A DNA stretch of 64,000 nucleotides from Nitrospirota bacterium. Lineage in GTDB: Bacteria > Nitrospirota > Nitrospiria > JACQCE01. Of this stretch, positions 1 through 64,000 are shown piece by piece. Under the pieces are notes generated by a model that was given only the letters and a program-made list of their open reading frames with translations, did no database searches and had not been told where the DNA came from. The stretch covers positions 11,419 through 75,418 of the forward strand of contig JACQCE010000062.1 in assembly GCA_016201765.1 (NCBI GenBank). The letters run 5' to 3'. Each line of letters opens with the position of its first letter. Positions within the stretch are counted from its first letter, which is position 1. The position numbers and the translations under genes were made by a program.

Positions 1-176
1 GCATTTTCTTCCGCCGTTTTTTGATCACTCGTGACATCGCAATGAGTCCCCCGTGCCGTTGCTTAAGAACGGGGGCCATTGTAGCGACTTTGCCCGGATT
101 TGGCAAGCCGGCTTCATTCGATGGGAGCCCCTCCCCGCTTCTTGACCCTTCATGACGCGGCTTCTATAATGCACCG

Positions 177-731
177 ATGGCACACCGGCCCTTCCCTCAA
201 CCCTGCCCGGGTGGTCGATTCCTTCGTCGGACAATCGTCCTGGTGGCGATGCTCTCCCTCGCCGGCGCCTCTCTCGCCTGCGCAGGCGCAAAAAAAACAT
301 TGTCGGATCAAATGCAGTGGACCGCGCGTATCGACCGCGCCATCATGGAACTGCAAACGCAACTGGCGAAATGCGACCGCCGCGGCATCGTCTCCCTGCT
401 CGCGCCGCCGCTGTCCGAGGATCAAACCTTTGCGCGCAACGTGGACGCCTTATGCGAGCGGGCCTCCGCCATCCGTCCCGAACTCACCGTCGAACGGTTG
501 TGGCTGAAAACCGCCGACACCGTTCGGGCCGATGTGCAGTGGACGTTGCGCGCGACTCTTGCCTCCACGGCCGGCACTCCCACGCCGACACCCGACCGGC
601 AGGGGGGGACCTCGACCATGGTCATGGGCACGGCCCATTTCACCCTTGTGGGCAAGGAATCGCCGCGGGTGACGGCCATTGACGGCGACAATCCCTTCGC
701 CCCTCAATTAGACCAATCCCTGCTCCCCTGA
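177..731 (+). CDS. hypothetical secreted protein (N-terminal signal peptide with RR n-region)
   Basis: Intact 184-aa ORF. Hydrophobic N-terminus RFLRRTIVLVAMLSLAGASLACAGA. No recognisable catalytic motifs. Confidence 0.4.
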   Translation: MAHRPFPQPCPGGRFLRRTIVLVAMLSLAGASLACAGAKKTLSDQMQWTARIDRAIMELQTQLAKCDRRGIVSLLAPPLSEDQTFARNVDALCERASAIRPELTVERLWLKTADTVRADVQWTLRATLASTAGTPTPTPDRQGGTSTMVMGTAHFTLVGKESPRVTAIDGDNPFAPQLDQSLLP

Positions 732-738
732 TGCGCCC

Positions 739-2433
739 ATGACGCCCCGCAGACCGACAACGGAGCACACGCGCATCCAGCACCGACACATCGATTTTCT
801 GGTCATCGGCCGCGGCATCGCCGGTCTGCGGGCCGCCATCGAACTGGCCTCGCGGGGCACCGTGCTCGTGGTCAGCAAACGGCCGGCGGATGAGCCCTGG
901 CGCCGTTCTCCCCTCCCCCGCCTGATCGATCAGGGCAGCAGCGAGTATGCGCAAGGGGGAATCGCCGCGGCGCTGGGGGGCGACGACAGCGCGGCGCGAC
1001 ACTATCGCGACACGATTCTGGCCGGCCGTGGTCTCTGTTCCCCCAAGGCCGTTGATGTGTTGGTGACGGACGGCCTCCGGCGCGTGAAAGAACTCATCCG
1101 CTGGGGCGTCCCGTTCGCCAGAACCGGTCGCACGCTGCACTTCGCCCGCGAATCCGCCCACAGTCGGCGGCGGATCCTCCATGCCCGCGGAGACGCCACG
1201 GGGGAAGCCATCCTCCAGTCGCTCCTCCACCGGCTCCGCCAATGTCCGACGGTCCGCTTCTTCAATCACCATTTCACCATTGATCTCCTGGTGAACGACG
1301 GCCGGTGCTCGGGCGCGCTGGTACAGGACGAATCGGACGGCGCCCTGATCGCCATCTCGGCCAAGGCGGTCATCCTCGCCACCGGCGGCGCCGGCCAGCT
1401 CTACACGCGCACCACCAACCCGACCGTCTGCACCGGCGACGGCATGGCCATGGCCTACCGGGCCGGCGCCACACTGTGCGATCTGGAGTTTGTGCAGTTC
1501 CATCCGACGGCGCTCGCCATGGAAACGGCGCCGGCCTTTCTCATCACCGAAGCGATCCGGGGGGAGGGGGCCGTGCTGTTGAATGCGCCGGGCCGGCAGC
1601 GGGGCGGGCGGCGGTTCCTGTTCGATTACCATCGGGCCGGAGAACTCGCCCCCCGCGATCTGGTCGCGCGGGCGATCTGGCTGGAGATGGCGCGCAGCCG
1701 ACGGCCCTGCGTCTGGCTGGATGCCACCCATTTTGATCCTGACTACCTGCGCGGCCGCTTTCCCACCGTCTATGCCGCCTGCCTGCGCTACGGCGCGGAC
1801 ATGACCAAGGAGGCGATTCCGGTCAGTCCGGCCGCTCATTTTTTCATGGGGGGCGTCGTGACCGACACCAACGGAGCGTCGACCATCCCCGGGTTGTACG
1901 CCGCCGGCGAGGTCGCCTGCAGCGGCGTGCACGGCGCCAACCGCCTGGCCAGCAACTCGCTGCTGGAAGGGCTGGTCTTCGGCTGGCGCTCAGCGCGCTC
2001 GGCCCTGGCGCGGTGCGGCCGGCTCCAACCGGCGCGGCCATCGGTCCAACGGAGGCTGGCCGCCGCCGCGATCGACCGGGTGAACGCGTCGGGTTCCGTG
2101 CCGTCCCCCGAACGGCTGTCCGCCATGCGGCGGGAACTTCAGGCCCTGATGTGGCGGCAGGTGGGCGTGATCAGAACGGAAACCTCGCTGGAGCAGGCCA
2201 TGGCCGGGATCGACAGGCTTCAGGCACACGCAGCGGGCACACCACACGACCGGCCCGGCTTGGAACTGCGGAACTTGCTGGAACTCGGCGCATTGGTCGC
2301 CCGGTCCGCCTGGCAACGGCGCGGCAGCATCGGTTCTCACTATCGGTCGGACTATCCAACCAAGGGCCGCGGGTGGAGGCGCCACCACACCGTGCGGAGC
2401 CCCACCGGCTCAACCGGCGGGGCGGAGTCCTGA
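739..2433 (+). CDS. nadB: L-aspartate oxidase
   Basis: FAD-binding GxGxAG (VIGRGIAGL). Conserved flavoprotein motifs GGIAAALG, RHYRDT, TGDGMAMAYRAGA, FVQFHPTAL and EAIRGEGA, typical of the NadB/SdhA family. Length 564 aa. Confidence 0.85.
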   Translation: MTPRRPTTEHTRIQHRHIDFLVIGRGIAGLRAAIELASRGTVLVVSKRPADEPWRRSPLPRLIDQGSSEYAQGGIAAALGGDDSAARHYRDTILAGRGLCSPKAVDVLVTDGLRRVKELIRWGVPFARTGRTLHFARESAHSRRRILHARGDATGEAILQSLLHRLRQCPTVRFFNHHFTIDLLVNDGRCSGALVQDESDGALIAISAKAVILATGGAGQLYTRTTNPTVCTGDGMAMAYRAGATLCDLEFVQFHPTALAMETAPAFLITEAIRGEGAVLLNAPGRQRGGRRFLFDYHRAGELAPRDLVARAIWLEMARSRRPCVWLDATHFDPDYLRGRFPTVYAACLRYGADMTKEAIPVSPAAHFFMGGVVTDTNGASTIPGLYAAGEVACSGVHGANRLASNSLLEGLVFGWRSARSALARCGRLQPARPSVQRRLAAAAIDRVNASGSVPSPERLSAMRRELQALMWRQVGVIRTETSLEQAMAGIDRLQAHAAGTPHDRPGLELRNLLELGALVARSAWQRRGSIGSHYRSDYPTKGRGWRRHHTVRSPTGSTGGAES

Positions 2434-2502
2434 GCGAGTCCACGGCCGTACGGCCGTGACGAGCCGAAGGGTCGCGCGAAACAAACTGGTTGGTACCTAG
2501 GG

Positions 2503-3225
2503 TTAGGGTGACGCAAGGATGGGACGCACCGGCGCATTCGTCAACAGAATGGCGCCGTCCGGAGTGATGACGCGCCGCACCGGACGCGAGACCGCGGCAG
2601 GCGACCGGCGCAGATAATCCCGATAATAGGTCAACACACGCTGCACATATTGGCGGGTTTCTTCGATCGCCGGAATACCGCCCGCGGCCTCAACCCGCAA
2701 CGCTCCGGCGTTGTAGGCGGCGACCGCCAGCGGAATGTTTCCGTCAAACCGGTCGAGCAGATCACGAAGATGGCGGACGCCGCCGAGAATATTGGCGGCC
2801 GGGTCGAATGGATCCTCCACCGCCAGCAGTTCCGCAGTCGCCGGCATCAGCTGCATGAGTCCCTGGGCGCCGGCCGGGGAAACGGCATAGGCGTCGAAAT
2901 CCGATTCCGCCTTGATGACGGCCTTGATCAAGCCGGCTTCAATCTCATACTGACGGGCCGCTTCCGCCACCAAACGGTTCAGGGTGCGCGGTGAAACGGT
3001 GGAGGAAGGAAACGCGCTCCTCAGCCGCGAGGAATCGGCGGGTCGCAATGGACGGAACCGGGGGTCGGTCGGCACGTTGGTAAAATGCACCACCCCCTGC
3101 GCGTCAACAAAATGGTAGACGTCGGAGGCGGCCACGGCCGGCGAGGACCACAACCAGCCCGCCCCTCCCAGCACGCCCCCCGCCACGCAGGCGAAGAGTC
3201 CACGCATCACCCGGCTGCGCTGCAT
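2503..3225 (-). CDS. lytic transglycosylase (SLT domain) with signal peptide
   Basis: SLT catalytic motif ES...GAQGLMQLMPATA...AYNAG. N-terminal signal sequence. Confidence 0.75.
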   Translation of the reverse strand: MQRSRVMRGLFACVAGGVLGGAGWLWSSPAVAASDVYHFVDAQGVVHFTNVPTDPRFRPLRPADSSRLRSAFPSSTVSPRTLNRLVAEAARQYEIEAGLIKAVIKAESDFDAYAVSPAGAQGLMQLMPATAELLAVEDPFDPAANILGGVRHLRDLLDRFDGNIPLAVAAYNAGALRVEAAGGIPAIEETRQYVQRVLTYYRDYLRRSPAAVSRPVRRVITPDGAILLTNAPVRPILASP

Positions 3226-3283
3226 GGGCTGAGAATAGCAACGAAAACAGCGCTTGTCAAACGGGGAAAAGAGACTAAAAAAT

Positions 3284-3370
3284 GGTGGCTAGGTCGCTAG
3301 GTGGTTAGGTGGCAAGGAGAACAAAAACGGTTTTCCTAGCTACCCAGCTACCTCACTACCCAGCCACCTT
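3284..3370. repeat. imperfect palindromic array of degenerate 8-bp units (GGTGGCTAGGT family), copy 1
   Basis: Left arm ggtggctaggtcgctaggtggttaggtggcaagg. AT-rich centre. Right arm tagctacccagctacctcactacccagccacc is approximately its reverse complement. Nested inside an outer inverted repeat CTTGTCAAACGG / AAATTGACAAG. Confidence 0.55.
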
Positions 3371-3382
3371 GTTACGCAGAAA

Positions 3383-3412
3383 TTGACAAGTCTGTTTGAA
3401 AACTTTTATACT
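3383..3412 (+). promoter_or_regulatory. sigma70-like promoter (TTGACA-N18-TATACT) for hsp20-clpB
   Basis: TTGACA at 3383-3388 and TATACT at 3407-3412, about 75 nt upstream of the hsp20 start, directly after the palindromic element. Confidence 0.35.
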
Positions 3413-3487
3413 TTTTTCAAAAGGATATCAACTCGAACACCCACCGGCACACCCCGGGGCTCACCGGGGTCAGCAAGGGGATGAGGC

Positions 3488-3934
3488 ATGGGACGCGGAC
3501 CGTCAGACCCGTTTCGGGATCTCTTGTCGCTGCAAGAGCGCATGAATCAGTTGTTCGAGGAGAGCGCCCGGCGGAGCGGACTGCGACCGCACGTTGATGA
3601 ATGGGCCCCGCTGGTCGACATTCTGGACACCGATGACGCCATTATTTTGACCGCGGAAGTCCCGGGACTGGAGATCGGCGACATTACCCTTGAAGTGACC
3701 AATCACTATCTGACACTCCGCGGCGAACGTCTCTTCCCGCACAGCGACGGCAACGTCCACTACCACCAGCTGGAACGCGCATACGGAAAATTTGAACGGC
3801 TGTTCCATCTGCCCGAGGAAGTCGATCAGGGCCGGATCAACGCGACGCTGCGCGACGGCGTGCTGGAAATCGCGCTGCCCAAGCAACCGTCCCAACGCGC
3901 CTACACGATCCCCGTGCAGTCGCCGGAACCGTAG
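3488..3934 (+). CDS. small heat shock protein, Hsp20/alpha-crystallin family
   Basis: Alpha-crystallin domain motifs (VDILDTDDAIILTAEVPGL...GVLEIALPK). 148 aa. RBS GGGGATGAGG precedes the ATG. Confidence 0.85.
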   Translation: MGRGPSDPFRDLLSLQERMNQLFEESARRSGLRPHVDEWAPLVDILDTDDAIILTAEVPGLEIGDITLEVTNHYLTLRGERLFPHSDGNVHYHQLERAYGKFERLFHLPEEVDQGRINATLRDGVLEIALPKQPSQRAYTIPVQSPEP

Positions 3935-3961
3935 CCGCATCGCCGCAATCCAACCGGCACC

Positions 3962-6610
3962 ATGCGCCCCGACCAGCTCACCGTCAAAGCCCAGGAAGCA
4001 CTGCAGAGCGCCCAACAGACCGCCGAGCGCCGGGGGCATCAACAACTTGACGTCGAGCATCTTCTTCTGGCGCTCGTCCAGCAGCGTGACGGCCTGATCC
4101 CTCCCCTGCTCAAGAAGTTGGGCGTTGTTCCGGAATCGCTCGCCGCCCAATTGGAACAGTCACTTGAGCGCGTTCCCGGTGTCTCCGGCGCAGCCGCACC
4201 ATTGTCGGCGGCCCCCCGGTTGACGACCCTCTTCAGCCAGGCGGAGCGCGAAGCGGATCAGCTCAAGGATGACTACATCAGCACCGAACACCTGCTGCTG
4301 GCGGCGATGGAGAGCGGCGGAGCGGCGGACGCGCTGTTGAAGGAACAGGGCGTGACGAGGGACCGGCTGCTCAAAACACTGGCGGAGCTGCGCGGCTCGC
4401 AACGGGTGACCGATCAGAATCCGGAAGACAAGTACCAGGCGCTGGAACGGTACGGCCGGGACCTGACGGCGCTCGCCCGCCGGGGCAAACTCGATCCGGT
4501 CATTGGACGCGATGAAGAAATCCGCCGGGTCATTCAAGTCCTCTCCCGCCGGACGAAGAACAATCCGGTTCTCATCGGCGAGCCCGGCGTGGGGAAAACC
4601 GCCATCGCGGAGGGGCTGGCACAACGGGTGGTGGCCGGCGACGTGCCGGAAGGGCTCAAAGACCGGCGCGTGGTCGCGCTCGACATGGGCGCGCTGCTGG
4701 CCGGCGCCAAGTTCCGCGGCGAATTCGAAGAACGGTTCAAGGCCGTCATCAAGGAGGTCGTCGATTCGCAGGGGCAGGTGATCCTTTTCATCGACGAACT
4801 CCACACGCTGATCGGCGCGGGGGCCGCCGAAGGCGCCATCGACGCCTCCAACATGATCAAACCGGCCCTGGCGCGCGGCGAACTCCGCTGCGTGGGCGCC
4901 ACGACGCTGAACGAATACCGGCTGCACATCGAAAAGGACGCCGCCCTCGAACGGCGCTTCCAGCCCGTGCTGGTGAAGGAGCCCGACGTCGAGGAGACGA
5001 TCTCGATCCTCCGCGGGCTGAAGGAGCGGTATGAAGTCCACCACGGCGTGCGCATTCACGACGCCGCGCTGATCGCGGCCGCCACGCTGTCCCATCGCTA
5101 CATCTCCGACCGGTTCCTGCCCGACAAGGCCATCGATCTCATTGATGAAGCCGCCGCCAAGCTCCGGATGGAAATCGACAGCATGCCGTCGGAGTTGGAC
5201 GAAATCGAACGGCGCATCCGTCAATTGGAAATCGAGCGGCAGGCGATGACCAAGGAAACCGCGGCCTACGCCAAGGAACGGCTCGCCAAACTGGCCCAGG
5301 AACTGGGCGATCTGCAGGAGCGCTCCACACGGCTGAAGCTGCAATGGCAGCGGGAAAAAGAGGCCATCCAGGCCATTCGTGAACTGAAAAGCCGGATCGA
5401 ACAGACCAAAACCGCGGCGGAGCGGGCCGAGCGGGAGGCGGATCTGGCCAAGGCCGCCGAATTGCGCTACGGCCGCCTGACGGAGCTGGCCAAGGAATTG
5501 GAGATGAAAAATCGCCACCTGCAGGAGTTGCAAAAGGACCAGCGCCTGTTGAAGGAGGAGGTGGACGCCGAGGATATCGCGAAGATCGTCTCCAAATGGA
5601 CGGGCGTGCAGGTCTCGCGGTTGCTGGAAGGCGATCTGCAGAAGCTCATTCACATGGAAGAGCGGTTAAAAGCCCGGGTCGTGGGACAGGACGAGGCCGT
5701 CTCGGCGGTCTCCACCGCGGTCCGCAGGGCCCGGGCCGGGCTGCAGGATCCAAACCGGCCGCTGGGCTCATTCCTCTTTCTCGGCCCGACCGGCGTGGGC
5801 AAGACCGAACTGGCCCGCGCGCTGGCCGAATTTCTCTTCGATCATGAGCAGGCGATGATCCGGATTGACATGTCCGAATACATGGAGAAGCACGCGGTGG
5901 CGCGGCTCATCGGCTCCCCGCCGGGCTACGTGGGATTCGAAGAAGGGGGCCAGCTCACCGAAGCCGTGCGCCGCAAGCCCTACTCGGTGATTCTGTTCGA
6001 TGAGATCGAAAAAGCCCACCCGGACGTCTTTAATCTACTGCTGCAAGTCCTGGATGACGGCCGGCTGACCGACAGCCACGGCCGGACGGTCAACTTCAAG
6101 AACACCGTCATCATCATGACGTCGAACATCGCCAGCCAGGACATCCAGGAGCTGTCGGGCCGCGACGAGGCCGCGCTGCGCGCCAAGGTCATGGCGGCGC
6201 TGCGGGTCAACTTCCGCCCGGAGTTTCTCAACCGGATCGATGACATGATCATCTTCCACACGCTGGCGCCCGAGCAACTCCGCGCCATTGTCGAGATCCA
6301 GCTCCAGCGCGTCCGCAAGCAACTGGAGGAGAAACAGATCCGCCTGCAGTTGACCGACGCCGCCAAGGACGTGCTGGCGCGCGAAGGGTACGATCCGGTC
6401 TTCGGCGCCAGACCGCTCAAACGGGTCATTCAACGCGACCTGCTCAATCCCCTCTCCATCCGCCTGCTGGACGGCACGGTCAAGGAGGGCGACACCGTCT
6501 CGATAGACGTGAAGAACGGGGCGCTGCAGTTCATCTCCGGCGCCTCGCCCGCGTCACCGTCCCGCACATCGCCGCGAACCGCGCGCACATCGGCCCAGAC
6601 ATCGGATTGA
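3962..6610 (+). CDS. clpB: ATP-dependent chaperone ClpB
   Basis: Two AAA+ modules with Walker A GEPGVGKT and GPTGVGKT, a long coiled-coil middle domain, and an N-terminal Clp_N repeat. 882 aa. Only 27 nt downstream of hsp20. Confidence 0.95.
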
Positions 6611-6620
6611 CACGCACGCC

Positions 6621-6660
6621 GCGCCTGTGCTAATCACTGAACAGGCGCGAGCCGTTTTGC
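6621..6660 (+). terminator. putative hairpin terminator after clpB
   Basis: Stem GCGCCTGT / ACAGGCGC with a 12-nt loop, followed by a weak T-run (gagccgttttg). Confidence 0.3.
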
Positions 6661-6760
6661 AGATTTCATCCGTCATTCGATCGCAGGAACGCGACTTCTC
6701 GCACCGGCAAGACACGACACATCACAACCGTCACGCACCAATTCCCATCGCCACGACGCC

Positions 6761-7399
6761 ATGGCCACACTTCATATTATCCTGATCAGTGATGATCATG
6801 CGTTGATCCAGGGCGTGCGCGACCGTTTTGGTCATGCGGCCAAGGTCACCGTCCTGCACCGGTTGAAGCACCGCCTGCCCAAAACGACACCGCAGGAAGG
6901 ATCCGTTCTGTTTCTGATCGAAACATTGCACGCATCCGCACCCAGGCTGGCGAAATTGCTCCGCGCGGCTCACGGCGGGACCCCACCCTACATCGTCATC
7001 GGGACGGCCGCTCAATTGATCCGGGCCTGTGACCGGTTGCGATCGCTGCCGGCTGACGGCGGCCAGGAGGCCCTGGGGATGCCCATCGGCGCGTTAAATG
7101 GCGCACATGGGAATGGATCAGGCGGAAACGCCGCGGAGAAATTCTTTCACTCAAACGAGTTAGATTTGTCGCTTGGCGATTTTATGGAACGGAAATTTCA
7201 TGAATTTGTCAGAAAAATCAAACTCAGCGGCGGCAAAAATCTCTTTCAACTGCTGCGCCACGAATTTGAAAAACCCCTGATCACGCTCACGTTGAAGGAA
7301 ACCAAACATAATCAGGTGCAAGCCGCTGAATTACTGGGCATGAACCGCAACACACTCAGAAAAAAAATCAAAGAACTGAAAATTCCGGTCAAACGATAA
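6761..7399 (+). CDS. Fis-family HTH domain protein (atypical receiver-like N-terminus)
   Basis: C-terminal Fis/NtrC-type HTH (QVQAAELLGMNRNTLRKKIKELKI). N-terminus ILISDDHALIQGV resembles a receiver-domain start. Confidence 0.5.
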   Translation: MATLHIILISDDHALIQGVRDRFGHAAKVTVLHRLKHRLPKTTPQEGSVLFLIETLHASAPRLAKLLRAAHGGTPPYIVIGTAAQLIRACDRLRSLPADGGQEALGMPIGALNGAHGNGSGGNAAEKFFHSNELDLSLGDFMERKFHEFVRKIKLSGGKNLFQLLRHEFEKPLITLTLKETKHNQVQAAELLGMNRNTLRKKIKELKIPVKR

Positions 7400-7409
7400 C
7401 TCTTTTCTC

Positions 7410-7438
7410 TTGACTTCACCCAAACCGGCTGCTATCCT
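7410..7438 (+). promoter_or_regulatory. sigma70-like promoter TTGACT-N17-TATCCT upstream of HU
   Basis: Hexamers at 7410-7415 and 7433-7438. Confidence 0.4.
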
Positions 7439-7524
7439 ACGGCGGTCTTTCCGGCAATTACCGACGATGTAAACTCCGGTATTCATACAACGCCACACGA
7501 TTTTTATTGTCAAAGGATGCCCCC

Positions 7525-7797
7525 ATGACAAAAGCCGAATTAGTCAAACGCATTGCTTCTTCCGCCTCCATTCCCGATGTCACCGCCGCCAAGGCGCTCA
7601 CCGCCACGCTCGAAGGCATCACCGGGGCGCTCAAGCGCGGACAAAAAGTGGCACTGGTCGGTTTTGGCACGTTTTCCGTGGCCAAACGGCAGGCTAGGAA
7701 CGGGCGCAACCCCAGAACAGGCCAATCGATCAACATTCCGGCCGCCCGCGTCCCCCGTTTCAGCCCTGGCAAAGACCTCAAAAGCGCCATCCGGTAG
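7525..7797 (+). CDS. DNA-binding protein HU/IHF family
   Basis: MTKAELVKRIA...GFGTFSVAKRQARNGRNPRTGQSINIPAARVPRFSPGK is the classic HU beta-arm signature. ATG at 7525 is preceded by AAGGA. The ORF-track start at 7507 is a TTG. Confidence 0.85.
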   Translation: MTKAELVKRIASSASIPDVTAAKALTATLEGITGALKRGQKVALVGFGTFSVAKRQARNGRNPRTGQSINIPAARVPRFSPGKDLKSAIR

Positions 7798-7862
7798 CTT
7801 TTTTCTCTTCCGGTCGGGCCTGCAGCAGCCCGCCTCCAGCCCCGTCGTAAGCCGTGCCTTGC

Positions 7863-7892
7863 TTGACAAGCGGAAGAACTTTCGGCTAGGAT
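7863..7892 (+). promoter_or_regulatory. sigma70-like promoter TTGACA-N17-TAGGAT
   Basis: Hexamers at 7863-7868 and 7887-7892. It would drive the about 250-nt structured leader and tRNA-Val. Confidence 0.35.
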
Positions 7893-8150
7893 TTCGGCGA
7901 CATCCAACAGGTTGAAATGCTTCATTGTTGGATGCGCATGGCCGCTCAAAAAGCTCCAGCATCTGCCGATAGACAGCAGCGCGGCAGCCTGGGTTCTTTG
8001 AGCAGATCGGGCAGCGTCAATGCACAATCTGCTCAAAAAGCCCCGGATGCGAGGCCGCAGGGAGCGAAGCAACCGGAGTGTACTGTGTCGTACATGAGGA
8101 TTGCTGAGCGACCGAGCACGACGCAGGCGGGGATTTTTCAGCAGATTGTC

Positions 8151-8225
8151 AGGCGCGTAGCTCAGGGGTAGAGCGCTACCTTGACACGGTAGAGGTCGGC
8201 GGTTCGAGACCGCCCGTGCCTACCA
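8151..8225 (+). tRNA. tRNA-Val (anticodon GAC), CCA encoded
   Basis: Cloverleaf by eye. Acceptor AGGCGCG/CGTGCCT. D-arm AGCTCAGGGGTAGAGC. Anticodon stem CTACC/GGTAG with loop TTGACAC. T-arm GGCGG-TTCGAGA-CCGCC. Discriminator A plus CCA. Confidence 0.9.
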
Positions 8226-8396
8226 GGTTTCGTTTACGGCACTGCCCGCAGTACCAGGGCATCACATGGAGGAAGAGTCAGCGCACAGACCGTTCAGGCG
8301 CTTCGAAGGCGCGCTTGAGGCATTCAGCCGGCAGCCCGACAACGCCCCCGTCTCACGCAGCCTCTCAGTACTCGACTCATCGTGCGATCGTCCATC

Positions 8397-10385
8397 ATGT
8401 CATCAACCCGCCAGGGCTCATCAGATCACGCCCAGGATCAAATCAGCATCACGCTCAACGACCACGGGGCGACCCAGACGCTGACCTGCCCCCGGGGGAT
8501 CACGGGCACCGACCTCCTCTCCCGCGCCGCCGGAAAAACCGGGACGCCATCCGCCCCATTTGCCCCCTTTGCCATGAAAGTCAACGGCGAGTTGAAGGAT
8601 CTGCCCACACCATTGATACAGAACGCCACGGTGGAATGGCTGACGTTCGACTCCCCGGAGGGCAAGGAAGTCTACCGTCACAGTTCGGCCCATCTGCTGG
8701 CCCAGGCCGTCAAACGCCTGTTTCCCGGGGCCAAGCTGGCCATCGGCCCGCCGATCGAAGAGGGCTTCTACTACGACATCGACTACGAGCGCCCCTTCAC
8801 GCCGGACGATCTCGCCAAACTGGAGGCGGCCATCAATGATGTGATTCAGGCCGACCTGCCCATCACGCGGCACGAACTGCCCAGCGCCAAAGCGGTGGAA
8901 TTCTTCACCCAACGGCAGGAACCCTACAAGGTGGAGTTGATCCGGGATTTTCAGGTGCCGACGGTCAGCTACTATGAGCAGGGTGATTTTATCGACCTGT
9001 GCGAAGGCCCTCACCTGCCCAGCACCGGCCGGATGGGCGCCATCAAACTCCTCTCGGTGGCCGGCGCCTACTGGCGGGGCGACGAAAAGAAGCCGATGCT
9101 GCAGCGGATCTACGGCACCTCCTTCCCCACGGCGGACGCGCTGCAGGCGCATCTGACCAGGCTTGAGCAGCTCAAACAGCGCGATCACCGCAAGCTGGGG
9201 CGCGAACTGGACCTGTTCAGCATCCAGGAGACGATCGGGCCGGGGCTGATCCTCTGGCACCCGAAGGGCGCGGCAATCCGGCAGCAAATAGAAGCCTTCT
9301 GGAAGCGGCTGCACGAGGAGCACGGCTATCAATTCGTCTACACCCCGCACGTCGCCCGACTCGATTTGTGGAAGACGAGCGGCCACGTGGACTTTTACCG
9401 CGAGAACATGTTCCCGCCGATGGAGATCGAAGGGGCCGATTACGAATTGAAGCCGATGAACTGCCCGTTCCATCTGCTGATCTATCAGTCCCATCTGCGC
9501 AGCTACCGGGACCTGCCGATCCGTTTTGCCGAGCTGGGCACGGTCTATCGGTTCGAACGGTCCGGCGTGCTGCACGGCCTGCTGCGGGTGCGCGGCTTCA
9601 CCCAGGATGACGCGCACATCTTCTGCCGGCCCGACCAGGTGGAGGAGGAGATCAGCCGCGTGCTCGAATTGACGACCACGCTGCTCGGCGCGTTTGGTTT
9701 CCACGACTACGACATTTATCTCTCGACCAGGCCGGAGCACTACGTCGGGACGCTGGAGCACTGGGAAGCGGCCACCTCCGCCCTCTCGACCGCGTTGACC
9801 CGGCGGAGACTGGCCTATCAGATCGACCCCGGCGAAGGCGTCTTCTACGGCCCCAAAATCGACATCAAGGTCAAGGACCTGTTCGGCCGGGCGTGGCAAT
9901 GCGCCACGGTGCAGGTTGATTTCAATCTCCCCGAGCGGTTCACGCTGGCCTACCGGGGCGAGGACAGCCGGGAACACGCGCCGATCATGATCCACCGCGC
10001 GCTCATGGGCTCGCTGGAGCGCTTTTTCGGCATTCTGATCGAGCACTACGGCGGCGCCTTCCCCACCTGGCTGGCCCCCGTGCAGGCCATGGTCATCCCC
10101 ATCAGCGAAGCGCAGGCCGCCTACGCCGAGTCGATCGCCGAGCGACTCCGGGCCCGGCAGATCCGGGTTGAGATAGACCGGCGGAATGAGAAAATGGGGT
10201 TGAAGATTCGCGAGGCGCAACTGCAAAAAATTCCCTATATGATTGTGGTCGGCGGCCGGGAGCAGGAACAACAGACCGTCTCGCTCCGTTTACGCAGCGG
10301 CGAACAGATCGCCGCCTTGTCCGTCGATGCGTTGCTCGACCGCCTCTCACGCGAGATCGCGGAACGCGGACCGTCGACCGCCTGA
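8397..10385 (+). CDS. thrS: threonine--tRNA ligase
   Basis: TGS and second additional domains, class II core motifs (HRALMGSLERF, FRPEF-like), anticodon-binding C-terminus. About 660 aa. Start at ATG 8397 is preferred over GTG 8382. Confidence 0.9.
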   Translation: MSSTRQGSSDHAQDQISITLNDHGATQTLTCPRGITGTDLLSRAAGKTGTPSAPFAPFAMKVNGELKDLPTPLIQNATVEWLTFDSPEGKEVYRHSSAHLLAQAVKRLFPGAKLAIGPPIEEGFYYDIDYERPFTPDDLAKLEAAINDVIQADLPITRHELPSAKAVEFFTQRQEPYKVELIRDFQVPTVSYYEQGDFIDLCEGPHLPSTGRMGAIKLLSVAGAYWRGDEKKPMLQRIYGTSFPTADALQAHLTRLEQLKQRDHRKLGRELDLFSIQETIGPGLILWHPKGAAIRQQIEAFWKRLHEEHGYQFVYTPHVARLDLWKTSGHVDFYRENMFPPMEIEGADYELKPMNCPFHLLIYQSHLRSYRDLPIRFAELGTVYRFERSGVLHGLLRVRGFTQDDAHIFCRPDQVEEEISRVLELTTTLLGAFGFHDYDIYLSTRPEHYVGTLEHWEAATSALSTALTRRRLAYQIDPGEGVFYGPKIDIKVKDLFGRAWQCATVQVDFNLPERFTLAYRGEDSREHAPIMIHRALMGSLERFFGILIEHYGGAFPTWLAPVQAMVIPISEAQAAYAESIAERLRARQIRVEIDRRNEKMGLKIREAQLQKIPYMIVVGGREQEQQTVSLRLRSGEQIAALSVDALLDRLSREIAERGPSTA

Positions 10386-10414
10386 CCCCATCCCTCACAC
10401 GAAAGGAGCCGCGT

Positions 10415-11074
10415 ATCGCCACAAAACCACGAGTCAACAGGGAGATCAAGACCGACAAAATCCGCGTGATCAGCTCGAAGAACGAGCAATTGGGCGTCCT
10501 GCTCGTTCCCGAGGCGTTGCGCCTGGCGGAAGCGGAGGGGCTTGATCTGGTCGAAGTTGCGCCCACGGCCGCGCCGCCGGTCTGCCGTATCATGGATTAC
10601 GGCAAATACAAGTATGAGCAAACCAAGAAACAGCACGCGGCCAAGCTCCACCAACGCGGCACCCAGCTCAAGGAGGTGAAATTCCGCCCCTTCACGAGCC
10701 AGCATGACGTGGATTACAAGCTCCGCCATGCCATCGACTTTCTGGCCGACGGCCACAAGGTCAAGCTGACCGTCATGTTTCGGGGACGGGAGCTCGCGCA
10801 CCAGGAGGCGGGGCACGCGCTCCTTGACCGGCTGAAGACCGCGCTGGCGGATGTCTGCACGCCGGACCATCCGGCCCGGACGGAAGGACGGAATATGATG
10901 ATCATCGTGTCGCCGAAGGCGCAGGCCGTCGGCAAGCGCAAGACGGCGGCAAAACCCAAAAAAGCGGCGGCATCAGGCGCGGTGAAAAAATCGCCGACGC
11001 CGGCCGAGGCACCCGCAGCCGTCGCACCCGCGCCACCCGCGGGTCCGGCGAGCGAAACGACAAAGGACGCATAA
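10415..11074 (+). CDS. infC: translation initiation factor IF-3, probable non-canonical AUC start
   Basis: Strong similarity to the IF-3 N- and C-domains (PPVCRIMDYGKYKYEQ, KEVKFRP, VKLTVMFRGRE). The conserved N-terminal residues (NREIKTDKIRVI) lie upstream of the first ATG at 10466, in frame. ATC at 10415 lies 6 nt after a GGAG sequence. Confidence 0.75.
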   Translation: MATKPRVNREIKTDKIRVISSKNEQLGVLLVPEALRLAEAEGLDLVEVAPTAAPPVCRIMDYGKYKYEQTKKQHAAKLHQRGTQLKEVKFRPFTSQHDVDYKLRHAIDFLADGHKVKLTVMFRGRELAHQEAGHALLDRLKTALADVCTPDHPARTEGRNMMIIVSPKAQAVGKRKTAAKPKKAAASGAVKKSPTPAEAPAAVAPAPPAGPASETTKDA

Positions 11075-11283
11075 TGGCACGCACCAAACTGAAAACACAC
11101 CGGGGGGCGGCAAAACGCTTTCGAATCTCAGGCACGGGGAAGGTCGTCAGCACCCCGGCCGGCCGCCGCCATCTCATGACGGACAAGCGGCGGAACCGCA
11201 AGCGGTCGCTCCGGGGCAATGAGCCGATTTCGGCGGCCAATCAATCGGCGATCCACAAACTCCTGCCGTACGGGGTCAGATAA
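11074..11283 (+). CDS. rpmI: 50S ribosomal protein L35
   Basis: MARTKLKTHRGAAKRFRISGTGKV is the L35 signature. Overlaps the infC stop (TAATG). Confidence 0.9.
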   Translation: MARTKLKTHRGAAKRFRISGTGKVVSTPAGRRHLMTDKRRNRKRSLRGNEPISAANQSAIHKLLPYGVR

Positions 11284-11288
11284 AGTAA

Positions 11289-11376
11289 AGGGGCAAGGGG
11301 CAAGTAGCAAGGGGCAAGAAGAACCATTTACAAATTTTTACAGTCTCCTTGCCCCATGACCCTTGACCCATGACCC
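11289..11376. repeat. palindromic array of GGGGCAAG octamers (left arm) and CTTGCCCC/CTTGACCC units (right arm)
   Basis: aggggcaaggggcaagtagcaaggggcaag ... ccttgccccatgacccttgacccatgaccc, in the rpmI-rplT intergenic region. Confidence 0.5.
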
Positions 11377-11430
11377 TGTCATTTATTATAGTTGGCCTTC
11401 ACAAATTCAGGTTTGAAATTGAGGTAAACC

Positions 11431-11823
11431 ATGCCACGAGCTAAAGGCGGGCCGAAAACCCGTGTGCGCAGACGAAAACGGCTGAAACTGGCCAAAGGGT
11501 ATTACGGCGCCAAGAGCAAACTGTTTCGAACTGCCACCGAGCAGGTCGATAAAGGACGCCAATACGCCTATCGCGACCGGCGGGCCCGCAAACGGACGTT
11601 CCGGAGCCTCTGGATTGCCCGGATCAACGCCGCCCTCGCGCCGGAAGGGCTCTCCTACAGCCGGTTCATCGCCGGGCTGAAAACGGCGGGCATTGGTTTG
11701 GATCGCAAGAGCCTGGCGCAACTGGCCGCCGACGATCCCTCCGCCTTCTCGGCGATCGTCAGCCGCGTGAAGACGGTCCTGCCGGCCGGCGGGAAGTCCG
11801 CGCCGCTGGCCGCAGCCGGTTAA
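11431..11823 (+). CDS. rplT: 50S ribosomal protein L20
   Basis: [20 protein letters not shown]...[24 protein letters not shown] is the L20 signature. About 12-aa C-terminal extension relative to the E. coli protein. Confidence 0.9.
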
Positions 11824-13489
11824 GATCCAGCTCCCACGCCACGCAGGGCATCGTAATCTTCCACCGCTCCAATACCGCGGGGTGGAGTTCGCCGATCCAT
11901 CCCGCGGCCTGTTCGCCGATTCGAATCACGCCGACCCGGCCCTCCAAAAACGACGGATGAACCGCCGGTTCGAGGCGGTAGGCCGCGCCGGCCTCCAACA
12001 TCAACAGCTCCAACGAGGAATGCAGTTCTGAAAAAGCCGCCGACGGCGCGGCGAGCATCGCCGCCAGGCGCAGATCGGTCCGACTCTTCCGGCTGTTGCC
12101 GCCCTCTTCAATGACCGTCGCCACCTCCCCGACCTCGAACATTTTGTGGGGATAGAAGGCGTGGCCTGAGGCCGCCTCAACCCGCAAGAGTGAAGGCAGC
12201 AACCATGGCCGCAGCACGGCATACTGCAATGACAGCGGATTCTCCAGTTCCACCATCGGCGGCTCCGCGCCCATCTTCTCCGCCAGATCGCTGTGCGAGG
12301 AGAGAATATTGGTCATCACTTCCTGAAACCCCAGCCCGATCATCCACCGGCGGACCTGTTCCTCCAGCCGCGTCTCCGGCGACAGCCCGCCCACGGTGAA
12401 GGTGGCCGGCAGTTCCGGCGTCAGCCGGTCGTAGCCGCGCTGCATGGCAATGTCCTCGATGAGATCGACCGGGTGCATCAGATCGCCCCGATAGGGCGGC
12501 GGCGTCGCCGTCCAGCGGCCGGAGGCGGCCGTGACACGGTGGCCGGCCTGCCGCAGCGCGCGCGCAATCTCGCCATCCGCAAGCCGCTCTCCCAGCACCG
12601 CGTCCACCTCGGCGCGCCGGACCGTCATCGATCTGGAAATGTCATGCGGCATCACCACCCGACGGCCGTAGGGCGTCGTCCTGGGATAGACGATCTCGAC
12701 CGGTTCGATCGTCGCGCCCCGGTCGGCCAGATTCTGGGCGAGAAGATTTACCAGCAGACTGACCAGGCGAAGATCGGTCCCCGTGACTTCAATCAATACA
12801 TGTTTATCTCCCGGTCGCACCTCGCCCACTTCCCGGCTGTTGACGATCGGCGGCAGGGAGAGCGGCCGCCCCTTGGCATCGGTGAGCAACGGCACCAGGG
12901 AGGAGCCGCGGAGCAAATGGCCGTACTCGCGTCCCTTCGGATGTTCATCCAGGATCGCTTCAAGCGTCAGCGGCTGGTCCATCCCCAGCGGCGTGAAGAC
13001 CGCCGCCGTCGGCTCGACCGCCGTGTACGTGAGCGGAAACGTCAACGGGTCGAGCCGGTAGTAGCCGATCGAGAGCGCCCGCCGCTTCTGGCCGAAAATT
13101 TCCGCCAGTTTTTCCTGCGTCTGGATGAGCTGATCGAGAAGCGATTGATTGATGTTGCTGTTCCGCGCAACACAGGCGCCCAGAAACGGCCGGATGGGCG
13201 TCACCGGTGCAAGCACTCGAATCTGTCGGAGGACCCGCCTCCCCATCCGACCCGGCAACCCGCGTACCGGTTTCCCGTCATGCAGCCGGATCTGCCTGGC
13301 GATCCCCTCCGCGCACCACCAGTCGGGCCGGTTGCTGTCGTTCAGTTCGATCTTGAGTTCGTCGCCGTCGGCGCCGACCTCCTTGAGCTCCCCTTTCACC
13401 AGCGGCAGCAGCCCCTCGAGGACATCAATCGGAATCGCCCGGCCTGCCAGCCGGGCCAGTTCACGCCGTCGGATCGTAATCGTCGGCAT
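11759..13489 (-). CDS. pheT: phenylalanine--tRNA ligase beta subunit, archaeal/eukaryal type
   Basis: 576 aa (bacterial PheT is about 800 aa). N-terminus [16 protein letters not shown] resembles archaeal PheT starts. B3/4 and B5-like core. Start overlaps the pheS stop (ATGA). Confidence 0.8.
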
Positions 13490-13492
13490 CGG

Positions 13493-15097
13493 TCAGGCGC
13501 CCGGGCCCGTCTCCCCCGTCTCAATCGACACCGACGGAGGGCGAAGCGTGCGAAGGAATTCCAGATCGGTGGCGAAGAGATCACGGATGTCGTGCAGCCC
13601 CATCGCCACCATCGCCATCCGGTCCAGGCCCAATCCCCACGCGATCACCGGCACCGTCACCCCCATGGGGGTGGTGACCTCGGGCCGGAAAAGGCCGGCG
13701 CCGCCCAGCTCCATCCAGCCCAGCTTGGGGTGGCGGACGTGCAGCTCGACCGACGGTTCGGTGAAGGGGAAATAGGCCGGAAGGAATTTGATCTCGTCCG
13801 CCCGGGCCAGTTCAACGGCAAACAGCTTCAGCAGGCCGAGCAGCGTCCGGAAGGTGATCGTCGGATCGAGCACGATGCCTTCTATTTGGAAAAAATCGGG
13901 CGCGTGCGTGGCGTCGACCTGATCGTACCTGAAGCAACGCGTGATCGAAAAATATTTGCCCGGCACGCGGGGGCCGCCGGCCAGCGTCCGGGCCGAGACC
14001 GCCGTGCCCTGGCTGCGCAGAATCATCTGTCGGGCGCGGGCCCGATCGAAGGCGTACCGCCAGCCGGTCGATGCCCCGCCCCCGCCCCGCTCGTGCGTCA
14101 CCGCCACCCGTTCCAAGAGCGCCGGATCGATGTCATCCGCCGGCGCCAATCCCTTGGCGAAATAGACGTCGTGAATGTCGCGGGCGGGGTGAAACTGGGG
14201 CATGAAAAGCGCATCCATGTTCCAGAACTCGCTTTCCACCAGCGGCCCGCGCATCTCCTGAAAGCCCATCGACACCAGCTTGGCCTGCACCTCGCCCAGA
14301 AACTGCCGATAGGGATGGACGCGGCCGGCGCCGATCCGGGGCGGCTTCAAATCGATGTGGAACTTTCGAAAGCGCTTCCCCTTCCACGACCCGTCCTTGA
14401 GCATCTCCGGCGTCAGCTGGGAGACTTCCCCCGCGGCCGACTCGGCGGGGAGGCGCTGGACTAACTCGCGCCCCAGGTCGGTCAGGGCAAACCGTTTTGA
14501 CACCTTTTCATGAAGCTTGATAATTCCTCTCGTTTTCCATCTCTTCTCAATAAAATCTTCAAGAATAGTTTTATGATTTTCCGTGAGTGTTTCCTCACCA
14601 ACCGGAGTGGCGGAAGCGGCCAGCAGCCCAATGAGACCGGTCATGCCCTGTTCGCCGATCACTTGTGACGGCAGGCCGACGCCCGCCAACTCCAGCACCC
14701 CTCCCTGCCCGATCCGGGCCACGCCATGCTGCTTGAGGTTGCCGACCGCCGTGCTCACCTCCAACTGGTCCAATCCCAGCCGCTCGCGCAGGTCCGGGAT
14801 CAACAGACGCGTGCCGGCCTGAAGCGCCTGAACGATCCGCTGTTCCGGAATCAGTTCCGTGGCATAGCGCCGCCCCAGTTCGGTCAACGAGACGAACTTC
14901 GATGTCCGATCCTGTTCAACGCACAGGACTTCCTTCGACAGCAGCCAGCCAAATGCCATCGAGAGGCGCGATTCATCCAGACCGGTTCGTTGGGCCAGTT
15001 GATGATCCCAGGCCGCCGGCTCATCGCGAAACACGGCCAGGACCGTCCGCTCCAGCGGGTGCAGTCCGAACAGCAGTTGCTCGATGGATTGGGACAC
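13493..15097 (-). CDS. pheS: phenylalanine--tRNA ligase alpha subunit, archaeal/eukaryal type (long N-terminal winged-helix extension)
   Basis: 534 aa versus about 340 aa for bacterial PheS. Class II core with motif 3 GLGLDRMAMVAMGLHDIRDLF. About 200-aa N-terminal extension. Confidence 0.8.
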   Translation of the reverse strand: MSQSIEQLLFGLHPLERTVLAVFRDEPAAWDHQLAQRTGLDESRLSMAFGWLLSKEVLCVEQDRTSKFVSLTELGRRYATELIPEQRIVQALQAGTRLLIPDLRERLGLDQLEVSTAVGNLKQHGVARIGQGGVLELAGVGLPSQVIGEQGMTGLIGLLAASATPVGEETLTENHKTILEDFIEKRWKTRGIIKLHEKVSKRFALTDLGRELVQRLPAESAAGEVSQLTPEMLKDGSWKGKRFRKFHIDLKPPRIGAGRVHPYRQFLGEVQAKLVSMGFQEMRGPLVESEFWNMDALFMPQFHPARDIHDVYFAKGLAPADDIDPALLERVAVTHERGGGGASTGWRYAFDRARARQMILRSQGTAVSARTLAGGPRVPGKYFSITRCFRYDQVDATHAPDFFQIEGIVLDPTITFRTLLGLLKLFAVELARADEIKFLPAYFPFTEPSVELHVRHPKLGWMELGGAGLFRPEVTTPMGVTVPVIAWGLGLDRMAMVAMGLHDIRDLFATDLEFLRTLRPPSVSIETGETGPGA

Positions 15098-15110
15098 GGA
15101 AGGAAACGCG

Positions 15111-15839
15111 TTACCGACCCGCCGCCTCGCGCATCTGGCGGATGGTCTCTGTGTAATTGTTGCTGCCGAAGATCGCCGAGCCGGCCACGAAGATCGTCGC
15201 CCCGGCTTCGGCCAGGAGTTTGACGTTGTCCGGTTTCACGCCGCCGTCGACCTCCAGCTCGACCGACAGTCCCCGCGCATCGATGATGGCGCGCGCCTGC
15301 CGGACCTTCTCCAGCGCCTGCGGAATGAACCGCTGGCCGCCGAACCCCGGATTGACCGACATAATCAGCAGCAAGTCGGCTTCGGAGAGCATTGGCTCAA
15401 CCAGATTCAGGGGCGTGGAGGGATTGAGCGTCACGCCCGCCTTGACGCCCCGCTCCTTGATCATCTGGAGCGTCCGGTGCAGATGGGGACACGTTTCCAC
15501 ATGGACGGTCAAATAGGTGCTCCCGGCGTCGGCAAACTCCGGGATCAGCCGCTCCGGCTCGACGATCATCAGATGCACGTCGAGCGGCAGCCGCGTCGAC
15601 TTCCGGGCCGCTTCGACCACCACCGGCCCGACGGTCAGGTTCGGCACGAACCGGCCGTCCATCACGTCAATGTGGATCAGATCGGCGCCGGCCGCCTCCA
15701 CCGCCTGGATCTCGTCCGCCAGCCTAGAGAAATCGGCCGAGAGGATCGACGGGGCAATGCGTACGGGCCGAACCGGCCGCGGCGAGTGTGACGAGCCGGG
15801 CTTCCCAGGCTTCCCAAGCTTTGATGACGACGCGCTCAT
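15111..15839 (-). CDS. rpe: ribulose-phosphate 3-epimerase
   Basis: PSILSADF...HIDVMDGRFVPN...HLMI...GVTLNPSTP...MSVNPGFGGQ...VDGG are the Rpe signatures. Start at the internal ATG (MSASSSK) that overlaps the rsmB stop (ATGA). Confidence 0.9.
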   Translation of the reverse strand: MSASSSKLGKPGKPGSSHSPRPVRPVRIAPSILSADFSRLADEIQAVEAAGADLIHIDVMDGRFVPNLTVGPVVVEAARKSTRLPLDVHLMIVEPERLIPEFADAGSTYLTVHVETCPHLHRTLQMIKERGVKAGVTLNPSTPLNLVEPMLSEADLLLIMSVNPGFGGQRFIPQALEKVRQARAIIDARGLSVELEVDGGVKPDNVKLLAEAGATIFVAGSAIFGSNNYTETIRQMREAAGR

Positions 15840-17311
15840 GATTCCCTCCCCTTGACCAGCCTGGCGGCGAAAAAGCCGTCCATCCGCTCGCCTTTCAGCA
15901 CGGTGGAAAGATAGCCCTCCTGGGTCAGCAGCGTGGCCGCCGAGTCGGGCAGCAACGGCCGGGGATGCTCCAGCCGGAACGTCCGCTGCCGCTCCAGAAA
16001 TGCCTCGACCACCGACTGATTTTCCTCGGGCTCGGTCGAGCAGGTGCTGTAGACCAGGACGCCGCCCGGCTTGAGCAACGGCGCGATATTCGACAGGATC
16101 GCCAGCGCCGTCCGGGCCGAGTCGTGAATCGACCGGGCCGTCTTGATCCACTTCCCCTCCGGATGGCGGCGCAACACGCCGAGGCCTGAACAGGGCGCAT
16201 CGACCAAAATACGGTCGAACTTCATCCCCTCGGCCGTCGGCAGCCGCTTGGCCGCATCGGCCGCCATGGTCCGGATGATGGTCACGCCCAGCCGCCGGTT
16301 GTTCGCCTCCACCACCGCCAGCCGTTCGGGATTTCGGTCGACGGCCAGCACCGAGCCGCGGTTGTCCATCAACTCGGCCATCTCGGTCGCCTTGCCGCCC
16401 GGCGCCGCGCAGGCGTCGAGCGCCGTGTCACCGGGTTTCGGCGCCAGCAGCAACGGCACCAATTGCGACGCTTCATCCTGCACGTAGAACCAGCCCGAGG
16501 CGTAGCCGGGCAGGCCGGTCACCGCCCCGTCATGCTCGACATGAAGGCCGGCCGGGGCATGGGCGCAGCGCGTCGACGCAATGCCCTCCTCCTGCAGGAT
16601 GCGTTGATAGTCGGCCACGCCGAGCTTGAGCCGGTTGACGCGGATCGTCAGCGGCGCGGGCTCGTTGTTCGCCCGGCAGAGCGCGATCGTCCGCTGCGAC
16701 CCGTAGCGTTTGAGCCAGCGCCTGACCAGCCAGGTCGGATGGGAATAGTTGACCGAGATGTGCTCGATCGGCTGTTGCAGGAGATCCGGCAGCGTCCATT
16801 CGTGCCGGCGGATGATCAGGTTCCGCAACAGGGCGTTCACCAGCGGCGCGCTCTTGGCGCCCAGCCGCGCCTTGGTCAACTCCACCGACTGGTCGACCGC
16901 CGCGTAGTCAGGCACCCGCTTGAGCCAGAGCAACTGGTAGGCGCCCAACCGCAGAATCTGCTTGAGGACCGCCTGACGGGTATACGGCGTCTGATGCGCC
17001 ACCTGCTGCAGCCCCCAATCGAGAAAAAGCCGATGGCGCAAGACGCCATTGACCAGTTCATGGAGCAGGGCGCGGTCATCGGATGACAGAGGGGATGACA
17101 GAGGGGATGACAGAGGGGATGACAGGGGGGATGAGAGCGGGGTGGCGCCCTGCCGGGCCGCCTGATCGATCGCCTGCTGCGCGGTCGTCTTGCCCGTGTC
17201 GATTGCGAGCAACGCGGTGACGGCCGCCTGCCGGGCCGGCGTGCCGCGATACGTTGCCGACGGGCTTTTTTTTGAGACACGCGTTGCGGTCATGGCAGCG
17301 GATCTCCGCAC
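15836..17311 (-). CDS. rsmB: 16S rRNA (cytosine967-C5)-methyltransferase RsmB/Sun
   Basis: N-terminal NusB-like domain. C-terminal SAM-dependent methyltransferase with PCSGLGV and DAPCSG-type motifs. Contains a (PLSS)5 repeat. Confidence 0.85.
   Translation of the reverse strand: MRRSAAMTATRVSKKSPSATYRGTPARQAAVTALLAIDTGKTTAQQAIDQAARQGATPLSSPLSSPLSSPLSSPLSSDDRALLHELVNGVLRHRLFLDWGLQQVAHQTPYTRQAVLKQILRLGAYQLLWLKRVPDYAAVDQSVELTKARLGAKSAPLVNALLRNLIIRRHEWTLPDLLQQPIEHISVNYSHPTWLVRRWLKRYGSQRTIALCRANNEPAPLTIRVNRLKLGVADYQRILQEEGIASTRCAHAPAGLHVEHDGAVTGLPGYASGWFYVQDEASQLVPLLLAPKPGDTALDACAAPGGKATEMAELMDNRGSVLAVDRNPERLAVVEANNRRLGVTIIRTMAADAAKRLPTAEGMKFDRILVDAPCSGLGVLRRHPEGKWIKTARSIHDSARTALAILSNIAPLLKPGGVLVYSTCSTEPEENQSVVEAFLERQRTFRLEHPRPLLPDSAATLLTQEGYLSTVLKGERMDGFFAARLVKGRES
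17081..17140. repeat. 12-bp tandem repeat (GGATGACAGAGG x3 plus 2 degenerate copies) inside rsmB
   Basis: Five head-to-tail units. Encodes PLSSPLSSPLSSPLSSPLSS on the minus strand. Confidence 0.8.
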
Positions 17312-17317
17312 TCGTCC

Positions 17318-18322
17318 TCAGACACGGGCGGGCTCACCGAGCATCGATCTCACCTTGACCGGGTGGCCGGCCAGAAATTCCGCCGCCGTCATCCGCCGGC
17401 GGTCGGGAATCTGCAACTCCTGAATCGTCACCCAATCGCGGCCGGTCGCCACGTCGATTCCGCCCGTCCCGCCGTGTCCGGCTGGATGCACCGCCGCGAT
17501 CATCCCCGGCGGCCATTGCCCCGCGCCGCGCGGCGTCACCGAGGCCCGCCAGATCCGCCACGGCTGCTCAGCGTAACTGGTCCAGGCCCCCGGCCAGGGA
17601 TCGGTGCCACGCACCAGATTCACAATCTCGCGCGCCGGACGGTCCCAGAAAATCTGCCCGTCGTTTTTATTCATAAGCGGCGCCATTGTCGCACGGGCAT
17701 GCTCCTGCGGCGTCGCCGCGACGGCCCCTCGCGCCCAAGCGTCGATCGTGTCGACCAGCAGCGAGGCGCCGACGCGCGACAGTCGGTCGGCCAGTTCCCC
17801 TGCCCGCTCATCCGGTTTGATATCCACCGCCTGCTGCATCAGCATCGGCCCCGTATCCATCCCCTCGTCCATCAGGATCGTGGTGATGCCGGTCCGTTCC
17901 TCTCCGCGAATGATCGCCCATTGAATCGGCGCCGCGCCCCGATAGGCCGGCAGCAGCGACGCATGAACATTGACGCAGCCTTTGGGCGGAATCTCCAGGA
18001 TGGCCTTGGGGAGAATCTGTCCGAACGCCACGACGACGATCAGGTCGGGCCGCTGCGCCCGGATCTGCTCAACCGCCTCGGGCGCCCTCACCCGCTCCGG
18101 CTGCCAGACCGGAATCCCCAGCCGCACCGCCGCGTCTTTCACCGGCGGGGACGCAACCGCCTGGCCGCGCCCTTTTGGCCGGTCAGGCGCCGTTACCACG
18201 CCGATCAATTCAAAACCGGTGGCGAGCTGTTCATCAACCCCGCCCGCCCGACGAATCGGGCGGGCCAGGGCCTCCAGACTCGGCACGGCGAACGCCGGCG
18301 TTCCCATGAAGAGCACACGCAT
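17318..18322 (-). CDS. fmt: methionyl-tRNA formyltransferase
   Basis: MRVLFMGTPAFAVPSL...formyl-transferase N-domain (HASLLPAYRGAAPIQWAI) and C-terminal domain. Confidence 0.9.
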   Translation of the reverse strand: MRVLFMGTPAFAVPSLEALARPIRRAGGVDEQLATGFELIGVVTAPDRPKGRGQAVASPPVKDAAVRLGIPVWQPERVRAPEAVEQIRAQRPDLIVVVAFGQILPKAILEIPPKGCVNVHASLLPAYRGAAPIQWAIIRGEERTGITTILMDEGMDTGPMLMQQAVDIKPDERAGELADRLSRVGASLLVDTIDAWARGAVAATPQEHARATMAPLMNKNDGQIFWDRPAREIVNLVRGTDPWPGAWTSYAEQPWRIWRASVTPRGAGQWPPGMIAAVHPAGHGGTGGIDVATGRDWVTIQELQIPDRRRMTAAEFLAGHPVKVRSMLGEPARV

Positions 18323-18366
18323 TGCATCCGTCGATAGGAGTGGACGATCAGCCGCCGCGCGGTGCG

Positions 18367-18933
18367 TCACAACGCGCCGGCTGATTCCTCCCGTTCATCA
18401 TGATCATGATCGCACGTGTGATCATGCACGTGCGTCGTCCGCATCCGCTTGCGATGGCGGCGCAGAAACATGTTCCGTTTCAAACTGCTGATCCGATCGA
18501 TCAACAACCGGCCGTTGAGATGATCAGTTTCATGCTGAAAGAGCCGGGCCAGCAACCCCTCCCCCTCCAGCGTCACCACCTTCCTCGTGCGATCCATCCC
18601 CTGGATCTTCACCCAGTTGGCCCGGCTGACCACCACCCGGTAATCGGGCACGCTCAAGCAACCCTCATCATCCGACTGGGCGCCGCGTCGCTCCAGAATC
18701 ACCGGATTGATGAGCGCCTGGGGTTGCCGCGCGCCGTCCGTGTGGCCGATGTCGTAGACGAACAACCGCAGCGGCACGCCGATCTGCGGCGCGGCCAGAC
18801 CGATGCCCGGCGCGTCATACATCGTCTCGATCATATCCTCAATGAGCCGGTCGATCTCGGCGTCCACGCGCTCGACCGGCCTGGCCGGTTGCCGAAGCAC
18901 CGCCTCGGGAAACTCAACAATGGGTCGTATCAT
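18367..18933 (-). CDS. def: peptide deformylase with His/Asp-rich C-terminal tail
   Basis: GIGLAAPQIG, EGCLSVP and HETDHLNG metal-binding motifs. C-terminal tail HVHDHTCDHDHDE. Confidence 0.9.
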   Translation of the reverse strand: MIRPIVEFPEAVLRQPARPVERVDAEIDRLIEDMIETMYDAPGIGLAAPQIGVPLRLFVYDIGHTDGARQPQALINPVILERRGAQSDDEGCLSVPDYRVVVSRANWVKIQGMDRTRKVVTLEGEGLLARLFQHETDHLNGRLLIDRISSLKRNMFLRRHRKRMRTTHVHDHTCDHDHDEREESAGAL

Positions 18934-19030
18934 GTGACTGGTGGCTTGATGTTTGCACTCATCCCACACCGCGCAGCGTCGACATTCTGACACGCTTCCC
19001 GGCCAAAATCAACCGACTCAGATACAAGAG

Positions 19031-19148
19031 AAGGTGGCTTGGTGGTAAGGTCGCTGGGTAGCCAGGGAGAGATCATTGGAGCGCTGGGTGGCGCCCATGA
19101 TCACGGAGTTCCCCAGCCACCTAACCACCCAGCCACCGAGCTACCTTC
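19031..19148. repeat. palindromic array of degenerate 8-bp units (GGTGGCTAGGT family), copy 2
   Basis: aaggtggcttggtggtaaggtcgctgggtagccaggg ... ccccagccacctaaccacccagccaccgagctacctt. Directly upstream of the tRNA-fMet promoter. Confidence 0.55.
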
Positions 19149-19157
19149 TTACTTTCC

Positions 19158-19187
19158 TTGACACCATCAAGATCGCTCTGCTAGCAT
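19158..19187 (+). promoter_or_regulatory. sigma70-like promoter TTGACA-N18-TAGCAT for the split tRNA-fMet
   Basis: -10 hexamer ends 6 nt before tRNA position 1 (19193). Confidence 0.45.
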
Positions 19188-19226
19188 GCGGTCGCGGGGT
19201 GGAGCAGCCTGGTAGCTCGTCGGGCT

Positions 19227-19890
19227 CAATTCCGCGAGAACAACGTGGAAACCAAACTCAAGGGAGATATCGCAGAGCAGGCGGCCACTCTTCAAGCCCT
19301 GAAGCGTGGATGGGGAGTGCTCAAGCCCGTGGGGGACCGGTTGCCGTATGACCTGGTCCTCGATGTGGCGGGAGTCCTCGTCAAAGCGCAGGTCAAGTCT
19401 GCCTGGCTTGATGAGTCTTCTCAGAATCATGTCATCGACAATCGTCGCACCAAAACGAACCGTCGCGTCATGATTCGAGAGACCTATCAGCCCGAGGATT
19501 TTGACTTTGCGCTGGCTTACCTGCCTGAGTTAGATCTGTTTTATGTCTTCCCGGTCGAGGTTTTCATTGGCTACGGCAGTGAAATCCATTTGGTCGAAGC
19601 CGACAAGCGGCAGCGGAAGCCCCGGTCTTCAGGCTATCGCAACGCTTGGGAGTTGATCTCGCAATGGGCTGCGCAGAAGGAAACTTCTGTGCGATATCCT
19701 GTCAAATTCGGGGAAGCCGGTGATTCGGTAATCCCGAGCCAAGCGCTGGCAGCCGCAAGGCCGCTGGCGAAGGTGTAGAGACTTAATGGCAGGCACCCTC
19801 CGGTTCGGCCGAGGGTGAAGAGAAAGTCCAGACTGCAAACTGGTCCATCGTAGCGAACGCGGGCCAGGCAGCGAAAGCTGTAGCGGTACG
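19227..19890 (+). mobile_element. 664-bp intron in the anticodon loop of tRNA-fMet (probable group I intron), carrying a homing-endonuclease-like ORF
   Basis: The boundary 5' exon ...U | intron ... G | C 3' exon is the only placement consistent with the group I rule (U before the 5' splice site, terminal G of the intron). The 3' portion contains a GNRA hairpin (CAGCGAAAGCUG). The Synechocystis tRNA-fMet group I intron encoding I-Ssp6803I is a precedent. Confidence 0.65.
19245..19778 (+). CDS. intron-encoded PD-(D/E)XK-fold nuclease (putative homing endonuclease, I-Ssp6803I-like)
   Basis: 177-aa ORF entirely inside the intron. GTG start. Motif E(QAA)...PYDLVLDVAGVLVKAQVK fits a restriction-endonuclease-like D...(E/Q)xK core. 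Confidence 0.6.
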   Translation: METKLKGDIAEQAATLQALKRGWGVLKPVGDRLPYDLVLDVAGVLVKAQVKSAWLDESSQNHVIDNRRTKTNRRVMIRETYQPEDFDFALAYLPELDLFYVFPVEVFIGYGSEIHLVEADKRQRKPRSSGYRNAWELISQWAAQKETSVRYPVKFGEAGDSVIPSQALAAARPLAKV

Positions 19891-19934
19891 CATAACCCGA
19901 AGGTCAGAGGTTCAAATCCTCTCCCCGCAACAAT

Positions 19935-19970
19935 AAGGGCCAGGAGAAGTTTCCTGGCCCTTATTATTTC
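19935..19970 (+). terminator. rho-independent terminator after tRNA-fMet exon 2
   Basis: Stem AAGGGCCAGGA / TCCTGGCCCTT (11 bp) with a 6-nt loop, followed by ATTATTT. Confidence 0.6.
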
Positions 19971-20142
19971 ACCAGTTACGATTTACAACACTTCGCATGA
20001 CTGCACACCCGAGCACTCGCCGTTATCCGCATCTCAATTGACAAGCCTCGTTTCTCTGGTATCTTAAAAATACGTCGGCCATGCGGGCGGAACAGGACTG
20101 CCGGTCGCCGGGTCATCGACGAGACGATCAAAGGAAGGTGGC

Positions 20143-20676
20143 ATGGCCGGTCAGTCCCGCCCATCGATCAGCAACGCCCATTTGAACGCCTTCGTGCAGC
20201 CGGCCATTCATGTGCTCGCCACCATGGTCGGCATCGCGGCCCAGGCCGGCCCGCCCCGGAAACATTCGGCCATCACGGACGCGGAAGCCGTGACGGTGAT
20301 GATCGGGATCAAAGGCGACTATACCGGGACCATCCTGTTCCGATTCAGCGAGCGGCTGGCCTGCCGGATCGTCAAAAATCTGATCAGCCCCGACCGGGAG
20401 ATCGAGGAGCTCAACAGCGACGTGCAGGATGCGCTCGGAGAACTGGCCAACGTCATTGTGGGAAACGCGACCGGCCATCTCGATGCGCTCGGCATTCAAG
20501 CCCTGATGACCCCTCCCATTATTACCATGGGCACAAACGTGAAATTTGTGTTTCCTGAGACTGACGAACTCGTGGTCGTACCGCTGGCCACGCAGGACGG
20601 AGAAATCGAGATGAACGTGGCCTTTGCGATGCAGGGGCCGCCAATGGCCGATGATGAACGACGCCACCCCCGCTGA
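20143..20676 (+). CDS. cheX: chemotaxis phosphatase CheX/CheC-like protein
   Basis: CheX-family fold signature (GIKGDYTGTILFRFSERLACRIV...ELANVIVGNA). 177 aa. RBS AGGAAGGTGG. Confidence 0.7.
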   Translation: MAGQSRPSISNAHLNAFVQPAIHVLATMVGIAAQAGPPRKHSAITDAEAVTVMIGIKGDYTGTILFRFSERLACRIVKNLISPDREIEELNSDVQDALGELANVIVGNATGHLDALGIQALMTPPIITMGTNVKFVFPETDELVVVPLATQDGEIEMNVAFAMQGPPMADDERRHPR

Positions 20677-20724
20677 GGGGATGCGCATGATCGCGCGCGC
20701 CGTACGTCCGGGGGGAGGAAGGAG

Positions 20725-21105
20725 ATGGAGATGAAGAAGAGAGCGCTCGTCGTTGATGATTCCGGCATGATGCGGCAGATGATCCGGACGCTGCTGGAAA
20801 AGAACGGCGTGGAGGTGGTCGGCGCCGCCGAAAACGGCAAACAGGCGGTCGAACTTTACACCGAGCTCAAGCCGGATTTCGTCACAATGGACATGATCAT
20901 GCCCCAGCAAAGCGGCCTGCAAACCCTGAAACAGATCAGGCAGCAGGACCCCCGGGCCGTCGTCATCATGATCAGCTCCCTCTCGGCCGAGGATTCCGCG
21001 GCCGTCTGCACCGAAGTGGGGGCCAGCGGGTACATCGTCAAGCCGTTTACCGAGGAGCAGGTCCTCGCCGTGCTGAACGAAGTTGTCGGGCCCGGATTCG
21101 GATGA
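20725..21105 (+). CDS. CheY-like single-domain response regulator
   Basis: Receiver domain with the DD pair (VVDDSGMMR), phospho-acceptor D (VTMDMIMP), T/S (ISSLS) and K (VKPF). Confidence 0.8.
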   Translation: MEMKKRALVVDDSGMMRQMIRTLLEKNGVEVVGAAENGKQAVELYTELKPDFVTMDMIMPQQSGLQTLKQIRQQDPRAVVIMISSLSAEDSAAVCTEVGASGYIVKPFTEEQVLAVLNEVVGPGFG

Positions 21106-21117
21106 GGATATAGGGGC

Positions 21118-22695
21118 TCATGCAGGAAAGAGGCGGTTCTTCAACTGCTCCAGCAGTTGCTTCGCCTTGGCGCTGGAGGGATCCCACCGCAGCGCCTCTT
21201 CGAACCTGACCAACGCCTTGCCCAGTGCCTTCGCCTGAAGATAGACCACCCCCAGCACAATATGGTAGTCCGCATTTGCCGGTTCCAGCTCGATGGCACG
21301 TTTCAGTTCGGCCTCGGCATCCTCCCGATGGTTCGGCACGGTCGCCAGCGCCTGGCCGAGCAGGGCGTGATAGCGCGCTTTTGAATCGTCCTGTTGCACG
21401 GCCGCCTCAAGGCTGGCGATCGCCTCCTTCACATTGCCGGCCAGGAGCGCCGCTTCTCCCCGTCTGCCCAACTCTTCGGCCGTCTGCCGCGATCTCAGAC
21501 TGGCCTCGCCCGCCCTGGCCTGCGCCCGCGTCCGCCATTGTGACGGTTGCGCCTCGTCATAGTCGCTCCGGGACGGTTCACGGCTGAGGATGTCGTAGGC
21601 CTCGGTCAGCCGGTCAAAGAGGACCACCAGCATCGGATGAACCGCTTCCATGCCGGGCTCATGGTGGCGGTCGGGGTGATAGGCCTTGGCCAGACGGAAA
21701 TAGGCCTTCTTGATCTCCATCGGCGAGGCGCCCCGGCCCACGCCAAGGATTTCATAGCGGTCCTTCCCTTCCAGCGCTTCATAGGCAAGCGTGATGGCGG
21801 AGGGGCTGGTGTCCACCTTTTCCGCGGCGAACCCTTCGAACAGTTTCACCCGGCCGGTTTCCTCATCTTCCTCCGTTTCCCCTGCGATCGCCTCCGTGAT
21901 GAAGGCTTCCAGCTCCAGTTGGAATCGCTTTTGAGAATCCTCGGTGTGCTCTTCAAATTCGTCCGTGGTCTTGGCCCGGATGATGCCGATGGCCAGCAGA
22001 AAATAGAGCAACTGCATGGCATGGAGGGTCGGAAGGGGCGATGAGCAGATCAGATCGCGAATGGTCCGGGCGCCGTTGATCATCAACAACAATTCCCGTT
22101 CAGGAGGGGTCACCGCAATCGCCTGGAACAAATCGCGGGGCTCGACGCTCATCCCCAGGGCCGTCTCAAACGGCGGGAGAAGTTTGGAAAGCCGTGCGAA
22201 ATCGTTGATGTTGCGAATACCCTCGTAGATCAGGGCGCCGGAGCTCATGCGAAGCGCGATCACTTCGTCGGCGGGCAGCTTCTGTTCCTCAAAGCGATAT
22301 TCCCCGTCCAGCCAGGTGAAGAGGCTGAGGATGATCCCCTTGACCTGCGTGGTGACGGCCTGGAACAGTTCCTTCGGCGTCAGGAACCCCTGCTCGACCA
22401 GGATCGCCCCCTGCCGCTTCTTCGACTCTTTCATCAAGCGGATGGAGGTTTCGTACTGGACATACGAAATCCTGTTTTCCTTGAGCAGCATCGATCCCAG
22501 CCGATCATCTTCATACTGGGATGATGCAAAGACCATGTCGCCGTTTTTGACGTAGATGCACTTGGTCTGATCGTTGCGGGTGACCGTGAGAATGCCGGTG
22601 GCCTGGCCGTGCTGCAACGCGCGCAACACGGCCGGCAGCGGCGTTTCACCCAGTCGACCGGTCAGCGGAATATCCCGCTTCACGGTCTCGTCCAT
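21118..22695 (-). CDS. DUF4388-like N-terminal domain / J-domain / TPR-repeat protein
   Basis: J domain with HPD (DRYEILGV...KKAYFRLAKAYHPDRH). C-terminal TPR repeats. N-terminal about 140 aa resembles DUF4388. Confidence 0.65.
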   Translation of the reverse strand: MDETVKRDIPLTGRLGETPLPAVLRALQHGQATGILTVTRNDQTKCIYVKNGDMVFASSQYEDDRLGSMLLKENRISYVQYETSIRLMKESKKRQGAILVEQGFLTPKELFQAVTTQVKGIILSLFTWLDGEYRFEEQKLPADEVIALRMSSGALIYEGIRNINDFARLSKLLPPFETALGMSVEPRDLFQAIAVTPPERELLLMINGARTIRDLICSSPLPTLHAMQLLYFLLAIGIIRAKTTDEFEEHTEDSQKRFQLELEAFITEAIAGETEEDEETGRVKLFEGFAAEKVDTSPSAITLAYEALEGKDRYEILGVGRGASPMEIKKAYFRLAKAYHPDRHHEPGMEAVHPMLVVLFDRLTEAYDILSREPSRSDYDEAQPSQWRTRAQARAGEASLRSRQTAEELGRRGEAALLAGNVKEAIASLEAAVQQDDSKARYHALLGQALATVPNHREDAEAELKRAIELEPANADYHIVLGVVYLQAKALGKALVRFEEALRWDPSSAKAKQLLEQLKNRLFPA

Positions 22696-22852
22696 TCGAC
22701 GATTCTGATCGCCATGCTCTTCGCGTCTCCTTTATCTTGTAAATCATAATAGAGATCGGGTGGGTATGCAAGCCGGCGCTTCCTCTCGCCGTCTGAGCGG
22801 CGACGGGCGCCGTTGCATTTCCATCCGGTCTGACATCCCATCGGCCGGGTCG

Positions 22853-23070
22853 GTGACCATGAGCGGAACCAGACCAAGTACCGTGCGCTGGCAAATTCTA
22901 GGTCTGTCGTTCGTGATCAGCGTGGTCACCTACGTGGATCGAGTGAACCCCGTACCACGGCTTCACAGCCGTGGCATCGGGGATAACTCTTCGGGCTGAC
23001 CACATCCTTCCTCCCCGCCTTGACAGGCGAGGCTTCCTTCGTGGTACGGGGTGAACATTGCCGTCGCCGG
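22853..23070 (+). pseudogene. truncated 5' fragment of an MFS transporter gene (paralogous to the 26032 MFS start), interrupted by a 102-bp insertion
   Basis: Nucleotide and protein match (TRPSTVRWQILGLSFVISVVTYVDRVN | IAVAG) to MDPQQPSRIRWQIVGLLFVISVVTYVDRVNIAVAG of the intact MFS. The reading frame diverges and terminates shortly afterwards. Confidence 0.55.
22949..23050. mobile_element. MITE-like 102-bp insertion with 11-12-bp terminal inverted repeats and a 6-bp direct duplication (GTGAAC)
   Basis: CCCGTACCACGG ... CGTGGTACGGG. Flanked by GTGAAC on both sides. Splits the VDRVN|IAVAG coding sequence of the MFS fragment. Confidence 0.4.
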
Positions 23071-23371
23071 CACGATCAAGGTCCTGAGACCGGCATTGAT
23101 CGAGCTTTTTCAAGAGCGTCAGTCGGGCTCGATAATATCTTAAACCCGGAAAGCGAGCGCAGTCCCCGCCTTCGCCTCGAACAAATGTGAGAGGTCATGT
23201 CCGATGTTGGTACCACTAACACCTCGGGGGGCAAGTGAACGAAGCTCACAAGGCCCCTTTCCACTCGGGCCGCAGAATCCCCGCCTTTGCCCCGAATCTT
23301 CGATTCTTAGTACAAACCTAGGCGGGGTTCTTCAACTTTCAGTGGAAAACATCTCCGGGGGAATTTTTCAC

Positions 23372-23400
23372 TTGACTCCGGCCGCCTGGAGCGCTATAAA
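23372..23400 (+). promoter_or_regulatory. sigma70-like promoter TTGACT-N17-TATAAA upstream of ADH-fusion paralog A
   Basis: Consensus-like hexamers. Leaves an about 255-nt leader before the ATG at 23662. Confidence 0.4.
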
Positions 23401-23661
23401 GGGGCCATTCCAGCGGCTTGAGGGGGCGAAGCCTGCGGGGACGCACGACAGGCGGTTCGCTCCCATGCCCGCATTAGTTTGTCAGCTTCTTCCGCGTTTT
23501 TTTCACTACACAAGAGGGCCAACGCACGTCTCAGGGCTGTGTCAAGGAGCTCTGATGGCTGGCGGCTTCTTTTCTCCTCAGCCTTCCCGTGGCGATCCGG
23601 GCGCCGACGGGGCCCAGCCCGAACCACACGCACGTACATTCCACCAACGCTGGAGGTTCCC

Positions 23662-25842
23662 ATGATGCCCTCACTCGTCCGCCATTGGCCCGTGTCGTCG
23701 CACAATCTGAAAAAAATCGCGTTCCTGCTGCTGCTCGGCGCGTCGGTTGCCGTCATCAGCATCCTCGTGCCGTCCAATGTCAGCCCCACGGTGTCGCCCT
23801 TGCACGGACAGACCCAGGAACTCGCGGGTTGGATGATCCAGGCCGTGGCCCAGTATGATCGCGAACGGCACACCCTGCTCAAACGGCAGATCGGGCAACT
23901 CGCCCGACAGATCAACCAATTCACGCAGAACCGGACCGGCCGTTTGCAGGAACAGTTCGGCCAGGCGATCGTGCAGACCCATCAGCGGATTCGCGCCGAA
24001 TGGATGCACCTGCGGGCCGAACGGGCGGCCACGGCACGAGCGTTGGATCAGATCATCGACACCCGATCGGCGCAATGGCAGGAGCAGTTGGGCAGGACCA
24101 TCGTGACCACCGCGCAGCGCGTTCCGGAGGGCGGCGCCGCCTTTCAGGCGGCGCTGCAGAAGAACGTGGCGCACCTGAGGCGGGTCGCGGAGCGAGCCGC
24201 CGCCCGGCTGAGCGATCAACTGGACGAATTGACACGCCAGCAGGCTGATTTTCCAAGTCTCATCGCCCTGCTCTACAAGGAGGCAATCGCCTCCGCCGGC
24301 CGATCCGCCCGGATGTTCGACGAAGGGCACCTGGCATGGGCGACCCGGGTCCATGCCGAGCTGGACCAGCAGGTCAAGTGGCAACGGCCGTCCGACGCCT
24401 ATGCGCAACTGGAGCTGGCGGCCAGATCGGCCTTGACCGGACCGGCCGGTGCCGGCGGCTTTATCGAATTCGGCCTCCCGGCGCTCGCGGGGCTGGTCTT
24501 CGTCATGGCGTGGTGCGGCACAACCCTGCGGAAGGACACGGACGCCGCCATGAACCGGAAAATCATCGGCCCCACGAAACCGCTCCTCCGGGAGCACGAT
24601 CGATCGGACGCCGAGGCGGACACCATGCGGCAACCCGTTCTCCTGTTTAGCTGGCCCAAAGAGGTCGTCTTCGGCGTCAACGTCTCGGCGACCATCGGGC
24701 GGTACGCCGCCAAGGATCGCGTTCACAAAGCGCTGCTGATCACCGACCGCAACCTCCACGACCGCGGCCTGCTGGAACCGCTGAAGGCGTCATGCTCCGG
24801 CGCCGGGATCGGGTGGACCGTCTACGACGAGGTCGCGCACGAGGCGCCCGACACGAACATCAGCAAGGCCTGCGAGACGTGCCGTCACACGGCGGCGGAT
24901 TTGATCGTCGCGGTCGGCGGCGGCAGCGTGATCGACACGGCGAAGGCGGTCGGGATTCTCGTCACCAACGGCGGCCGGCTCCAGGACTATGAGGGCCTGG
25001 ACAAGGTCCCCTCCCCGCCGCCGCATTTCTACGCCGTGCCGACCACCGCCGGTTGCGGCAGCGAAACCAGCCAATTCTGCGTCGCGCTGGATACCGCGCA
25101 CAAGCGGAAACTGGAGATCATCAGCCGCCGCGTCATCCCGCAGATGATCTTCATCGACCCGGCGTTGATGCTCACCATGTCCCCGGAGCTGACGGCCGGC
25201 AGCGGGATCGATGCGCTGACGAACGCGATCGAAGCCTATTGCTCCACCTGGGCCAGCCCGCTGACCGACACCCTGGCCTTGCACGCCATTCGGCTGATCG
25301 CGGGCGCGTTGCGCGTGGCCGTGTCCAACGGCGCCAACCTCGAAGCGCGCCGGCAAATGGCGGTGGCGGCGTTCGAAGCCGGCCTGGCGTTCAACAACGC
25401 CCAGTGCGGGGCGGCCCACGCCTTGGGCCACCCGATCGCCGGGCTGTTGAACGTGCCGGAGCGGCTGAGCGAAGGCATCCTCCTGCCGCATGTTATGCGC
25501 TACAATCTGCGCGCGGGCATGGCCCCCCGTCTGGCGGAGGTGGCCGGCGCCCTGGGCGAGCGGGTGGAGGACCTCGACCCGCAGGCCGCGGCGGAACGGG
25601 CCGTCATCGCCGTGCAGTGGCTGTTGTCGGATATCGGACTCCCCGCCACCCTGGACAAGATCGGCGTGGCCAAGGAGGCCATCCCGGAACTGACCCGGCA
25701 GGCGGCGCAGGACACCTTTCTGCGGACAAACCCGCGCACGTTGCACGCGCAAGAGATCGAACACCTCTATCTCCGCGCCTTTGAGGAACAAGCATGGAGA
25801 GCCTACGCCTCAGTGAACCGATGGGATGAGACGGTGCACTGA
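23662..25842 (+). CDS. membrane-anchored fusion protein: N-terminal TM / about 270-aa helical domain / TM / C-terminal iron-containing alcohol dehydrogenase (Fe-ADH family), paralog A
   Basis: C-terminal about 390 aa with Fe-ADH motifs GGGSVIDTAKAVG, VPTTAGCGSETS, GIDALTNAIEAYCS, CGAAHALGHPIAG. Hydrophobic segments near the N-terminus and at GFIEFGLPALAGLVFVMAWCG. RBS GGAGG 5 nt before ATG 23662. Confidence 0.8.
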   Translation: MMPSLVRHWPVSSHNLKKIAFLLLLGASVAVISILVPSNVSPTVSPLHGQTQELAGWMIQAVAQYDRERHTLLKRQIGQLARQINQFTQNRTGRLQEQFGQAIVQTHQRIRAEWMHLRAERAATARALDQIIDTRSAQWQEQLGRTIVTTAQRVPEGGAAFQAALQKNVAHLRRVAERAAARLSDQLDELTRQQADFPSLIALLYKEAIASAGRSARMFDEGHLAWATRVHAELDQQVKWQRPSDAYAQLELAARSALTGPAGAGGFIEFGLPALAGLVFVMAWCGTTLRKDTDAAMNRKIIGPTKPLLREHDRSDAEADTMRQPVLLFSWPKEVVFGVNVSATIGRYAAKDRVHKALLITDRNLHDRGLLEPLKASCSGAGIGWTVYDEVAHEAPDTNISKACETCRHTAADLIVAVGGGSVIDTAKAVGILVTNGGRLQDYEGLDKVPSPPPHFYAVPTTAGCGSETSQFCVALDTAHKRKLEIISRRVIPQMIFIDPALMLTMSPELTAGSGIDALTNAIEAYCSTWASPLTDTLALHAIRLIAGALRVAVSNGANLEARRQMAVAAFEAGLAFNNAQCGAAHALGHPIAGLLNVPERLSEGILLPHVMRYNLRAGMAPRLAEVAGALGERVEDLDPQAAAERAVIAVQWLLSDIGLPATLDKIGVAKEAIPELTRQAAQDTFLRTNPRTLHAQEIEHLYLRAFEEQAWRAYASVNRWDETVH

Positions 25843-26031
25843 CACACGCCCCCCGGCACATCAACCGGTTTCAGGGCCCGCGAGGGAAGGCTTGCCTCGT
25901 CGAGTCCCCCCGCGCAAACATGAGCGGTCAGGGCGCTGAGGGAAATTCTCGGTCTCATCGGCCCAATCTGCTTGTGTTCCCCCCATTGCTTTTCCCTCCC
26001 CCCTGACATACCATCGGCGGAGCCTTCCGCC

Positions 26032-27318
26032 ATGGATCCGCAACAACCAAGCCGCATCCGCTGGCAAATCGTGGGATTGTTGTTCGTGATCAGCGTGGTG
26101 ACCTACGTGGATCGCGTCAATATCGCCGTCGCCGGCAAGCTCATGATGCCGGAGTTCGGCCTGTCGGCCGTGCAGATGGGGACGGTCTTCTCGTCATTCG
26201 TCCTGGGCTATGCGCTTTTTCAAATCCCCGGCGGCTGGATGGGCGATCGATGGGGCGCCCGGCTGGTGCTCGCGGCGGCGGTGCTCTGGTGGTCGCTCTT
26301 CACCGTCCTCACGGCCGCCGCAGCTCATCCATTGTTGTCGTCGACGATCGGCGCGCTGGGCGCCCTGCTCGCGGTGCGGTTTCTCATCGGCGTGGGCGAA
26401 GCGGCGGCACTGCCCAACTTCAACCGGACGGTGGCCGACTGGCTCGCGCCGTCGGAACGGGGCGTGGGCATGGGCATCTCGATCGGCGGGATCGGTTTCG
26501 GCTCCGCGATCACGCCGCCGCTCGTCGCCTGGCTGATGACGCGCTACGGATGGCCCGTCGCCTTCTATGTAACGGGCGGGATCGGCCTGCTGGTAGCGGC
26601 AATCTGGTATGGACTGGCCCGGGACCGCCCGCATGAACATCCACGCGTCAACAGGGCCGAACTTGACTGGATCACCCAGGCGGCGCCCGCCGCGCCGGCC
26701 ACCGACTCGCCGTCGCCGCCATTCGGCGCGCTGCTGAAGCGGCCATCGGTCTGGTTTCTCACGCTCAGTTATACGATGCTCGGGTATATCGCGTATATCT
26801 ACCTCTCCTGGTTTTTTCTCTATCTGGTCAACGTCCGCCACTTTACCGTCCTGCAGGGCTCGTTCTGGGCCGCCGGCCCGTTTCTCGCCATGGCGGTGGG
26901 CTGCCCGGCCGGCGGATGGCTCAGCGATCGACTCACGGCCCATTATGGCCATCGGATTGGACGGGCCGGCGTCGGCGGGTCGGGACTGGTGCTCACCGCC
27001 GGCTTCATCTACAGCGGCGCCGGCGTCGATGATCCCTATGCGGCCATCATTCTGCTCTCGCTGGGGGCGGGCATACTCTATGCCACGGCGGGCGCCTACT
27101 GGGCGAGCACGATCGATCTGTCTCCGCATCATGCCGGCGCGCTGTCCGGTCTGATGAACATGGGCGCCAATCTCGGCGGCGTCGTCTCACCAACCCTGAC
27201 GCCGCTCATCGGTGAACGATGGGGCTGGCCGGTCGCCCTGACCGTCGCGGCCGGTGTGGCGTTGATCGGGGGTTTGCTGTGGCTGGGTGTGACAGATCAT
27301 GAAGAACGATCGGCCTGA
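26032..27318 (+). CDS. MFS transporter
   Basis: 12 predicted TM helices. MFS loop motif GxLaDRxGaR (GGWMGDRWGARL). Alternative upstream start at 25972. Confidence 0.75.
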   Translation: MDPQQPSRIRWQIVGLLFVISVVTYVDRVNIAVAGKLMMPEFGLSAVQMGTVFSSFVLGYALFQIPGGWMGDRWGARLVLAAAVLWWSLFTVLTAAAAHPLLSSTIGALGALLAVRFLIGVGEAAALPNFNRTVADWLAPSERGVGMGISIGGIGFGSAITPPLVAWLMTRYGWPVAFYVTGGIGLLVAAIWYGLARDRPHEHPRVNRAELDWITQAAPAAPATDSPSPPFGALLKRPSVWFLTLSYTMLGYIAYIYLSWFFLYLVNVRHFTVLQGSFWAAGPFLAMAVGCPAGGWLSDRLTAHYGHRIGRAGVGGSGLVLTAGFIYSGAGVDDPYAAIILLSLGAGILYATAGAYWASTIDLSPHHAGALSGLMNMGANLGGVVSPTLTPLIGERWGWPVALTVAAGVALIGGLLWLGVTDHEERSA

Positions 27319-27435
27319 CCTCCAAATCGGCCTCATACGGACGGAAGGATCAGCATATCAAGTGCTTGCAGGCCACCACCCGCCAGCCAAATTATCCGCC
27401 CAGTTGCAGATGACCGGCATCGGATCGGAATAGAT

Positions 27436-27590
27436 ATTCGAACCGGGTAGTGGGTCAGTTTGATGGATTCCACCGTGGCAAAAATGGGGACACGTCCCAA
27501 TTTCGTTGCGTGCCGTGCGTCGCACGAGGACATTGGGACGTGTCCCCATTTTTGAGCCGGTTGCGGTGAAACTGACCCACTACCTCGAAC
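27436..27590. repeat. about 155-bp nested perfect/near-perfect palindrome
   Basis: Outer arms TCGAACCGGGTAGTGGGTCAGTTT / AAACTGACCCACTACCTCGAACC. Inner arms AAAAATGGGGACACGTCCCAATTTCG / ATTGGGACGTGTCCCCATTTTT. Central GTGCGTCGCAC palindrome. Confidence 0.8.
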
Positions 27591-27598
27591 CGATTGTA

Positions 27599-27627
27599 CT
27601 TGACATTATTTCCGAAGAGGCGTATAA
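27599..27627 (+). promoter_or_regulatory. sigma70-like promoter TTGACA-N17-TATAAG upstream of ADH-fusion paralog B
   Basis: Immediately after the 155-bp palindrome. About 345-nt leader. Confidence 0.4.
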
Positions 27628-27972
27628 GTCGAGTATCAACAGTTGAAAAACGGGCCGTGGTGTTGTGTTGCGGCGCCCGGCTCGCAGCAGGATCATTTCC
27701 CCTCGTTTTATCTGCACTACTTCCAGCAACGGAAGGTTCAGTGTGGCCCGGAGCCGAAAGGATGCGCTCCGAAGGCTTGGCATTTTCTTTTTCCGCCCGT
27801 CTGTTGTTGAAGAATCACGCCTTTACAGGCTGGGATTCTTCGACATGAGTGGAGAAAGGCTCCTTGGTATCCGCTCGCTGACCCCGCCTTCAGAGGGCGG
27901 GGATTGCGCTCGCTATGCATGTTCGCCGCACATGCCCTCCGGGCGTGTGCACACCAACGGAGGTGCCGAGCC

Positions 27973-30159
27973 ATGAACCGGACACATCACATCATGCGGC
28001 CGATCGGATCCAGCGGGCGGCGTCTGCTCCTGCCCGCAAACCTTGTTGCAATCTGCGTGATCGGGCTGCTGGCCCCGCAGGCCGCACCGGCTGCACCAAC
28101 ACCGACTCACGACCAGCTTCAGCAGCGGCTCGGCCAGACCATCGTCATGGTGGCCCGGCACGATCAAGCGCTCCTGGACCGACAGGTGGAGCAGATGACC
28201 CGGCTGATGCGGGGAAGCACACGGTTCCAGCAGGGCCAGGCCGGGCGGATAGAGGAAAGTCTCGGGCTCGCCATCATCAAGACGGCGGGCTCGATTCAGG
28301 AGGAGCAGTCCGCTCTGAAGAGTCGCATGATCCTTATTGGCCGTGAGCTTGATCTGCTGTCGGAAGATTCCGCGGCCGGCCGTCAGACACAACTGGGGTG
28401 GGCGGTTCGCACGGCCGCGCAACGCGCGCCACAAGGCGGCGCGGCCTTTCAGGCCGCGCTGGGGAAGGAGATCACCCGGCTGGAACAGGTCCGGCAACGC
28501 ACGACCATCCGCCTGCAGGATGAGCTGCGCGCTCTGAAACGCCTGGACGCCGACTTTGCCCAAACCATTCCGCAACGTTACCAGAAGGCCATGGAGTCCA
28601 CCCGCCTGACGGTTCTCATGGCGGATGACTCCACTGTCGTCTGGACCGACCGACAACTCCAGGAATTGTCCCATCAGGTGCTGCAGCAACAATCTTCACA
28701 AGTCTATGCGCAACTGGCCGGCCTCACGCGGGCGGCCCTGACCGCGCCGGCCGGCGTCGGCGGGTTCATCGAATACGGCCTGGCCGCCATGACCGGAGCG
28801 ATGGCCGTCATGGTGTGGTTCGGCCTATCGACCAGAAAGGAGAGAGCCCCGTTGCCCGTCAATCCCACAGACGAGGCCGTGTCATCACTGCGCCGCTGGA
28901 GCATGCAAGGCGGCTCGGGGAACGGGGGCAACAGCCACGAGGCGAATATCCTGTCCCAGCTCGTCACATTCTTCAGCTGGCCCAGGGAGATCGTCTTCGG
29001 CAACAACGTGATCGGAACCATCGGGCGGTATGCCGAGAGGGAACGGATCAAGAGGGCGTTGGTGATCACGTCCCGGGACCTTCATCACCATGGCCTGCTC
29101 GAACCGCTGAAGGCATCCTTGTCGCACAGCGGGATTGCGTTCCGCGTCTACGACCACGTCGAGCACGACGTGCCCGACGTGGTCATCGCCAATGCCGGCA
29201 AAGAGTACCAACGAATGGCCACCGATCTGATTGTCGCAGTCGGCGGTGGGAGCGTCATTGACACGGCGAAAGCGGTGGGGATCCTTGCCACCAACGGTGG
29301 CCTCATCCAAGACTACGAAGGCTTGGACACCATCCCATCACCGCTGCCCCATTTTTTCGCCGTGCCCACCACCGCCGGCTGCGGCAGCGAAACGAGCCAG
29401 TTCTGCGTCGTGCTGGATACCGCGCACAAACGGAAACTGGAGATCGTCAGCCGTCTGGTCATTCCGCAGATGATCTTCATCGATCCGACGCTGATGGTCA
29501 GCATGCCGCGCGAACTGACGGCCGGCAGCGGAATCGATGCGTTAAGCAACGCGATCGAAGCCTACTGCTCCACGTGGGCCAGCCCCCTGACCGACACCCT
29601 GGCGCTGGACGCCGTCAGGCTGATCTCGGAGTCGTTGCGCACGGCCGTGGCCGACGGCAGCAATCTCGAAGCCCGGCGCCAGATGGCCGTGGCCGCATTT
29701 GAAGCCGGCCTGGCGTTCAACAACGCGCAGTGCGGAGCGGCGCACGCCCTGGGCCATCCGGTGGCCGGTCTGTTCAACGTGCCGGAGCGGGTGAGCGAAG
29801 CCATCTTGCTGCCGCATGTCATGCGGTACAACCTGGAAACCAACATGGCCAGGATGGCGCAACTGGCCGTGGCCATGGGGGAGTCGGTGGAAGGTCTCAC
29901 CCAACAGGAAGCGGCCGAGCAGGCGATCTCCGCCGTGCAATGGCTGCTGCTGGATATCGGTCTTCCAGCGACTTTTGACAAGCTTGGTGTCGCCAATGAC
30001 GCCATCCCCGAACTCGCCCGGCAAGCCGCGCAGGATTTCTTTCTGCGGACGAATCCTCGAACGCTCACCCGGGGGGAGATCGAGCAACTGTACCACCAAG
30101 CGTTTCAAAAGTTCGGCAGAGATACGGTGCATCGCAAAACCGCCGGCGTCATCCTGTGA
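27973..30159 (+). CDS. membrane-anchored TM / helical-domain / TM / Fe-ADH fusion protein, paralog B
   Basis: Same architecture and motifs as paralog A (about 60-80% identity in the ADH part). Shared N-domain motif AAQRxPxGGAAFQAAL and the TM segment GGFIEYGLAAMTGAMAVMVW. Confidence 0.8.
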   Translation: MNRTHHIMRPIGSSGRRLLLPANLVAICVIGLLAPQAAPAAPTPTHDQLQQRLGQTIVMVARHDQALLDRQVEQMTRLMRGSTRFQQGQAGRIEESLGLAIIKTAGSIQEEQSALKSRMILIGRELDLLSEDSAAGRQTQLGWAVRTAAQRAPQGGAAFQAALGKEITRLEQVRQRTTIRLQDELRALKRLDADFAQTIPQRYQKAMESTRLTVLMADDSTVVWTDRQLQELSHQVLQQQSSQVYAQLAGLTRAALTAPAGVGGFIEYGLAAMTGAMAVMVWFGLSTRKERAPLPVNPTDEAVSSLRRWSMQGGSGNGGNSHEANILSQLVTFFSWPREIVFGNNVIGTIGRYAERERIKRALVITSRDLHHHGLLEPLKASLSHSGIAFRVYDHVEHDVPDVVIANAGKEYQRMATDLIVAVGGGSVIDTAKAVGILATNGGLIQDYEGLDTIPSPLPHFFAVPTTAGCGSETSQFCVVLDTAHKRKLEIVSRLVIPQMIFIDPTLMVSMPRELTAGSGIDALSNAIEAYCSTWASPLTDTLALDAVRLISESLRTAVADGSNLEARRQMAVAAFEAGLAFNNAQCGAAHALGHPVAGLFNVPERVSEAILLPHVMRYNLETNMARMAQLAVAMGESVEGLTQQEAAEQAISAVQWLLLDIGLPATFDKLGVANDAIPELARQAAQDFFLRTNPRTLTRGEIEQLYHQAFQKFGRDTVHRKTAGVIL

Positions 30160-30369
30160 ACGGGCTCCATGACTGACCGGCCGCACGCTCCCCGGTCGCC
30201 GGTTACTTGATGTGGGGACCCGTGCGGAAAGAGCGAGGAAAGGTCCTCCGATGCCCCCACACCCCAAGCCACCGTTCATGTCCCATTGGCCACCGTAGCC
30301 CTTGATTCTTTCTTAGCCCGTGCGGAGAGATTTCGGAATCCAGCCGCCTGATCGACTCGAGTCTTCGCC

Positions 30370-31428
30370 TCATACTCGCACCTCTTTCCAGAGGGCCGCC
30401 ACAAGCGCATCAAACTGATGCCGATCCCCATGCAGCAGTGCGGGACGGAGTTGGAATTGTGTCTGATCCTGCATGCCGAGTCCCACGTCCCGCGCGTGCT
30501 TGATCTGCCGCTGCTCCCACACGCCGATCTTGCTCACACCTTCCCATTTGTTAAAGTGCTTGATCAACGCGAGGCCCGTCACATCGGCGGCGATCCGGTC
30601 GCCGCTGGCCATGATCAGGTTGGTCTTCTCCGACGGTCCCTCCCACGGGCCGTCAGCGACCATAATCGTCGTCGCATCGACGATGTTGAGGATCGGATGG
30701 ACGGCCAGGTTCAGTTCGGCAATCACTTCTTCCCACTTCGCCGGATTGACGCGATACGGCCGGTGGCGCGGATGGGTCACGCCGACCAGATTCTTCAGGC
30801 AGATCGAATAGACGGCGTTCCGGTGGGTTTTGACCACCGGCACATTCACGAACAGATCGGCCTCATAGACCGGCCTGGCAATGTGAATACTCGGCGTCAG
30901 CCAGGCGCCGGGCGGCTTCAACTCGATCCACTCCGCGTCATCAAAATCGATGACCTCGGCCCCCGCCTCCCGCGCGGCCCGGGCAATGCCCGTCCGTTCA
31001 AGATTCTTGCTCGTCGGCAATCTCATCATCGCGGACATATCGCCCACGATCACGCGCTTGGCGCCCGCCTCCCTGAACAATCGGACGACGCTGCGCACCG
31101 CCTCCGGATTGGTCGTGGCCGGCGGCGGCTCGCCCGACAGGACATTGGGTTTGACCAGGACGGTTTTGCCCCGGACGGACAGGCGATCCAAGCCGCCGAT
31201 CAGCTTGACCGCTTCGCGGACCATGTGGTCGACATCTTCTCCGCGCACGACGCTGACGAGCACCTTGCCGTCCTTGATAAACGGATTGGGCGGCGGGCGT
31301 CTCCAGACGCCGACATCACCCTTTGGGGAGAACAGCGAACGGAACAATCCGAATGGATTCATGCCGAGGAGGAATGCGGGCGTCAGCAGCCCGAAGCGGT
31401 GGAGCATCTCCCGGCGCGAGGGAGCCAT
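30370..31428 (-). CDS. Tat-signal exported protein, DUF362-like (assignment tentative)
   Basis: SRREMLHRFGLL twin-arginine motif. 352 aa. Family assignment by recollection only. Confidence 0.4.
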   Translation of the reverse strand: MAPSRREMLHRFGLLTPAFLLGMNPFGLFRSLFSPKGDVGVWRRPPPNPFIKDGKVLVSVVRGEDVDHMVREAVKLIGGLDRLSVRGKTVLVKPNVLSGEPPPATTNPEAVRSVVRLFREAGAKRVIVGDMSAMMRLPTSKNLERTGIARAAREAGAEVIDFDDAEWIELKPPGAWLTPSIHIARPVYEADLFVNVPVVKTHRNAVYSICLKNLVGVTHPRHRPYRVNPAKWEEVIAELNLAVHPILNIVDATTIMVADGPWEGPSEKTNLIMASGDRIAADVTGLALIKHFNKWEGVSKIGVWEQRQIKHARDVGLGMQDQTQFQLRPALLHGDRHQFDALVAALWKEVRV

Positions 31429-31436
31429 CGCCGCTG

Positions 31437-31829
31437 TTACGCTCGATTGGAGCGGGGCCGCTCGATCAACTCAATCTCGTATTTGTCCGGGGCGTCGATA
31501 AAACAGAACCGGCCGCCGGATGACGACGTCGTCGGACCATCGGTGAGGGGAATGCCCTTGGCCTTCAATTGAGCGATCGTCCGATCCAGATTGTCCACTT
31601 CGAACGCCAGATGAACCAGATCCTCCGGCACCTGCACGGCGCCGCTGGCCGGAAACGAGCAGAGCTCGATTTCTTCGTCACTATTGGGCACGCGCAGAAA
31701 GGCCAGTTCCGATCCGCGCGGCGAGCGATGGCGCTCCGTCACCTCCAGCCCCAGGACGTCCCGATAGAACCGGATCGTTTCATCGAGATTGTTCACCCGC
31801 ATCCGGGTATGGAGTAACTTCGTAATCAC
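31437..31829 (-). CDS. VOC/glyoxalase-fold protein
   Basis: HTRMRVNNLDETIRFYRDVLGLEV...HLAFEV is the typical glyoxalase I-like pattern. 130 aa. Confidence 0.65.
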   Translation of the reverse strand: MITKLLHTRMRVNNLDETIRFYRDVLGLEVTERHRSPRGSELAFLRVPNSDEEIELCSFPASGAVQVPEDLVHLAFEVDNLDRTIAQLKAKGIPLTDGPTTSSSGGRFCFIDAPDKYEIELIERPRSNRA

Positions 31830-31869
31830 GAGGCGGAGCCTAGCGCGATGTTCGGTATCCTGTCAAGAG

Positions 31870-31989
31870 AAGGTAGCTAGGTCGTCAGGTAGCCAGGTGG
31901 CTAGACAAACAAATCAGTATTTCCCCGAGTGACCTAGCCACCTTTGCAGTTCCCAGCTCTACCTAGCCACCTAGTTACCCAGCCACCTT
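31870..31989. repeat. palindromic array of degenerate 8-bp units (GGTGGCTAGGT family), copy 3
   Basis: aaggtagctaggtcgtcaggtagccaggtggctag ... acctagccacctttgcagttcccagctctacctagccacctagttacccagccacctt. Shares its 5' end (AGAGAAGGTrGCT) with copy 2. Confidence 0.55.
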
Positions 31990-32000
31990 TTTTCCCTCTA

Positions 32001-32029
32001 TTGACTTCCTCCAAAACGACCGATAGGAT
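32001..32029 (+). promoter_or_regulatory. sigma70-like promoter TTGACT-N17-TAGGAT
   Basis: Directly after repeat copy 3. The -10 overlaps the first ATG of the ubiC-like ORF, so either the promoter or that start codon is misassigned. Confidence 0.3.
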
Positions 32030-32627
32030 GCCGATTGTGACGGTTCCATCGTCGAGCGTGCCGCCGATTGACCGCCTGCTCTCCTCGGTCAAATGGCTGA
32101 ATCCTGAGGAGTTTCTCTCCGGCGGAGGAGGTTTGCCCGCCCCCCTGTGGCGCGCCCTCCTCCTGACCGACGGATCAACGACCCTGTTTCTTCAGGCACT
32201 CTGCCGGACAACCATCACGCTGGAGATGATTGATCAACGGACGGCCCCCCTGCCGCCGCCGCTGACCGGCTTGCTGAAGATCGAACCGAACCGGCCGGTG
32301 CTGCAACGGCATGTCTGGCTGACCGACGGCCGCCGCCGGCTGGCCCTCGGCTATGCCCTCATTTCGCTCGAACAGCTCAGTCCCACGCTTCGGGAGCAAC
32401 TGGTCGCGGGCACGCGCCCCATCGGCCTGCTGGCCGATGAAGCGGGACGGTCGCTGCGCGATCAGTTGCAGGTGGGCAGTCTGACCGATGCCGGACTGGC
32501 CCGACAGTTCGGCGTCACGGCCGATACCTTCTGGTGCCGCCGCTATCGATTAAGAATTCCCGACGCCATGACGGCCGCCATCATCGAAATCTTCTCCCCC
32601 GTGTTGGATCACCTGCCGTCTCCGTGA
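32028..32627 (+). CDS. chorismate lyase (UbiC)-like protein, start uncertain
   Basis: LWRALLLTDGSTTLFLQAL resembles the UbiC DWLLLEDSMTKRFEQ region. Lies directly upstream of ubiA. Confidence 0.45.
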   Translation: MPIVTVPSSSVPPIDRLLSSVKWLNPEEFLSGGGGLPAPLWRALLLTDGSTTLFLQALCRTTITLEMIDQRTAPLPPPLTGLLKIEPNRPVLQRHVWLTDGRRRLALGYALISLEQLSPTLREQLVAGTRPIGLLADEAGRSLRDQLQVGSLTDAGLARQFGVTADTFWCRRYRLRIPDAMTAAIIEIFSPVLDHLPSP

Positions 32628-32655
32628 GCGGCCGTCAGATCAGTCCTTTCTCCGC

Positions 32656-33540
32656 ATGAGCCGTGTGGCCGACAAGCTGATCGCCTTGGCCGAGCTGATC
32701 CGCCTGGAAAAACCCTACGGCGCGCTGCTGCTGCTCTGGCCCTCTCTCTGGGCCTTGATGATCGCCGGCGAAGGGCGTCCGCCGGTGTGGGTGGTCGCGC
32801 TCTTCTGTCTGGGCGCCTGGGTGATGCGCAGCGCCGGCTGCGCGATGAACGATCTGGCCGACCGCCGGATCGACGCGCAGGTGGCGCGCACGAAGAGCCG
32901 GCCGCTGCCGTCGGGCCGCCTGACGCCGGCCGACGCCGTCGGCGTGATCGCCGTGCTGCTCCTCGCGGCCGCCTGGATCGTCTGGCAACTGCCGCCGCTC
33001 ACCCGCTGGCTGAGCCTGCCCGGCGTCCTGCTGGCCGCGGGCTATCCGTTGACCAAGCGTTTTTTCCCCGCCCCCCAATTCGTCATGGGCGTCGCCTTCG
33101 GGTGGGGCGTGCCGATGGCCTGGTCGGCCGTGCGCGGAAACCTCGACCCGACCGCCTGGCTGCTTTTCTTCGCCACGGTCTGCTGGGCCGCCGCCTATGA
33201 CACGATCTATGCGCTCATGGATGTGGCCGACGACAGCCGGCTGGGCGTCCACTCGACCGCCCGCCTCTTCGGCCGGCAGAGCTGGCTGGCCGTCATTGGA
33301 TTGGAGCTCGCCATGCTGGTGCTGCTCGTCTGGGCCGGCCGCCGGGCCGATCTGCATCTGCTCTATTTTTCGTCGCTGGGGGCCGCCGGCCTCCTCTTCC
33401 TTTACCAGCTGTCGCATGTTAAAATGCAGCCCGATCGTGAGACGGCGTTTCGTCTCTTTCGCGCGCACGTCGGTGTGGGATTGGTGATTCTACTCGGTAT
33501 TGAGTTGGACTACGCCCTGATTCCAATGATCATCCGTTAA
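32656..33540 (+). CDS. ubiA: 4-hydroxybenzoate polyprenyltransferase
   Basis: UbiA prenyltransferase motifs NDLADRRIDAQVARTKSRPLPSG and YDTIYALMD. 9 TM helices. Confidence 0.85.
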   Translation: MSRVADKLIALAELIRLEKPYGALLLLWPSLWALMIAGEGRPPVWVVALFCLGAWVMRSAGCAMNDLADRRIDAQVARTKSRPLPSGRLTPADAVGVIAVLLLAAAWIVWQLPPLTRWLSLPGVLLAAGYPLTKRFFPAPQFVMGVAFGWGVPMAWSAVRGNLDPTAWLLFFATVCWAAAYDTIYALMDVADDSRLGVHSTARLFGRQSWLAVIGLELAMLVLLVWAGRRADLHLLYFSSLGAAGLLFLYQLSHVKMQPDRETAFRLFRAHVGVGLVILLGIELDYALIPMIIR

Positions 33541-33554
33541 CCCGTTGCCCTCCG

Positions 33555-34388
33555 TTGCCACACCACCGCCTCGTTCGATCGCTTGTGCTGCTCTCGGCCG
33601 TCATCCTGCCCTCCCTGTTCGGCGGTCCGGCGGGCTGTCAGCGACCCGCCGCCGCCCCGGGCATGGTCTGGATCCCCGGAGGCCCCTTCACCATGGGCAC
33701 CGATGAGACGGACGCGGAAGGGCGGGCACTGGAGTTCGGCCTGACCAAGCCGTGGTTTGAAGACGAGCATCCCACGCATACGGTCAACCTGCCCGGCTTT
33801 TATCTGGACCGTAATGAAGTGACCAACGCCGATTTTGCCGCCTATGTGGCTGCCACCGGCGCAAGGGTCCCGGGAACCTGGAAAGCCGCCACCTATCCCG
33901 GCGGCGAGTCGAACATGCCGGTGGCCAGCGTGAACTGGTACCAGGCGAATGACTATTGCGCCTGGGCGAAGAAACGGCTGCCGACCGAGGCGGAATGGGA
34001 GAAGGCGGCCCGGGGCACCGACGGACGACTCTATCCCTGGGGCAACGACTTCTCGCTCGACAAGGCGAATCTCATGTCCGGCTCGGTGCAGCCGGTGGGC
34101 CTGTTTGCGCGCGAGCCGAGCCCCTACGGCGTGAACGATCTGGTCGGCAACGTCTGGGAATGGACGGCGGACTGGTATCTGCCCTATCCGGGATCGACCG
34201 CCGCCTCAAAAGATTTCGGCCAGAAATTCAAAGTGGTGCGCGGCAAGTCCTGGACCAAGGGCTTCGGCCATCAGGAGAAGGCGGAGGTGAGCCAGATCAT
34301 CGCCCATGAAGCGCGCGGCGGCTTTCGGCTCTATTTCGATCCGGTTTTCGGATTCAACGACCTGGGGGTCAGATGCGCAAAATCTTAA
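33555..34388 (+). CDS. periplasmic FGE/SUMF1-fold (formylglycine-generating-enzyme family) protein 1, lacks the catalytic Cys pair
   Basis: FGE-sulfatase domain motifs (WIPGG.FTMG, HTVNLPGFYLDRNEVTN, RLPTEAEWEKAARG, NVWEWTADWY, GFRCA). Signal peptide. No CxxxxC near the C-terminus. Confidence 0.7.
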   Translation: MPHHRLVRSLVLLSAVILPSLFGGPAGCQRPAAAPGMVWIPGGPFTMGTDETDAEGRALEFGLTKPWFEDEHPTHTVNLPGFYLDRNEVTNADFAAYVAATGARVPGTWKAATYPGGESNMPVASVNWYQANDYCAWAKKRLPTEAEWEKAARGTDGRLYPWGNDFSLDKANLMSGSVQPVGLFAREPSPYGVNDLVGNVWEWTADWYLPYPGSTAASKDFGQKFKVVRGKSWTKGFGHQEKAEVSQIIAHEARGGFRLYFDPVFGFNDLGVRCAKS

Positions 34389-35470
34389 TCATGGCCGCAA
34401 GCATGCTTTACCTCGCGGCTGCGGCCAACGGGCAAACAACGGTGGCTCGGGGCGTGGGGGCATCGGAGGACCCTTCTTCGCTTGTGCCACACGGGCCCCC
34501 ACATTTAATGAAGCCCGCCTGCCGCCAGTGCCACATTGATGGGAAGAAACCCGTGGCCGATTACTCAAGCAATCCCGAATGCCGGGAATGCCATCTGCCT
34601 GACGGCAGAGCCTCCGGGCCGCCGACCGCCCCGGCCATTGCGGCGCCGGTTGCCGCCGGCGCGAATCCGCCGCATGCCGCGACCTCGGTCCAGTCTGGGG
34701 AGACGATCATCACGCAGAAAATGGTCTCCATCCCGGCCGGGCCGTTCTGGATGGGCAACAACGGCCGGGGCGCCGACGGTCCCGGCGACGAGGATGAACA
34801 GCCCCTGCATCAGGTCACGGTTGAGGCCTATTCAATGGACGTCTATGAAACCACCAATGCGATGTTCAAAGAGTTCGTCGACGCCGTCAACTATGCGACA
34901 CCCAAACTGTGGAAGAACGGCGTCTATCCAAGCGGCAAGGCCAACCATCCGGTCACGTACGTGTCATGGTTTGATGCGGAGGAATTCTGCCGGTGGGCCG
35001 GCAAGCGGCTGCCGACCGAGGCGGAATGGGAAAAGGCCGCCCGCAGCCCGGACAAACGGATCTTCCCCTGGGGGAATCAATTCGATCCGATGAAGGCCAA
35101 CACGCCGCAATACTGGATGGCCATCCATCAGAATGACACGGCTGATACCATGCCTGTCGGCAGTTTTGAGGCCGGGAAAAGCCCCTATGGCCTCTACGAC
35201 ATGTCGGGCAACGTCTATGAATGGGTCAATGATTGGTACACCCAGTATCCGGGCAACCGGTTTCCCAACGATCATTACGGCGCGAAGAACAAGATCGTCC
35301 GCGGGGGGTCGTGGTACGACTGCCTCTCCTACGGCTGCGGCTTGAGTTCCCCCACCTATAACCGCAGCCGGTTCAACCCAGACATCCGCAACAAGGGATT
35401 CGGATTCCGCTGTGCAAAATCCGCCCACGGACGCGCCAAATCCACAACCGGACAGCGAGGCGAGCCATGA
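34373..35470 (+). CDS. diheme cytochrome c fused to FGE/SUMF1-fold domain, retains C-x4-C (DCLSYGC)
   Basis: Two CXXCH motifs (CRQCH, CRECH) in the first 80 aa after a signal peptide. C-terminal FGE fold with the Cys pair positioned as in the catalytic Cys pair of human FGE (C-x4-C). Confidence 0.7.
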   Translation: MRKILIMAASMLYLAAAANGQTTVARGVGASEDPSSLVPHGPPHLMKPACRQCHIDGKKPVADYSSNPECRECHLPDGRASGPPTAPAIAAPVAAGANPPHAATSVQSGETIITQKMVSIPAGPFWMGNNGRGADGPGDEDEQPLHQVTVEAYSMDVYETTNAMFKEFVDAVNYATPKLWKNGVYPSGKANHPVTYVSWFDAEEFCRWAGKRLPTEAEWEKAARSPDKRIFPWGNQFDPMKANTPQYWMAIHQNDTADTMPVGSFEAGKSPYGLYDMSGNVYEWVNDWYTQYPGNRFPNDHYGAKNKIVRGGSWYDCLSYGCGLSSPTYNRSRFNPDIRNKGFGFRCAKSAHGRAKSTTGQRGEP

Positions 35471-36294
35471 AACAATGGTCATTGTTCACGTGGGCCGCGC
35501 TCGCGGCGCTGCTCGTGCTATCGGCTGCCTGCCAGAAACCGCCCCACGGCATGGTGCTCATTCCGGCCGGGGAGTTCATCATGGGCACGGACGAAGTGGA
35601 TACGGACAAGATCGGGCTCGGATACGGCATCGTCAAGCCCTGGTTCGACGACGAACATCCGAAGCGGCGGTTCTCCCTTCCCGCCTATTACATCGACCAA
35701 TACGAGATTACCAACGAGCAATACCAGGCGTTTCTGGTGGAGAGCAATCGCCGTCCGCCCCGGTACTGGCCCAACAATCAGTATCCGGCCGGCAAGGATC
35801 GCCATCCGGTGACGTGGATCACCTGGGAGGATGCCGACGCCTATTGCCGGAGGGCCGGCAAACTGTTGCCGACAGAGGCGCAGTGGGAGAAAGCGGCCCG
35901 GGGGCCCAACGGCCTGATCTATCCCTGGGGCAATGACTTTGATCCGGCCAAGGCGAACGTCGGCGGCTCAGCCGGCGGCACCAAACCGATCGGCAGCATC
36001 GAAGCGGGCAAGAGTCCGTACGGCGTGTACGACATGACCGGCAACGTCTGGGAATGGACGGCCGATTGGTATGAGCCCTACCCCGGCGCGCAATTCACCG
36101 CCGGGTTCTACGAGGATAAACTGGGGCACCGGTACAAGGTGATCCGTGGCCTCTCCTGGTCGCCGATCGGCCACTATGACGCCGAAGACGCCAAGGCGGT
36201 CATGCGCCACTACGCACGGGCGTCCTACCGGTTGTTTTACTATCCGAACGACGGGCTGGAGGATCTGGGGTTCCGATGCGTCAAACCGGCATAA
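35467..36294 (+). CDS. periplasmic FGE/SUMF1-fold lipoprotein 3, lacks the Cys pair
   Basis: Lipoprotein-like signal (LVLSAAC). FGE-fold motifs. ATGA overlap with the upstream gene. Its last about 100 nt are duplicated at 38017..38119. Confidence 0.7.
   Translation: MKQWSLFTWAALAALLVLSAACQKPPHGMVLIPAGEFIMGTDEVDTDKIGLGYGIVKPWFDDEHPKRRFSLPAYYIDQYEITNEQYQAFLVESNRRPPRYWPNNQYPAGKDRHPVTWITWEDADAYCRRAGKLLPTEAQWEKAARGPNGLIYPWGNDFDPAKANVGGSAGGTKPIGSIEAGKSPYGVYDMTGNVWEWTADWYEPYPGAQFTAGFYEDKLGHRYKVIRGLSWSPIGHYDAEDAKAVMRHYARASYRLFYYPNDGLEDLGFRCVKPA
36188..36291 (+). repeat. 103-bp direct repeat, copy 1 (3' end of FGE-fold gene 3); copy 2 at 38017..38119
   Basis: About 97% identity between the copies. 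They bracket the low-GC segment 36292..38016. Confidence 0.85.
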
Positions 36295-36316
36295 TAGTCC
36301 CAAGAACCTCGGTTCC

Positions 36317-36345
36317 TTGAATCTTAAAGGTATTTCTCCTATAAT
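36317..36345 (+). promoter_or_regulatory. sigma70 promoter TTGAAT-N17-TATAAT inside the low-GC cassette
   Basis: Perfect -10 hexamer. Near-palindrome AAGAACCTCGGTTCCTT overlaps the -35. Confidence 0.5.
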
Positions 36346-36418
36346 TTCATCATTCTAAGTCTTTGTGGCCTTATTATCTCGGCCGGTGTTGATCCATGTA
36401 CACGTCAAGGAGGCTGGT

Positions 36419-38014
36419 ATGGAGTCCTCCCTTCAAGCTGCAAAGCCAAACTTCCTGATTGTCATTGGCGTGCTCACCGCTATCGTATGCGTTGCAACAT
36501 CGGCAACCTGTGCAACAGGCATCATTTCTGACGTTCCAGAAGCCAAAAATCTTCTCATCCAAGCAAGCCATATCGCCGCAAAAATTAATGACAAATGGCA
36601 TATTAATGAACAACATGCCCTGGAACGAATTGCCCTCGCCCAGATCAATATTCAGGCACTTGAAGATGCTTTCAACACACTGTCGCTCATCAAAGAGGGA
36701 GACAAAGATCAGATATTGATCGCGATTGCTAAAGCTCAAACCCAAATAGGTGACGTCAAGGCCGCTCAACAAACAGCCAAAATGTTTAGATCAGGAATCA
36801 ACCAAAGCCATGCTCTGGCGGCAATCGCCGCCGCACAAGCACAATCTGCAAACGTCGATGCTGCACTAAAAACCGCATCCCTCATTGATCCTAAGACATC
36901 AGGGTATGAAATAGCCTACCAACAAATTTCTCGAGCCCAAATAGCAGACGGCAATCTAGACAGCGCACTAGTGACGGCCTCCCCCATTATGGACATCACG
37001 CCCTATGCTTTATGGGGCGCCATGAACGACCTCGTCTCAATTGGGAATCTGGATAGTGCCCGTCAATTAGCATCAAAAATCCCTGACCCATATCAGAAAG
37101 GATATGCCCTTGAAGGGTTGGTCGTGGCGCAGCTTCAAACAGGAGACATTCAGGGAGCGTTACACACTGCCGCCTCCATTGAAGCCGGCCATCCTCAAGC
37201 AAGCGCGCTCAAAGCCATTGCCGATAAACAGTTGAAAACTGGAGACAGCTCGGCTGCCCGACACACCCTCCAAGACGCCATTCAAGCGACAACACGCATT
37301 ACTAATAGCGGTGATATTGCCAAATCGGACATCTTGTGGCGTATTGCCGCCACTCAAGCGGCCGCTGGCGATCTCAATGGGGCAAAAGTGACCGCCGCTG
37401 CCATTAAAACCGAAGCCCATAAAGCCTTCGCCTTTCACGATATTGCCAGAGCACAGATTGCTCGCGGCGATATCGAGGGCGCACGAAAAACGATCAAGCA
37501 GATTGCAGAAGAACCGATCAGCCAATCCAATACTCGCTCCGTCGCTGAGCTAGACATTGCCGGTGCTCAGGTCAAGGCTGGCCATCTTTCCGACGCAAAG
37601 GCAACTGTCGACAGCCTAAACAAAGAGTATCGACAGACCGGGCTGGGTACAATTGCCAGGGTGCAGGCTGAGACAGGGGATTTCACTGGAGCCATGGAAA
37701 CTGTTGCCGCGATCAAAGACACCGACGTCAAATCTTCTACACTGCATGAAATCGCCCAAGCACAAACAAATGCAGGGGATTTTAAAGGTGCCGTGCAAAC
37801 AGTCGCCTTGATTCCAGATCAAGAACCGCAATGGCAGAAATTCGACACCCTGCGTGACATTTCTCGCGCTAGAGTAAAGACAACAAACGCAAAAGAGGTT
37901 CTTGCTTGGGCGAATACGATTACAAATCCGCTGGAGCATTCGGCCGCTTTACTCGGCATCGCCGAGGGCTTAATAAAAGAAAACCACTCACTGCCCCATA
38001 TCACTGCCCCATAA
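36419..38014 (+). CDS. secreted/lipoprotein-like protein with about 12 tandem 33-aa alpha-helical (HEAT / PBS-lyase-like) repeats, encoded on a low-GC cassette
   Basis: Repeat consensus IAxAQxxxGDxxxAxxTAxxI. N-terminal hydrophobic signal FLIVIGVLTAIVCVATSATC. Strong RBS AAGGAGG. GC clearly lower than the flanks. Confidence 0.7.
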   Translation: MESSLQAAKPNFLIVIGVLTAIVCVATSATCATGIISDVPEAKNLLIQASHIAAKINDKWHINEQHALERIALAQINIQALEDAFNTLSLIKEGDKDQILIAIAKAQTQIGDVKAAQQTAKMFRSGINQSHALAAIAAAQAQSANVDAALKTASLIDPKTSGYEIAYQQISRAQIADGNLDSALVTASPIMDITPYALWGAMNDLVSIGNLDSARQLASKIPDPYQKGYALEGLVVAQLQTGDIQGALHTAASIEAGHPQASALKAIADKQLKTGDSSAARHTLQDAIQATTRITNSGDIAKSDILWRIAATQAAAGDLNGAKVTAAAIKTEAHKAFAFHDIARAQIARGDIEGARKTIKQIAEEPISQSNTRSVAELDIAGAQVKAGHLSDAKATVDSLNKEYRQTGLGTIARVQAETGDFTGAMETVAAIKDTDVKSSTLHEIAQAQTNAGDFKGAVQTVALIPDQEPQWQKFDTLRDISRARVKTTNAKEVLAWANTITNPLEHSAALLGIAEGLIKENHSLPHITAP

Positions 38015-38016
38015 AT

Positions 38017-38119
38017 AACGCCAAGGCGGTCATGCGCCACTACGCACGGGCATCCTACCGGTTGTTTTACTATCCGAACGACGGGCTGGAGGATCTGGGG
38101 TTCCGGTGCGTCAAACCGG
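38017..38119 (+). pseudogene. orphan duplicated 3' end of FGE-fold gene 3 (direct repeat copy 2)
   Basis: Encodes ...AKAVMRHYARASYRLFYYPNDGLEDLGFRCVKPV with no upstream gene body. Confidence 0.7.
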
Positions 38120-38125
38120 TATAGC

Positions 38126-38250
38126 AGTGACGAGTGTCGAGTGACAAGTGGCAAAAATGAAAATGCCGAATTTCGAATAAAGATCGCCTAACAATACTTC
38201 TACTCGACACTTGTCACTCGTCACTTATCACTATCACTCATCACTCGCCA
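38126..38250. repeat. palindromic array of GTGACGAGTG-type units
   Basis: gtgacgagtgtcgagtgacaagtggc ... AT-rich centre ... ctcgacacttgtcactcgtcacttatcactatcactcatcactcgccac. Confidence 0.55.
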
Positions 38251-38454
38251 CTATTCCTTCTTCCCCGTCGTATCAATCTTCAACCACGCGCTGATCGGAC
38301 AGTAGGCCGTCACGGCCGTCAGCAGGCCGGCAACCCCCACAATCCCGAAGACCACCTTCCAGACCAGTTGATCGGTGGCAAAAAACAGCGCCAGACAGAG
38401 AAATCCAACCCCGAAGCGAAAGATCCGGTCCACCATGCCGACGTTCTGCTTCAT
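38251..38454 (-). CDS. small membrane protein, DUF2892 (YgaP-like) family
   Basis: Two TM helices with the RIFRFGVGFLCLAL...AYCP pattern typical of DUF2892. Confidence 0.45.
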   Translation of the reverse strand: MKQNVGMVDRIFRFGVGFLCLALFFATDQLVWKVVFGIVGVAGLLTAVTAYCPISAWLKIDTTGKKE

Positions 38455-38520
38455 GACGACACCTCTGCGACCTTCGTCATTGCTGGAGAGCGGACTTGAA
38501 CCCACCCCTACGGCACAGGG

Positions 38521-39300
38521 CTATTCCTTCGTCGGGGGCTCGATCGTCTTGTCGGAGCGAAGCGTGCTCAGATAGGCGGTGATGGCCAGCGCCTCGTCAT
38601 CGGAGAGGCCGAAGTTTGGCATTTTCGTATCGCGCTTGATCGACTGCGGCGCCTTGATCCACCGGTAGACCCACCAGGGATTCAACCGGATGCCCGACCG
38701 GCTCAGATCGGGCCCCACATGGCCGCCCTTCTCATCGATGGCATGGCAGGAGGAGCAGACAAATTTTGACCGATAGAGATGCGCTCCCTTCTCCTCAAGC
38801 GCCTTCAACTGATCCGGTTTGTAGTCGGCCAGGCTGATCTTGGCGGTGACCTGGGCGGCATGCCGTTCCGTGCTCAACGGCTTGCTGAAATCGACCTTGC
38901 CCGCCTCATTCTTCTGCAGCGTGCGGACATAGGCCACGATCGACCAGCGCTCCTCGTCCGACAGCGTGTATTTGAACGTGGGCATGATCGCCGGCACCCA
39001 GTTGTCCTCGGGCTTGGTGTCCTTCTCTTCCACGATATCCCGGCTGAGCGTGGCGTAGATTTCCTCGTTCGTCTGGGGGCCGATGTACTCTTCCCTCGAG
39101 TCGGTCAAATCGCGGGGATGCGGGTCCAGGAATTTGGCGTTGAAGCCGTCACCCTTCCCCTTCGGCCCGTGGCAATGAATGCAGTAGTACTGGAAGAGCT
39201 CCCGCCCCTTCGTCACATGCGGATCCTGAAAAAAGCTGCATCCGCCAACCCCCACCATAATCGCCAGCACGGCGACCGCCCATCCGATCAGCTGTTTCAT
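38521..39300 (-). CDS. diheme cytochrome c
   Basis: Two CXXCH motifs (CIHCH, CSSCH). Signal peptide. Confidence 0.8.
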   Translation of the reverse strand: MKQLIGWAVAVLAIMVGVGGCSFFQDPHVTKGRELFQYYCIHCHGPKGKGDGFNAKFLDPHPRDLTDSREEYIGPQTNEEIYATLSRDIVEEKDTKPEDNWVPAIMPTFKYTLSDEERWSIVAYVRTLQKNEAGKVDFSKPLSTERHAAQVTAKISLADYKPDQLKALEEKGAHLYRSKFVCSSCHAIDEKGGHVGPDLSRSGIRLNPWWVYRWIKAPQSIKRDTKMPNFGLSDDEALAITAYLSTLRSDKTIEPPTKE

Positions 39301-39593
39301 GGCGTTGATCCCTTCTTCTTCGATCCGGTCTCTTTTGAACCGGTTTTTTCCAGGTCCGCCACGGCGGCCTCGGCCAGACCGATGATCCGTTCCATCTGAC
39401 GGATCCGCTCCTCCGGTGTCACGGCGGGCCCCAGTATCACCGGCTCGGGGCCCTGTTCCGCTTCGGATTCTTCGACCCCCTCAATGACGACCTTCTTGTG
39501 CACCGGCAACGCCAGCCAGCCACCGAGGATCACCACCACGCAGACGGTGATAAAGACGGTCAGAAACAATCCCTGATCTTTCGGCGGCTGCAC
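39297..39593 (-). CDS. small membrane protein, function unknown
   Basis: 98 aa. One TM helix. Stop/start overlap with its neighbours in the operon. Confidence 0.35.
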   Translation of the reverse strand: MQPPKDQGLFLTVFITVCVVVILGGWLALPVHKKVVIEGVEESEAEQGPEPVILGPAVTPEERIRQMERIIGLAEAAVADLEKTGSKETGSKKKGSTP

Positions 39594-39596
39594 GCG

Positions 39597-40676
39597 TCAC
39601 TCCCGAAACATGATGGCCCGGACCGTGAGGATGACGATCGACGTCATCACCACCACCCAGGAAGTCAGGGCGATCGGCCGTTTGAAAATGTTCCGCTCTG
39701 GGCTCCGGTCGATGAACGGCAACGCCGCCAGGAGCAGCAGGAAGAGCGTAGGGAGCAGAATAGCTCCAAGGAACTCGCCAAACTCGCCGGAGAAGAGGAA
39801 CGCCAGCGCCGGATCCCTGAGCAATTGGAACAGGAACAGGAAATACCATTCCGGTTCCGGGTTCAGTCCGGAGGCGACCGGACTGGCCTCCTCCAGCATT
39901 TCGTGCGGCCATCGAACGGCCAGCGTGCAGACGATGACGAACACCAGCCCCATGACCACAATATCCTTCCAGACCTGCGTCGGGAAGAAGTATTCCATCT
40001 TCTCCTTGAGCTCTTTCGTGGTGCCTCGAAACGGGCCCGCCGGACCGGCTTTTCGAAACAGAAAAATATGCAGACCGGCCACCGCCATCAACGCGGCGGG
40101 CAGGATCATGATGTGGATCACAAAAAAGCGGCTCAGCGTCTGGGCCCCAGGCACGGGACCGCCCCGAAGGAAGCGCCCCAGGAAATCACCGAGGATCGGC
40201 GCCTTGTCGACGATCTCAATGCCGATCACCGTGGCCCAGTAGGACCGCTGGTCCCACGGCAGCAGATAGCCGGTAAATCCGAAGCCGATGACGATCAGGA
40301 ACAACAGGAGGCCGGCCAGCCAGACCATCTCGCGCGGTTTCTTGTAGGCGCCCCAGAGATAGACCTGGGAGATGTGCATGATCAGCACCGCCACCATGGC
40401 GGACGATCCCCACAGGTGATAGCTGAGGATGAACCAGCCGAAGTCGACCTTTTCGATGATGTATTTGGTGCTTTCCCAGGCGTGATCGGCGGTGGGGGCG
40501 TAATAGAACATCAACAGCAGGCCGGTGACCGCCTGCATGATGAAGATGAACAAGAGCGCCGACCCGAAGACGTAGGCGTAGCGGGCGCCGCCGGCCATCG
40601 GCTCGTTGAGCATCTTGGCCTGGAGGCCCTTCAGGTCGATCCGTTCGTCAATCCATCGATAGACAGCCTCAAACAT
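39597..40676 (-). CDS. cytochrome b (bc1/b6f complex cytochrome b subunit)
   Basis: Heme-ligand and Qo-site motifs (YYAPTADHAWESTKYI, LPWDQRSYWAT/PEW-like, HIMILP). 8 TM helices. Start at the internal ATG (MFEAVYRW), 2 nt after the Rieske stop. Confidence 0.8.
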   Translation of the reverse strand: MFEAVYRWIDERIDLKGLQAKMLNEPMAGGARYAYVFGSALLFIFIMQAVTGLLLMFYYAPTADHAWESTKYIIEKVDFGWFILSYHLWGSSAMVAVLIMHISQVYLWGAYKKPREMVWLAGLLLFLIVIGFGFTGYLLPWDQRSYWATVIGIEIVDKAPILGDFLGRFLRGGPVPGAQTLSRFFVIHIMILPAALMAVAGLHIFLFRKAGPAGPFRGTTKELKEKMEYFFPTQVWKDIVVMGLVFVIVCTLAVRWPHEMLEEASPVASGLNPEPEWYFLFLFQLLRDPALAFLFSGEFGEFLGAILLPTLFLLLLAALPFIDRSPERNIFKRPIALTSWVVVMTSIVILTVRAIMFRE

Positions 40677-40678
40677 AA

Positions 40679-41617
40679 CTAGGCGATCCGGACCTGTTCG
40701 GCCTTGCCGGCCTTGAACTCCATGTCGATGATTTCCACCTCGCCGCTGCCGGAAATTTTCAACGGGAGCACGTCGAGGCGGCGCGGCGCGGGACCATCCA
40801 ACACCGTGCCGCTTGGATCGAAGACGCTCAAATGACAGGGACAGACGAAAACCTGGCCAAACCGCTTGTGTTTCCGCCAGCGAAAGGCGCAGCCCAGATG
40901 CGTGCACTTGCCGGAGAGCACGGCGATGTCCGCGTCCTTCTTGTTGACCCAGATCAGGGTGCCCTTGTCATCACGGAATTCATGATCGCCGTTCGGATAG
41001 ATTTTGTCCCTCAATTCCGGCGTCAATTTGATCACCCAGTGGGATTTCTCGTAGTGCCGGGTGATGTATCCTTCGAGAACCGTTTTCTGGAATTTAAAGA
41101 GCTTGGGCACCCCGGGCTCCTGCCCCATGGCGTTGATCGCGCCCAGTTTGATCCAGAGGTTGGTGAACGGTTGATACAGCGGATAGATCAGATAGCGCAC
41201 CACCGGGAACACCAGGGGCAGCGCCAACATGGCGCCGATCACGTTTGTAAACCGGGTGAAAAACTGCCGGCGGGACAGGTCCTTCTCGAGCACGGGCAGC
41301 GGCACCAGCACCCCGCCGGGAGTCACCTGATCGAGATTGCGCTCCAGATGGGGAATCTCCACATCGTGGATCGTGACGAAATCGTCGCGCCGAAACGGCG
41401 CGGACGCCGCCGCAAGGGCGCCGGAGGCGCACGTCAACCGAACCTCCCGCTCGGTGCAGCCGGCGATGAGACCGTCGATCGCCACGACCGATTCCCGGCC
41501 GTCGGCCTTGATCACCAGATGGCTGACGGACTTGGCAATCGGATCGGCGATGACGTACGAGACTTCGCCGACCTCCCGATCGGTGCAGATGACTTTGGCT
41601 GTGATCCTGGGCTGCAT
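40679..41617 (-). CDS. Rieske [2Fe-2S] protein with about 110-aa N-terminal extension
   Basis: CTHLGC...CPCH Rieske boxes. Preceded by a TM helix and an extra N-terminal domain. Confidence 0.8.
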   Translation of the reverse strand: MQPRITAKVICTDREVGEVSYVIADPIAKSVSHLVIKADGRESVVAIDGLIAGCTEREVRLTCASGALAAASAPFRRDDFVTIHDVEIPHLERNLDQVTPGGVLVPLPVLEKDLSRRQFFTRFTNVIGAMLALPLVFPVVRYLIYPLYQPFTNLWIKLGAINAMGQEPGVPKLFKFQKTVLEGYITRHYEKSHWVIKLTPELRDKIYPNGDHEFRDDKGTLIWVNKKDADIAVLSGKCTHLGCAFRWRKHKRFGQVFVCPCHLSVFDPSGTVLDGPAPRRLDVLPLKISGSGEVEIIDMEFKAGKAEQVRIA

Positions 41618-41632
41618 CCCGTCACCGCACCA

Positions 41633-42493
41633 TTACTTGACAGAATAGCCCGGCGGGAAGACCGGCTGGGGGGTATCCGCGGCCGTATTTTTGAGCGTCA
41701 GCAGGAACGTGACAAGGGCGTGCAGTTCTTCTTCGCTCATGACTTCGGCAAATTTCTCCGGCATCTTGTCCTTCCCCTCCGCCTGTTTTTCAAATCCCTT
41801 GGCATGCCAGGCTTTGGGGTGGAAGACCTTGTCCTTGAGCTGCGCCTCGGTGGCCAGGTTGCCGATGTTCTCAAGAATGGGCCCGCGCTTTTTGCTCTTC
41901 TTGCCGCCGATCTGGTGGCAGTTGTAGCATTCGTGATCCTGGAACACCAGTTTGCCCCGCTCGACCGGATCCATGCCGGAGAGATTGGCGGCGGGCGCCG
42001 AGGCGGGCTTCGCCGGGGCGGAGGCCTCAACCGATCCGACCTCCAAATGGGCGCCGGCGGCCTGCAACTGGTTCAGCTTGGCCGCCAGCTCATCCGCCTT
42101 GGCTGAGAGCTCTTTCGTCCGTTGCATCAAGGAGGCGGTTTGTTCATCGCTTAGACGATATTTGACGGTTTTCCTCGCGATGCCGGCGACTTCAATCTTC
42201 GAATCAAATTGGGGCAGCAGGGTGCCGGCGGTCACCAGAATCGCCGAACAAATCAGGTAAAACACGATAATGCCGAGCCCGGCCTTCCAGCCCATGAGCG
42301 GCGTGGGCGATGGCGCGTCAAGCGCGACAAAAATGATCAATCCCAGCACCGCATAACTGACATACATCCATTGAAAAATCCTGGGAAAGCCCAACGATCC
42401 GCTGACAAACCACAACGCCACGGCGGCGACCACCGCGGCCACGAGCTTCCAGCGGATAATCTGCATCCAGCTTTTGGGTGCGTGTGCGCTCAT
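41633..42493 (-). CDS. membrane-anchored monoheme cytochrome c
   Basis: C-terminal CYNCH. N-terminal TM segments. ATGA overlap with the upstream bd-like gene. Confidence 0.7.
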   Translation of the reverse strand: MSAHAPKSWMQIIRWKLVAAVVAAVALWFVSGSLGFPRIFQWMYVSYAVLGLIIFVALDAPSPTPLMGWKAGLGIIVFYLICSAILVTAGTLLPQFDSKIEVAGIARKTVKYRLSDEQTASLMQRTKELSAKADELAAKLNQLQAAGAHLEVGSVEASAPAKPASAPAANLSGMDPVERGKLVFQDHECYNCHQIGGKKSKKRGPILENIGNLATEAQLKDKVFHPKAWHAKGFEKQAEGKDKMPEKFAEVMSEEELHALVTFLLTLKNTAADTPQPVFPPGYSVK

Positions 42494-44406
42494 GATTGCG
42501 CCCCCTTCTTCGCCGTATGCCCGGCTCCGAGCGCCAGCCAGATCGCCAGGCTGACCACCGCGAAGAAAATGACCGCCAAGATCGTAATCACCACGGCTGA
42601 ATAGCCCAACGTCGGCGTAAAGTTGTTCGGGCTCAAATCCGGGAGAACATCGTAGATGTGAAAATATTTTCTCAGCGAGGAACGGATCACACCCATCAAT
42701 CCCATCGTCCAGATTGCGCCGAAGGCCAGAAAGATCAACGCAAACTGCGAGGAAAAGTCGATTTTGCCCCATCGGATCGTGCCGCGTTTGATCGCCCGTG
42801 TGTACAGGATGAAGCTCACCAGAATCATCAACACCATCAGCCCCACGGCGGTCAGTTTGGCCGGCATCAACGCCAGAAAATCCCAGTTCGACGGCAGCGA
42901 CAGAAACGCTTCATTCTCGTCGGTCAGCGAGGAGACGGCCCCCACAAACGCGTGCGGCGTCATCCAGGTGGCGTTCCCGAGCAGCAGGATCAGGAAGGCG
43001 CATTTGATCACCAGTTCACGACGGCGCAGGCCGAACCGCTCGAGCGCCAGCAGCAACTGCGCCAACAACCGGACGGGCAGCACCAACAGACTGCGGCCCG
43101 GCGACGACGACGAACCGCGCGTCATCGCATTGGACGAACTGGCAATGAGCACCGCCAGGGGGAAGAGGAGGAGCAGCAACGACAAGCCCAGCCCCTCGTG
43201 GGCATGCAAGGAGAAGACGTAGAAAATCGATCCGAGGAGCGCGCCCTGCCCGACCAGAAACGCGATCCCTGCGCCCCACTGCCCGTTGTACATCTGCCCC
43301 AGCCCCGGGACGATAGCCGACAACACACCCGCGACAAGTTTCTGGGACACCGCAGTGGAATAATCCGGGATCTCAATCCGTTTCAGACTCATCCAGATGT
43401 AATAGGCGCTTGCCAGAAAAATCAGGCCGATCATCCCCCCTTGCATGATGAAAAACATCGAGAGTTGGTCGGCCATCATGTACGGACCGATCGAAGCGTC
43501 ATAATCATAGAATTCGGCGGCGTACACATACCCCATCAACGGCAACACCAGCAACGCGCTGATCCCGATGAAGTTGCCGACGAACCCCATCCAGTCGTAG
43601 TAGGCGCGTTCTTCATCCGTCTTGGAGAACATGTACATGTACGCGGCAATCAATCCGGTGATAAACCCGCCGAATGTGACATTGCCGGCCAGACGGTGGA
43701 AGTTCATCGGCATCCAGCTGAAGTTGTTCATCTTGTCCCAGAGCGTCGCCGTCGTCTCGATAAAGTCCCGAAGGTTCATGGTCATCCCCTCGGGGGCCTT
43801 GACCGGCGTATTCATAAACGACGTGGGACCATCGATCGCGAACAACGTCACGATCCCGATCACATTGAGCAGCACCCCGATGGCCAGGTGGCGGCCCTTC
43901 TTGTCGCCCTGCAGTCCATCCCATGTGTACCAGTAGAAATACAGGACCAACGTCTCGAGGATAAACAACAGGGGATAGCCGATGCCCATGATCAGAAAGA
44001 AGTGATTGAACAACCAGCCGGTGAAATCGGGATAAAGGGTCACCAGCGCCAGCAGGAAGAAGCCCCCCGTCAGGGCGGTCATGCTGTAGAGGATGGCCGT
44101 GATCTTCGTGACTTCCTTGGCGAGCCGGTCGTATTTCGGATCATGGCTCCGCACCCCCAGCCATTCCGAGATCACCACGAAAATCGGCGCCCCAAGAACA
44201 AACGCGGCAAACAGAATATGGAGCTGGGCCAGCGCCCAGACCGCCACCCGATTGCCCACATACGGGAAATGCGCGGGCTTGAGGATTTCAATCGTTTGGG
44301 CCAGCACCGACGGGGCGACCAGCGCCACCAAGATGGCGCAGGCAGTCAGCACAACCATTGCTCGCCCCCAGCCCGAATGGCGGGATGTCCGCATTCCAGC
44401 TCTCAT
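42490..44406 (-). CDS. cytochrome bd-like oxidase subunit I (CydA-like) membrane protein, no cydB partner
   Basis: 14 TM helices. N-terminal similarity to CydA (LHILFAAFVLG vs YHFLFVPLTLG; IGYPLLFILETLVLYFYWYTW vs [23 protein letters not shown]). Confidence 0.65.
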   Translation of the reverse strand: MRAGMRTSRHSGWGRAMVVLTACAILVALVAPSVLAQTIEILKPAHFPYVGNRVAVWALAQLHILFAAFVLGAPIFVVISEWLGVRSHDPKYDRLAKEVTKITAILYSMTALTGGFFLLALVTLYPDFTGWLFNHFFLIMGIGYPLLFILETLVLYFYWYTWDGLQGDKKGRHLAIGVLLNVIGIVTLFAIDGPTSFMNTPVKAPEGMTMNLRDFIETTATLWDKMNNFSWMPMNFHRLAGNVTFGGFITGLIAAYMYMFSKTDEERAYYDWMGFVGNFIGISALLVLPLMGYVYAAEFYDYDASIGPYMMADQLSMFFIMQGGMIGLIFLASAYYIWMSLKRIEIPDYSTAVSQKLVAGVLSAIVPGLGQMYNGQWGAGIAFLVGQGALLGSIFYVFSLHAHEGLGLSLLLLLFPLAVLIASSSNAMTRGSSSSPGRSLLVLPVRLLAQLLLALERFGLRRRELVIKCAFLILLLGNATWMTPHAFVGAVSSLTDENEAFLSLPSNWDFLALMPAKLTAVGLMVLMILVSFILYTRAIKRGTIRWGKIDFSSQFALIFLAFGAIWTMGLMGVIRSSLRKYFHIYDVLPDLSPNNFTPTLGYSAVVITILAVIFFAVVSLAIWLALGAGHTAKKGAQS

Positions 44407-44411
44407 GTCCG

Positions 44412-44930
44412 TCACTGTGCCGGCGGTGGGACGTACTCTTTGCTGTGATCGGCCGGTTGCCCTCCATGTGCGAAGGTATTCTCGTAGGCCATCACCTTCC
44501 AGCGTTGTTCCTCGGTCAATTTGGTCTTCCACGCCTTCATCTTGGTGTTCGGCACCCCTTCGGAAATTCTCCAGAACCAGAAGCTGTCGGAGAAGTGTTT
44601 CATGTTCTCACCCACGCGGAAATCGCGGGCCCCGCGCTTCTTGGGCTTGCCGTCCCGGCCGTGGCAGCTGGCGCAGTTGACGTCCACGTCGAGTTTGCCT
44701 TCAAAAATATCTTTGCCTTCCGCCACAATCTTGGGATCCATCCACCACCCGTCCGGCATGTGCTTGTCGGCATATTCGGCGGGCACCGGCGGGAAGACCA
44801 CCGGGTTTTCCCCGCCCCCCTCGCCGCACCCGAAGATGAATAATAAAGACATGACCGACAGCCCCGCCGCCACTCGACCCATCTGCACTCGCCCCATCCG
44901 ATCCGACTCCTTTCTGTGCCGTGTCACCAA
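44412..44930 (-). CDS. monoheme cytochrome c lipoprotein
   Basis: CASCH motif. Signal with lipobox-like LLFIFGC. Confidence 0.7.
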   Translation of the reverse strand: MVTRHRKESDRMGRVQMGRVAAGLSVMSLLFIFGCGEGGGENPVVFPPVPAEYADKHMPDGWWMDPKIVAEGKDIFEGKLDVDVNCASCHGRDGKPKKRGARDFRVGENMKHFSDSFWFWRISEGVPNTKMKAWKTKLTEEQRWKVMAYENTFAHGGQPADHSKEYVPPPAQ

Positions 44931-45001
44931 TGCGCCCCGTTTGCCGGGAAACGCATCAAGCTGTTATCGCCTCATCCTCAGGAAAAACCGCGCAGTCCCC
45001 A

Positions 45002-45538
45002 TCAGGCCCGGCGCTTTTTCAGCGACCGTCCCCCCTTCGCCCGGCCGGCGCGCGATCGGGCATACAACGCCACCGACACGCCGGCAAGCACGGCCAGCAC
45101 CGCACCGCCCCCCCACCAGAACTGATTCACGCTCTGCCCGCCGGGTTGAGCTGCCGGCGCGGCTGCGGCCCCGAAACTTACCTCCATCCGCCGTTCAGTT
45201 GACTTATCCTGTGGATTAAATTCGGCCGAGATCCGTTTGGTGTCATCGCCAGTGGAGACCTCAATCGGTTCGCCCAGATCGGTGTCATGAACATGGAGGG
45301 TCGATTCATAGTAGCCCTGCCGGTCGGTAAACGCCGTGGCGCCCTCTCCCAAGCGCGTTGCGCTGATGATCACACGGGCGTCGGCGACCGGCTTGCCCTG
45401 GGCGTCCCTGACAGTGCCGTAGATGGTCAACCGATGATCGACCTCGTGCATCGCCAGCGCCACTGAGCCATCCCATGCCCCACCCCCGAGCATCGCTCCC
45501 AACAGCAGCAGCACCCGCCAGATCCGCCGGCGGTTCAT
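45002..45538 (-). CDS. secreted protein with carboxypeptidase-regulatory-like beta-sandwich domain and C-terminal TM anchor
   Basis: TIYGTVRDAQGKPVADARV is CarbopepD_reg-like. Signal peptide. C-terminal hydrophobic helix followed by basic residues. Confidence 0.45.
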   Translation of the reverse strand: MNRRRIWRVLLLLGAMLGGGAWDGSVALAMHEVDHRLTIYGTVRDAQGKPVADARVIISATRLGEGATAFTDRQGYYESTLHVHDTDLGEPIEVSTGDDTKRISAEFNPQDKSTERRMEVSFGAAAAPAAQPGGQSVNQFWWGGGAVLAVLAGVSVALYARSRAGRAKGGRSLKKRRA

Positions 45539-45727
45539 TCGGCCTCTTGCGCCGTTGTTTTTCCCCAGCACAGCGCACACACCATAGAACCGTCGATCAA
45601 CAGAGGCCGCATCCGATACCGATATAAAACCAAATCTTTCTGCCGAATAAGGCCACACTTATAGCATAGGGGGTCTGTAATGTCAACAAAAAATGGGCGT
45701 CGCCACAACCTCGAAACTCTCGTCAAA

Positions 45728-46645
45728 TCATGGGGCCGCCGACCAGTCAACCACGATCTGAATTTCATCCTGACGGACCGGTTGCGCGGGGGGGGGAGAG
45801 GCCTGTATTGTGGTGGTCTTATCTTCTGAAAGGGCGACCAGCACCAGCTCGGATGATACGAGGCCGCCGGCATCACACTGCCGGAGGAGCGCCATCCCCC
45901 GGTTGAAGACCACCAGTCGGACGCTGCTCTCCTGATCCGCCCTTCCGCTTTCTCCGCCGCCATTCACACCCATCCGAATCTGCAGCCGACGGGGTCGAGC
46001 AACGGCCAGGGTCGTTGTCACGATCGACAATGTTCGTTGTCCCTCGGTCGTCAGCACCGCCTTGTCCGACATAAACAGGAATGATGCCGCCAGTTGCAGC
46101 ACCAGTCCGTCGGCAAGGGAACGCATAGTCACATGACCGGCCTCGATGGCATCATGAAGTGCGGTCGCCAGTCGTTGTGCACCCCCTCCCCTGTCAGCCC
46201 CCCCTTCCTGCGGCCTCCCTTTTGGGTGACCGGTTCCGTCCGGGGGCTGCGATGCCGAAGAGGGTGAATGCGGCGGCTCGCTCTCATCAAGCTTGAGGAG
46301 CAACTCCTCCCGTTCAGCCGTCACGGCGCGGAGTTGCTGAGAGAGGGCTTCCTGGGCCAGGCCCTGATCGGCGGTTTGGGCCTCGAGTTCGGTCACCCGG
46401 GCCTTCAGGCTGTCGTTGGTTTGTCGCTGTTCCATGACGGCGGCCTGCAGTTGAACCGCCTGCCGCCGTTGGGCGGCGGCCTCCGCCTCCGCCTGCCCCG
46501 CGCGATCGCGGTATTGATCGCGTTCGTGCAGCGTGCGGGCATGGATCTCCGTGCTGACCCCGCAGCCGGAAACCGTCAAACACAGGCAGGTCATCCCTAT
46601 GGCTAGAGACGATTGTATGGTCTGAATGGAGGGAACGCCCGACAC
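45728..46645 (-). CDS. lipoprotein with coiled-coil region and OmpA/MotB-like C-terminal domain (tentative)
   Basis: Lipobox LTVSGC. Long EA/Q-rich coiled coil. Weak C-terminal OmpA-like pattern. Confidence 0.4.
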   Translation of the reverse strand: MSGVPSIQTIQSSLAIGMTCLCLTVSGCGVSTEIHARTLHERDQYRDRAGQAEAEAAAQRRQAVQLQAAVMEQRQTNDSLKARVTELEAQTADQGLAQEALSQQLRAVTAEREELLLKLDESEPPHSPSSASQPPDGTGHPKGRPQEGGADRGGGAQRLATALHDAIEAGHVTMRSLADGLVLQLAASFLFMSDKAVLTTEGQRTLSIVTTTLAVARPRRLQIRMGVNGGGESGRADQESSVRLVVFNRGMALLRQCDAGGLVSSELVLVALSEDKTTTIQASPPPAQPVRQDEIQIVVDWSAAP

Positions 46646-46713
46646 CCGGTCACCCTAGCATGATCGGTCGTCTCTTTTCATGGATGGGGCGATCATGCCC
46701 CCCGGCGGGTTCG

Positions 46714-47487
46714 TCAGGCTTGCTGATTGCCGAGCGCGCTTTCTTCCACTTGCGATTGGTCGCGAAGTTCCTTGGATAGACTGATCACCCGATTGGCATA
46801 AGAAACCGGAAGGGTTCTGCATTCGGCCAGCCATTCGGACACGCGGGTTGGACCGTAATTGTAGGCGGTCAACGCCGTCTTCATATCGCCGAACTGCTGG
46901 ACGAGCTGTGAGAGATACCCCAATCCCAGCCTGAGATTGATGACCGGGTCAAACAGGGTCTCCTCCCCGCTCCAGCGCACCCGGACACCGGACGCCGACC
47001 ATTCGCGCACCATCGCCTCGGCCGTGGTCGGGGACAACTGCATCAACCCGACCGCGCCTTGCTCGGATCTGGACCAATTAAACACTGAGCTTTCCGTGGC
47101 GATCAAGGCCATGACGAGGGCCGGTTGAAATCCGTAACGCTGGCTTTCATAGTAAAGCGACTCCGCCAGCTGCCGTTTCTGGGGCAGGGTCAGACCGGTT
47201 CGATAATCGGCCAGCCATTGATGGACCGTTCCAATATCAACGGCCTGGTATTCCCCGGATGCGCCAATGGCCTGCTCTGAACTCTCCCGCACAGCTTCCA
47301 CATCCGCCACAACCACTGGCGGAAATGGAGTCACTTCGGTCAGTTCGGTGGAGGGTGCCAATTCGCCCCCAATCACGGCTCCCCCATGGTAGAGACCCAT
47401 AGCAAGGAGAGCCACCCCCCCGAAACTGAGGAGAACATTTTTACGCGTGATCAGGCCCTTCAGACAGCCCGCCCAGCTGTGAACCAT
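46714..47487 (-). CDS. lytic transglycosylase (SLT domain)
   Basis: ES...GAVGLMQLSPTTA...AYNYG is the SLT motif. Confidence 0.75.
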   Translation of the reverse strand: MVHSWAGCLKGLITRKNVLLSFGGVALLAMGLYHGGAVIGGELAPSTELTEVTPFPPVVVADVEAVRESSEQAIGASGEYQAVDIGTVHQWLADYRTGLTLPQKRQLAESLYYESQRYGFQPALVMALIATESSVFNWSRSEQGAVGLMQLSPTTAEAMVREWSASGVRVRWSGEETLFDPVINLRLGLGYLSQLVQQFGDMKTALTAYNYGPTRVSEWLAECRTLPVSYANRVISLSKELRDQSQVEESALGNQQA

Positions 47488-47643
47488 ACCGCCCCCCTTC
47501 TTCCCCGTGTCTCCCCCGAGACACGGGCCTATCCACGAACGGGGACCATCCTACCGGAGCGGAATTCCAATTGTCAACCCTTGAAAATCCCCCCTCAAGA
47601 CCACTCAAAATCCCTTCAAATAAAAAAACCATAATACATTGAT

Positions 47644-49065
47644 TTAATTAGTGAAATACTTCATATCTGGCAGCAGATCCCTGAGCGGAGACGGAGTGAT
47701 ATAACTTTCTATTTCATCCCCCCTCCTTATATATAGGAGCTCCCCTTCCTTCTTACCAAGCCTGACCACCACCGGTTGTATGGTGGAATTATCACCACTA
47801 AATAGTGTGATTACGATCGCGCCGGTGGTTAAACCAAGTTTCGGCCATGCCGAGGCGGTGCTCCCTGCAATTTTCTCCACCTTGGCCAGCCAGAGCTCCT
47901 TCAGAAACTTCTGCAGCGACTCCTCGGCCTCTTTTGAAAGGGGTTGCCCGTTCGACATCCAGGCTTCGCCCCCCCCCTTCACAAGCTGGTAGCGCCCTGC
48001 CGGTTGCTCAACCACAAGACGTTGCACCCCCTCCGGCCTGATCTGCGCCACCCGCTTATCCTGCAGATCAAACACCGTTCGTTCAAACTGCAGGACGGTC
48101 TGTCGATCCACCTGGTAGAGCGGCGCCTCCGGAGTGGTCACGGCGTAAGCCGCCTCCTCGCTCAACGGGAAAAAAAGACGAACCGAGGTCGAATGCTCCC
48201 CCCCCCGCATGACGATCTCCACTTTCGGCCGCTTGAATCCGGCCAGTTTCTCCGCCTTCCCTGTATCCAGTATCGCCGAGGCGCGAAGCGAACTGATCTG
48301 CTTGAGCAGCGCGTCGACCGCCTGATCATCCGCGGCCGCCCGGACGGGCGTCACCAACGACCACCCGGTGATAGGACCCGCCGTCTTGCCCGCGGCCGCG
48401 TGCCGCTCCAGCCGGATCACGGGAGGGGATTGACCGGGATACCGGAGTTCCAATGCCGTGACACTCCCCGCGGCCATATCGAACAGCTCCTTCTTTCTCA
48501 AATCATAGAGCGTCTTCGTCGCCGCCTCTCTGACCTCAATCGGCGCCAGCCAGACGGGCCCCTCACGACCGGCCTCCGCCGCCGGCCACACACGCACATA
48601 CACGGATGACCCGACCGGACTCTTATCGCCGACATCGAGCCGGCGCTCCCCCCCGCCGATGGTGATCTTCAGGATCACCGGCGCGGGATCCAAACCATAG
48701 GGCCCCAAGGCGGTCGGGTTGTCTTCGATCACGCGCAATCGTCTGGCACGAGTCACCTGCAGCAGCAGGGATCGTACCGCCTCCTGATCGGCAACGGTCG
48801 CAACGGGAGACAGAATCTGCCAGGCGCCGGCCTGATCCTTCGTCAGCGCAATCGTCGTGTCGGACGTCTTCAATTCCAGGGCCGTTGCGGCGGTAGGATC
48901 AAACGCCAGCAGCAGGTCCGCCTGTCCCGGCGCATCACCTGTCGTCCGCTCACGGGGCAGATCCACGAGCCGCAAATAGGCGACCAAACCCAGCAGCACG
49001 CCGACCCACAGCAGCAACATGCGCCACCGGCGCCACCATGCCGCTCTACCAGCCGGATTGGCCAT
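47644..49065 (-). CDS. DUF4340-domain protein (accessory protein of GldG-type ABC systems)
   Basis: Signal anchor. Repetitive beta-rich domains. Sits downstream of the gldG-like gene in the same operon. Confidence 0.5.
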   Translation of the reverse strand: MANPAGRAAWWRRWRMLLLWVGVLLGLVAYLRLVDLPRERTTGDAPGQADLLLAFDPTAATALELKTSDTTIALTKDQAGAWQILSPVATVADQEAVRSLLLQVTRARRLRVIEDNPTALGPYGLDPAPVILKITIGGGERRLDVGDKSPVGSSVYVRVWPAAEAGREGPVWLAPIEVREAATKTLYDLRKKELFDMAAGSVTALELRYPGQSPPVIRLERHAAAGKTAGPITGWSLVTPVRAAADDQAVDALLKQISSLRASAILDTGKAEKLAGFKRPKVEIVMRGGEHSTSVRLFFPLSEEAAYAVTTPEAPLYQVDRQTVLQFERTVFDLQDKRVAQIRPEGVQRLVVEQPAGRYQLVKGGGEAWMSNGQPLSKEAEESLQKFLKELWLAKVEKIAGSTASAWPKLGLTTGAIVITLFSGDNSTIQPVVVRLGKKEGELLYIRRGDEIESYITPSPLRDLLPDMKYFTN

Positions 49066-49093
49066 CAGGAATACGCCCTTCGCCGAACAAAGT

Positions 49094-50686
49094 CTATAAT
49101 CGCCGCCGCCATTGCCATGCGACCAATCCCGCCAGCAAGGCCGCGCCGGGCATGACCACCACGGACACCCAGAAGAAGATCCCTTCCTGTTCATCGCTCA
49201 GGATGAGAGGACTCGCATTGGCTTCCTTGGGCCGGATCGAAATGGCCTCTTCATCAGCCCCCAGCCAGTTGATGACATTGAGCAGGAGATCGCCGTTGCC
49301 ATACAAACGAAAGAACCCATTGGTGGCAAAATCAGAGTCGCCAAACACCACCAGACGGGCCGCGCTGGACGGCGTGGACGCGGCGGGCGCCGGCGGCGGC
49401 TGTCCCTGTTGGGGAGGGGCCGTTTGCACCGCCAGGGCAAGAACCAGCGGCCCCTTGAGGTCCCTCAAACGGTCAAACTCGACCTGCTGGTTTTTCAGAT
49501 CGGTTTCCCCCCAGCTTTTGTCGCTGGTCGTCACCAGGTTCTCATGCGAAAAGGTACTCGCCTTCGCCGCGTCGAACCGGAGGCTTCGGACCGCCGGAAA
49601 TGCGGTGTTCAGCGAAAACTCCCTGGTCACCACATGCGTTTTGGAATAAGTGCGTGCCACCACCATCTCCAACCCCGCCCCGAACAGGCTGATGGAGGTT
49701 TCAATCACCAAATCCTGATCCAGCGTCACGCCCCAGTCGGCCAGCAGCGGTTCGATGCCCGTGGCCGTCAACGGATCGGCCAGGACCAGCAACCGCCCCC
49801 CCTTGTTCAGATAACCCCGCACCGCCTCCATCTCCTGAGGCGCCATGAATTTGGTCGCCCCGCCGATCACGAGCGCGGTGATCTTCTCCGGGACCGATCC
49901 CTGCTGCGCCAGCGACAGGCCGACGACCTCATACCCCTCCCGCTCAAGGCCCTCCTTCACGGCTGAAAAACCGGACTGGCCCGCGTCATCGAGGGCGTGC
50001 TCGCCGTGCCCCTCCAGAAAGGCAATCCGTTTTTTCTCCGTGCGCAGGACGCGAATCAAGGCATTGGTAAAGAGTTGTTCACGGTTGTCGAGATCCTCCG
50101 GGCCCAACAGGCGCACACGGCTCTCCTGTCCGCCGCTCTCGAACACCACCGTGTCGTACTGGGTCACCCCGTACTGTTTGGCGACGGCCGGCCGTTTTTC
50201 GGGATCGACATAGATGACCGTCAGCCGCCGCGTGTACTGTTGATAGCTGTCGACCAATGCATGGAGCACCCCCTTGGTCGGCCCGAGGTCCTGCACAAAC
50301 AGCGTCACGGTCACGTCGCGGTCAAGCCCCTTCAGAATTTTGACCGTCTGCGGCGACAGCGAAAATTGACCCGACCCGGACAAATCCCAGCGGAGATTGT
50401 GACGCACCGCCAGCACATTCACCAGCACGATCACCGCGAGAAAGACCAGCAGCAACAGTCCGCCATGCAATCCCAGGCGGGCCGCCCGCCCGAACGCCGC
50501 GGCTCGAATCACCTGGAAATGCGCCGTCACATACGCCGCCAGGCACGCCACCGCCAACAATTCCAGCGCACCGCTCACGAGGGGGCGTTGCGGCCAGAAC
50601 AGATCAACACCCACCCCCCCGACGGCAACGATCAACCCGATCGCGCCCGCCCAGCGCGTCCACCCTCCGCCGCCCGCTACCGCCAT
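49094..50686 (-). CDS. GldG-like ABC-transporter auxiliary component
   Basis: Two TM helices flanking a large periplasmic domain, typical of the Gldg family. Operon with ABC-2 permease and ATPase genes. Confidence 0.6.
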   Translation of the reverse strand: MAVAGGGGWTRWAGAIGLIVAVGGVGVDLFWPQRPLVSGALELLAVACLAAYVTAHFQVIRAAAFGRAARLGLHGGLLLLVFLAVIVLVNVLAVRHNLRWDLSGSGQFSLSPQTVKILKGLDRDVTVTLFVQDLGPTKGVLHALVDSYQQYTRRLTVIYVDPEKRPAVAKQYGVTQYDTVVFESGGQESRVRLLGPEDLDNREQLFTNALIRVLRTEKKRIAFLEGHGEHALDDAGQSGFSAVKEGLEREGYEVVGLSLAQQGSVPEKITALVIGGATKFMAPQEMEAVRGYLNKGGRLLVLADPLTATGIEPLLADWGVTLDQDLVIETSISLFGAGLEMVVARTYSKTHVVTREFSLNTAFPAVRSLRFDAAKASTFSHENLVTTSDKSWGETDLKNQQVEFDRLRDLKGPLVLALAVQTAPPQQGQPPPAPAASTPSSAARLVVFGDSDFATNGFFRLYGNGDLLLNVINWLGADEEAISIRPKEANASPLILSDEQEGIFFWVSVVVMPGAALLAGLVAWQWRRRL

Positions 50687-51447
50687 CGCTGGGACTCCAC
50701 AACGCGATGCGCCAGAAACAGGCTGACCGCGATCAATCCCAACAGGTAGACGACATCCTTCGTGTCGATCAATCCGGCCAGAAAATTATTCAAGTGTTCC
50801 AGCAGCGACAGATACGTCAGCAACGGGCCCGTCTGGGTATCGGCCGTCACGGCCCCCACCCAGCCCAGGAGCCACATCACAATCAGGAGGGAAAAACTGA
50901 TGATGGCGGCGATCATCTGGTTTTCGGTGAGCGCCGAGGCCAGCAGCCCGACGGCCAGGAACACGGCGCCCACGAGGAACAGGCCGAGGTAGCCGGAGAA
51001 CACCGGCCACCAGACGACGGGACCGAACCGGCCGAGCAGCAGCGGCATGTAGAGCGTCAACCCGAGCATGACGCCGTACAACGCCAGCACGGCGAGATAT
51101 TTCCCGAGAATGAGCTGTGCGACGGTCACCGGAGAGGTCAACAGCAGTTCGCTGGTCTTTTGCTTCCGCTCCTCCGCGATCAACCGCATCGTGAGAAGCG
51201 GCACGATCAGCAATAGAATAACGCTGAAATTGCGCAGCGACGGCGCCAGAATCATCTCATTGATGTTCAATTGCGGCGCCATTTGCTGCATCCGGAGCAT
51301 CATCCGGGTTTGCACGCTGGCTGCAATCACAATGGTATAAAACAAATAGCCCGTCACCAGCAGGAACATCGCCACGCAGACGGCGGCGATGGGGGAGACC
51401 AGGAGGGAGCGCAATTCCCTCGCACACACAGCCAGCAGCTTGCTCAT
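50677..51447 (-). CDS. ABC-2 family permease (GldF-like)
   Basis: 6 TM helices. Overlaps its neighbours. Confidence 0.7.
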   Translation of the reverse strand: MSKLLAVCARELRSLLVSPIAAVCVAMFLLVTGYLFYTIVIAASVQTRMMLRMQQMAPQLNINEMILAPSLRNFSVILLLIVPLLTMRLIAEERKQKTSELLLTSPVTVAQLILGKYLAVLALYGVMLGLTLYMPLLLGRFGPVVWWPVFSGYLGLFLVGAVFLAVGLLASALTENQMIAAIISFSLLIVMWLLGWVGAVTADTQTGPLLTYLSLLEHLNNFLAGLIDTKDVVYLLGLIAVSLFLAHRVVESQRWR

Positions 51448-52553
51448 TCCGTGTCCTTTGACTGTTGGGCAAATTGCGCCGACCCACGCGGGGGGGAGGC
51501 ATCGTTCAGACCGGCGGCCGGGACGTCATCGAGCCGATCCGGGCGGGCCGGCGCATCGGTCGTCAACTGCAGGAACACCTCTTCCAGCGACATCGCCATC
51601 GCGGACAACTCCACCAGTCCGCCATCGGCGCCGACAATGAGACGGGCCGCCGCCTCCCGCACGTCACGACCCTGTTCGCAATCGATCAGCCACACCGTCG
51701 CGCCGTCATCACGAACCGCGCCCGCCGGCGCCTCCGGCAACACCGCCAGCACGCCGGGCAGTCCGGCCACCGCCGTACGCAACGCTTCAGTCGGGCGGCG
51801 CAGGGCGATCTTCACCTGTTCCGACCCGCGCAGTTGCGCCGCCAGCCGCTCCGGCGTATCCACCGCCACCACCCGTCCCTTGTGAATAATGACCACCCGC
51901 TGGCAGATGGCCGTCGCTTCGGGAAGGATGTGCGTGCTGAGAATCACCGTGTGCGCGCCGGCCAGCGTCTTGATGAGCTCCCGGATCTCGATGATCTGCT
52001 TGGGATCCAGGCCGCCGGTCGGTTCATCGAGAATCAACACGGGCGGATCATGAATCAACGCCTGCGCCAGTCCCACGCGCTGCCGGTACCCACGCGACAG
52101 GTTGCCGATCAGGCGGCCGCGAACCTGTCCCAGCGCGCAGCGCTCCACCGCCACATCGACCGACCGGCGGAGCCCGCCGCGAGCCACCCCCTTGATCCGG
52201 GCCACGTACCGCAGATACTCCGTCACGGTCATCTCCGGATAGAGTGGCAGGGTCTCCGGCAAATATCCGATCCGCTGCTTGACCTCGAGGGGGGATTCAT
52301 CGATATCGTATCCGGCCACGCGCGCATGGCCGGAGGTGGCCGGCAACGCGCCGGTGAGGATCCGCATCGTGGTCGTCTTGCCCGCGCCGTTCGGCCCCAG
52401 AAACGCCAGCACCTCACCCGGCTCAACCCGGAAGGTCACGGCCTCGATGGCGGTCAGGGACCCGTATCGCTTGGTCAACTGGTCAACTTCGATCATCGTC
52501 GGTATCGTCCGTGGAGCCGTCGAGGAATCTGTGTATGTGCCCACCGGCGTCAT
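51444..52553 (-). CDS. ABC transporter ATP-binding protein (GldA-like) with C-terminal extension, start uncertain
   Basis: Walker A GPNGAGKTT, signature LSRGYRQRV, Walker B ILDEPTGGLD. Alternative start at 52496 (MIEVDQLTKRYG). Confidence 0.8.
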   Translation of the reverse strand: MTPVGTYTDSSTAPRTIPTMIEVDQLTKRYGSLTAIEAVTFRVEPGEVLAFLGPNGAGKTTTMRILTGALPATSGHARVAGYDIDESPLEVKQRIGYLPETLPLYPEMTVTEYLRYVARIKGVARGGLRRSVDVAVERCALGQVRGRLIGNLSRGYRQRVGLAQALIHDPPVLILDEPTGGLDPKQIIEIRELIKTLAGAHTVILSTHILPEATAICQRVVIIHKGRVVAVDTPERLAAQLRGSEQVKIALRRPTEALRTAVAGLPGVLAVLPEAPAGAVRDDGATVWLIDCEQGRDVREAAARLIVGADGGLVELSAMAMSLEEVFLQLTTDAPARPDRLDDVPAAGLNDASPPRGSAQFAQQSKDTE

Positions 52554-52712
52554 GCGTCCCGCTCAACACGCTTGTCATGACCGCCTCGTTCTCCCGCCCT
52601 TTAAAACAGAGAGGGGAAGCCATCCCGGCTTCCCCCCTCGCCTCACTCAACTGTCAAACGCCTTGAATCATCGCATCCGGCGCAACACCATCACCGGACT
52701 GCACGGCGATCG

Positions 52713-53162
52713 TTATTTCTCGCCGCCGAGGCTGCGCTCGTAGAGGATCGCCTTCCAACCCTCTTCTTCCGTGATCACCGATCCCACGACCGGAATCATG
52801 GCCGTGCCCGCGCTGCCGTTCTTGAGCACCCACATCATCTCGCCGGCTGTTTTGGCCTTGTCAAACGCCGGATTGCTGAAATTGCGCGGCGACGGATCAA
52901 GACCGGTGGCCGCCGGGCCGTCTCCCTTGCCAGCCATGCCGTGACAGGTAAAGCAGGTGCCCTTGCCCTCAAAAATGGCCTTGCCTTCAGCCAGCGCCGC
53001 AGCATTGCCCTGAAAGGGATTCTTCGCCTTCTTGGCATCCGCGAGCTGATCCGCAGGTACGCGAGAGGCCAACGGATCCTTTTCCGCCGAGATGGCGACA
53101 GCCGCGCCCATGACGGCAATGACGACCAACACTGCGCTTGCTTTGATCACGTGCTTGACCAT
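52713..53162 (-). CDS. monoheme cytochrome c
   Basis: CFTCH motif. Signal peptide. 150 aa from the internal ATG. Confidence 0.7.
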   Translation of the reverse strand: MVKHVIKASAVLVVIAVMGAAVAISAEKDPLASRVPADQLADAKKAKNPFQGNAAALAEGKAIFEGKGTCFTCHGMAGKGDGPAATGLDPSPRNFSNPAFDKAKTAGEMMWVLKNGSAGTAMIPVVGSVITEEEGWKAILYERSLGGEK

Positions 53163-53489
53163 GGTTCTGTACCCTCCACTGTGAGTGATAGTCTTGCTTG
53201 TTGCGTTCCCTTGCTTGCCCCTGCTTGGAGACTGCGCCGACTCTTTCGACGCCATGTTTGTCAGGCTGAGCGCGTCCTCCCCCACTGCTGCGACCCGCTC
53301 ATCCCTCCCTTCTGATCCGTGGGTTGGTGCGGGTTGCCCCCGCCGCGCACCGCCTGCTTCGACCCTACGTATCAGACGCTGATGCCGCCGCATTTATTCA
53401 GCCCGCCAGCGCCGTTCCAATCAAAGGGAATATCAAATCTGTTGCAAACCGCGGCATAATAACGGATTGTCACCATGATGTCAAGCCGA

Positions 53490-54326
53490 TCAGACCTCTT
53501 CCAGCATCCGGCACAACCACCGGCCCAGCAGCGCCATCGCCCGGCTGCTCCGGCGGCCGAGGCTCCACAACGCCGGCAGTTGCGCCGGCCTGGCCGCCGC
53601 CGCAAAACCGCTTTTCCAAATTGAAAACGAGCCGTCCGGACGCAAAAAACGCTCCGGCGGTATGTCCAACGCCTCGTCAAGCGGATCCAAAATCACCCGG
53701 GCGGCGACCACGGGAATTCCCGCGGCCATGGCCGCTTCTGCAACGGCCCCGCTTTCCATATCGACCGCCAGCCCGGTCGTCCGCACGGCCAGCGCCCGTT
53801 TTTCATCCACGGCGCCGGCCAGATGATCGACCGTCACCAGAACCCCCGTGCGCGCCGTCATCCCGCACGCGTCCGCAGCGCGAAGCGCCACCCCGCACAA
53901 CCCCCGATCGGCCGGCGGCCCGATGGTCCGGACACCATCGAACCGGCCCCCCTCCACCCGCGCCCAGCAATCGCCGATCACGACCGCGCCCGACGGCAAT
54001 GACGGGTGAAGACCGCCGGAGACCCCGATGGAAATCACCCCCAGGCATCCTTCCTCCTGCCTCCAATGCTCCAACAGATGGACAACAGCCCCGTGCGCCC
54101 GCTTCGGCCCGATGCCGGTCTGCACCACCATCACCCGGTGGTTCCCCGCCCGTCCCCCGAAGAGCGGCGCCGCATCAGCGTCCCCGGCCCGAGTCAACCC
54201 CAGCGGACGCATGAGCGGATGCCGTTCATGCGCAGTGGCCACGCAGACAAGCCACCCGCCTATTGTGGGAGTGCCGGCCGCCGTCACCGTCAGACTCCAA
54301 GCATGGCATTGCAAGTCATCGGGCAT
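53490..54326 (-). CDS. hpnG: PNP/UDP-phosphorylase-family nucleosidase, probably the hopanoid-associated HpnG
   Basis: Phosphorylase-family motifs (VVQTGIG, GVSGGL, VDMESGAVA). Immediately downstream of shc. Confidence 0.55.
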   Translation of the reverse strand: MPDDLQCHAWSLTVTAAGTPTIGGWLVCVATAHERHPLMRPLGLTRAGDADAAPLFGGRAGNHRVMVVQTGIGPKRAHGAVVHLLEHWRQEEGCLGVISIGVSGGLHPSLPSGAVVIGDCWARVEGGRFDGVRTIGPPADRGLCGVALRAADACGMTARTGVLVTVDHLAGAVDEKRALAVRTTGLAVDMESGAVAEAAMAAGIPVVAARVILDPLDEALDIPPERFLRPDGSFSIWKSGFAAAARPAQLPALWSLGRRSSRAMALLGRWLCRMLEEV

Positions 54327-54395
54327 GTCATGAGGGGAAGGATGGATGAAGCAACCACGTGACAGCAGGGCCGCACGACCACCCCGGAGGAGACG

Positions 54396-56633
54396 TCAGC
54401 GGGAGGAAGCAGTCGAATGGGCGGAACCGACCCGATAGAAACCGGAGAGCCGGTGTTGATCACGAATGGCCGCCGTGACCATCTGTCCGCCGCCGCTGAG
54501 ATTGCCATAGAGGGCCAGGGCCCACAACGGAAAATATTTGCAGTACATGTGATACCGCAGATAAAACACGCGCGGGAAACCGGTGCCTGTAAACGCCCGC
54601 TCCTCCCACGCGCCATCCGGCTGCTGATGGCGCAGCAAGTAGTCCACCCCGGCCCTCACCGCCGGATGATTGACCTCGCCCGCGTGCAGCAGACCCATCA
54701 CCGCCCAGGCCGTTTGCGATGCGGTGCTTGGCCCGACGCCCGCAAGGGCGGGATTGGCGTAGGACTCGCACGTCTCCCCCCATCCGCCGTCTTCGTTCTG
54801 CACCGAGATGAGCCACCCCGCCGCACGGCGGATATACGGCTGATCCATCTCTTCATGGATCATGCGCAAGCCCGCCAGAGCCGACCAGGTGCCGTAAATA
54901 TAATTGACGCCCCACCGGCCGTACCATGCCCCGGTGGTTTCCTGATTGGCCTTTAAAAAGGCGATCCCGCGGGCCGCCGGCGGGTAGGTCACGTCAAACC
55001 CCAGGACGCCCATGGCTTCCAATGCGCGGCCGGTCAGATCGGCCGTGCTCGGATCAAGCAACGCGCCGTGGTCGGCAAACGGAATATGATTGAGGATGAG
55101 TTTGTTGTTGTCGGCGTCGAACGAGCCCCAGCCGCCGTCCCGGCCCTGCATCGCCAGCAACCACCGGAATCCGCGCAGCATCTCCCGCCGCTTCCATTCC
55201 TCATCGGGCAGGATCACCTTGCCCAGCGCCATGAGCACCACGGCGGTGTCATCGATATCGGGATAAAATTCGTTTTCAAACTGGAAATACCACCCGCCCG
55301 GCTGCGCGTGGGGGCGGTGCGCCTGCCAATCGCCGGTCCGGCGGATCTGTTTGTTCAGCATCCATTCCGACGCCTTGACCAACGCCGGGTGATCGCGATC
55401 GAACCCGGCTTCGACCAGCGTGTTGATCGTCAGGCAGGTGTCCCAGATGGGGGAATGGCAGGGCTGCAGATGCAGCCGGTGCTCGTCGCTGCTCTCCAGC
55501 TCCTCGATCTCGCCCAGCGCCTTGCTCACGAGGGGATCATTCACCGAACGCCCCAGCGACAGCGACGCCACCACCGAATTGGCCATGGCCGGATAGATCG
55601 CGCCCAGGCCGCCGGATCCCCGCATGTGCTCGACCATCCAGTCCGCGGCCCGCCCCATCGCGCGGCAGCGGAGCCCCTTCAGATGATGCCGGTCATACCA
55701 GCGTAACAGGGAATCGACGAGCAGGAACACATTCCGCCACGTCACCCAGCGCCGGTCGCGCTTGAGCCGGATCGACTCCCTGGGCTGCAGGAACAGTTCA
55801 TCAATCGCCGCGGACGGCGGCGCCGGGCGCAGGGGCCGGTGGGCGTACATGATCAGCAGCGGCACCATCACGGTGCGGGACCAGTAGGACACCGAAAAAA
55901 TATTGAAGTAGAACCACCGGGGCAGCAGGATCAATTCCACCGGCATGACCGGAATCGCCCGCCAGGTGAACTGGCCGAACAACGCCAGCGCAATCCGGGT
56001 GAAGACATTGACCTCCCCGGCCCCGCCATGGGCGAGAATCCACCTGCGCGCGTTCGCCATGAAGGGTTCGTCGGCCGCCACCCCGCACAGCTTCAGGGCG
56101 AAATAGGCCTTGACCGTCGCGCTGATATTGCCGGGACCGTCGTGAAAAATATTCCACGACCCGTCAGGCGATTGACTTTCGATCAAATAGCGCACCGCTT
56201 TTTTCTCACGCAACGGATCGACCTTGCCGATGAAGCGGCGCAGCATCAGGTATTCGGACGTCAGCGTGGAATCGGCTTCCAACTCGCCGGCCCAGTAGCC
56301 GCCGGACGGGTTCTGCACCGTCAGTAGATAAGCGGCCGCCCGGTTGACGGCGTCATCCAGCCGGCCGGCCGAACGGGCGTGGTCCTCGCCGGTTGATCGA
56401 ACCTCGCGAAGCTCGAACCCCTCCGGTCCCCCGTCCCGTTCATTGACCGCGCGTTCGCGGCCTTCCCGGCCGTTTCGCCCGCTCCGATGACCGCGCGCCG
56501 GCGTGTTCCCGATCCACGAGGACATTCTGGACCAGAGCGCCTTCAACGGCCGCCTGCTCGGCGGGGCGGAAGAGGAACGAAGTTGTTCACCGGGAGTCTG
56601 CTGCACGCGGGGACCCGTCAGGTCAGATTCCAT
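54396..56633 (-). CDS. shc: squalene-hopene cyclase
   Basis: QW repeats. Motifs DGGWG, DGSW and catalytic DxDDTA-like. Start chosen at MESDLT, overlapping the hpnH stop by about 17 nt. An alternative start exists at 56525. Confidence 0.85.
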   Translation of the reverse strand: MESDLTGPRVQQTPGEQLRSSSAPPSRRPLKALWSRMSSWIGNTPARGHRSGRNGREGRERAVNERDGGPEGFELREVRSTGEDHARSAGRLDDAVNRAAAYLLTVQNPSGGYWAGELEADSTLTSEYLMLRRFIGKVDPLREKKAVRYLIESQSPDGSWNIFHDGPGNISATVKAYFALKLCGVAADEPFMANARRWILAHGGAGEVNVFTRIALALFGQFTWRAIPVMPVELILLPRWFYFNIFSVSYWSRTVMVPLLIMYAHRPLRPAPPSAAIDELFLQPRESIRLKRDRRWVTWRNVFLLVDSLLRWYDRHHLKGLRCRAMGRAADWMVEHMRGSGGLGAIYPAMANSVVASLSLGRSVNDPLVSKALGEIEELESSDEHRLHLQPCHSPIWDTCLTINTLVEAGFDRDHPALVKASEWMLNKQIRRTGDWQAHRPHAQPGGWYFQFENEFYPDIDDTAVVLMALGKVILPDEEWKRREMLRGFRWLLAMQGRDGGWGSFDADNNKLILNHIPFADHGALLDPSTADLTGRALEAMGVLGFDVTYPPAARGIAFLKANQETTGAWYGRWGVNYIYGTWSALAGLRMIHEEMDQPYIRRAAGWLISVQNEDGGWGETCESYANPALAGVGPSTASQTAWAVMGLLHAGEVNHPAVRAGVDYLLRHQQPDGAWEERAFTGTGFPRVFYLRYHMYCKYFPLWALALYGNLSGGGQMVTAAIRDQHRLSGFYRVGSAHSTASSR

Positions 56634-57676
56634 TTGAGCATGACCATCGCATCGCGCATGCTGCCGCCGGTTTCGCGCATGACGGTCGGCTCCACGCTGC
56701 AGTGCATCATGCAATTGGCACACCGGGGATCCTCCCGGCGCTCGAATTTTTCCCAATCCGTCTGGGCCATCAATTCCTCATAGCTGTTGTAGTGGCGGTC
56801 GGTGATCAGATAACAGGGCCCCTTCCACCCCTTGGGGTTGACGGTGGGATTGCCCCACGGCGTGCAGTCAAAGTGCCGTTCCCCGCGCAGGAACTCCAGA
56901 TACAACGGGGTATTCATGAAACGAAACCGCTTGCTCCATCCCGACAACCGGCGGAATTTGTCGTAAATGCCCTGGCGGTCCAGAAAAATATCATCATGGA
57001 TGGCCTGATAGGCGTAGCCCGGCGCGATCAACATGCCGTCGACACCGGCCGCGGTCAGTTCCTTGCACAGCCCCTCGATCTCGGCCATGTCGGTCTCTTT
57101 GTAAACGGTGGTGTTGGTGATCACCCGGAACCCCTGCGCCTTGGCCGTCTTGATCGCCGTCAGATCGATCTGATAGAGCCCCTTCCGTCCACGGGTCACG
57201 TCGTGCGTCTGTTCGAGACCGTCCATCGACACATTGATGGTGAAATAGGGGCTCTTGGGGAACTTCGGCAGAAACTTTTCCAACCCGATGGCGTTCGTGC
57301 ACAGATAGAGGTGCCGTTTGCGATCGACGATGCCATTCACCAGCCCGACGATATCGGGGTAGATCAGCGGTTCGCCGCCGCAGACCGACACGATCGGGGA
57401 ATCGCAGCTGTCAACCGCGCCCAGACATTCCTCCAGCGTCATTTTTTCCCGGATCGTCTCCTTGTACTCCCGGATGCGGCCGCAGCCGTCACACGCCAGA
57501 TTGCACGCGTGCAGCGGTTCGAGCATCAGCACCAGGGGGAAGCGCTTCCGCCCCTTGAGCCGGTTTTTAACCAGATGTTTGGTGATCGACCACGTCAACT
57601 GAATCGGAAACCGCATGTGCCACGCTTTCTGCCCGAACCGTGCCCGTCGGGCGCTGCTGTTGATGATGAAGGTCAC
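56618..57676 (-). CDS. hpnH: hopanoid-associated radical SAM protein HpnH
   Basis: CNLACDGC radical-SAM cluster motif. Conserved HpnH C-terminus. Confidence 0.8.
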   Translation of the reverse strand: MTFIINSSARRARFGQKAWHMRFPIQLTWSITKHLVKNRLKGRKRFPLVLMLEPLHACNLACDGCGRIREYKETIREKMTLEECLGAVDSCDSPIVSVCGGEPLIYPDIVGLVNGIVDRKRHLYLCTNAIGLEKFLPKFPKSPYFTINVSMDGLEQTHDVTRGRKGLYQIDLTAIKTAKAQGFRVITNTTVYKETDMAEIEGLCKELTAAGVDGMLIAPGYAYQAIHDDIFLDRQGIYDKFRRLSGWSKRFRFMNTPLYLEFLRGERHFDCTPWGNPTVNPKGWKGPCYLITDRHYNSYEELMAQTDWEKFERREDPRCANCMMHCSVEPTVMRETGGSMRDAMVMLKWNLT

Positions 57677-57856
57677 TCAATGGGTGCCCCCCGCACGGAA
57701 CGCGCTGCACCACGCTCCGTCGGTCCATCGTGTTCACCGTGCGTGTTCACCGTGCCAACCACGCGTCAACTCTCTGAAATATAAGGGCTCATTATAAAGG
57801 AAGCCCCGGGGCTTGTCAATAAAGTCTCCAGTGTTTTCGATTTGGGAGCCGGTACC

Positions 57857-57885
57857 TTGACAAGACGGCGGGAAAAGATTATTAC
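57857..57885 (+). promoter_or_regulatory. sigma70-like promoter TTGACA-N17-TATTAC
   Basis: Upstream of the small membrane protein gene at 57952. Confidence 0.3.
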
Positions 57886-57951
57886 TGTACGCGGCATTGC
57901 TGAGCGCAATGCGATCAACACCATGTTCATAACGCGCACACCACACAGCTG

Positions 57952-58218
57952 ATGGCGGGCTTAAAAAAGGGGCCGGGGCTCTTCTTCCTTTTCGTGATCA
58001 TCGGGGGCTATCTGGGCGCGATCCTCGCCGAGATCCTCCGGCATGCGACGAGCAGCGGACCGCTCAGTGAGGCGTTCATCCGGACCATTCATCCCGGCAT
58101 CAGCCCCTTCACGCTGAATTTTGAGTTGTTCAACATCACCTTTGGGTTTTCATTCTCCCTGAACCTGCTCAGCGTGCTCGGCATCATCCTTGCGATCTAT
58201 CTCTATAAACAAGCGTAG
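57952..58218 (+). CDS. small membrane protein (DUF4321-like)
   Basis: Two TM helices. 88 aa. Confidence 0.45.
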   Translation: MAGLKKGPGLFFLFVIIGGYLGAILAEILRHATSSGPLSEAFIRTIHPGISPFTLNFELFNITFGFSFSLNLLSVLGIILAIYLYKQA

Positions 58219-58247
58219 ACTCGCCTCTTGTGTCCCTTCCCTAATCC

Positions 58248-60272
58248 TTACCCCGTCTTTTCTTCATTAATCCCTAATCCGCTTTCTCTCTCCAGCGCGC
58301 GTTCGGAGAGCGTGTTGATCCGGTCGCGCAGGCGCGCCGCTTCTTCAAACGCCAATCGTTGCGCCGCCTGCTTCATCTGCTCCCGCAGCGACTCGATAAG
58401 AGCGGGCAACTGTTCCGGGCTGACTTCTTCGGCGGGTTCGGCCGCGATCGGCACGGTTGAATAGTCGGCCTCATACGCCGCCAGGATCGGTCCCGGAATG
58501 TCCTTCGTGATCGAAGTCGGCGTGATGCCCTCCCGCCGGTTGTAGGCCTCCTGCACCGTCCGCCGGCGGTTCATCTCGCCGATGGCGTTGCGCATCGAGC
58601 CGGTCATCTTGTCCGCATAGAACAACACGGTGCCGTTCAGGTGGCGCGCCGCGCGGCCCGCCGTCTGGATCAGCGACGTCTCCGAGCGCAGATAGCCCTC
58701 CTTGTCGGCGTCCAGAATCGCCACCAGCGACACTTCGGGCAGGTCGAGCCCCTCCCGCAACAGATTGATCCCCACCAACACGTCGAATTTGCCCAGGCGG
58801 AGTTCGCGAATGATCTCCATCCGCTCCAGCGCGTCGATGTCGGAGTGCAGGTACCGCACCCGCACGCCCAGTTCGTGGTAGTACTCGGTCAGGTCCTCCG
58901 CCATCCGCTTGGTCAGCGTCGTCACCAGCACACGCTCCCCGTGTTCGGCCCGCCGGCGGATTTCATCGAGCAGATCATCCACCTGGCCCGTGGCCGGCCG
59001 CACCTCCACCCGTGGATCCAGCAACCCCGTGGGTCGGACGATCTGTTCCACCACGCGGCCGGCGGCGCGCCGCAACTCGTACCCGCCCGGCGTGGCCGAC
59101 ACCGCGATCACCTGGTGAATCATCCGTTCGAACTCGGCAAAGGTCAACGGCCGGTTATCGAACGCCGACGGCAGGCGGAAACCAAAATCGACCAGGTTGC
59201 GCTTGCGGGCGCGATCGCCCTCGGCCATCCCGCCGATCTGGGGAATCGTGGCGTGGCTCTCATCGATCACCAGGAGAAAATCCTTGGGAAAATAATCCAG
59301 CAGCGTGGGCGGCGGCTCGCCGGGCCGGCGGCCGCTGAGGTGACGGGAATAATTTTCGATCCCCTGGCAGTAGCCGATCTCGCGGATCATTTCCAGATCA
59401 AACCGCGTCCGTTGCTCGATCCGTTGCGCCTCCACAAGCCGGCCGGCCGCGGTAAACTCGGCGATCCGCGCCTCCAGTTCCGCTTCGATGCCCAGCCGCG
59501 CCCGCTCCATCCGTTCCGGCGAAATCACATAATGGCTGCCCGGATAGATCGCGACCTTGGACAACCGCCGCAGGACGACGCCGCGCAGCGGATCGAGTTC
59601 GGCCAGCGTCTCCACCCGGTCGCCGAACAGCTCGACCCGAATGCTCCGGCCCTCCTGCGAGGCGGGCACAATGTCGATCACGTCGCCGCGCGCGCGAAAG
59701 GCGCCGCGCTCAAGGGCGTCATCACTGCGCCGGTACTGGATCTCGACGAGCCGGGCGAGCAGTTCCCGCCGGCCGATCGTCATGCCCTCTTCAAGCGCGA
59801 TGAGCATCCCGTGGTAGGCTTCCGGCGACCCGAGGCCGTAAATGCAGGAGACCGACGCCACAATGATCACGTCGGTCCGTTCGAACAGCGCCGTCGTCGC
59901 CGCGTGCCGCATCCGGTCGATGGCGTCGTTGATCATCGTCTCCTTCGCAATGTAGGTGTCGGTCTGCGGCAGGTAGGCTTCCGGCTGGTAATAGTCGTAG
60001 TAACTGACGAAATAGTTGACGGCGTTGTGGGGGAAAAACCGCTGAAACTCGTGATAGAGCTGCGCGGCCAGGGTCTTGTTGTGCACCATGACCAGTGTCG
60101 GCTTCCGCACCCGGGCGATCACATTGGCGAGGGTGAAGGTCTTTCCGGAGCCGGTCACGCCCAGCAGCACCTGATCGCGACACCCTGATTGAATCCCCTC
60201 AACAAGGTGGTCTATAGCCGCGCCCTGATCACCGCGTGGCTCGAAGGATGCGGTCAGCTCAAAGGATGCCAT
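58248..60272 (-). CDS. uvrB: excinuclease ABC subunit B
   Basis: GVTGSGKTF Walker A, DESH box, beta-hairpin region, C-terminal UvrB/UvrC interaction motif. Confidence 0.95.
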
Positions 60273-60382
60273 GGGATCGATGGGCCGCAGGCCTCCCCGC
60301 CGCTAAAGACGCAGGGGATCACCAAAAACAGCCGTCCAACAACCTACAATATTTCAAGGGGTTCTGGCAACCTGTTTTTACC

Positions 60383-60412
60383 TTGACATCATCGAAATTC
60401 CGGGCGTATAGT
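60383..60412 (+). promoter_or_regulatory. sigma70-like promoter TTGACA-N18-TATAGT
   Basis: Implies that the GTG at 60411 cannot be the start of the downstream gene. Confidence 0.4.
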
Positions 60413-60476
60413 GCCACAACTTCGTCGTCGATATTTTCGGCGAGGAACGACCGGTCGAGACCGGGAGGGCGCGTAC

Positions 60477-62525
60477 GTGGACAGCGAGGCGTGGACTCAC
60501 TGGCGGGAGATCCAGGAAGGGATCGCCGCGGCCACCGGCCTGTCTGTGGTCACGTATGACGCCCACGGCCGGATTGCCCTTTCCGCCCCCGCCTGCGACC
60601 CCAGCCACGACCACCCCATTTGCGGGCTCCTCCAGCACCAGTACGGCCACGCCGCCTCCTGCCATGCCCATTGCGGCAAACAGCTTGCCGCTGCGGCCGA
60701 GCGACAGGAGCCGATCGCGTTTACCTGCTATGCGGGCCTGCAGGTTTTTGCCCTGCCGATCTTTCACAACACCACACACGACATCGTGCTGCTGGGCGGC
60801 AAGCGCTTCACCTCCTTCGAGTCGATTGTCAAATTGCGCGAACTGGCCGACCGGCTTCCCGGCGATCCGGCCCCGCTGCTGAATGAATTGCACCACGCCC
60901 GGTTGAAAGAATCCCCCCTCCTCGCGCAAACGACCGGCCTGCTTGAGAAAATCGGCCAGACGTTTTTTGAAAACATCAGCCTGCGGAACCGCTCCGAACT
61001 GAAACTCAGCCGCCTGCTGACCCTCCTGTCGCTCTTTGAAGAAATCCGTGATGAAGAGTCGCGCCGCCAGCTCTATGCGCTGGTGCTCAACGCCCTGGGC
61101 GTCCTGTTCAATATCCGCACCGCGGCCGTGCTGTCCGCCGCAGGCGGATCGGAGGCGACCGACGCCGCCGCGTTCGCCCCGGTCGAACTGTTCGGGGAGA
61201 AACGCGAGCTCCTGGCCCGCCTGCGGGTGAATACAACCGAAGGATTGTTCCGGCGGTTTTTGGACGATCCCAAACCGACCTCCTGCGAGGTCGTGTTTGA
61301 ACTGCTGAAAAGCGGCCTGCCCGACTCGATCAGTTTGGTGCACCTCTTTCCGTTGACGCGGACCACCCCCCCTGGCGCGATCCTCGCCCTCTTCGACACG
61401 CCCCTGACCCGCGATGACGTCGCCTTGCTGGGCAGTTTCTGCGCCCATTTTTCGCTGACGCTCGAAAACCACGCCCTGCACCAGCGGCTGGACCATCACC
61501 GTCAACATGTGGCCGCCCTGACCGCGGCCATCGACAAAATCGGCAAAACACTCGACGCGGCACAGCTCTGCGAGACCATCGTGAGCGAAATGACCCGCCT
61601 GGTCGGGGCGGAACAGGGCTCGCTGATGATGCTCGACGACGAGCAGCGCGCGCTGGTCATCAAGGCGATCACCGGCGTGAACCGGAAAATCGTCGAGCAG
61701 ATCCGGATCCGCCCCGGCGACGGCATCGCCGGGAAAGTCTTCGCCACCGGCGCGCCGCTCGTGGTGGCCGATCTTGAGACGGACGGCCGGGTCCAGCGGG
61801 AAAAACGCCCCCGCTACAAGACCAAGGCGTTCATCAGCCTGCCGATGAAGCTGGACGGCCGGACGATCGGCGTCCTCAATCTCGCCGACAAAACATCGGG
61901 CGCCGCGTTCGGCGAGGAGGAGATCAGCCTGCTCACCACGCTCGCCACCTGCGCCTCCGTGGCCATCGAGCGCGTCGAGTTTCAACAGCAGACGGAGGAG
62001 CTCAAACGCATCTCCATCACCGACCCGCTGACCGGATTCCTCAACCGCCGCTACTTTCATGAACGGCTGATTGAGGAGATCGAACGGTCCAAGCGGCACA
62101 ACACGGCCATGTCGCTCGCCATCATGGACCTGGACGACTTCAAGCTGCTCAACGACACCTACGGCCACCAGGCCGGCGACGAGGCGCTGAAGGCCATTGC
62201 GCGCTGCGTACACGGCTCGATCCGGGCGATCGATGTCGCGGCCCGCTACGGCGGCGAGGAGTTCACGGTCGTCCTGCCGCAAACCGGCAGAGCGGAGGCG
62301 CGCGGGATCGCCCAGCGCATTTGCGAAGAAGTGGCGGCCATGACGATCAGCCACCAGCTGCTGGAGGGCTATGAACGGTTGACCATCAGCATCGGCCTCG
62401 CCACCTACCCGGACGACGCCAAGACACCGGAGGAGTTGATCCGCTGCGCGGACACCGCGCTGTACAGGGCCAAAGACGAGGGGAAGAACCGGGTCGTCGC
62501 GTATGGGGAAGAGCAAAAAAGGTGA
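60477..62525 (+). CDS. PocR-like sensor / GAF / GGDEF diguanylate cyclase
   Basis: N-terminal Cys/His-rich PocR-like pattern (C...C...CHAHC...FTCYAGL.VFALPI). GAF region. GGDEF domain with RYGGEEF. GTG start at 60477 after GGGAGGG. Confidence 0.75.
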   Translation: MDSEAWTHWREIQEGIAAATGLSVVTYDAHGRIALSAPACDPSHDHPICGLLQHQYGHAASCHAHCGKQLAAAAERQEPIAFTCYAGLQVFALPIFHNTTHDIVLLGGKRFTSFESIVKLRELADRLPGDPAPLLNELHHARLKESPLLAQTTGLLEKIGQTFFENISLRNRSELKLSRLLTLLSLFEEIRDEESRRQLYALVLNALGVLFNIRTAAVLSAAGGSEATDAAAFAPVELFGEKRELLARLRVNTTEGLFRRFLDDPKPTSCEVVFELLKSGLPDSISLVHLFPLTRTTPPGAILALFDTPLTRDDVALLGSFCAHFSLTLENHALHQRLDHHRQHVAALTAAIDKIGKTLDAAQLCETIVSEMTRLVGAEQGSLMMLDDEQRALVIKAITGVNRKIVEQIRIRPGDGIAGKVFATGAPLVVADLETDGRVQREKRPRYKTKAFISLPMKLDGRTIGVLNLADKTSGAAFGEEEISLLTTLATCASVAIERVEFQQQTEELKRISITDPLTGFLNRRYFHERLIEEIERSKRHNTAMSLAIMDLDDFKLLNDTYGHQAGDEALKAIARCVHGSIRAIDVAARYGGEEFTVVLPQTGRAEARGIAQRICEEVAAMTISHQLLEGYERLTISIGLATYPDDAKTPEELIRCADTALYRAKDEGKNRVVAYGEEQKR

Positions 62526-62616
62526 TCGGGTGATTAGGTGATCAGGTTACGCGGTCATGCGGAAAAGAAATGGCAAGGGCCTCTCCTTCCCCCAGTCACC
62601 TCATTACCTGATCACC
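62521..62616. repeat. palindromic array of GGTGATYRGGT octamer units
   Basis: ggtgatcgggtgattaggtgatcaggt ... acctcattacctgatcaccc. The right arm lies within the last codons of ftsY. Confidence 0.5.
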
Positions 62617-63546
62617 CTCTTTACCCAACAACGCCTCCACAAACTGCTCCGCGTTAAAATCGACCAGATCCTCCGCCGATTCACCCACACCGATGCAGCG
62701 AATCGGCACGTTCAGTTCGTGCGCGATGGCCACGAGAATCCCGCCCTTCGCGGTGCCGTCCAGCTTGGTGACGACCACGCCCGTCACACCGACGGCCTCA
62801 TGAAAATATCTCGCCTGCGCCAGGCCGTTCTGTCCCACAGTCGCATCGAGCACCAGCAACCGTTCGTGCGGCGCCCCGGGCAGCGCCTTGCCGACCACGC
62901 GGACGATTTTTTTCAACTCCTCCATCAGGTTGGATTTGGTGTGCAGCCGGCCGGCCGTATCCAGACAGATCACGTCCGCGCCCCGGGCCACGCCGGCCTG
63001 CACGGTGTCGAACGCGACGGCGGCCGGATCGGCGCCCCCCTGCCTGGACGGCGGCTGGGCGATCACCTCCGCCCCGATCCGTGCTCCCCACACTTGCAGT
63101 TGTTCAACCGCCGCCGCCCGAAATGTGTCGGCCGCCCCCAACACCACACGACAGCCCGCGCGACGAAAACGCTCGGCCAGTTTGGCCGCCGTGGTCGTTT
63201 TGCCCGACCCGTTCACCCCCAGCAGCATGATGACATAGGGTTTCGCCGCGGTGATCTCCAGCGGCGACTGACAGGGCGCCAACCGCTCCAGCAACGCCGC
63301 CCGGACCGTCTCCATCGCCCGCCGATAGCCGGCTTCGCCGCGGGCCGGCGCCTCACCGAGCGTCGCGCGCACGCGGGCCATGATCGGATCGACGACGCCG
63401 ACGCCCAGATCCGCCCCCAGCAACAACGCCTCCACCGCCGCCAGATCGACCGGCGCCTCCGGGGCGCGGCCGATCAACCGCGCCAATCCCTCCGACAGCA
63501 GGCTGCGGCTCTTCTGCAGGCGTTGAAATACGCTGGACAGCTTCAT
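62596..63546 (-). CDS. ftsY: signal recognition particle receptor FtsY
   Basis: NG domain with GVNGSGKTTT, DTAGR and TKLDG motifs. Confidence 0.9.
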   Translation of the reverse strand: MKLSSVFQRLQKSRSLLSEGLARLIGRAPEAPVDLAAVEALLLGADLGVGVVDPIMARVRATLGEAPARGEAGYRRAMETVRAALLERLAPCQSPLEITAAKPYVIMLLGVNGSGKTTTAAKLAERFRRAGCRVVLGAADTFRAAAVEQLQVWGARIGAEVIAQPPSRQGGADPAAVAFDTVQAGVARGADVICLDTAGRLHTKSNLMEELKKIVRVVGKALPGAPHERLLVLDATVGQNGLAQARYFHEAVGVTGVVVTKLDGTAKGGILVAIAHELNVPIRCIGVGESAEDLVDFNAEQFVEALLGKEGDQVMR

Positions 63547-63950
63547 CGCGGGCGTCGCAGGCCGCCCGTCACCTGCGTCCGCAAGCGGCGCTCCATCCGG
63601 CTCATGCGGACGGCCTCTTTCTTCGATCGTTCATGGTCGTAGCCGAGCAGATGCAAGTACCCGTGGATCAGCAGCCGGCAACATTCAGCCTTCAGATTTG
63701 TGCCGGCCTCGCGCGCCTGCCGTCGCGCGGTGTCAAGGGAAATGACCACATCGCCCAGGACCAGCGGCGCCCCTTTGTGTCCTGGCGGCACGGCCGGAAA
63801 GGCCAGCACGTCGGTGGGGCGATCCATCTTACGGTGGGCACGATTGATCCGGCGCATGCGCCGGTCGTTCACGAACGTGAGACCGATGCCGGCGTCGGAT
63901 CGATGAGTCAAGGAGAAAAGCTTACGGAGCAACCGACGGTAAAACCGCAC
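63543..63950 (-). CDS. ybeY: rRNA maturation endoribonuclease YbeY
   Basis: HGYLHLLGYDH zinc-binding motif. The true start may lie upstream of the ORF-track start. Confidence 0.8.
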   Translation of the reverse strand: MRFYRRLLRKLFSLTHRSDAGIGLTFVNDRRMRRINRAHRKMDRPTDVLAFPAVPPGHKGAPLVLGDVVISLDTARRQAREAGTNLKAECCRLLIHGYLHLLGYDHERSKKEAVRMSRMERRLRTQVTGGLRRPR

Positions 63951-64000
63951 ATCAACCGGTACGCGACGCTGTCTATTGGCAATCTCGATAAAACTGCGAT

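Follow-up and report, generated by a model that had tools for sequence, protein, structure and literature searches.

Do the paired repeat arrays that precede several promoters in this stretch of a Nitrospirota genome belong to those promoters, to a mobile element family, or to neither? The window (W), that is, the whole stretch of 64,000 nucleotides analyzed here from a Nitrospirota MAG, carries three such elements. The initial annotation described them as palindromic arrays of degenerate 8-bp units immediately upstream of sigma70-like promoters, and offered two explanations, namely, cruciform or protein-binding modules tied to promoter function, or a REP/MITE-like family that prefers promoter regions for insertion. 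Our analysis leads elsewhere: we are moderately confident that the elements are slippage-generated, fast-evolving, and dispensable pairs of simple-repeat arrays sitting in a tolerant gap, where they act at most as evolvable spacers. Below, site 1 is the SLT|hsp20 junction, site 2 def|tRNA-fMet, and site 3 glyoxalase|ubiC (chorismate lyase), L-numbers denote loci from other genomes, and L122 and L129 come from the closest relative.

The octamer elements at 3284-3370, 19031-19148, and 31871-31988 are opposed (head-to-head) arrays of the degenerate unit NGGTRGYT (Table 1). TRF and a pattern count confirmed the arrays that had been reported from around 3284, 19031, and 31870. Indeed, the two-unit pattern GGTRGYTNGGTRGYT, with at most one mismatch, matched 13 times compared with the 0.14 matches expected in shuffled sequences, and all 13 lie inside the three elements. 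As in long simple-sequence repeats, units of 5-11 nt follow one another head to tail beyond chance (TRF period 7 or 8, 3.5-7.4 copies). Moreover, every copy in the window is intergenic, and the number, order, and presence of units vary at orthologous sites.

The right arm had been described as the approximate reverse complement of the left one. The opposed orientation holds, but in the symmetric register only ~61-73% of the arm positions are complementary, and a shift by one unit pairs the arms no worse. The elements are therefore opposed arrays of one word and not true palindromes. A comparison of registers revealed no unit-by-unit complementarity between the arms, which argues against compensatory maintenance, and their complementarity stems solely from the common repeat word. 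Likewise, the AT-rich center claimed for all copies is found in elements 1 and 3, but the center of element 2 is GC-rich. We also considered and rejected a CRISPR identity, since spacers are absent and the units are 8 nt long. No Rfam 15 family was found at any element at gathering score; the Rfam 15 matches in the window are limited to tRNA-Val and a group I intron.

Table 1. Repeat elements and promoter-like sites of the window, with the evidence for each and their conservation in relatives
Feature	Positions	Strand	Evidence and remarks
Promoter-like site, SLT gene, TTGACA-17-TATTCT	3232..3260	-	Left edge of element 1; promoter scan; conserved in L122, L125, L127, L134, L141
Element 1, G/T-rich arm, ~4 units of GGTGGCTA	3284..3317		TRF period 8 (3284-3317), 4.2 copies; pattern matches
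Element 1, A/C-rich arm, AGCTACCC units	3338..3370		TRF period 8 (3338-3368); pattern matches; folding; relatives
Promoter-like site, hsp20-clpB, TTGACA-18-TATACT	3383..3412	+	Right edge of element 1; promoter scan; invariant columns in alignment A1
Heptamer pair AAGGGGC / CCTTGAC, rpmI|rplT	11288..11377		TRF period 7; promoter scan; folding
Probable def promoter, TTGATT-17-CAGAAT	18984..19012	-	Left edge of element 2; read from sequence; identical in L129, L131
Element 2, G/T-rich arm	19031..19065		Sequence; pattern matches; folding
Element 2, A/C-rich arm	19107..19148		TRF period 8 (19112-19145); pattern matches
Promoter-like site, tRNA-fMet, TTGACA-18-TAGCAT	19158..19187	+	Promoter scan; conserved in L129
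155-bp near-perfect palindrome	27436..27590		Upstream of conserved promoter TTGACA(27600)-17-TATAAG
Probable glyoxalase promoter, TTGACA-17-TAGGCT	31838..31866	-	4 nt from array; read from sequence
Element 3, G/T-rich arm	31871..31902		Sequence; TRF period 8 (31871-31898); pattern matches
Element 3, A/C-rich arm	31928..31988		Inner unit group 31928-31944 and main array 31955-31988; sequence; TRF period 8 (31961-31988)
Promoter-like site, chorismate lyase gene, TTGACT-17-TAGGAT	32001..32029	+	Promoter scan; GTG at 32037; conserved in L129, L135
Heptamer pair AGTGACG / ACTCGTC, between convergent genes	38126..38252		TRF period 7; folding
Octamer pair AGGTGATC, between convergent GGDEF and ftsY-like genes	62520..62616		TRF period 8; folding

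The promoter scan recovered the reported -35 hexamers at 3383, 19158, and 32001. The octamer elements are not merely upstream of one promoter, however. A second, minus-strand promoter at each left edge, with its outward-facing -35 box at 3255-3260, 19007-19012, or 31861-31866, places each of them between two back-to-back sigma70-like promoters. The first of these boxes came from the promoter scan, and the other two were read by eye and are conserved in relatives; the probable def promoter scores 8 of 12, under the threshold of the scan. The glyoxalase -35 box is conserved together with its GAG flank in L129, L135, and L138, and the glyoxalase mRNA would be leaderless, given its start codon at 31829. 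In this uncultured Nitrospirota lineage, the arrays lead to conserved -35/-10 pairs and to starts that look leaderless, predicted at 3225, 31829, and 32037. At hsp20, a conserved inverted repeat over the -10, TTGAAAAC-N8-TTTTTCAA, is the candidate operator. We also compared the arrays with CtsR, HrcA, and HspR operators, which they do not resemble, and the inverted repeat fits such a role better.

Within the window, the association of the arrays with promoters is genuine and not random. According to our own rough gene map, octamer arrays with the GGTRGCT word occupy 3 of ~6 divergent junctions and none of the ~47 other junctions (P ~1e-3). This enrichment between divergent promoters suggests a mutational or selective bias.

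Orthologous sites in relatives separate the arrays from the promoters that flank them. Both -35 boxes and the -10s are conserved, and the boxes enclose an array (in some cases inverted or decayed), unrelated sequence, or no more than 23-28 bp. Thus, in an alignment of seven orthologous SLT|hsp20 spacers (A1), invariance is confined to the columns of the two -35 boxes and of the hsp20 -10. The site 1 spacer consists of an array in W, L125, L133, and L134, an array decayed by point mutation in L141, and unrelated sequence in L127, L128, and L140, and in L122 the -35 boxes stand 23 bp apart. The L125 copy is inverted relative to that of W: the loops (3318-3337 in W) are homologous and reverse complements of each other, and the left arm of W matches the reverse complement of the right arm of L125. 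The site 1 array is kept across lineages whose ClpB differs by 8-9%.

At site 2, L129 keeps both promoters with other filler between them. (A 9-mer common to two L129 fillers, ATCCGATCA, was dropped as a clue because it is generally frequent in the L129 genome.) The site 3 array occurs in W only. L129, L135, and L138 retain both -35 boxes there, spaced 28-37 bp apart in L129 and L138 (28 bp in L129) and parted by other inserted genes in L135. Taken over all three sites, the closest relative keeps every -35 and -10 and has none of the three W arrays. Since the promoters are intact in relatives that lack the arrays, they are independent of them. In addition, most strong promoter-like sites of the window, among them 7 of the strongest, are free of any array, and these two observations do not support the view that the arrays form part of the promoters.

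The initial annotation was right to suspect a wider family, given that relatives carry copies at orthologous sites and many phyla have such arrays. A metagenome scan with the tRNA-fMet promoter and tRNA as the query returned no match, and a second one contributed only two further site 1 orthologues. Same-word octamer arrays were found in at least 7 phyla, namely, Nitrospirota and at least 6 others; the groups that have them include Planctomycetota, Chloroflexota, Kiritimatiellia, Verrucomicrobiota, Acidobacteriota, and Armatimonadota, among others. In the other phyla, the arrays often stand directly before start codons (e.g., in Gemmataceae and Chloroflexota), with some located in 5' leaders or in the gaps between cistrons. 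A sigma70-like site adjoins only 2 of 20 two-armed arrays there, and several abut verified start codons (five were verified by Pfam; an automated classification of gene context was discarded for mislabelling known cases from the window). The arms show a pronounced chirality: the G/T-rich arm is 5' in 26 of the 28 two-armed arrays (window plus loci L003-L121), including all three octamer elements of the window.

The closest precedent is found in Xanthomonas campestris and X. axonopodis, where GGGAATC heptamer arrays form convergent inverted pairs (Rehm et al. 2015, PMC4692102). As in those pairs, one word makes up two degenerate tandem arrays that lie close together on opposite strands, always convergent with the G-rich arm first (26 of our 28 two-armed arrays follow this layout); they are intergenic, their unit number varies between relatives, and they could form a hairpin or G-quadruplex. 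The arrays described here differ in that the unit is an 8-nt NGGTRGYT with GG instead of GGG tracts, from which two-tetrad quadruplexes are possible in principle, in that they occur in Nitrospirota and at least 6 other phyla, and in that the window copies lie between divergent promoters, whereas the Xanthomonas repeats are reported to be under-represented between divergent ORFs (PMC4692102). Convergent simple-repeat pairs are thereby extended from Xanthomonas to an octamer word of Nitrospirota, Planctomycetota, Chloroflexota, Kiritimatiellia, Acidobacteriota, and others.

Further parallels are more partial. Short words shared by distant phyla are also known from the TAACTGA direct repeats of Beggiatoaceae, Cyanobacteria, and Bacteroidetes, for which 169 direct sets and one indirect set were counted and a role in translation was proposed (MacGregor 2015, PMC4679880). 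Like them, the octamers are intergenic and often directly precede start codons, as in Gemmataceae and Chloroflexota, but the three window elements lie upstream of promoters and have opposed arms. Cyanobacteria also have STRR heptamers, reportedly described by Mazel et al. in 1990. Long simple-sequence repeats with units of 5-11 nt occur in large GC-rich genomes according to the account of Mrazek 2007 given in PMC4679880. Our arrays resemble STRR and long simple-sequence repeats in their tandem 7-8 nt units, their noncoding location, their patchy occurrence in large GC-rich genomes, and their attribution to polymerase slippage. Those, however, are direct arrays, whereas the elements here have an opposed two-arm layout, a chirality, and a promoter-flanked position.

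In the slippage account that we favor, each arm of 7-8 nt units would grow, shrink, and mutate independently by replication slippage, and recombination between the arms would flip the interior. Many mRNAs of this compact genome are apparently leaderless, so the gap between the -35 boxes would be the sole place able to take up ~100 bp without harm to a promoter or a transcript. Arrays may pile up between back-to-back -35 boxes because this gap is tolerant, and would for that reason look promoter-positioned. They would have no sequence-specific promoter function. Their sole likely effect would be structural, in that the distance from -35 to -35 goes from ~25 bp to ~125 bp, and the wider spacing should lessen steric and supercoiling interference between the two polymerases. 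A divergent-promoter spacing that is altered five-fold between near-identical genomes is a natural experiment on promoter interference.

Several observations sit uneasily with slippage. The GGTRGCT word is found in three divergent spacers and the ~47 other junctions are free of it, and no GGTRGCT seed was found at site 3 in relatives. The same word at three divergent sites points to some copying or targeting process or to selection, and is not predicted by pure in-situ slippage from random seeds. The site 1 array has persisted over 8-9% ClpB divergence, longer than would be expected of an unstable repeat that is neutral, and the near-universal 5' position of the G/T-rich arm goes beyond slippage alone.

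It is possible, though unlikely, that divergent promoter pairs use the arrays as functional structural modules, either as evolvable spacers or as sinks for the negative supercoils that divergent transcription makes. A sink would rely on structures able to form in many registers (slipped DNA, hairpins, or G-quadruplexes), and in the extreme case on a cruciform that sequesters both -35 boxes. The restriction of octamer arrays to divergent junctions is consistent with such a role, as are the position of the two -35 boxes at the base of the inverted repeat, the retention of the site 1 array in four lineages, and the G-rich arms with at least 8 GG tracts; furthermore, polymerases would be expected to clash at -35 boxes that lie 23-28 bp apart when no array is present. 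Yet the closest relative manages without arrays at all three sites with its promoters intact, the L141 array is decaying through point mutation, and the Xanthomonas pairs tend to avoid divergent ORFs. The cruciform that had been suggested is itself unlikely, because folding with DNA parameters gives weak hairpins of just -18 to -32 kcal/mol (z -2.6 to -4.6), and with 27-39% arm mismatch the octamer arrays lack the near-perfect, position-by-position pairing suited to cruciform extrusion.

When folded as RNA, every element forms a long hairpin on both strands (-35 to -72 kcal/mol, z -3.4 to -7.2). The elements might accordingly be RNA hairpins that serve as bidirectional terminators or 3'-end stabilizers between convergent genes and as RNase III or other processing sites between cistrons, a reading that would cover the elements at 38126, 62520, and 11288 as well as the arrays of other phyla, would treat the divergent-promoter copies as inert members, and seems to us rather improbable. 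The convergent site at 38126 does keep a hairpin in both W and L129 although the word differs (ATTTTCG/CGAAAAT in L129), and in L003, L121, and L070 the arrays follow a stop codon and precede the next ribosome-binding site or start codon. In L121, a gene for a 23S rRNA IVS protein lies inside such a hairpin, and IVS stems are targets of RNase III cleavage. A terminator scan of the window calls none of the elements; TTTTTT follows the element 3 stem, and AAAAAA precedes element 1. Against the RNA reading, U-tracts do not follow the stems consistently. We found no strand preference in the RNA folds that would signal selection at the RNA level: G.U pairs are not favored over A.C pairs on the transcribed strand, and the antisense fold at rpmI|rplT is more stable than its counterpart (-42.6 versus -35.3 kcal/mol). 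Finally, the arms show no unit-by-unit maintenance, and the three octamer elements, being upstream of both flanking promoters, are probably untranscribed.

The enrichment and the chirality together point to a bias, mutational or selective, and a more speculative account, which we regard as doubtful, would address both. The arrays may be products of directional repeat-making instead of passive slippage debris. If such repeat-making is favored in the negatively supercoiled DNA between divergent promoters, its products may afterwards uncouple back-to-back promoters, in the role of evolvable spacers or supercoil sinks. One candidate process is hairpin-primed fold-back synthesis, which would be limited to the G/T-rich strand, the one capable of wobble pairing with itself; another is the addition of repeats at both 3' ends of a break that is then rejoined. 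Each of these processes would explain a 5' G/T-rich arm on both strands in at least 7 phyla.

A mobile origin is the other proposal of the initial annotation. REPs are conserved palindromes of 20-40 bp that begin with GTAG or CGTC as the head and are accompanied by a RAYT, and MITEs are recognized by a conserved body, terminal inverted repeats, and target-site duplications. The window elements resemble both in being small, intergenic, hairpin-forming, and multi-copy with presence/absence polymorphism, but none of their hallmarks (head palindrome, conserved body, terminal repeats, duplications) was seen. The units are degenerate, and no unit order or loop is common to the copies, as it would be in near-identical REPs. 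One word does occur at three loci, the opening AGAGAAGGT is common to copies 2 and 3 and ACCTTNTT to the right ends, and presence differs among close relatives. The shared opening, however, is largely pre-existing flank, given that CAAGAG is conserved at the empty site 3 of L129, L135, and L138, and at site 2 the ACAAGAGAAGGT of W corresponds to ACAAAGAAAGGT in L129, which resembles it without being identical. The loops of different copies are unrelated, each copy has its own number and order of units, and arrays also occur as single arms in many genomes. A comparison of occupied and empty sites showed no target-site duplication; empty sites hold other filler, which is replaced and not inserted into, and show no clean excision. 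No transposase or RAYT gene was present among the 30 window ORFs scanned, which are part of the ORFs of the window. With unrelated loops and no target-site duplication, the elements are not REPs or MITEs, and a REP/BIME- or MITE-like mobile family with a preference for promoters is very improbable.

Least credible of all is that the arrays are binding sites of a regulator or nucleoid protein controlling both flanking promoters: the repeated word is symmetrical about the promoter pair and one flanking operon is the heat-shock hsp20-clpB, but an 8-bp period would put successive sites on different faces of the helix, the units are highly degenerate and conserved in neither number nor order, the flanking genes (SLT/hsp20, def/tRNA-fMet, glyoxalase/ubiC) are functionally unrelated, the closest relative lacks the arrays, and the inverted repeat over the -10 is a better hsp20 operator candidate. 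The window elements are thus not a new regulatory module, and their annotation as promoter elements, REPs, or MITEs is unwarranted.

The further elements of the window had been grouped with the octamer arrays as having the same architecture. Units of 8 bp are indeed present at 62520-62616, but the pairs at 11288-11377 and 38126-38252 have period 7. The rpmI|rplT pair, whose right-arm unit provides the TTGACC -35 of a promoter-like site at 11363-11392, is common to L127, where its copy number differs from that of W, and absent from L122, L125, L133, and L134. The 155-bp palindrome, which had been likened to the octamer elements, belongs to a different class, since it is near-perfect, single-copy, and not repeat-based. 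A -35 does follow it, starting at 27600 and not at 27599, and the palindrome is absent from L129 and L135 though the promoter is conserved there. At -58 kcal/mol (z -12.4), it has the near-perfect pairing expected of a cruciform.

We recovered the three octamer elements claimed in the initial annotation (3284..3370, 19031..19148, and 31870..31989): in the window, TRF reported period-8 arrays at 3284-3317/3338-3368, 19112-19145, and 31871-31898/31961-31988, and the two-unit pattern GGTRGYTNGGTRGYT, with ≤1 mismatch, had 13 matches versus 0.14 expected, all confined to these elements. Each combines a G/T-rich arm of NGGTRGYT units with an unrelated center and an A/C-rich arm carrying the complement of the G/T-rich arm's word. 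The further claim that the same architecture recurs with different words holds at all three places concerned (see the table), with the 8-bp unit present only in the AGGTGATC pair and a period of 7 in the other two. The 155-bp element at 27436-27590, a near-perfect, nonrepetitive, single-copy palindrome (DNA fold, -58 kcal/mol; z, -12.4), differs in kind from the repeat elements.

Repeat elements, flanking promoter-like sites, and intron features in the window
Feature	Position	Strand	Context	Basis
Element 1	3284-3370		SLT(-) to left, hsp20-clpB(+) to right	
Element 2	19031-19148		def(-) to left, tRNA-fMet(+) to right	
Element 3	31871-31988		glyoxalase(-) to left, chorismate lyase(+) to right	
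Promoter-like TTGACA-17-TATTCT	3260-3232	-	left of element 1	promoter scan
Promoter-like TTGATT-17-CAGAAT	19012-18984	-	left of element 2	read from sequence
Promoter-like TTGACA-17-TAGGCT	31866-31838	-	left of element 3	read from sequence
Opposed pair, word AAGGGGC, period 7	11288-11377		between rpmI and rplT	TRF, folding
Opposed pair, word AGTGACG, period 7	38126-38252		between convergent genes	TRF, folding
Opposed pair, word AGGTGATC, period 8	62520-62616		between convergent genes	TRF, folding
Group I intron match	19650-19842		in tRNA-fMet	Rfam RF00028
PD-(D/E)XK endonuclease ORF	19245-19778		inside the intron	PF11645

The window belongs to an uncultured Nitrospirota bacterium; its ClpB matches a protein from a 'Nitrospirae bacterium' MAG at 100% identity, with only Nitrospirota or Nitrospiria among the next hits. 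According to the gene map of the window, all three octamer elements lie in divergent intergenic regions. The promoter scan found the -35 hexamers claimed to their right (3383, 19158, and 32001), and a second promoter-like site faces outward on the minus strand at each left edge. With two back-to-back promoters per element, the arrays therefore occupy the gap between two -35 boxes, at a distance of 4-23 nt on the left and 9-12 nt on the right; the overall inverted repeat has these boxes as its base. At 3225, 31829, and 32037, the start codon follows a conserved -10 hexamer by ~7-8 nt, an arrangement that points to leaderless mRNAs and very tight packing in this Nitrospirota lineage.

We compared syntenic contigs from relatives whose ClpB is 97% identical (L122 and L129, one 40-kb contig), ~91-92% identical (L125, L133, L134/L135, and L141), or 89% identical (L127/L128). 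In a seven-spacer alignment of the SLT|hsp20-clpB site, no column is invariant apart from those of the two -35 boxes and the hsp20 -10. This spacer is an octamer pair in the window, L125, L133, and L134, an array remnant altered by point mutations in L141, 23 bp in L122, and unrelated sequence in L127, L128, and L140. In L125, the copy has the opposite orientation to that in the window: the L125 loop, GGAAAACCGTcatTGTTCTCC, reads as the window loop in reverse complement, and the reverse complement of the L125 right arm matches the window's left arm, as would be expected from inter-arm recombination. In one relative (L140, 2805-2835), the hsp20 -35 region is duplicated in tandem (AAATTGACAAGTCAG twice), which shows directly that slippage-type duplication occurs at this promoter.

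At the glyoxalase|chorismate lyase site, an array is found in the window only, among the window, L129, L135, and L138; the -35 boxes are 28 bp apart in L129 and 37 bp in L138, other genes are inserted in L135, and the flank TGTCAAGAG is kept in all three relatives. At the def|tRNA-fMet site, L129 and L131 keep both promoters with a different repeat as filler, comprising ~390 bp of repeated GTGGGGGCCTGTGCGG / CCCCCACACCCCGGGCC segments in L129 (4740-5110) and a shorter version in L131; these segments are another variable-filler family at this promoter pair. The rpmI|rplT heptamer pair also occurs in L127, with fewer units, and is absent from L122, L125, L133, and L134, the convergent site holds a repeat pair in both the window and L129 but with differing words, and the 155-bp palindrome is absent from L129 and L135, where its downstream promoter is conserved. 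Since promoters are kept while spacers change across relatives, we conclude that the promoters are conserved independently of the arrays and that the arrays are hypervariable filler.

Array-promoter adjacency exceeds chance against random positions (promoter-like sites occur at ~0.2 per kb per strand) and against the intergenic background: on a rough gene map of the window, octamer arrays occupy 3 of ~6 divergent junctions and 0 of ~47 others (hypergeometric probability, ~1e-3). The proposed tie to promoters thus stands as adjacency, but promoters persist in relatives without arrays, and strong promoter-like sites mostly lack one (142, 7863, 14497, 20038, 47577(-), 53484(-), and 57819(-)). At the hsp20-clpB promoter, an inverted repeat over the -10, TTGAAAAC-N8-TTTTTCAA (3395-3420), is conserved at the equivalent place in L122, L125, L133, L134, and L141; it could plausibly serve a heat-shock repressor as its operator, and the octamer array is the weaker regulatory candidate of the two.

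We consider it somewhat probable that the elements are opposed long simple-sequence repeat arrays, remodeled by slippage and inter-arm recombination and tolerated in a dispensable gap. Slippage and recombination between arms would both make and remodel arrays; in a compact divergent promoter region, the gap between the -35 boxes would be the only dispensable place, so that arrays tolerated there would accumulate. Any effect of an array would be one of spacing (-35 boxes ~25 bp versus ~125 bp apart). This reading does not account for three observations, namely, the word shared by three sites, for which no seed is visible in the relatives, the enrichment at divergent junctions, and the arm chirality.

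We judge a structural or supercoiling function unlikely. Arm-to-arm identity is 61-73% in the symmetric register versus 58-79% in registers one unit off; the symmetric register being no better, the arms pair only through their shared word, and they are not maintained position by position. Hairpins computed with DNA parameters are weak (-18 to -32 kcal/mol; z, -2.6 to -4.6). The suggested cruciform module is therefore unlikely, its arms lacking the positional pairing of a palindrome. Action as RNA hairpins is doubtful: either strand of each of the three promoter-flanked octamer elements can form a long single-strand hairpin (RNA, -43 to -72 kcal/mol; z, -4.6 to -7.2), but RNA folds of the elements do not consistently favor the transcribed strand. 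The REP/MITE-like family also suggested is highly improbable, as the elements show the defining sequence traits of neither REP/BIMEs nor MITEs. Rfam returned no family matches at the elements. Protein-binding sites are the least credible reading, the arrays being absent from the closest relative.

A wider family does exist beyond the window: besides the orthologous SLT|hsp20-clpB site in relatives, a three-unit pattern matched at least 119 loci in genome contigs, those listed coming from Gemmataceae and other Planctomycetota, Anaerolineales and other Chloroflexota, Kiritimatiellia, Verrucomicrobiota, Acidobacteriota, Armatimonadota, and others. Many of the matches listed are two-armed, and among them a sigma70-like site adjoins 2 of 20 two-armed arrays of other phyla. 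Several such arrays stop 0-21 nt upstream of start codons (confirmed by Pfam alignments from residue 1) of genes for an ECF sigma factor, DsrC, and UDP-glucose dehydrogenase, and are probably transcribed leaders or intercistronic spacers. Of 28 two-armed cases (window plus L003-L121, among the matches listed), 26 have the G/T-rich arm on the 5' side whichever strand is read; for arrays of other words, about three quarters begin with the G-rich arm.

In a Chloroflexota MAG (L003, 5997-6748), each of three successive intercistronic spacers near a dsrC-like gene holds a repeat pair with its own word (ATTTCAG, GGTGGTTA, and ACTCCCAC), the ACTCCCAC pair having reversed chirality, with the C-rich arm first. 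In a Gemmataceae MAG (L121, 2801-3262), GGTGGTT octamer arms flank a 430-nt insert with a minus-strand 23S-rRNA-intervening-sequence protein gene (PF05635; E, 1.6e-21), which therefore lies in a repeat-hairpin loop, outside any rRNA.

The architecture is already known: "convergent" inverted pairs of GGGAATC arrays have been described in Xanthomonas (PMC4692102), and the window elements fit among the long simple-sequence repeats with units of 5-11 nt, a general class summarized in PMC4679880. What is new here, and differs from the Xanthomonas pairs, is the octamer unit, the phyla, and the place between divergent promoters.

Other features were seen in the window. The tRNA-fMet gene (19193-19934) is split in the anticodon loop after GGGCT by a ~660-nt group I intron; L129 and L131 carry an intact, intron-less tRNA-fMet behind the same promoter. 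The intron's endonuclease belongs to the family of I-Ssp6803I, a homing endonuclease known from the tRNA-fMet intron of cyanobacteria. A second iron-containing alcohol dehydrogenase gene (23479-25842; 57% identical to its neighbor at 27904-30159) and a low-GC (~51%) TPR gene (36365-38124), both missing from syntenic L129, look like recent insertions. A 12-nt unit, GGATGACAGAGG, repeated 5.2 times at 94% identity (17081-17142), is coding and in frame within an rsmB-like gene (-). Two nested inverted repeats (7984-8149) that the initial annotation leaves unmentioned, one with arms of 30 nt (7984/8021) and the other with arms of 28 nt (8024/8122; 86% complementary), are not repeat-based and stop directly before tRNA-Val (8151-8225).

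Follow-up and report, generated by a model that had tools for sequence, protein, structure and literature searches.

The stretch of DNA analysed here (64 kb, the window from now on) comes from a genome of the Nitrospirota, class Nitrospiria. Within it, the genes for the two subunits of a phenylalanyl-tRNA synthetase (PheRS) of the archaeal/eukaryal type, pheS and pheT, are the last two in a compact string of co-directional genes (def-fmt-rsmB-rpe-pheS-pheT) that faces the translation cluster thrS-infC-rpmI-rplT. The features of this region are the following:

8151..8225, tRNA-Val(GAC), preceding thrS (tRNA scan)
8382..10385, plus strand, thrS, threonyl-tRNA synthetase (ORF list, position kept in relatives)
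10415..11074, plus strand, infC, IF3, from its proposed start (the ORF list begins at GTG 10466)
11074..11271, plus strand, rpmI, L35, 65 aa (translation, position kept in relatives)
11431..11823, plus strand, rplT, L20, last gene of the thrS-infC-rpmI-rplT cluster (ORF list)
11759..13489, minus strand, pheT, archaeal/eukaryal-type PheRS beta subunit (editing and tRNA binding), 576 aa
13493..15097, minus strand, pheS, archaeal/eukaryal-type PheRS alpha (catalytic) subunit, 534 aa, GTG start
15111..15791, minus strand, rpe, ribulose-phosphate 3-epimerase (ORF list and tblastn orthologues)
15836..17311, minus strand, rsmB-like 16S rRNA methyltransferase (ORF list, position kept in relatives)
17318..18370, minus strand, fmt, methionyl-tRNA formyltransferase (ORF list, position kept in relatives)
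18367..18993, minus strand, def, peptide deformylase, first gene of the string (ORF list, position kept in relatives)

The coordinates and lengths of pheS and pheT given in the original prediction are identical in the ORF list, which also places the two genes convergent to the thrS-infC-rpmI-rplT cluster (minus versus plus strand), as had been described. pheT starts 3 nt past the stop of pheS, and its 3' end overlaps that of rplT by 65 nt on the opposite strand, PheT ending in a ~20-aa tail that reaches into rplT. Upstream, rpe is found on the same strand 13 nt away from pheS; its start is probably internal to the listed ORF, which reaches 16151, and in 54 Nitrospirota loci tblastn located an rpe orthologue as the gene directly preceding pheS. 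pheS and pheT are probably co-transcribed with the def-fmt-rsmB-rpe string and translationally coupled. High-GC shadow ORFs were ruled out for both genes by scores far over the curated cut-offs, by their GC3 (0.78-0.80, the same as in the flanks) and by the existence of orthologues with 47-93% identity. Their GC content (0.64-0.65) equals that of the window, which fits an old, ameliorated acquisition.

In order to classify the two subunits we have used the NCBIfam profile HMMs, which agree with the predicted archaeal/eukaryal type of both: the archaeal-type models were passed and pheT_bact failed. PheT scored 424.7 bits on TIGR00471 (pheT_arch, cut-off 282.65), with residues 1-558 aligned to profile positions 1-549 of 551, and remained below the cut-off of TIGR00472 (pheT_bact, 126.1 versus 402.65 bits), a profile that matched only residues 283-563 (profile positions 403-695). 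PheS reached 555.1 bits on NF003210 (cut-off 350), residues 12-518 corresponding to positions 4-491 of 496, and 333.1 bits on TIGR00468 (cut-off 237.45). Standard annotation already labels both proteins correctly.

The domain structure of PheT points in the same direction. Pfam recognized B5 (residues 288-353), CLM/B6-7 (359-556) and, weakly, B1 (1-73), and even at E<=10 there was no match in PheT to the models tRNA_bind (B2), FDX-ACB (B8) or B3_4. Among known structures the best matches were 3L4G_B, from human cytosolic PheRS, and 2CXI_A (both about 2e-61), residues 1-353 aligning to the Pyrococcus horikoshii B1-B3/4-B5 fragment 2CXI, and the Thermus thermophilus protein was aligned at 295-555 only. 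Identity to Thermococcus PheT was 37% over the full length; to E. coli PheT it was 26% over 311 aa, in the C-terminal half (B5-B6/7) only, and queries made of the N-terminal 400 or the C-terminal 100 residues of the E. coli protein retrieved no match. These observations taken together indicate a predicted domain set of B1, B3/4 (editing), B5 and B6/7, without the bacterial B2 and B8. The shortness of PheT that had been pointed out (576 aa) is real, and is due to the absence of these two domains.

In PheS, the class II catalytic core (PF01409) occupies residues 247-517 (273.5 bits). The top PDB matches were eukaryotic cytosolic alpha chains, 8S8B_A (1e-70) and 3L4G_A (1e-65), with bacterial chains far below (about 1e-35). 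The stretches FRYDQVDATHAPDFFQIEG and GAGLFRPEV...GLGLDRMAM, which we take to be class II motifs 2 and 3, align with the human and other eukaryotic chains. E. coli PheS was similar in the core only (32% identity by BLASTP), with a 48-residue gap at query positions ~311-358; against 8S8B_A and 9UDL_A this segment is aligned with gaps of at most one residue. The core carries an archaeal/eukaryal-specific insertion relative to bacterial PheS. At the N terminus there were weak winged-helix matches (19-82 and 86-133) and a weak alignment of residues 32-94 to the N terminus of 8S8B_A. The N-terminal ~200 aa would be a winged-helix region that replaces the bacterial coiled coil. It had been described as an extension of about 200 aa, which is correct by comparison with bacterial PheS (the Pfam core covers 247-517 only), but it is not an addition: it is a normal part of archaeal/eukaryal alpha subunits, since NF003210 aligns residues 12-518.

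A way to approach the function of the pair is the editing pocket, whose residues we presume to be those listed by Sasaki et al. in 2006. In the alignment to 2CXI, the PheT positions equivalent to P. horikoshii Q125/126, E126/127, R136/137, L168, L202, S211, N217 and T236 are kept, and those of R223 and D234 are both Glu. The pocket is probably largely intact, with a putative role in Tyr-tRNAPhe clearance. The alpha subunit carries the core for class II catalysis, preceded by the winged-helix region typical of archaeal/eukaryal enzymes, and the beta subunit would supply the B3/4 editing activity and the putative removal of Tyr-tRNAPhe, the predicted enzyme being expected to charge Phe-tRNAPhe. 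The archaeal and eukaryotic cytosolic enzymes (2CXI, 3L4G, 8S8B) give collinear full-length alignments and have the same domain set, and most of the pocket residues are shared, including the equivalent of Asn217; the Nitrospirota pair differs from them by the two Glu residues, by the PheT tail that reaches into rplT and by an identity to archaeal sequences of 37-40%, and its bacterial host must charge a bacterial tRNAPhe. With the canonical bacterial PheRS (E. coli pheST, T. thermophilus 1PYS/1B70) it has in common the reaction, the heterotetramer principle, a homologous catalytic core and B5-B6/7 region, and the thrS-infC-rpmI-rplT neighborhood. In contrast to it, the Nitrospirota enzyme has neither B2 and B8 nor the coiled-coil alpha N terminus, and the pair is oriented opposite to rplT; there is no space for a pheM leader or for ihfA.

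The pair is widespread among relatives. The best 80 GTDB species matches were all Nitrospirota, including Nitrospira moscoviensis and Ca. Manganitrophus, as were the top 120 protein matches, with identities of 47-93% over the two sets. The archaeal-type pair is common to Nitrospiria, to a second group of Nitrospirota MAGs and to Leptospirillia, and its presence throughout the best 80 matches contradicts an absence from most Nitrospirota. The order def-fmt-rsmB-rpe-pheS-pheT facing rplT-rpmI-infC-thrS was found in 53 of 71 informative loci, among them the complete genome of the cultured N. moscoviensis and Ca. Manganitrophus; the gap between pheT and the convergent rplT in these 53 loci ranges from -56 to 8223 nt, with a median of 120 nt. 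The tail-to-tail placement beside rplT is an ancestral feature of the class Nitrospiria. One Leptospirillia MAG preserves the string as def-fmt-M48-rsmB-rpe-pheS-pheT (with Pep_deformylase, Formyl_trans_N/C, NusB/Methyltr_RsmB-F and Ribul_P_3_epim identified by Pfam at the same positions) and has no rplT cluster downstream, so that the linkage to rpe cannot be younger than the adjacency to rplT. In the second Nitrospirota group the pair has neither neighbor (rpe or rplT), and in four other phyla it is nowhere near rplT. pheS and pheT are also adjacent in Thermococcus, Aenigmatarchaeota and Bathyarchaeales, and could therefore move as a unit.

The phylogenetic placement of both subunits, proposed as a check, has been carried out and sets both apart from the bacterial-type PheRS. 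The trees were obtained by neighbor joining from Kimura distances, with 14 archaeal sequences for the beta and three for the alpha subunit, without eukaryotes or cultured Treponema, Borrelia and Spirochaeta, and were rooted at the midpoint or on an arbitrary archaeal outgroup. In the bootstrapped PheT tree the Nitrospirota clade and the split between bacteria and archaea both had 100% support, and the PheS tree was congruent (99-100%). The nearest relatives of the Nitrospirota for both subunits were not archaea but Spirochaetales, Planctomycetota, Latescibacterota and Armatimonadota. Along these lines, a profile built from the nearest representatives outside Nitrospiria retrieved bacterial names only, and one built from distant representatives archaeal names only. 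By neighbor joining, the Nitrospirota copies appear to be part of a larger bacterial clade of archaeal-type PheRS, set apart from the archaea that were sampled; under maximum likelihood, this grouping of the bacterial copies in one clade may no longer hold. A lateral acquisition peculiar to this genome does not agree with a gene pair shared across the Nitrospirota and with its closest relatives in other bacteria. What these trees suggest is an old transfer of the adjacent pheS-pheT pair from archaea to bacteria (direction and number of transfers being our deduction), after which the pair would have spread among bacterial phyla or been retained in some and lost in others; in the Nitrospirota it would have been passed on vertically from the ancestor of the phylum.

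The parallel with spirochaetes drawn at the outset holds, Spirochaetales sequences falling in the same bacterial sub-clade. The archaeal-type PheRS of Spirochaeta, Treponema and Borrelia has been explained by an archaea-to-bacteria transfer of both subunits, and placed beside Thermococcales (Andam and Gogarten, 2011; PMC3191353), an affinity that was not reproduced in our limited neighbor-joining tree. Both spirochaetes and Nitrospirota are bacteria whose PheRS has the two-subunit architecture of the archaeal/eukaryal type, with one history for both subunits and similar sizes (513-528 aa for alpha and 514-573 aa for beta in spirochaetes versus 534 and 576 aa here); the Spirochaetales sequences of that shared sub-clade come from MAGs. 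The differences are the phylum, with the Nitrospirota in a 100% clade of their own and sharing just 43-48% identity with the beta subunits of Spirochaetales, and the context, which in a Spirochaetales MAG is valS-x-pheS-pheT versus def-fmt-rsmB-rpe-pheS-pheT facing rplT in Nitrospirota.

Everything considered, we regard it as highly probable that the pair encodes the housekeeping PheRS of this organism, in the archaeal/eukaryal (alpha-beta)2 form, inherited vertically from a Nitrospirota ancestor. A broader extension of the same history is more tentative, and we hold it to be rather less than an even prospect: all bacterial archaeal-type PheRS would derive from a single ancient acquisition of the pair, which spread among phyla as a cassette and repeatedly ousted the native enzyme, in Nitrospiria coming to rest against the native rplT-pheST stump. 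It would cover Nitrospirota, Spirochaetota, Planctomycetota, Latescibacterota, Armatimonadota and several further lineages (genomes of 3-8 Mb). If this is true, the textbook account of a single transfer from Thermococcales to spirochaetes would have to be revised, and the type of PheRS would become both a deep phylogenetic marker and a confounder for pheS/pheT marker sets.

The possibility that the archaeal-type cassette landed, inverted, at or beside the native pheST site after rplT, the native pair being then deleted, is somewhat more doubtful still. In E. coli K-12 the order is thrS-infC-rpmI-rplT-pheM-pheS-pheT-ihfA, all co-directional (checked), and the archaeal-type pair directly adjoins rplT at its 3' end, precisely where the bacterial pheST normally starts. 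The junction is kept across Nitrospiria, with overlapping genes in the lineage of the window itself, and chance placement beside one given gene end among a few thousand genes would be a priori unlikely. However, the neighbors are all translation genes, which are prone to cluster anyway, and the adjacency of pheT and rplT, conserved within Nitrospiria, remains suggestive but counts as a single ancestral event, noticed post hoc. The orientation is opposite, and hence the transcription signals of the rplT operon are unusable by the pair, which instead forms the tail of the string with rpe; both the Leptospirillia MAG and the second Nitrospirota group argue against an original attachment to rplT, as does the lack of linkage in other phyla. 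The spacers between pheT and rplT, of up to 8 kb, are free of bacterial pheS or pheT fragments, and no remnant of a bacterial pheST was found beside rplT in the window or in 88 related loci. Gene displacement in situ within conserved operons was reportedly described by Omelchenko et al. in Genome Biology in 2003. The resemblance to it is a foreign isofunctional gene where the native one is expected, but there the xenologue occupies the same operon and orientation, and the Nitrospirota pair shows adjacency only, being on the opposite strand and in a different string. The replacement of the bacterial enzyme at its native locus, as first proposed, is thus not established.

In other systems, foreign duplicates of aminoacyl-tRNA synthetases are known to provide resistance to antibiotics, and give a precedent for viewing the pair as an auxiliary PheRS, used for instance in inhibitor resistance or stress, beside a canonical bacterial one elsewhere in a genome of which only the window was searched, together with related loci. 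No bacterial-type pheST was found in the 64-kb window or in the 88 related loci (~1.4 Mb, flanks of up to 10 kb). The conservation of the pair, at 47-79% identity, in all of the best 80 GTDB Nitrospirota species loci, its position among core translation genes, a catalytic core that fits the family models over the full length, and the spirochaetes, whose bacterial enzyme gave way to the archaeal form (PMC3191353), make such a role very improbable. The archaeal-type pair is probably the only PheRS of the cell. Although many of the relatives are MAGs, an artefact, whether through contaminating archaeal DNA or through chimerism of the assembly or bin, has a negligible probability. It is refuted for practical purposes by the two flanking junctions, which recur in dozens of assemblies made independently and also in the closed N. 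moscoviensis genome, by GC and GC3 values equal to those of the flanks, and by the physical overlap of pheT with rplT.

A housekeeping PheRS of this kind, old, phylum-wide and present in several other bacterial phyla, is unsurprising in kind; the displacement of aminoacyl-tRNA synthetases between domains is well established. Our data suggest that the bacterial clade is much wider, with the known spirochaete case as one of its tips. PheRS is essential and a drug target, and pheS and pheT serve as phylogenetic markers. The archaeal/eukaryal form is used by a whole phylum that includes nitrite oxidizers, comammox and manganese-oxidizing bacteria of environmental importance, and by at least four other phyla; marker phylogenies and completeness estimates that employ a bacterial pheT model will miss or misplace such genomes, and inhibitors tuned to the bacterial PheRS may fail on them. 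In these bacteria, recognition of tRNAPhe must operate without the bacterial B2 and B8. In the facing cluster, we propose a non-canonical ATC at 10415 as the start codon of infC; an AAGGAG Shine-Dalgarno sequence is located ahead of it (10403-10408), and the in-frame translation upstream of GTG 10466 yields a typical IF3 N terminus.

In the ORF list, pheS and pheT, the genes for the alpha and beta subunits of phenylalanyl-tRNA synthetase (PheRS), have the coordinates, lengths and orientation of the original prediction, and converge on the genes thrS-infC-rpmI-rplT. The features of this region are:

8151..8225, plus strand, tRNA-Val(GAC) (tRNA scan)
8382..10385, plus strand, thrS (ORF list)
11074..11271, plus strand, rpmI (translation)
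11431..11823, plus strand, rplT
11759..13489, minus strand, pheT, 576 aa (ORF list)
13493..15097, minus strand, pheS, 534 aa, GTG start, 3 nt upstream of pheT (ORF list)

The plus-strand set also holds infC, located between thrS and rpmI, and the 3' ends of the rplT and pheT frames overlap by 65 nt (11759..11823). The reference order in E. coli K-12, on a single strand, is thrS-infC-rpmI-rplT-pheM-pheS-pheT-ihfA. A shadow ORF of 723 aa appears opposite pheS and pheT; long shadow ORFs arise in high-GC genomes. The GC3 values of pheS and pheT (0.78-0.80), together with family scores far above the curated cut-offs and hundreds of orthologues, indicate that these two are real genes despite the shadow ORF. 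The overlap with rplT runs through the C-terminal tails of both proteins, which are poorly conserved, and is also seen in related loci retrieved by a scan of GTDB species (56 nt in L001, 26 nt in L029 and 20 nt in L002), most Nitrospira having a gap of 50-130 nt. The promoter and terminator scan detected no terminator-like site in the overlap, and among terminators found nothing exceeding shuffled expectation.

Both subunits are of the archaeal/eukaryal type, in agreement with the original prediction. On TIGR00471 (pheT_arch) PheT reaches 424.7 bits over residues 1-558, above the cut-off of 282.65; its match to TIGR00472 (pheT_bact), 126.1 bits, is below the cut-off of 402.65 and confined to the B5-B6/7 region. 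Pfam identified B5, the CLM domain and a weak B1, and neither of the bacterial PheT domains B2 (tRNA_bind) and B8 (FDX-ACB) could be detected by Pfam, even at E<=10. The closest solved structures are the human cytosolic beta subunit (3L4G_B, 1.6e-61) and a B1-B3/4-B5 fragment of the P. horikoshii protein (2CXI_A, 2.2e-61, residues 1-353), and in this search of PDB sequences the T. thermophilus beta subunit matched residues 295-555 only. Thermococcus PheT aligns along the full length (37% identity) and E. coli PheT over 311 C-terminal residues only (26%). The editing-pocket positions reportedly described by Sasaki et al. 2006 were read onto the 2CXI alignment. Of these positions PheT keeps the equivalents of Gln126, Glu127, Arg137, Leu168, Leu202, Ser211, Asn217 and Thr236, and has Glu at both the Arg223 and Asp234 equivalents. 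Since most of these residues are kept, the editing site is predicted to be largely intact.

For PheS the score on NF003210 was 555.1 bits (cut-off 350), residues 12-518 covering profile positions 4-491 of 496, and that on TIGR00468 was 333 bits. The class II core (PF01409, Pfam) is limited to residues 247-517. Since NF003210 already begins at residue 12, the N-terminal part, originally taken as an extension of about 200 aa, is not an addition but the ordinary N-terminal region of archaeal/eukaryal alpha subunits; weak winged-helix matches were found there at residues 19-82 and 86-133. The top PDB chains in the sequence search were eukaryotic cytosolic alpha subunits (8S8B_A, 1.7e-70; 3L4G_A, 2.4e-65), bacterial chains matching at about 1e-35 in the core only. 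The E. coli PheS alignment (32% identity over the core) is interrupted by a gap of 48 residues. The segment spanning this gap aligns to the eukaryotic chains with single-residue gaps at most, and therefore the stretch is an archaeal/eukaryal-specific insertion.

The enzyme is widespread in the phylum. The best 120 PheT matches among 5.8 billion proteins ranged from 93% down to 49% identity and, where named, were throughout Nitrospirota, Nitrospiria, Nitrospirales or Nitrospira. A PheT alignment, used to scan a single genome for each GTDB species, retrieved at least 586 relatives, the best 80 of which are all Nitrospirota records bar one labelled 'Nitrospinota' that is nested among them. Among these 80 are Ca. 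Manganitrophus (L031 and L058) and, as closed sequences, the N. moscoviensis genome (L065) and several MAG chromosomes; L001 (Nitrospiria bacterium SMAG_U15296) is the closest of the 80, at 79%. Contamination or a chimeric assembly was rejected on the basis of synteny in closed genomes and of composition, and a recent transfer because the GC content is not anomalous and the trait spans the phylum.

We have compared the gene order in these 80 loci by tblastn with eleven proteins of the window. The arrangement in which def-fmt-rsmB-rpe-pheS-pheT faces rplT-rpmI-infC-thrS(-hup) is conserved in many of them. In 53 of the 80 loci rplT lies convergent to pheT and within 10 kb past it (median gap 120 nt); the frames overlap in L001 and L002, which are of the window's own lineage, as well as in L029, and some Nitrospira have insertions of 1-8 kb. 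No rplT was found in 18 loci with at least 2 kb visible downstream, and the remaining 9 were too short to judge. Fifteen of the 18 come from 'Nitrospirota bacterium' MAGs of lower GC, a second group where the genes around pheS-pheT are entirely different. The loci from outside Nitrospiria are arranged as follows:

L081, Leptospirillia MAG, def-fmt-M48 peptidase-rsmB-rpe-pheS-pheT, no rplT cluster downstream
L082, Spirochaetales MAG, valS-x-pheS-pheT
L083, Planctomycetes, pheS-pheT with unrelated neighbors
L084, Latescibacterota, pheS-pheT with unrelated neighbors
L085, Armatimonadetes MAG, 3920..9695, pheS and pheT set apart by three genes

Taken together with the Nitrospiria loci, L081 indicates that the link to rpe is common to two Nitrospirota classes and that the rplT junction is confined to Nitrospiria. 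L085 excepted, pheS and pheT are adjacent in every other bacterial or archaeal locus examined. The genes lying between them in L085 (a 5'-nucleotidase/metallophosphatase, a DUF5674 protein and one unknown) are all unrelated.

The original prediction went further and read the arrangement as a lateral replacement of the bacterial enzyme at its native locus. The pair does touch the 3' end of rplT, the usual starting point of bacterial pheST, and the pheT/rplT junction is old within Nitrospiria. However, pheS-pheT has the orientation opposite to rplT and makes up the end of another, compact string, with spacers of 13 nt for rpe-pheS and 3 nt for pheS-pheT. The Leptospirillia MAG has this string with no rplT downstream; in the second Nitrospirota group the pair neighbors neither the rpe string nor rplT, and there is no link to rplT in other phyla. 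Nor do the window and 88 loci, 8-kb spacers included, contain remnants of a native pair: tblastn with the PheS and PheT of the window, those of E. coli, and the bacterial-specific ends of E. coli PheT (the N-terminal 400 and C-terminal 100 residues) recovered archaeal-type genes only. A strict displacement in situ thus seems to us rather unlikely. No bacterial-type PheRS was found within the 64-kb window or about 1.4 Mb of related loci, and no tRNA-Phe in the window or related loci. That the archaeal-type pair is universally conserved, and sits amid core translation genes, speaks for its being the housekeeping PheRS.

As to the origin of this housekeeping candidate, HMMER, run over all of the 1.84 billion cluster representatives, found 964 PheT relatives at E<=1e-30, with identity falling smoothly from 51% to 32%. 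In a neighbor-joining tree of 157 PheT sequences the window joins all Nitrospirota loci in a single clade, which lies inside a star-like set of representatives with identities of 40-49%. A profile of these neighbors retrieves bacterial names only (Ca. Latescibacterota, Planctomycetota, Leptospirillia, Armatimonadetes, Spirochaetia/Spirochaetales, Nitrospirota and 'bacterium'), some on contigs of 3-8 Mb, and one of more distant representatives archaeal names only (Bathyarchaeia, Thermococcus, Aenigmatarchaeota, Woesearchaeota and Parvarchaeota). In a second neighbor-joining tree (50 sequences, 100 bootstraps), the split between archaeal and bacterial 'archaeal-type' PheT had 100% support, as did the Nitrospirota clade, Leptospirillia and the second group included; Spirochaetales, Latescibacterota, Planctomycetota and Armatimonadota fell outside the latter. 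The tree of the adjacent PheS genes was congruent, separating bacteria from three archaea at 99-100%, and the PheS of the window is 57% identical to that of Leptospirillia, 45-52% to other bacterial phyla and 39-40% to archaeal sequences. Both subunits are placed apart from the bacterial type, as had been predicted, and their nearest relatives are other bacterial copies, not archaea. Thermococcus, Aenigmatarchaeota and Bathyarchaeales have the two genes side by side in this order, so that a two-gene cassette could have moved as a unit.

Archaeal-type PheRS has been documented in Spirochaeta, Treponema and Borrelia, with an affinity to Thermococcales (PMC3191353). This affinity was not reproduced in our PheS and PheT trees, which are neighbor-joining only, with a small archaeal sample and without eukaryotes or cultured spirochaetes. 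The NCBI and JGI pipelines already annotate the Nitrospirota proteins as PheRS subunits, and in the open-access literature searched the spirochaetes were the only case described, with no paper on such enzymes in Nitrospirota, Planctomycetota, Latescibacterota or Armatimonadota. What appears to be new is therefore the set of host phyla for a known kind of enzyme. Of mild interest beyond this, the bacterial copies may belong to a single clade.

The annelid Paralvinella palmiformis has a 1739-aa 'hypothetical protein' (KAK2141494.1; P0511, in the cluster of P0158) that shares a cluster, at an identity of at least 90%, with a bacterial PheT of archaeal type; the latter is found in the group of representatives closest to the named Spirochaetales sequences. 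The annelid entry is probably a bacterial sequence, from a symbiont or contaminant, fused in the eukaryotic assembly.

Just past def and divergent from def-fmt there is an initiator tRNA-fMet gene (19193..19931, plus strand), with a C1xA72 mismatch and three G-C pairs in the anticodon stem. Its anticodon loop is split by a 664-nt group I intron (about 19228..19891; Rfam RF00028, 57.5 bits), and ARAGORN in intron mode also found the split gene. The intron ORF (19245..19778, 177 aa; PF11645, 167 bits; PDB 2OST, 3e-67) encodes a homing endonuclease of the I-Ssp6803I type, PD-(D/E)XK family. Close homologues of I-Ssp6803I are generally cyanobacterial (PMC3384342); the element is of the same kind as the cyanobacterial tRNA-fMet intron, but its host here is a Nitrospirota. 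The gene lacks an intron in the closest relatives (L001, L002) and in N. moscoviensis, which points to a recent mobile insertion; L042 has a candidate intron of 329 nt. Directly before the split gene lies a promoter-like TTGACA-18 nt-TAGCAT with an upstream TG (19158..19187, plus strand).

The probable start of infC is a non-canonical ATC at 10415, 6 nt past a perfect AAGGAG (10403..10470 region, plus strand), giving the in-frame N terminus I-ATKPRVNREIKTDKIRVI...; the mechanical ORF begins at GTG 10466. The IF3 gene of E. coli starts with AUU, and the ATC would fit IF3 autoregulation via a non-standard start codon.

Elsewhere in the window, two iron-containing alcohol dehydrogenase paralogues (23479..25842 and 27904..30159, both plus strand) flank an MFS transporter gene. 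Their N-terminal 360-390 aa or so had no Pfam match, and represent either novel domains or ORFs called too long in the high-GC DNA. Finally, a 549-aa Ala/Gln-rich repetitive ORF (36365..38014, plus strand) occupies a low-GC stretch (0.515 versus about 0.62). The 3' end of an FGE-sulfatase gene is duplicated and flanks the ORF on both sides (36200..36294 and 37906..38124), with two occurrences of the peptide ...AKAVMRHYARASYRLFYYPNDGLEDLGFRCVKP. The ORF looks like an insertion in, or next to, an array of three tandem PF03781 genes (33555..36294).

Follow-up and report, generated by a model that had tools for sequence, protein, structure and literature searches.

An interrupted initiator tRNA gene

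The window, a 64-kb stretch of DNA from a Nitrospirota metagenome-assembled genome (MAG), contains a tRNA-fMet gene that neighbours def-fmt-rsmB and is split into two exons by an intron carrying an open reading frame. The unit comprises the following features.

19158–19187, + strand: predicted sigma-70-type promoter (TTGACA at 19158–19163, an 18-nt spacer, TG-extended TAGCAT at 19182–19187), ending 6 nt before tRNA +1
19193–19226, + strand: tRNA-fMet exon 1, 34 nt (tRNA nucleotides 1–33 plus one extra D-loop nucleotide), with U33 as its 3′ end
19227–19890, + strand: group I intron, 664 nt, at tRNA position 33/34, class fMet.2Ug (ARAGORN i(35,664); Rfam RF00028)
19245–19778, + strand: homing-endonuclease ORF of the I-Ssp6803I family, 177 aa, GTG start, inside the intron
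19891–19930, + strand: tRNA-fMet exon 2, 40 nt, beginning with the anticodon C34-A35-U36 and ending with discriminator A73; CCA is not encoded
19932–19965, + strand: probable intrinsic terminator, a 15-bp hairpin directly 3′ of the tRNA with a weak U-tract

The two halves, when joined, form a tRNA. ARAGORN calls the 74-nt joined exons tRNA-Met(CAT) and, with introns allowed, reports the interrupted gene in the unspliced sequence as i(35,664). Direct reading of the joined sequence identifies the marks of an initiator, namely the CAU anticodon, the C1xA72 mismatch, A11:U24, and the three anticodon-stem pairs G29-C41, G30-C40 and G31-C39, in agreement with a first-pass annotation of this DNA, which had joined the 34-nt and 40-nt halves into a bacterial initiator tRNA. 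Over their full 74 nt, the joined exons share 93.2% identity with a tRNA-Met gene that E. coli genomes carry at a median of 4 sites each, in a tandem cluster next to amiC; we take this cluster to be the initiator metZWV locus. In the window, the split gene is missed both by ARAGORN with default settings and by the Rfam tRNA model; standard tRNA finders overlook it, and the MAG would therefore seem to lack tRNA-fMet. ARAGORN with default settings finds no other tRNA-fMet gene in the 64-kb window.

The promoter hexamers match the consensus at 10 of 12 positions in a pattern scan, with TG preceding the −10 hexamer, and identical hexamers with identical spacing lie upstream of the uninterrupted tRNA-fMet gene of a relative (L082). 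The claim that the unit has its own promoter is thus borne out as to location and conservation, and promoter function is predicted from sequence. The first-pass annotation had also placed a strong terminator after exon 2, which is confirmed only in part because the hairpin is strong (−25.3 kcal/mol, z = −7.3, by folding) but the U-tract that follows (AUUUCA) is weak and interrupted; the pattern scan, which applies a T-run rule, called no terminator here.

Identity and splice sites of the intron

A search of the intron with the Rfam group I covariance model (Intron_gpI, RF00028) returned a match at 19650–19842 with a score of 57.5 bits (gathering threshold 50; E = 5.7e-12), and in the window the pairs of helices P3, P4, P6, P7 and P8 are canonical throughout, in keeping with the proposed group I core. 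The match stops at 19842 and leaves out the last 48 nt of the intron.

The junction between U33 and C34 is the only placement that gives both U(−1) and ωG, as had been proposed, and the same 33/34 junction is found in 79 of 79 related introns; in one of them (L065), whose intron starts with T, it is unambiguous. The exact splice junction is shared by 63 other loci. Specifically, U19226 forms a wobble pair with G19667 at the 5′ splice site, and this pair is U·G in all 79 related introns. The ωG is G19890, and G precedes CAT in every related intron. In addition, a 3-bp P10 forms between CAU (19891–19893) and AUG (19664–19666) and is paired in 73–79 of the 79 introns.

Class fMet.2Ug (10.1101/2020.01.27.920355; PMC13011429) belongs to the four classical types of tRNA intron in bacteria, which are all of subgroup IC3 (10.1101/2020.01.27.920355). 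From homology to this class, which the literature places in IC3, we infer that the intron of the window belongs to the same subgroup.

Several assignments were considered and discarded. Pairing of CAAUUC (19227–19232) with GAGUUG (19650–19655) would put a U-A pair in place of the U·G at the splice site, and it clashes with the covarying extension of P1. The 'P1' and 'P9' assignments of the Rfam alignment were replaced by the comparative model described below. Among the related loci, an apparent 1053-nt intron (L080) was a regular-expression artefact and measures 653 nt by ARAGORN, and ARAGORN calls of tRNA-Ser(cga) or tRNA-Leu(caa) at 10 loci were mis-parsed fMet junctions of introns beginning with CGA or CAA.

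A comparative model of the ribozyme

To describe the ribozyme we used 79 homologous introns and a P1–P9b model of 71 base pairs. The modelled elements are as follows.

19223–19228, + strand: P1 5′ strand (GGCU of exon 1 followed by CA of the intron), holding the 5′ splice site; pairs next to the U·G are canonical in 59–79 of 79 introns
19234–19239, + strand: extended P1 5′ strand (GCGAGA), partner 19657–19662; six pairs, five of them compensatory over the 79 introns
19657–19670, + strand: extended P1 3′ strand (19657–19662) and internal guide sequence AUGGGCU (19664–19670)
19671–19692, + strand: P2 hairpin, 9 bp with a GAAA tetraloop, encoding AQKETS of the ORF; present in the MFE fold
19698–19704 with 19787–19793, + strand: P3, enclosing J3/4 (AAU), P4, P5, P6 and the P7 5′ strand; from the Rfam alignment
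19708–19713 with 19732–19737, + strand: P4, nearly invariant, its four outer pairs never varying
19716–19729, + strand: P5, from the Rfam alignment and the MFE fold
19738–19774, + strand: P6/P6a/P6b, with a GCAA loop
19778–19784, + strand: P7 5′ strand, with A19779 bulged
19794–19817, + strand: P8 hairpin, from the Rfam alignment, the covariation set and the MFE fold
19824–19829, + strand: P7 3′ strand (AAGUCC), completing the guanosine-binding helix
19832–19890, + strand: P9 three-way domain, with P9 (19832–19835 with 19884–19887), P9a (19840–19867) and P9b (19868–19881, GAAA loop)

All 71 modelled pairs are canonical in the intron of the window. Over the 79 introns and 71 pairs, 95.4% of cells are canonical, compared with 32–41% when partners are slid by 1–3 columns, and compensatory double changes occur at 41 of the 71 pairs. 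Covariation is seen in P3 and P6a, and P9, P9a and P9b all covary; positions of P2 are paired in 64–79 of 79 introns with up to six pair types each. P7 is paired at every position in 79 of 79 introns and contains one covarying pair (UA in 61, GC in 17, CG in 1); together with P3 it makes up the pseudoknot. Both the MFE and the centroid folds recover P2, P3, P4/5, P6a, P8 and P9a/b, with the P9 domain present in the centroid fold, and the helices of that domain are followed by A-C-G, ending in ωG at 19890.

The guide serves two helices, P1 with the end of exon 1 and P10 with the CAU of exon 2, and the endonuclease ORF lies in the loop closed by the extended P1 stem. The segment that holds the extended P1 3′ strand and the guide also encodes W141 and A142 of the ORF, both invariant among the aligned homologues.

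The intron-borne endonuclease

The 177-aa ORF matches Pfam PF11645 (PDDEXK_5) with 167 bits (cut-off 26.1; E = 2.3e-49) over profile positions 1–137 of 138, and by phmmer it matches I-Ssp6803I (PDB 2OST) with E = 3.1e-67 over residues 3–148; NCBIfam gave no match for it. These comparisons with nucleases uphold the view that the product is an I-Ssp6803I-like PD-(D/E)XK endonuclease, with a nuclease domain spanning residues 1–148. Seventy columns are invariant over 19 aligned homologues (window included), among them E11, D36, Q49 and K51, and the same four residues, with their D...QxK core, are found in the alignment with 2OST. They are presumably the catalytic residues; the roles of the catalytic residues of I-Ssp6803I were reportedly established by Zhao et al. 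in 2007. The current annotation of the ORF reads only 'endonuclease'.

Codons ~138–177 double as ribozyme strands P1′, P2, P3, P4, P5 and P6. The ORF is 177 aa long instead of 150 because the stop in J2/3 is missing and translation runs through P3–P6 to a UAG in J6/7, and the position of the stop differs between homologues. The GTG start lies just 3′ of a stem and has no obvious Shine-Dalgarno sequence. Over codons 2–137, dN/dS is 0.07–0.10 against relatives including the closest copy (L088), and the ORF is under purifying selection.

Filled and empty sites

The closest relative recovered (L082; Def 96% identical, flanks 85–87% identical at the nucleotide level) has an uninterrupted tRNA-fMet gene at the same spot, from which exactly the stretch 19227–19890 is absent. 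The alignment of the two sequences breaks at 19228/19891, the intron boundaries. The anticodon-arm sequence of this empty site is identical to that of the joined exons of the window, and exon 1 equals the corresponding part of the uninterrupted tRNA except at nucleotide 1. Three further relatives (L084, L086 and L087) also have empty sites, so that homing targets are available among close relatives. A filled site is found in L088, an independent assembly from another sample with the same def-fmt-rsmB/tRNA-fMet-intron arrangement; its intron is 87.8% identical to that of the window and its flanks are 79% identical.

Over longer distances, an intron assigned to Nitrospirota (L001) and one assigned to Methylomirabilota (L003) are 95% identical and sit in unrelated flanks, the MAG taxon labels in this inter-phylum comparison being only as sound as the binning. 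A host labelled Patescibacteria (L002) was set aside as a probable mis-binning. The empty site in the closest relative recovered and the near-identical introns with unrelated flanks in different phyla support the lateral transfer suggested earlier. The presence and absence of the intron among relatives could also reflect precise loss instead of gain.

Distribution

Relatives of the endonuclease were found among at least 300 GTDB species representatives; the 80 best span at least 12 phylum-level groups. The name 'group I intron-associated PD-(D/E)XK endonuclease' is already in use at NCBI for homologues in MAGs of Nitrospiraceae, Chloroflexota and Ktedonobacterales, and the patchy distribution of the family, including Ktedonobacter, was noted in 2012 as suggesting horizontal gene transfer (PMC3424549). 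The claim of a new host range was therefore overstated. The accompanying remark that such introns are reported mainly from cyanobacteria does fit the papers on the endonuclease-bearing version (PMC3384342, PMC13011429). Sixteen cyanobacterial relatives have introns without an ORF, and an ORF-less fMet 33/34 intron from Bacteroidota is present in published supplementary data. A scan of viral contigs gave no intron-borne copy, only free-standing relatives; such free-standing endonuclease relatives lie beside tRNA-Met genes in phage tRNA arrays.

Interpretation

Mobile elements of this kind are already known, the first having been described in the cyanobacterium Synechocystis; here one is found in another phylum. 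We favour, with a probability of about 0.9, the reading that the locus is a mobile, classical tRNA-fMet 33/34 group I intron with an I-Ssp6803I-family endonuclease gene, inserted in the gene for initiator tRNA in a Nitrospirota MAG. Under this reading, a precursor of ~740 nt would be transcribed from the gene's own promoter, and the intron would fold into a P1–P10 group I core. The guide AUGGGCU (19664–19670) would pair with the end of exon 1, setting U33 (19226) in the U·G wobble, and an external guanosine would attack after U33. The ωG (19890) would then occupy the P7 site, with the CAU of exon 2 pairing with the same guide (P10), and ligation of the exons would yield a normal CUCAUAA anticodon loop. 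The ORF product, expected to act like I-Ssp6803I (phmmer E = 3e-67), would cleave the anticodon-arm region of tRNA-fMet genes that lack the intron, and repair from an intron-bearing copy would spread the intron (homing). The crossing of phylum boundaries would be explained because the target is almost invariant in Bacteria. We infer splicing, cleavage and homing in this organism from the sequence and its relatives.

We considered whether the element is instead a decaying relic, in which the endonuclease is dead with the ribozyme still splicing, or both are degenerating late in the homing cycle. The GTG start without a clear ribosome-binding site would suit such an element, as would the 28-aa tail beyond the I-Ssp6803I-length core, a simple read-through into the ribozyme, and the sixteen cyanobacterial relatives with ORF-less introns. 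Against this, the ORF has its full length and has lost none of the residues shared by all 19 aligned homologues, dN/dS stays low even against the closest copy, no modelled ribozyme pair is broken, and empty sites persist in close relatives. Decay is accordingly improbable.

It is less probable still that the interrupted gene is an elongator tRNA-Met, a lysidine-modified tRNA-Ile2 (CAU), or a redundant or pseudo copy, so that splicing would be of little consequence. ARAGORN and RefSeq label CAU tRNAs only as tRNA-Met, and the view is limited to 64 kb, so that a second tRNA-fMet gene could sit elsewhere in the genome. Yet C1xA72, A11:U24 and the three G-C pairs of the anticodon stem oppose this reading. 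So do the 93% identity to the multi-copy tRNA-Met genes that E. coli carries beside amiC, the match to the intact tRNA that relatives have in the syntenic def-fmt region, and the conserved promoter. An assembly or binning artefact, in which a chimeric contig has fused an intron from elsewhere with a tRNA gene of Nitrospirota, as the MAG source and the GC content of the intron (52–58%, against 60–70% in the flanks) might suggest, is scarcely credible. The two halves of a single tRNA border the insert with nucleotide precision, and the host genes to either side are syntenic; moreover, L088 independently shows the same arrangement, and the identical junction recurs at the 63 other loci.

We tentatively suggest, at somewhat less than even odds, that the fMet/I-Ssp6803I intron is a currently active homing element spanning Bacteria, which crosses phyla by means of its nearly invariant target and whose endonuclease may have come from, or be carried by, free-standing genes beside tRNA-Met genes in phage arrays. 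In the literature searched, we found no systematic description of such a Bacteria-wide active element.

Should the genome have no initiator gene besides the interrupted one, the organism could start translation only through splicing by the ribozyme. The locus also provides a clean filled/empty pair in natural populations, and this pair, together with the near-identical copies in other phyla, makes a tractable system for the spread of a homing element between distant bacteria by way of an ultra-conserved target. Natural sequence variants of I-Ssp6803I-like enzymes are a further gain, and the understanding of how such elements work is left unchanged.

Comparison with known systems

The closest known system is the intron of Synechocystis sp. 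PCC 6803 (GenBank U10482; endonuclease PDB 2OST), which occupies the same host gene at the same 33/34 site with the same U(−1) and ωG. The Synechocystis intron is of similar size, 655 nt with a 150-aa ORF (PMC1995217), compared with 664 nt in the window. The two endonucleases match with E = 3e-67 over residues 3–148 and have an identical D...QxK core. The introns differ in host phylum, Nitrospirota here and Cyanobacteria there, and P6a and P9a appear to be longer in the window.

The ORF-less fMet 33/34 introns (Nostoc, 244 nt; Bacteroidota, 303 nt) have the same site, guide and P2–P9b core, and they align with the intron of the window in a common covariation pattern, but their L1 contains no endonuclease gene. 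Nostocales have a free-standing gene for the enzyme, downstream of the intron-containing tRNA-fMet gene, whereas that of the window is borne by the intron. Free-standing homing endonucleases beside their targets include the phage T3 gene 5.3 / I-TslI pair and T4 SegB, which lies in a tRNA cluster; relatives of the present enzyme likewise occur free-standing next to tRNA-Met genes, but in the window the gene lies within the intron.

The other classical tRNA introns of subgroup IC3, in tRNA-Leu UAA (34/35), tRNA-Arg CCU and Azoarcus tRNA-Ile2 CAU (both 36/37), also place a compact core in the anticodon loop. They share with the window intron the GAAA tetraloops of the P2 and P9-domain hairpins and a short P1 and P10 made of anticodon-loop nucleotides. 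They differ from it in the tRNA that they interrupt and in the insertion position, and most have no endonuclease gene; where one is present in the tRNA-Arg intron, it is of the LAGLIDADG type (PMC13011429), in contrast to the PD-(D/E)XK enzyme of the window.

The split initiator tRNA gene and its intron

Two half-genes in the window join into a 74-nt tRNA-Met(CAT).

Split gene, neighbours and signals (window coordinates; rsmB, fmt and def from Pfam labels of the same genes in relatives)
15836-17311, minus strand: rsmB, upstream of the tRNA
17318-18370, minus strand: fmt, upstream of the tRNA
18367-18993, minus strand: def, upstream of the tRNA
19158-19187, plus strand: promoter TTGACA-N18-TAGCAT, 10/12 matches, TG preceding the −10 hexamer
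19193-19226, plus strand: tRNA-fMet exon 1, 5′ half
19245-19778, plus strand: homing-endonuclease ORF, 177 aa, GTG start, matching PF11645 and PDB 2OST
19891-19930, plus strand: tRNA-fMet exon 2, 3′ half
19932-19965, plus strand: 15-bp hairpin after exon 2, then AUUUCA

ARAGORN calls the split gene in place when introns are allowed, as i(35,664); its default run over the 64-kb window misses it and returns a tRNA-Val elsewhere as sole call. The joined tRNA carries the initiator marks C1 opposite A72, A11:U24, G29-C41, G30-C40 and G31-C39, does not encode CCA, and matches an E. coli tRNA-Met gene along its entire length at 93.2% identity. That gene, which the median genome carries at four places, lies in a tandem cluster adjoining amiC, which we take to be the initiator metZWV locus. 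The 64-kb window contains no second initiator tRNA gene. Since def and fmt lie upstream on the opposite strand, the initiator tRNA gene adjoins the genes for formylating its cargo and for removing the formyl group.

Position 1 differs among close relatives: C1 faces A72 in the window, the classical mismatch, whereas uninterrupted tRNA-fMet genes in two related contigs (L082 2020-2093, minus strand; L087 2190-2265) start TGCGGGG, giving a U1 that could pair with A72. RsmB is 491 aa long in the window versus 467-473 aa in relatives, and its N-terminal part (17081-17142, minus strand) contains a 12-nt unit repeated 5.2 times, encoding (SSPL)x5. The deformylase ends in a His/Asp-rich tail (…THVHDHTCDHDHDEREE…; 18367-18450, minus strand, the 3′ end of def) that overlaps the start of fmt; more distant deformylases of 169 aa would, judged by length, be too short for such a tail.

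Rfam Intron_gpI matches 19650-19842 (57.5 bits, E 5.7e-12, gathering score 50). Because this alignment ends 48 nt before the intron does and places P1 and P9 wrongly, we built a fold model by hand and tried it on relatives.

Hand-built fold model (window coordinates, plus strand)
19223-19228 with 19665-19670: P1, GGCU/CA with UGGGCU, U19226·G19667 at the splice site
19234-19239 with 19657-19662: extended P1 stem
19671-19692: P2, GAAA loop
19698-19704 with 19787-19793: P3
19708-19737: P4/P5
19738-19774: P6/P6a/P6b, GCAA loop
19778-19784 with 19824-19829: P7, A19779 bulged
19794-19817: P8
19832-19887: three-way P9 domain (P9, P9a, P9b), P9b loop GAAA
19890: ωG, the last intron nucleotide
19891-19893 with 19664-19666: P10, exon 2 CAU with AUG

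Over 79 aligned homologous introns, of which 63 have the ORF and 16 lack it, 95.4% of cells in the 71 model pairs are canonical, compared with 32-41% when the 3′ partners are shifted by 1-3 columns, and 41 of the 71 pairs show compensatory double changes. The splice-site U·G wobble is present in 79/79 introns, and the window intron has no non-canonical pair in the model. Furthermore, free-energy folding of 19650-19895 alone yields P2, P3, P4/5, P6a/b, P8, P9a and P9b. U33/C34 is the sole junction placement giving both U(−1) and ωG, and is unambiguous in one homologous locus (L065), where the intron starts with T. The window intron is assigned to the classical 'fMet.2Ug' or '33/34' class, one of four long-known bacterial tRNA intron types, and to subgroup IC3 by the literature's assignment of all four (10.1101/2020.01.27.920355; PMC13011429); it presumably splices in this organism.

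The endonuclease and its overlap with the ribozyme

The ORF covers the whole PF11645 profile (E 2.3e-49), and residues 3-148 match the I-Ssp6803I crystal-structure sequence, PDB 2OST (E 3.1e-67), identifying it by sequence as an I-Ssp6803I-family homing endonuclease. With the Rfam match and a pairing model that holds over 79 introns, this bears out the first-pass annotation, which had read the 664-nt insert as a group I intron with an I-Ssp6803I-like nuclease ORF; its structural reading as a whole was right. E11, D36, Q49 and K51 are the same as in 2OST and invariant in 19 homologues; Zhao et al. 2007 are said to have found catalytic roles for the matching residues. Over codons 2-137, outside the ribozyme helices, dN/dS is 0.07-0.10 against six relatives with unsaturated dS, so the protein is under strong purifying selection. 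We infer that it cleaves DNA and promotes homing in this organism.

The loop closed by the extended P1 stem holds the ORF, whose codons from about 138 on (19657-19778, about 40 codons) also form the ribozyme strands from P1′ through P6.

ORF segments shared with the ribozyme (plus strand)
ISQ: 3′ strand of the P1 extension
W141-A142 (UGGGCU): guide sequence
AQKETS: P2
PVKFGEA: P3-J3/4-P4
IPSQA: P4′-P6
stop UAG: in J6/7

Conserved motifs such as W141-A142 and PVKFGEA therefore reflect RNA constraints. Stops across homologues fall in J2/3, L6a, J6/7 and J7/3. Specifically, among 59 ORF-bearing relatives compared, the stop lies in J2/3 in 22 (149-151 aa, near the Synechocystis length of 150 aa), where the window has it in 17 (window included), 8 nt beyond it in 9, and in the P6a loop in the rest. 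Given this variation, residues 150-177 are most plausibly dispensable read-through into ribozyme sequence rather than an extra domain.

Expression signals

The tRNA unit was also said to have its own promoter and a strong terminator. The promoter stands, its hexamers and spacing being kept upstream of the uninterrupted tRNA of L082, the closest relative recovered. As for the terminator, the hairpin is stable (−25.3 kcal/mol, z = −7.3), but its U-run is short, so a pattern scan of the window did not call it. The spacer between def and the promoter holds a loose 8-nt repeat (CCCAGCCA, 4.2 copies, 76% matches; 19112-19145). A second promoter-like site, TTGACA-N16-TATCTT (20038-20065, 10/12 matches), lies downstream of the hairpin and ahead of a CheX-like ORF (20143-20676).

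Filled and empty sites and probable transfer between phyla

A search with the window Def recovered contigs of the closest deformylases. In L082 and L083 (Def 96% identical) the gene order to either side agrees with that of the window, and an uninterrupted tRNA-Met(CAT) lies at its intron-bearing spot. The L082 flanks are 87.2% and 85.2% identical to the window in nucleotides, the alignment breaks at 19228/19891, the intron boundaries, and the tRNAs are the same except nucleotide 1. L084, L086 and L087 (Def 84-88%) likewise have empty sites and give no group I match. A 650-nt intron fills the L088 site (Def 86%); it is 87.8% identical to the window's, with flanks only about 79% identical. In the window, intron GC is 52-58%, below the 60-70% of the flanks. 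The intron is thus patchy among close relatives and better conserved than its surroundings. A homing element leaves just such a pattern; precise intron loss in several lines is a less likely origin of the empty sites.

At E <= 1e-5 the protein database contains 1,942 homologues, and identity is 71-100% throughout the best 120; sources among the matches listed include NC10, Chloroflexota, Ktedonobacterales, Armatimonadota, Nitrospiraceae and cyanobacteria, and several already bear the NCBI name 'group I intron-associated PD-(D/E)XK endonuclease'. With one genome per GTDB species, a relative is encoded in at least 300 stretches; the best 80 of these come from Nitrospirota, Methylomirabilota, Chloroflexota (several classes), Acidobacteriota, Elusimicrobiota, Eremiobacterota, Bacteroidota, Armatimonadota, Chlamydiota, Actinomycetota, Pseudomonadota, 'Deltaproteobacteria' and Cyanobacteria. 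Of 79 loci with a locatable junction, 63 have the gene within a 602-693-nt intron with the same junction, GGGCT/C...G/CATAACCC. The introns group partly by lineage, e.g. Ktedonobacteria, Eremiobacterota, Saprospiraceae and Blastocatellia.

L001, a Nitrospirota MAG, and L003, a MAG of Methylomirabilota, have introns that are 95% identical, with no detectable flank similarity; that of a Nitrospira (L004) is 99% identical to L003's, with no match in the downstream flank, the only one compared. Near-identical introns in unmatched flanks point to recent transfer between phyla, if binning is correct. A 'Patescibacteria' contig (L002) is probably mis-binned, since its flanks are syntenic with Methylomirabilota (L003 and L005; 74-80% nucleotide identity).

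Free-standing relatives of the endonuclease

Sixteen cyanobacterial loci (L033, L037, L044, L049, L054, L057, L059, L061-L063, L066, L070, L073, L076, L078, L079; Nostoc, Cylindrospermum and one Leptolyngbyaceae among those named) carry a 243-245-nt fMet 33/34 intron without an ORF, and an intact free-standing I-Ssp6803I-family gene just downstream, past the tRNA terminator (85 nt downstream in L033, locus 2596-3480; about 800 nt in L037). The 3′ end of this gene (…PVQFGEAG) still reads as a decayed P3-J3/4-P4, suggesting an origin inside an intron. The ORF-less intron would shield the adjacent tRNA-fMet gene from the neighbouring nuclease.

Five IMG/VR phage contigs carry free-standing homologues, 49-55% identical, within tRNA arrays.

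Phage homologues
L089 3001-3495
L090 2284-2782
L091 3001-3500
L092 3001-3497
L093 3001-3515

Their 3′ ends abut or overlap an uninterrupted phage tRNA-Met(CAT) gene, whose anticodon stem is unlike the bacterial initiator target in most of the five; Rfam finds no group I core at these loci. The phage genes may have supplied or carried the endonuclease gene; cyanobacterial and phage loci may record its joining with, or parting from, the intron.

Comparison with known introns

In host gene, insertion site, size and protein, the window element matches the Synechocystis PCC 6803 tRNA-fMet intron (655 nt, 150-aa ORF; PMC1995217). The endonuclease-bearing form has been described as essentially cyanobacterial: it is 'generally encoded in cyanobacteria' (PMC3384342), and complete genomes hold only two HEG-bearing fMet 33/34 introns, both in Cyanobacteriota (PMC13011429). 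The new host range proposed in the first-pass annotation is nevertheless a weaker claim than stated: a 2012 survey found a patchy PF11645 distribution, suggesting HGT, that included Ktedonobacter (PMC3424549), a Bacteroidota ORF-less fMet 33/34 intron is present in published supplementary data, and non-cyanobacterial homologues are already named in public annotation. Given its match to the Synechocystis intron and these earlier non-cyanobacterial records, the window element is a further example of a known intron type, not a new type.
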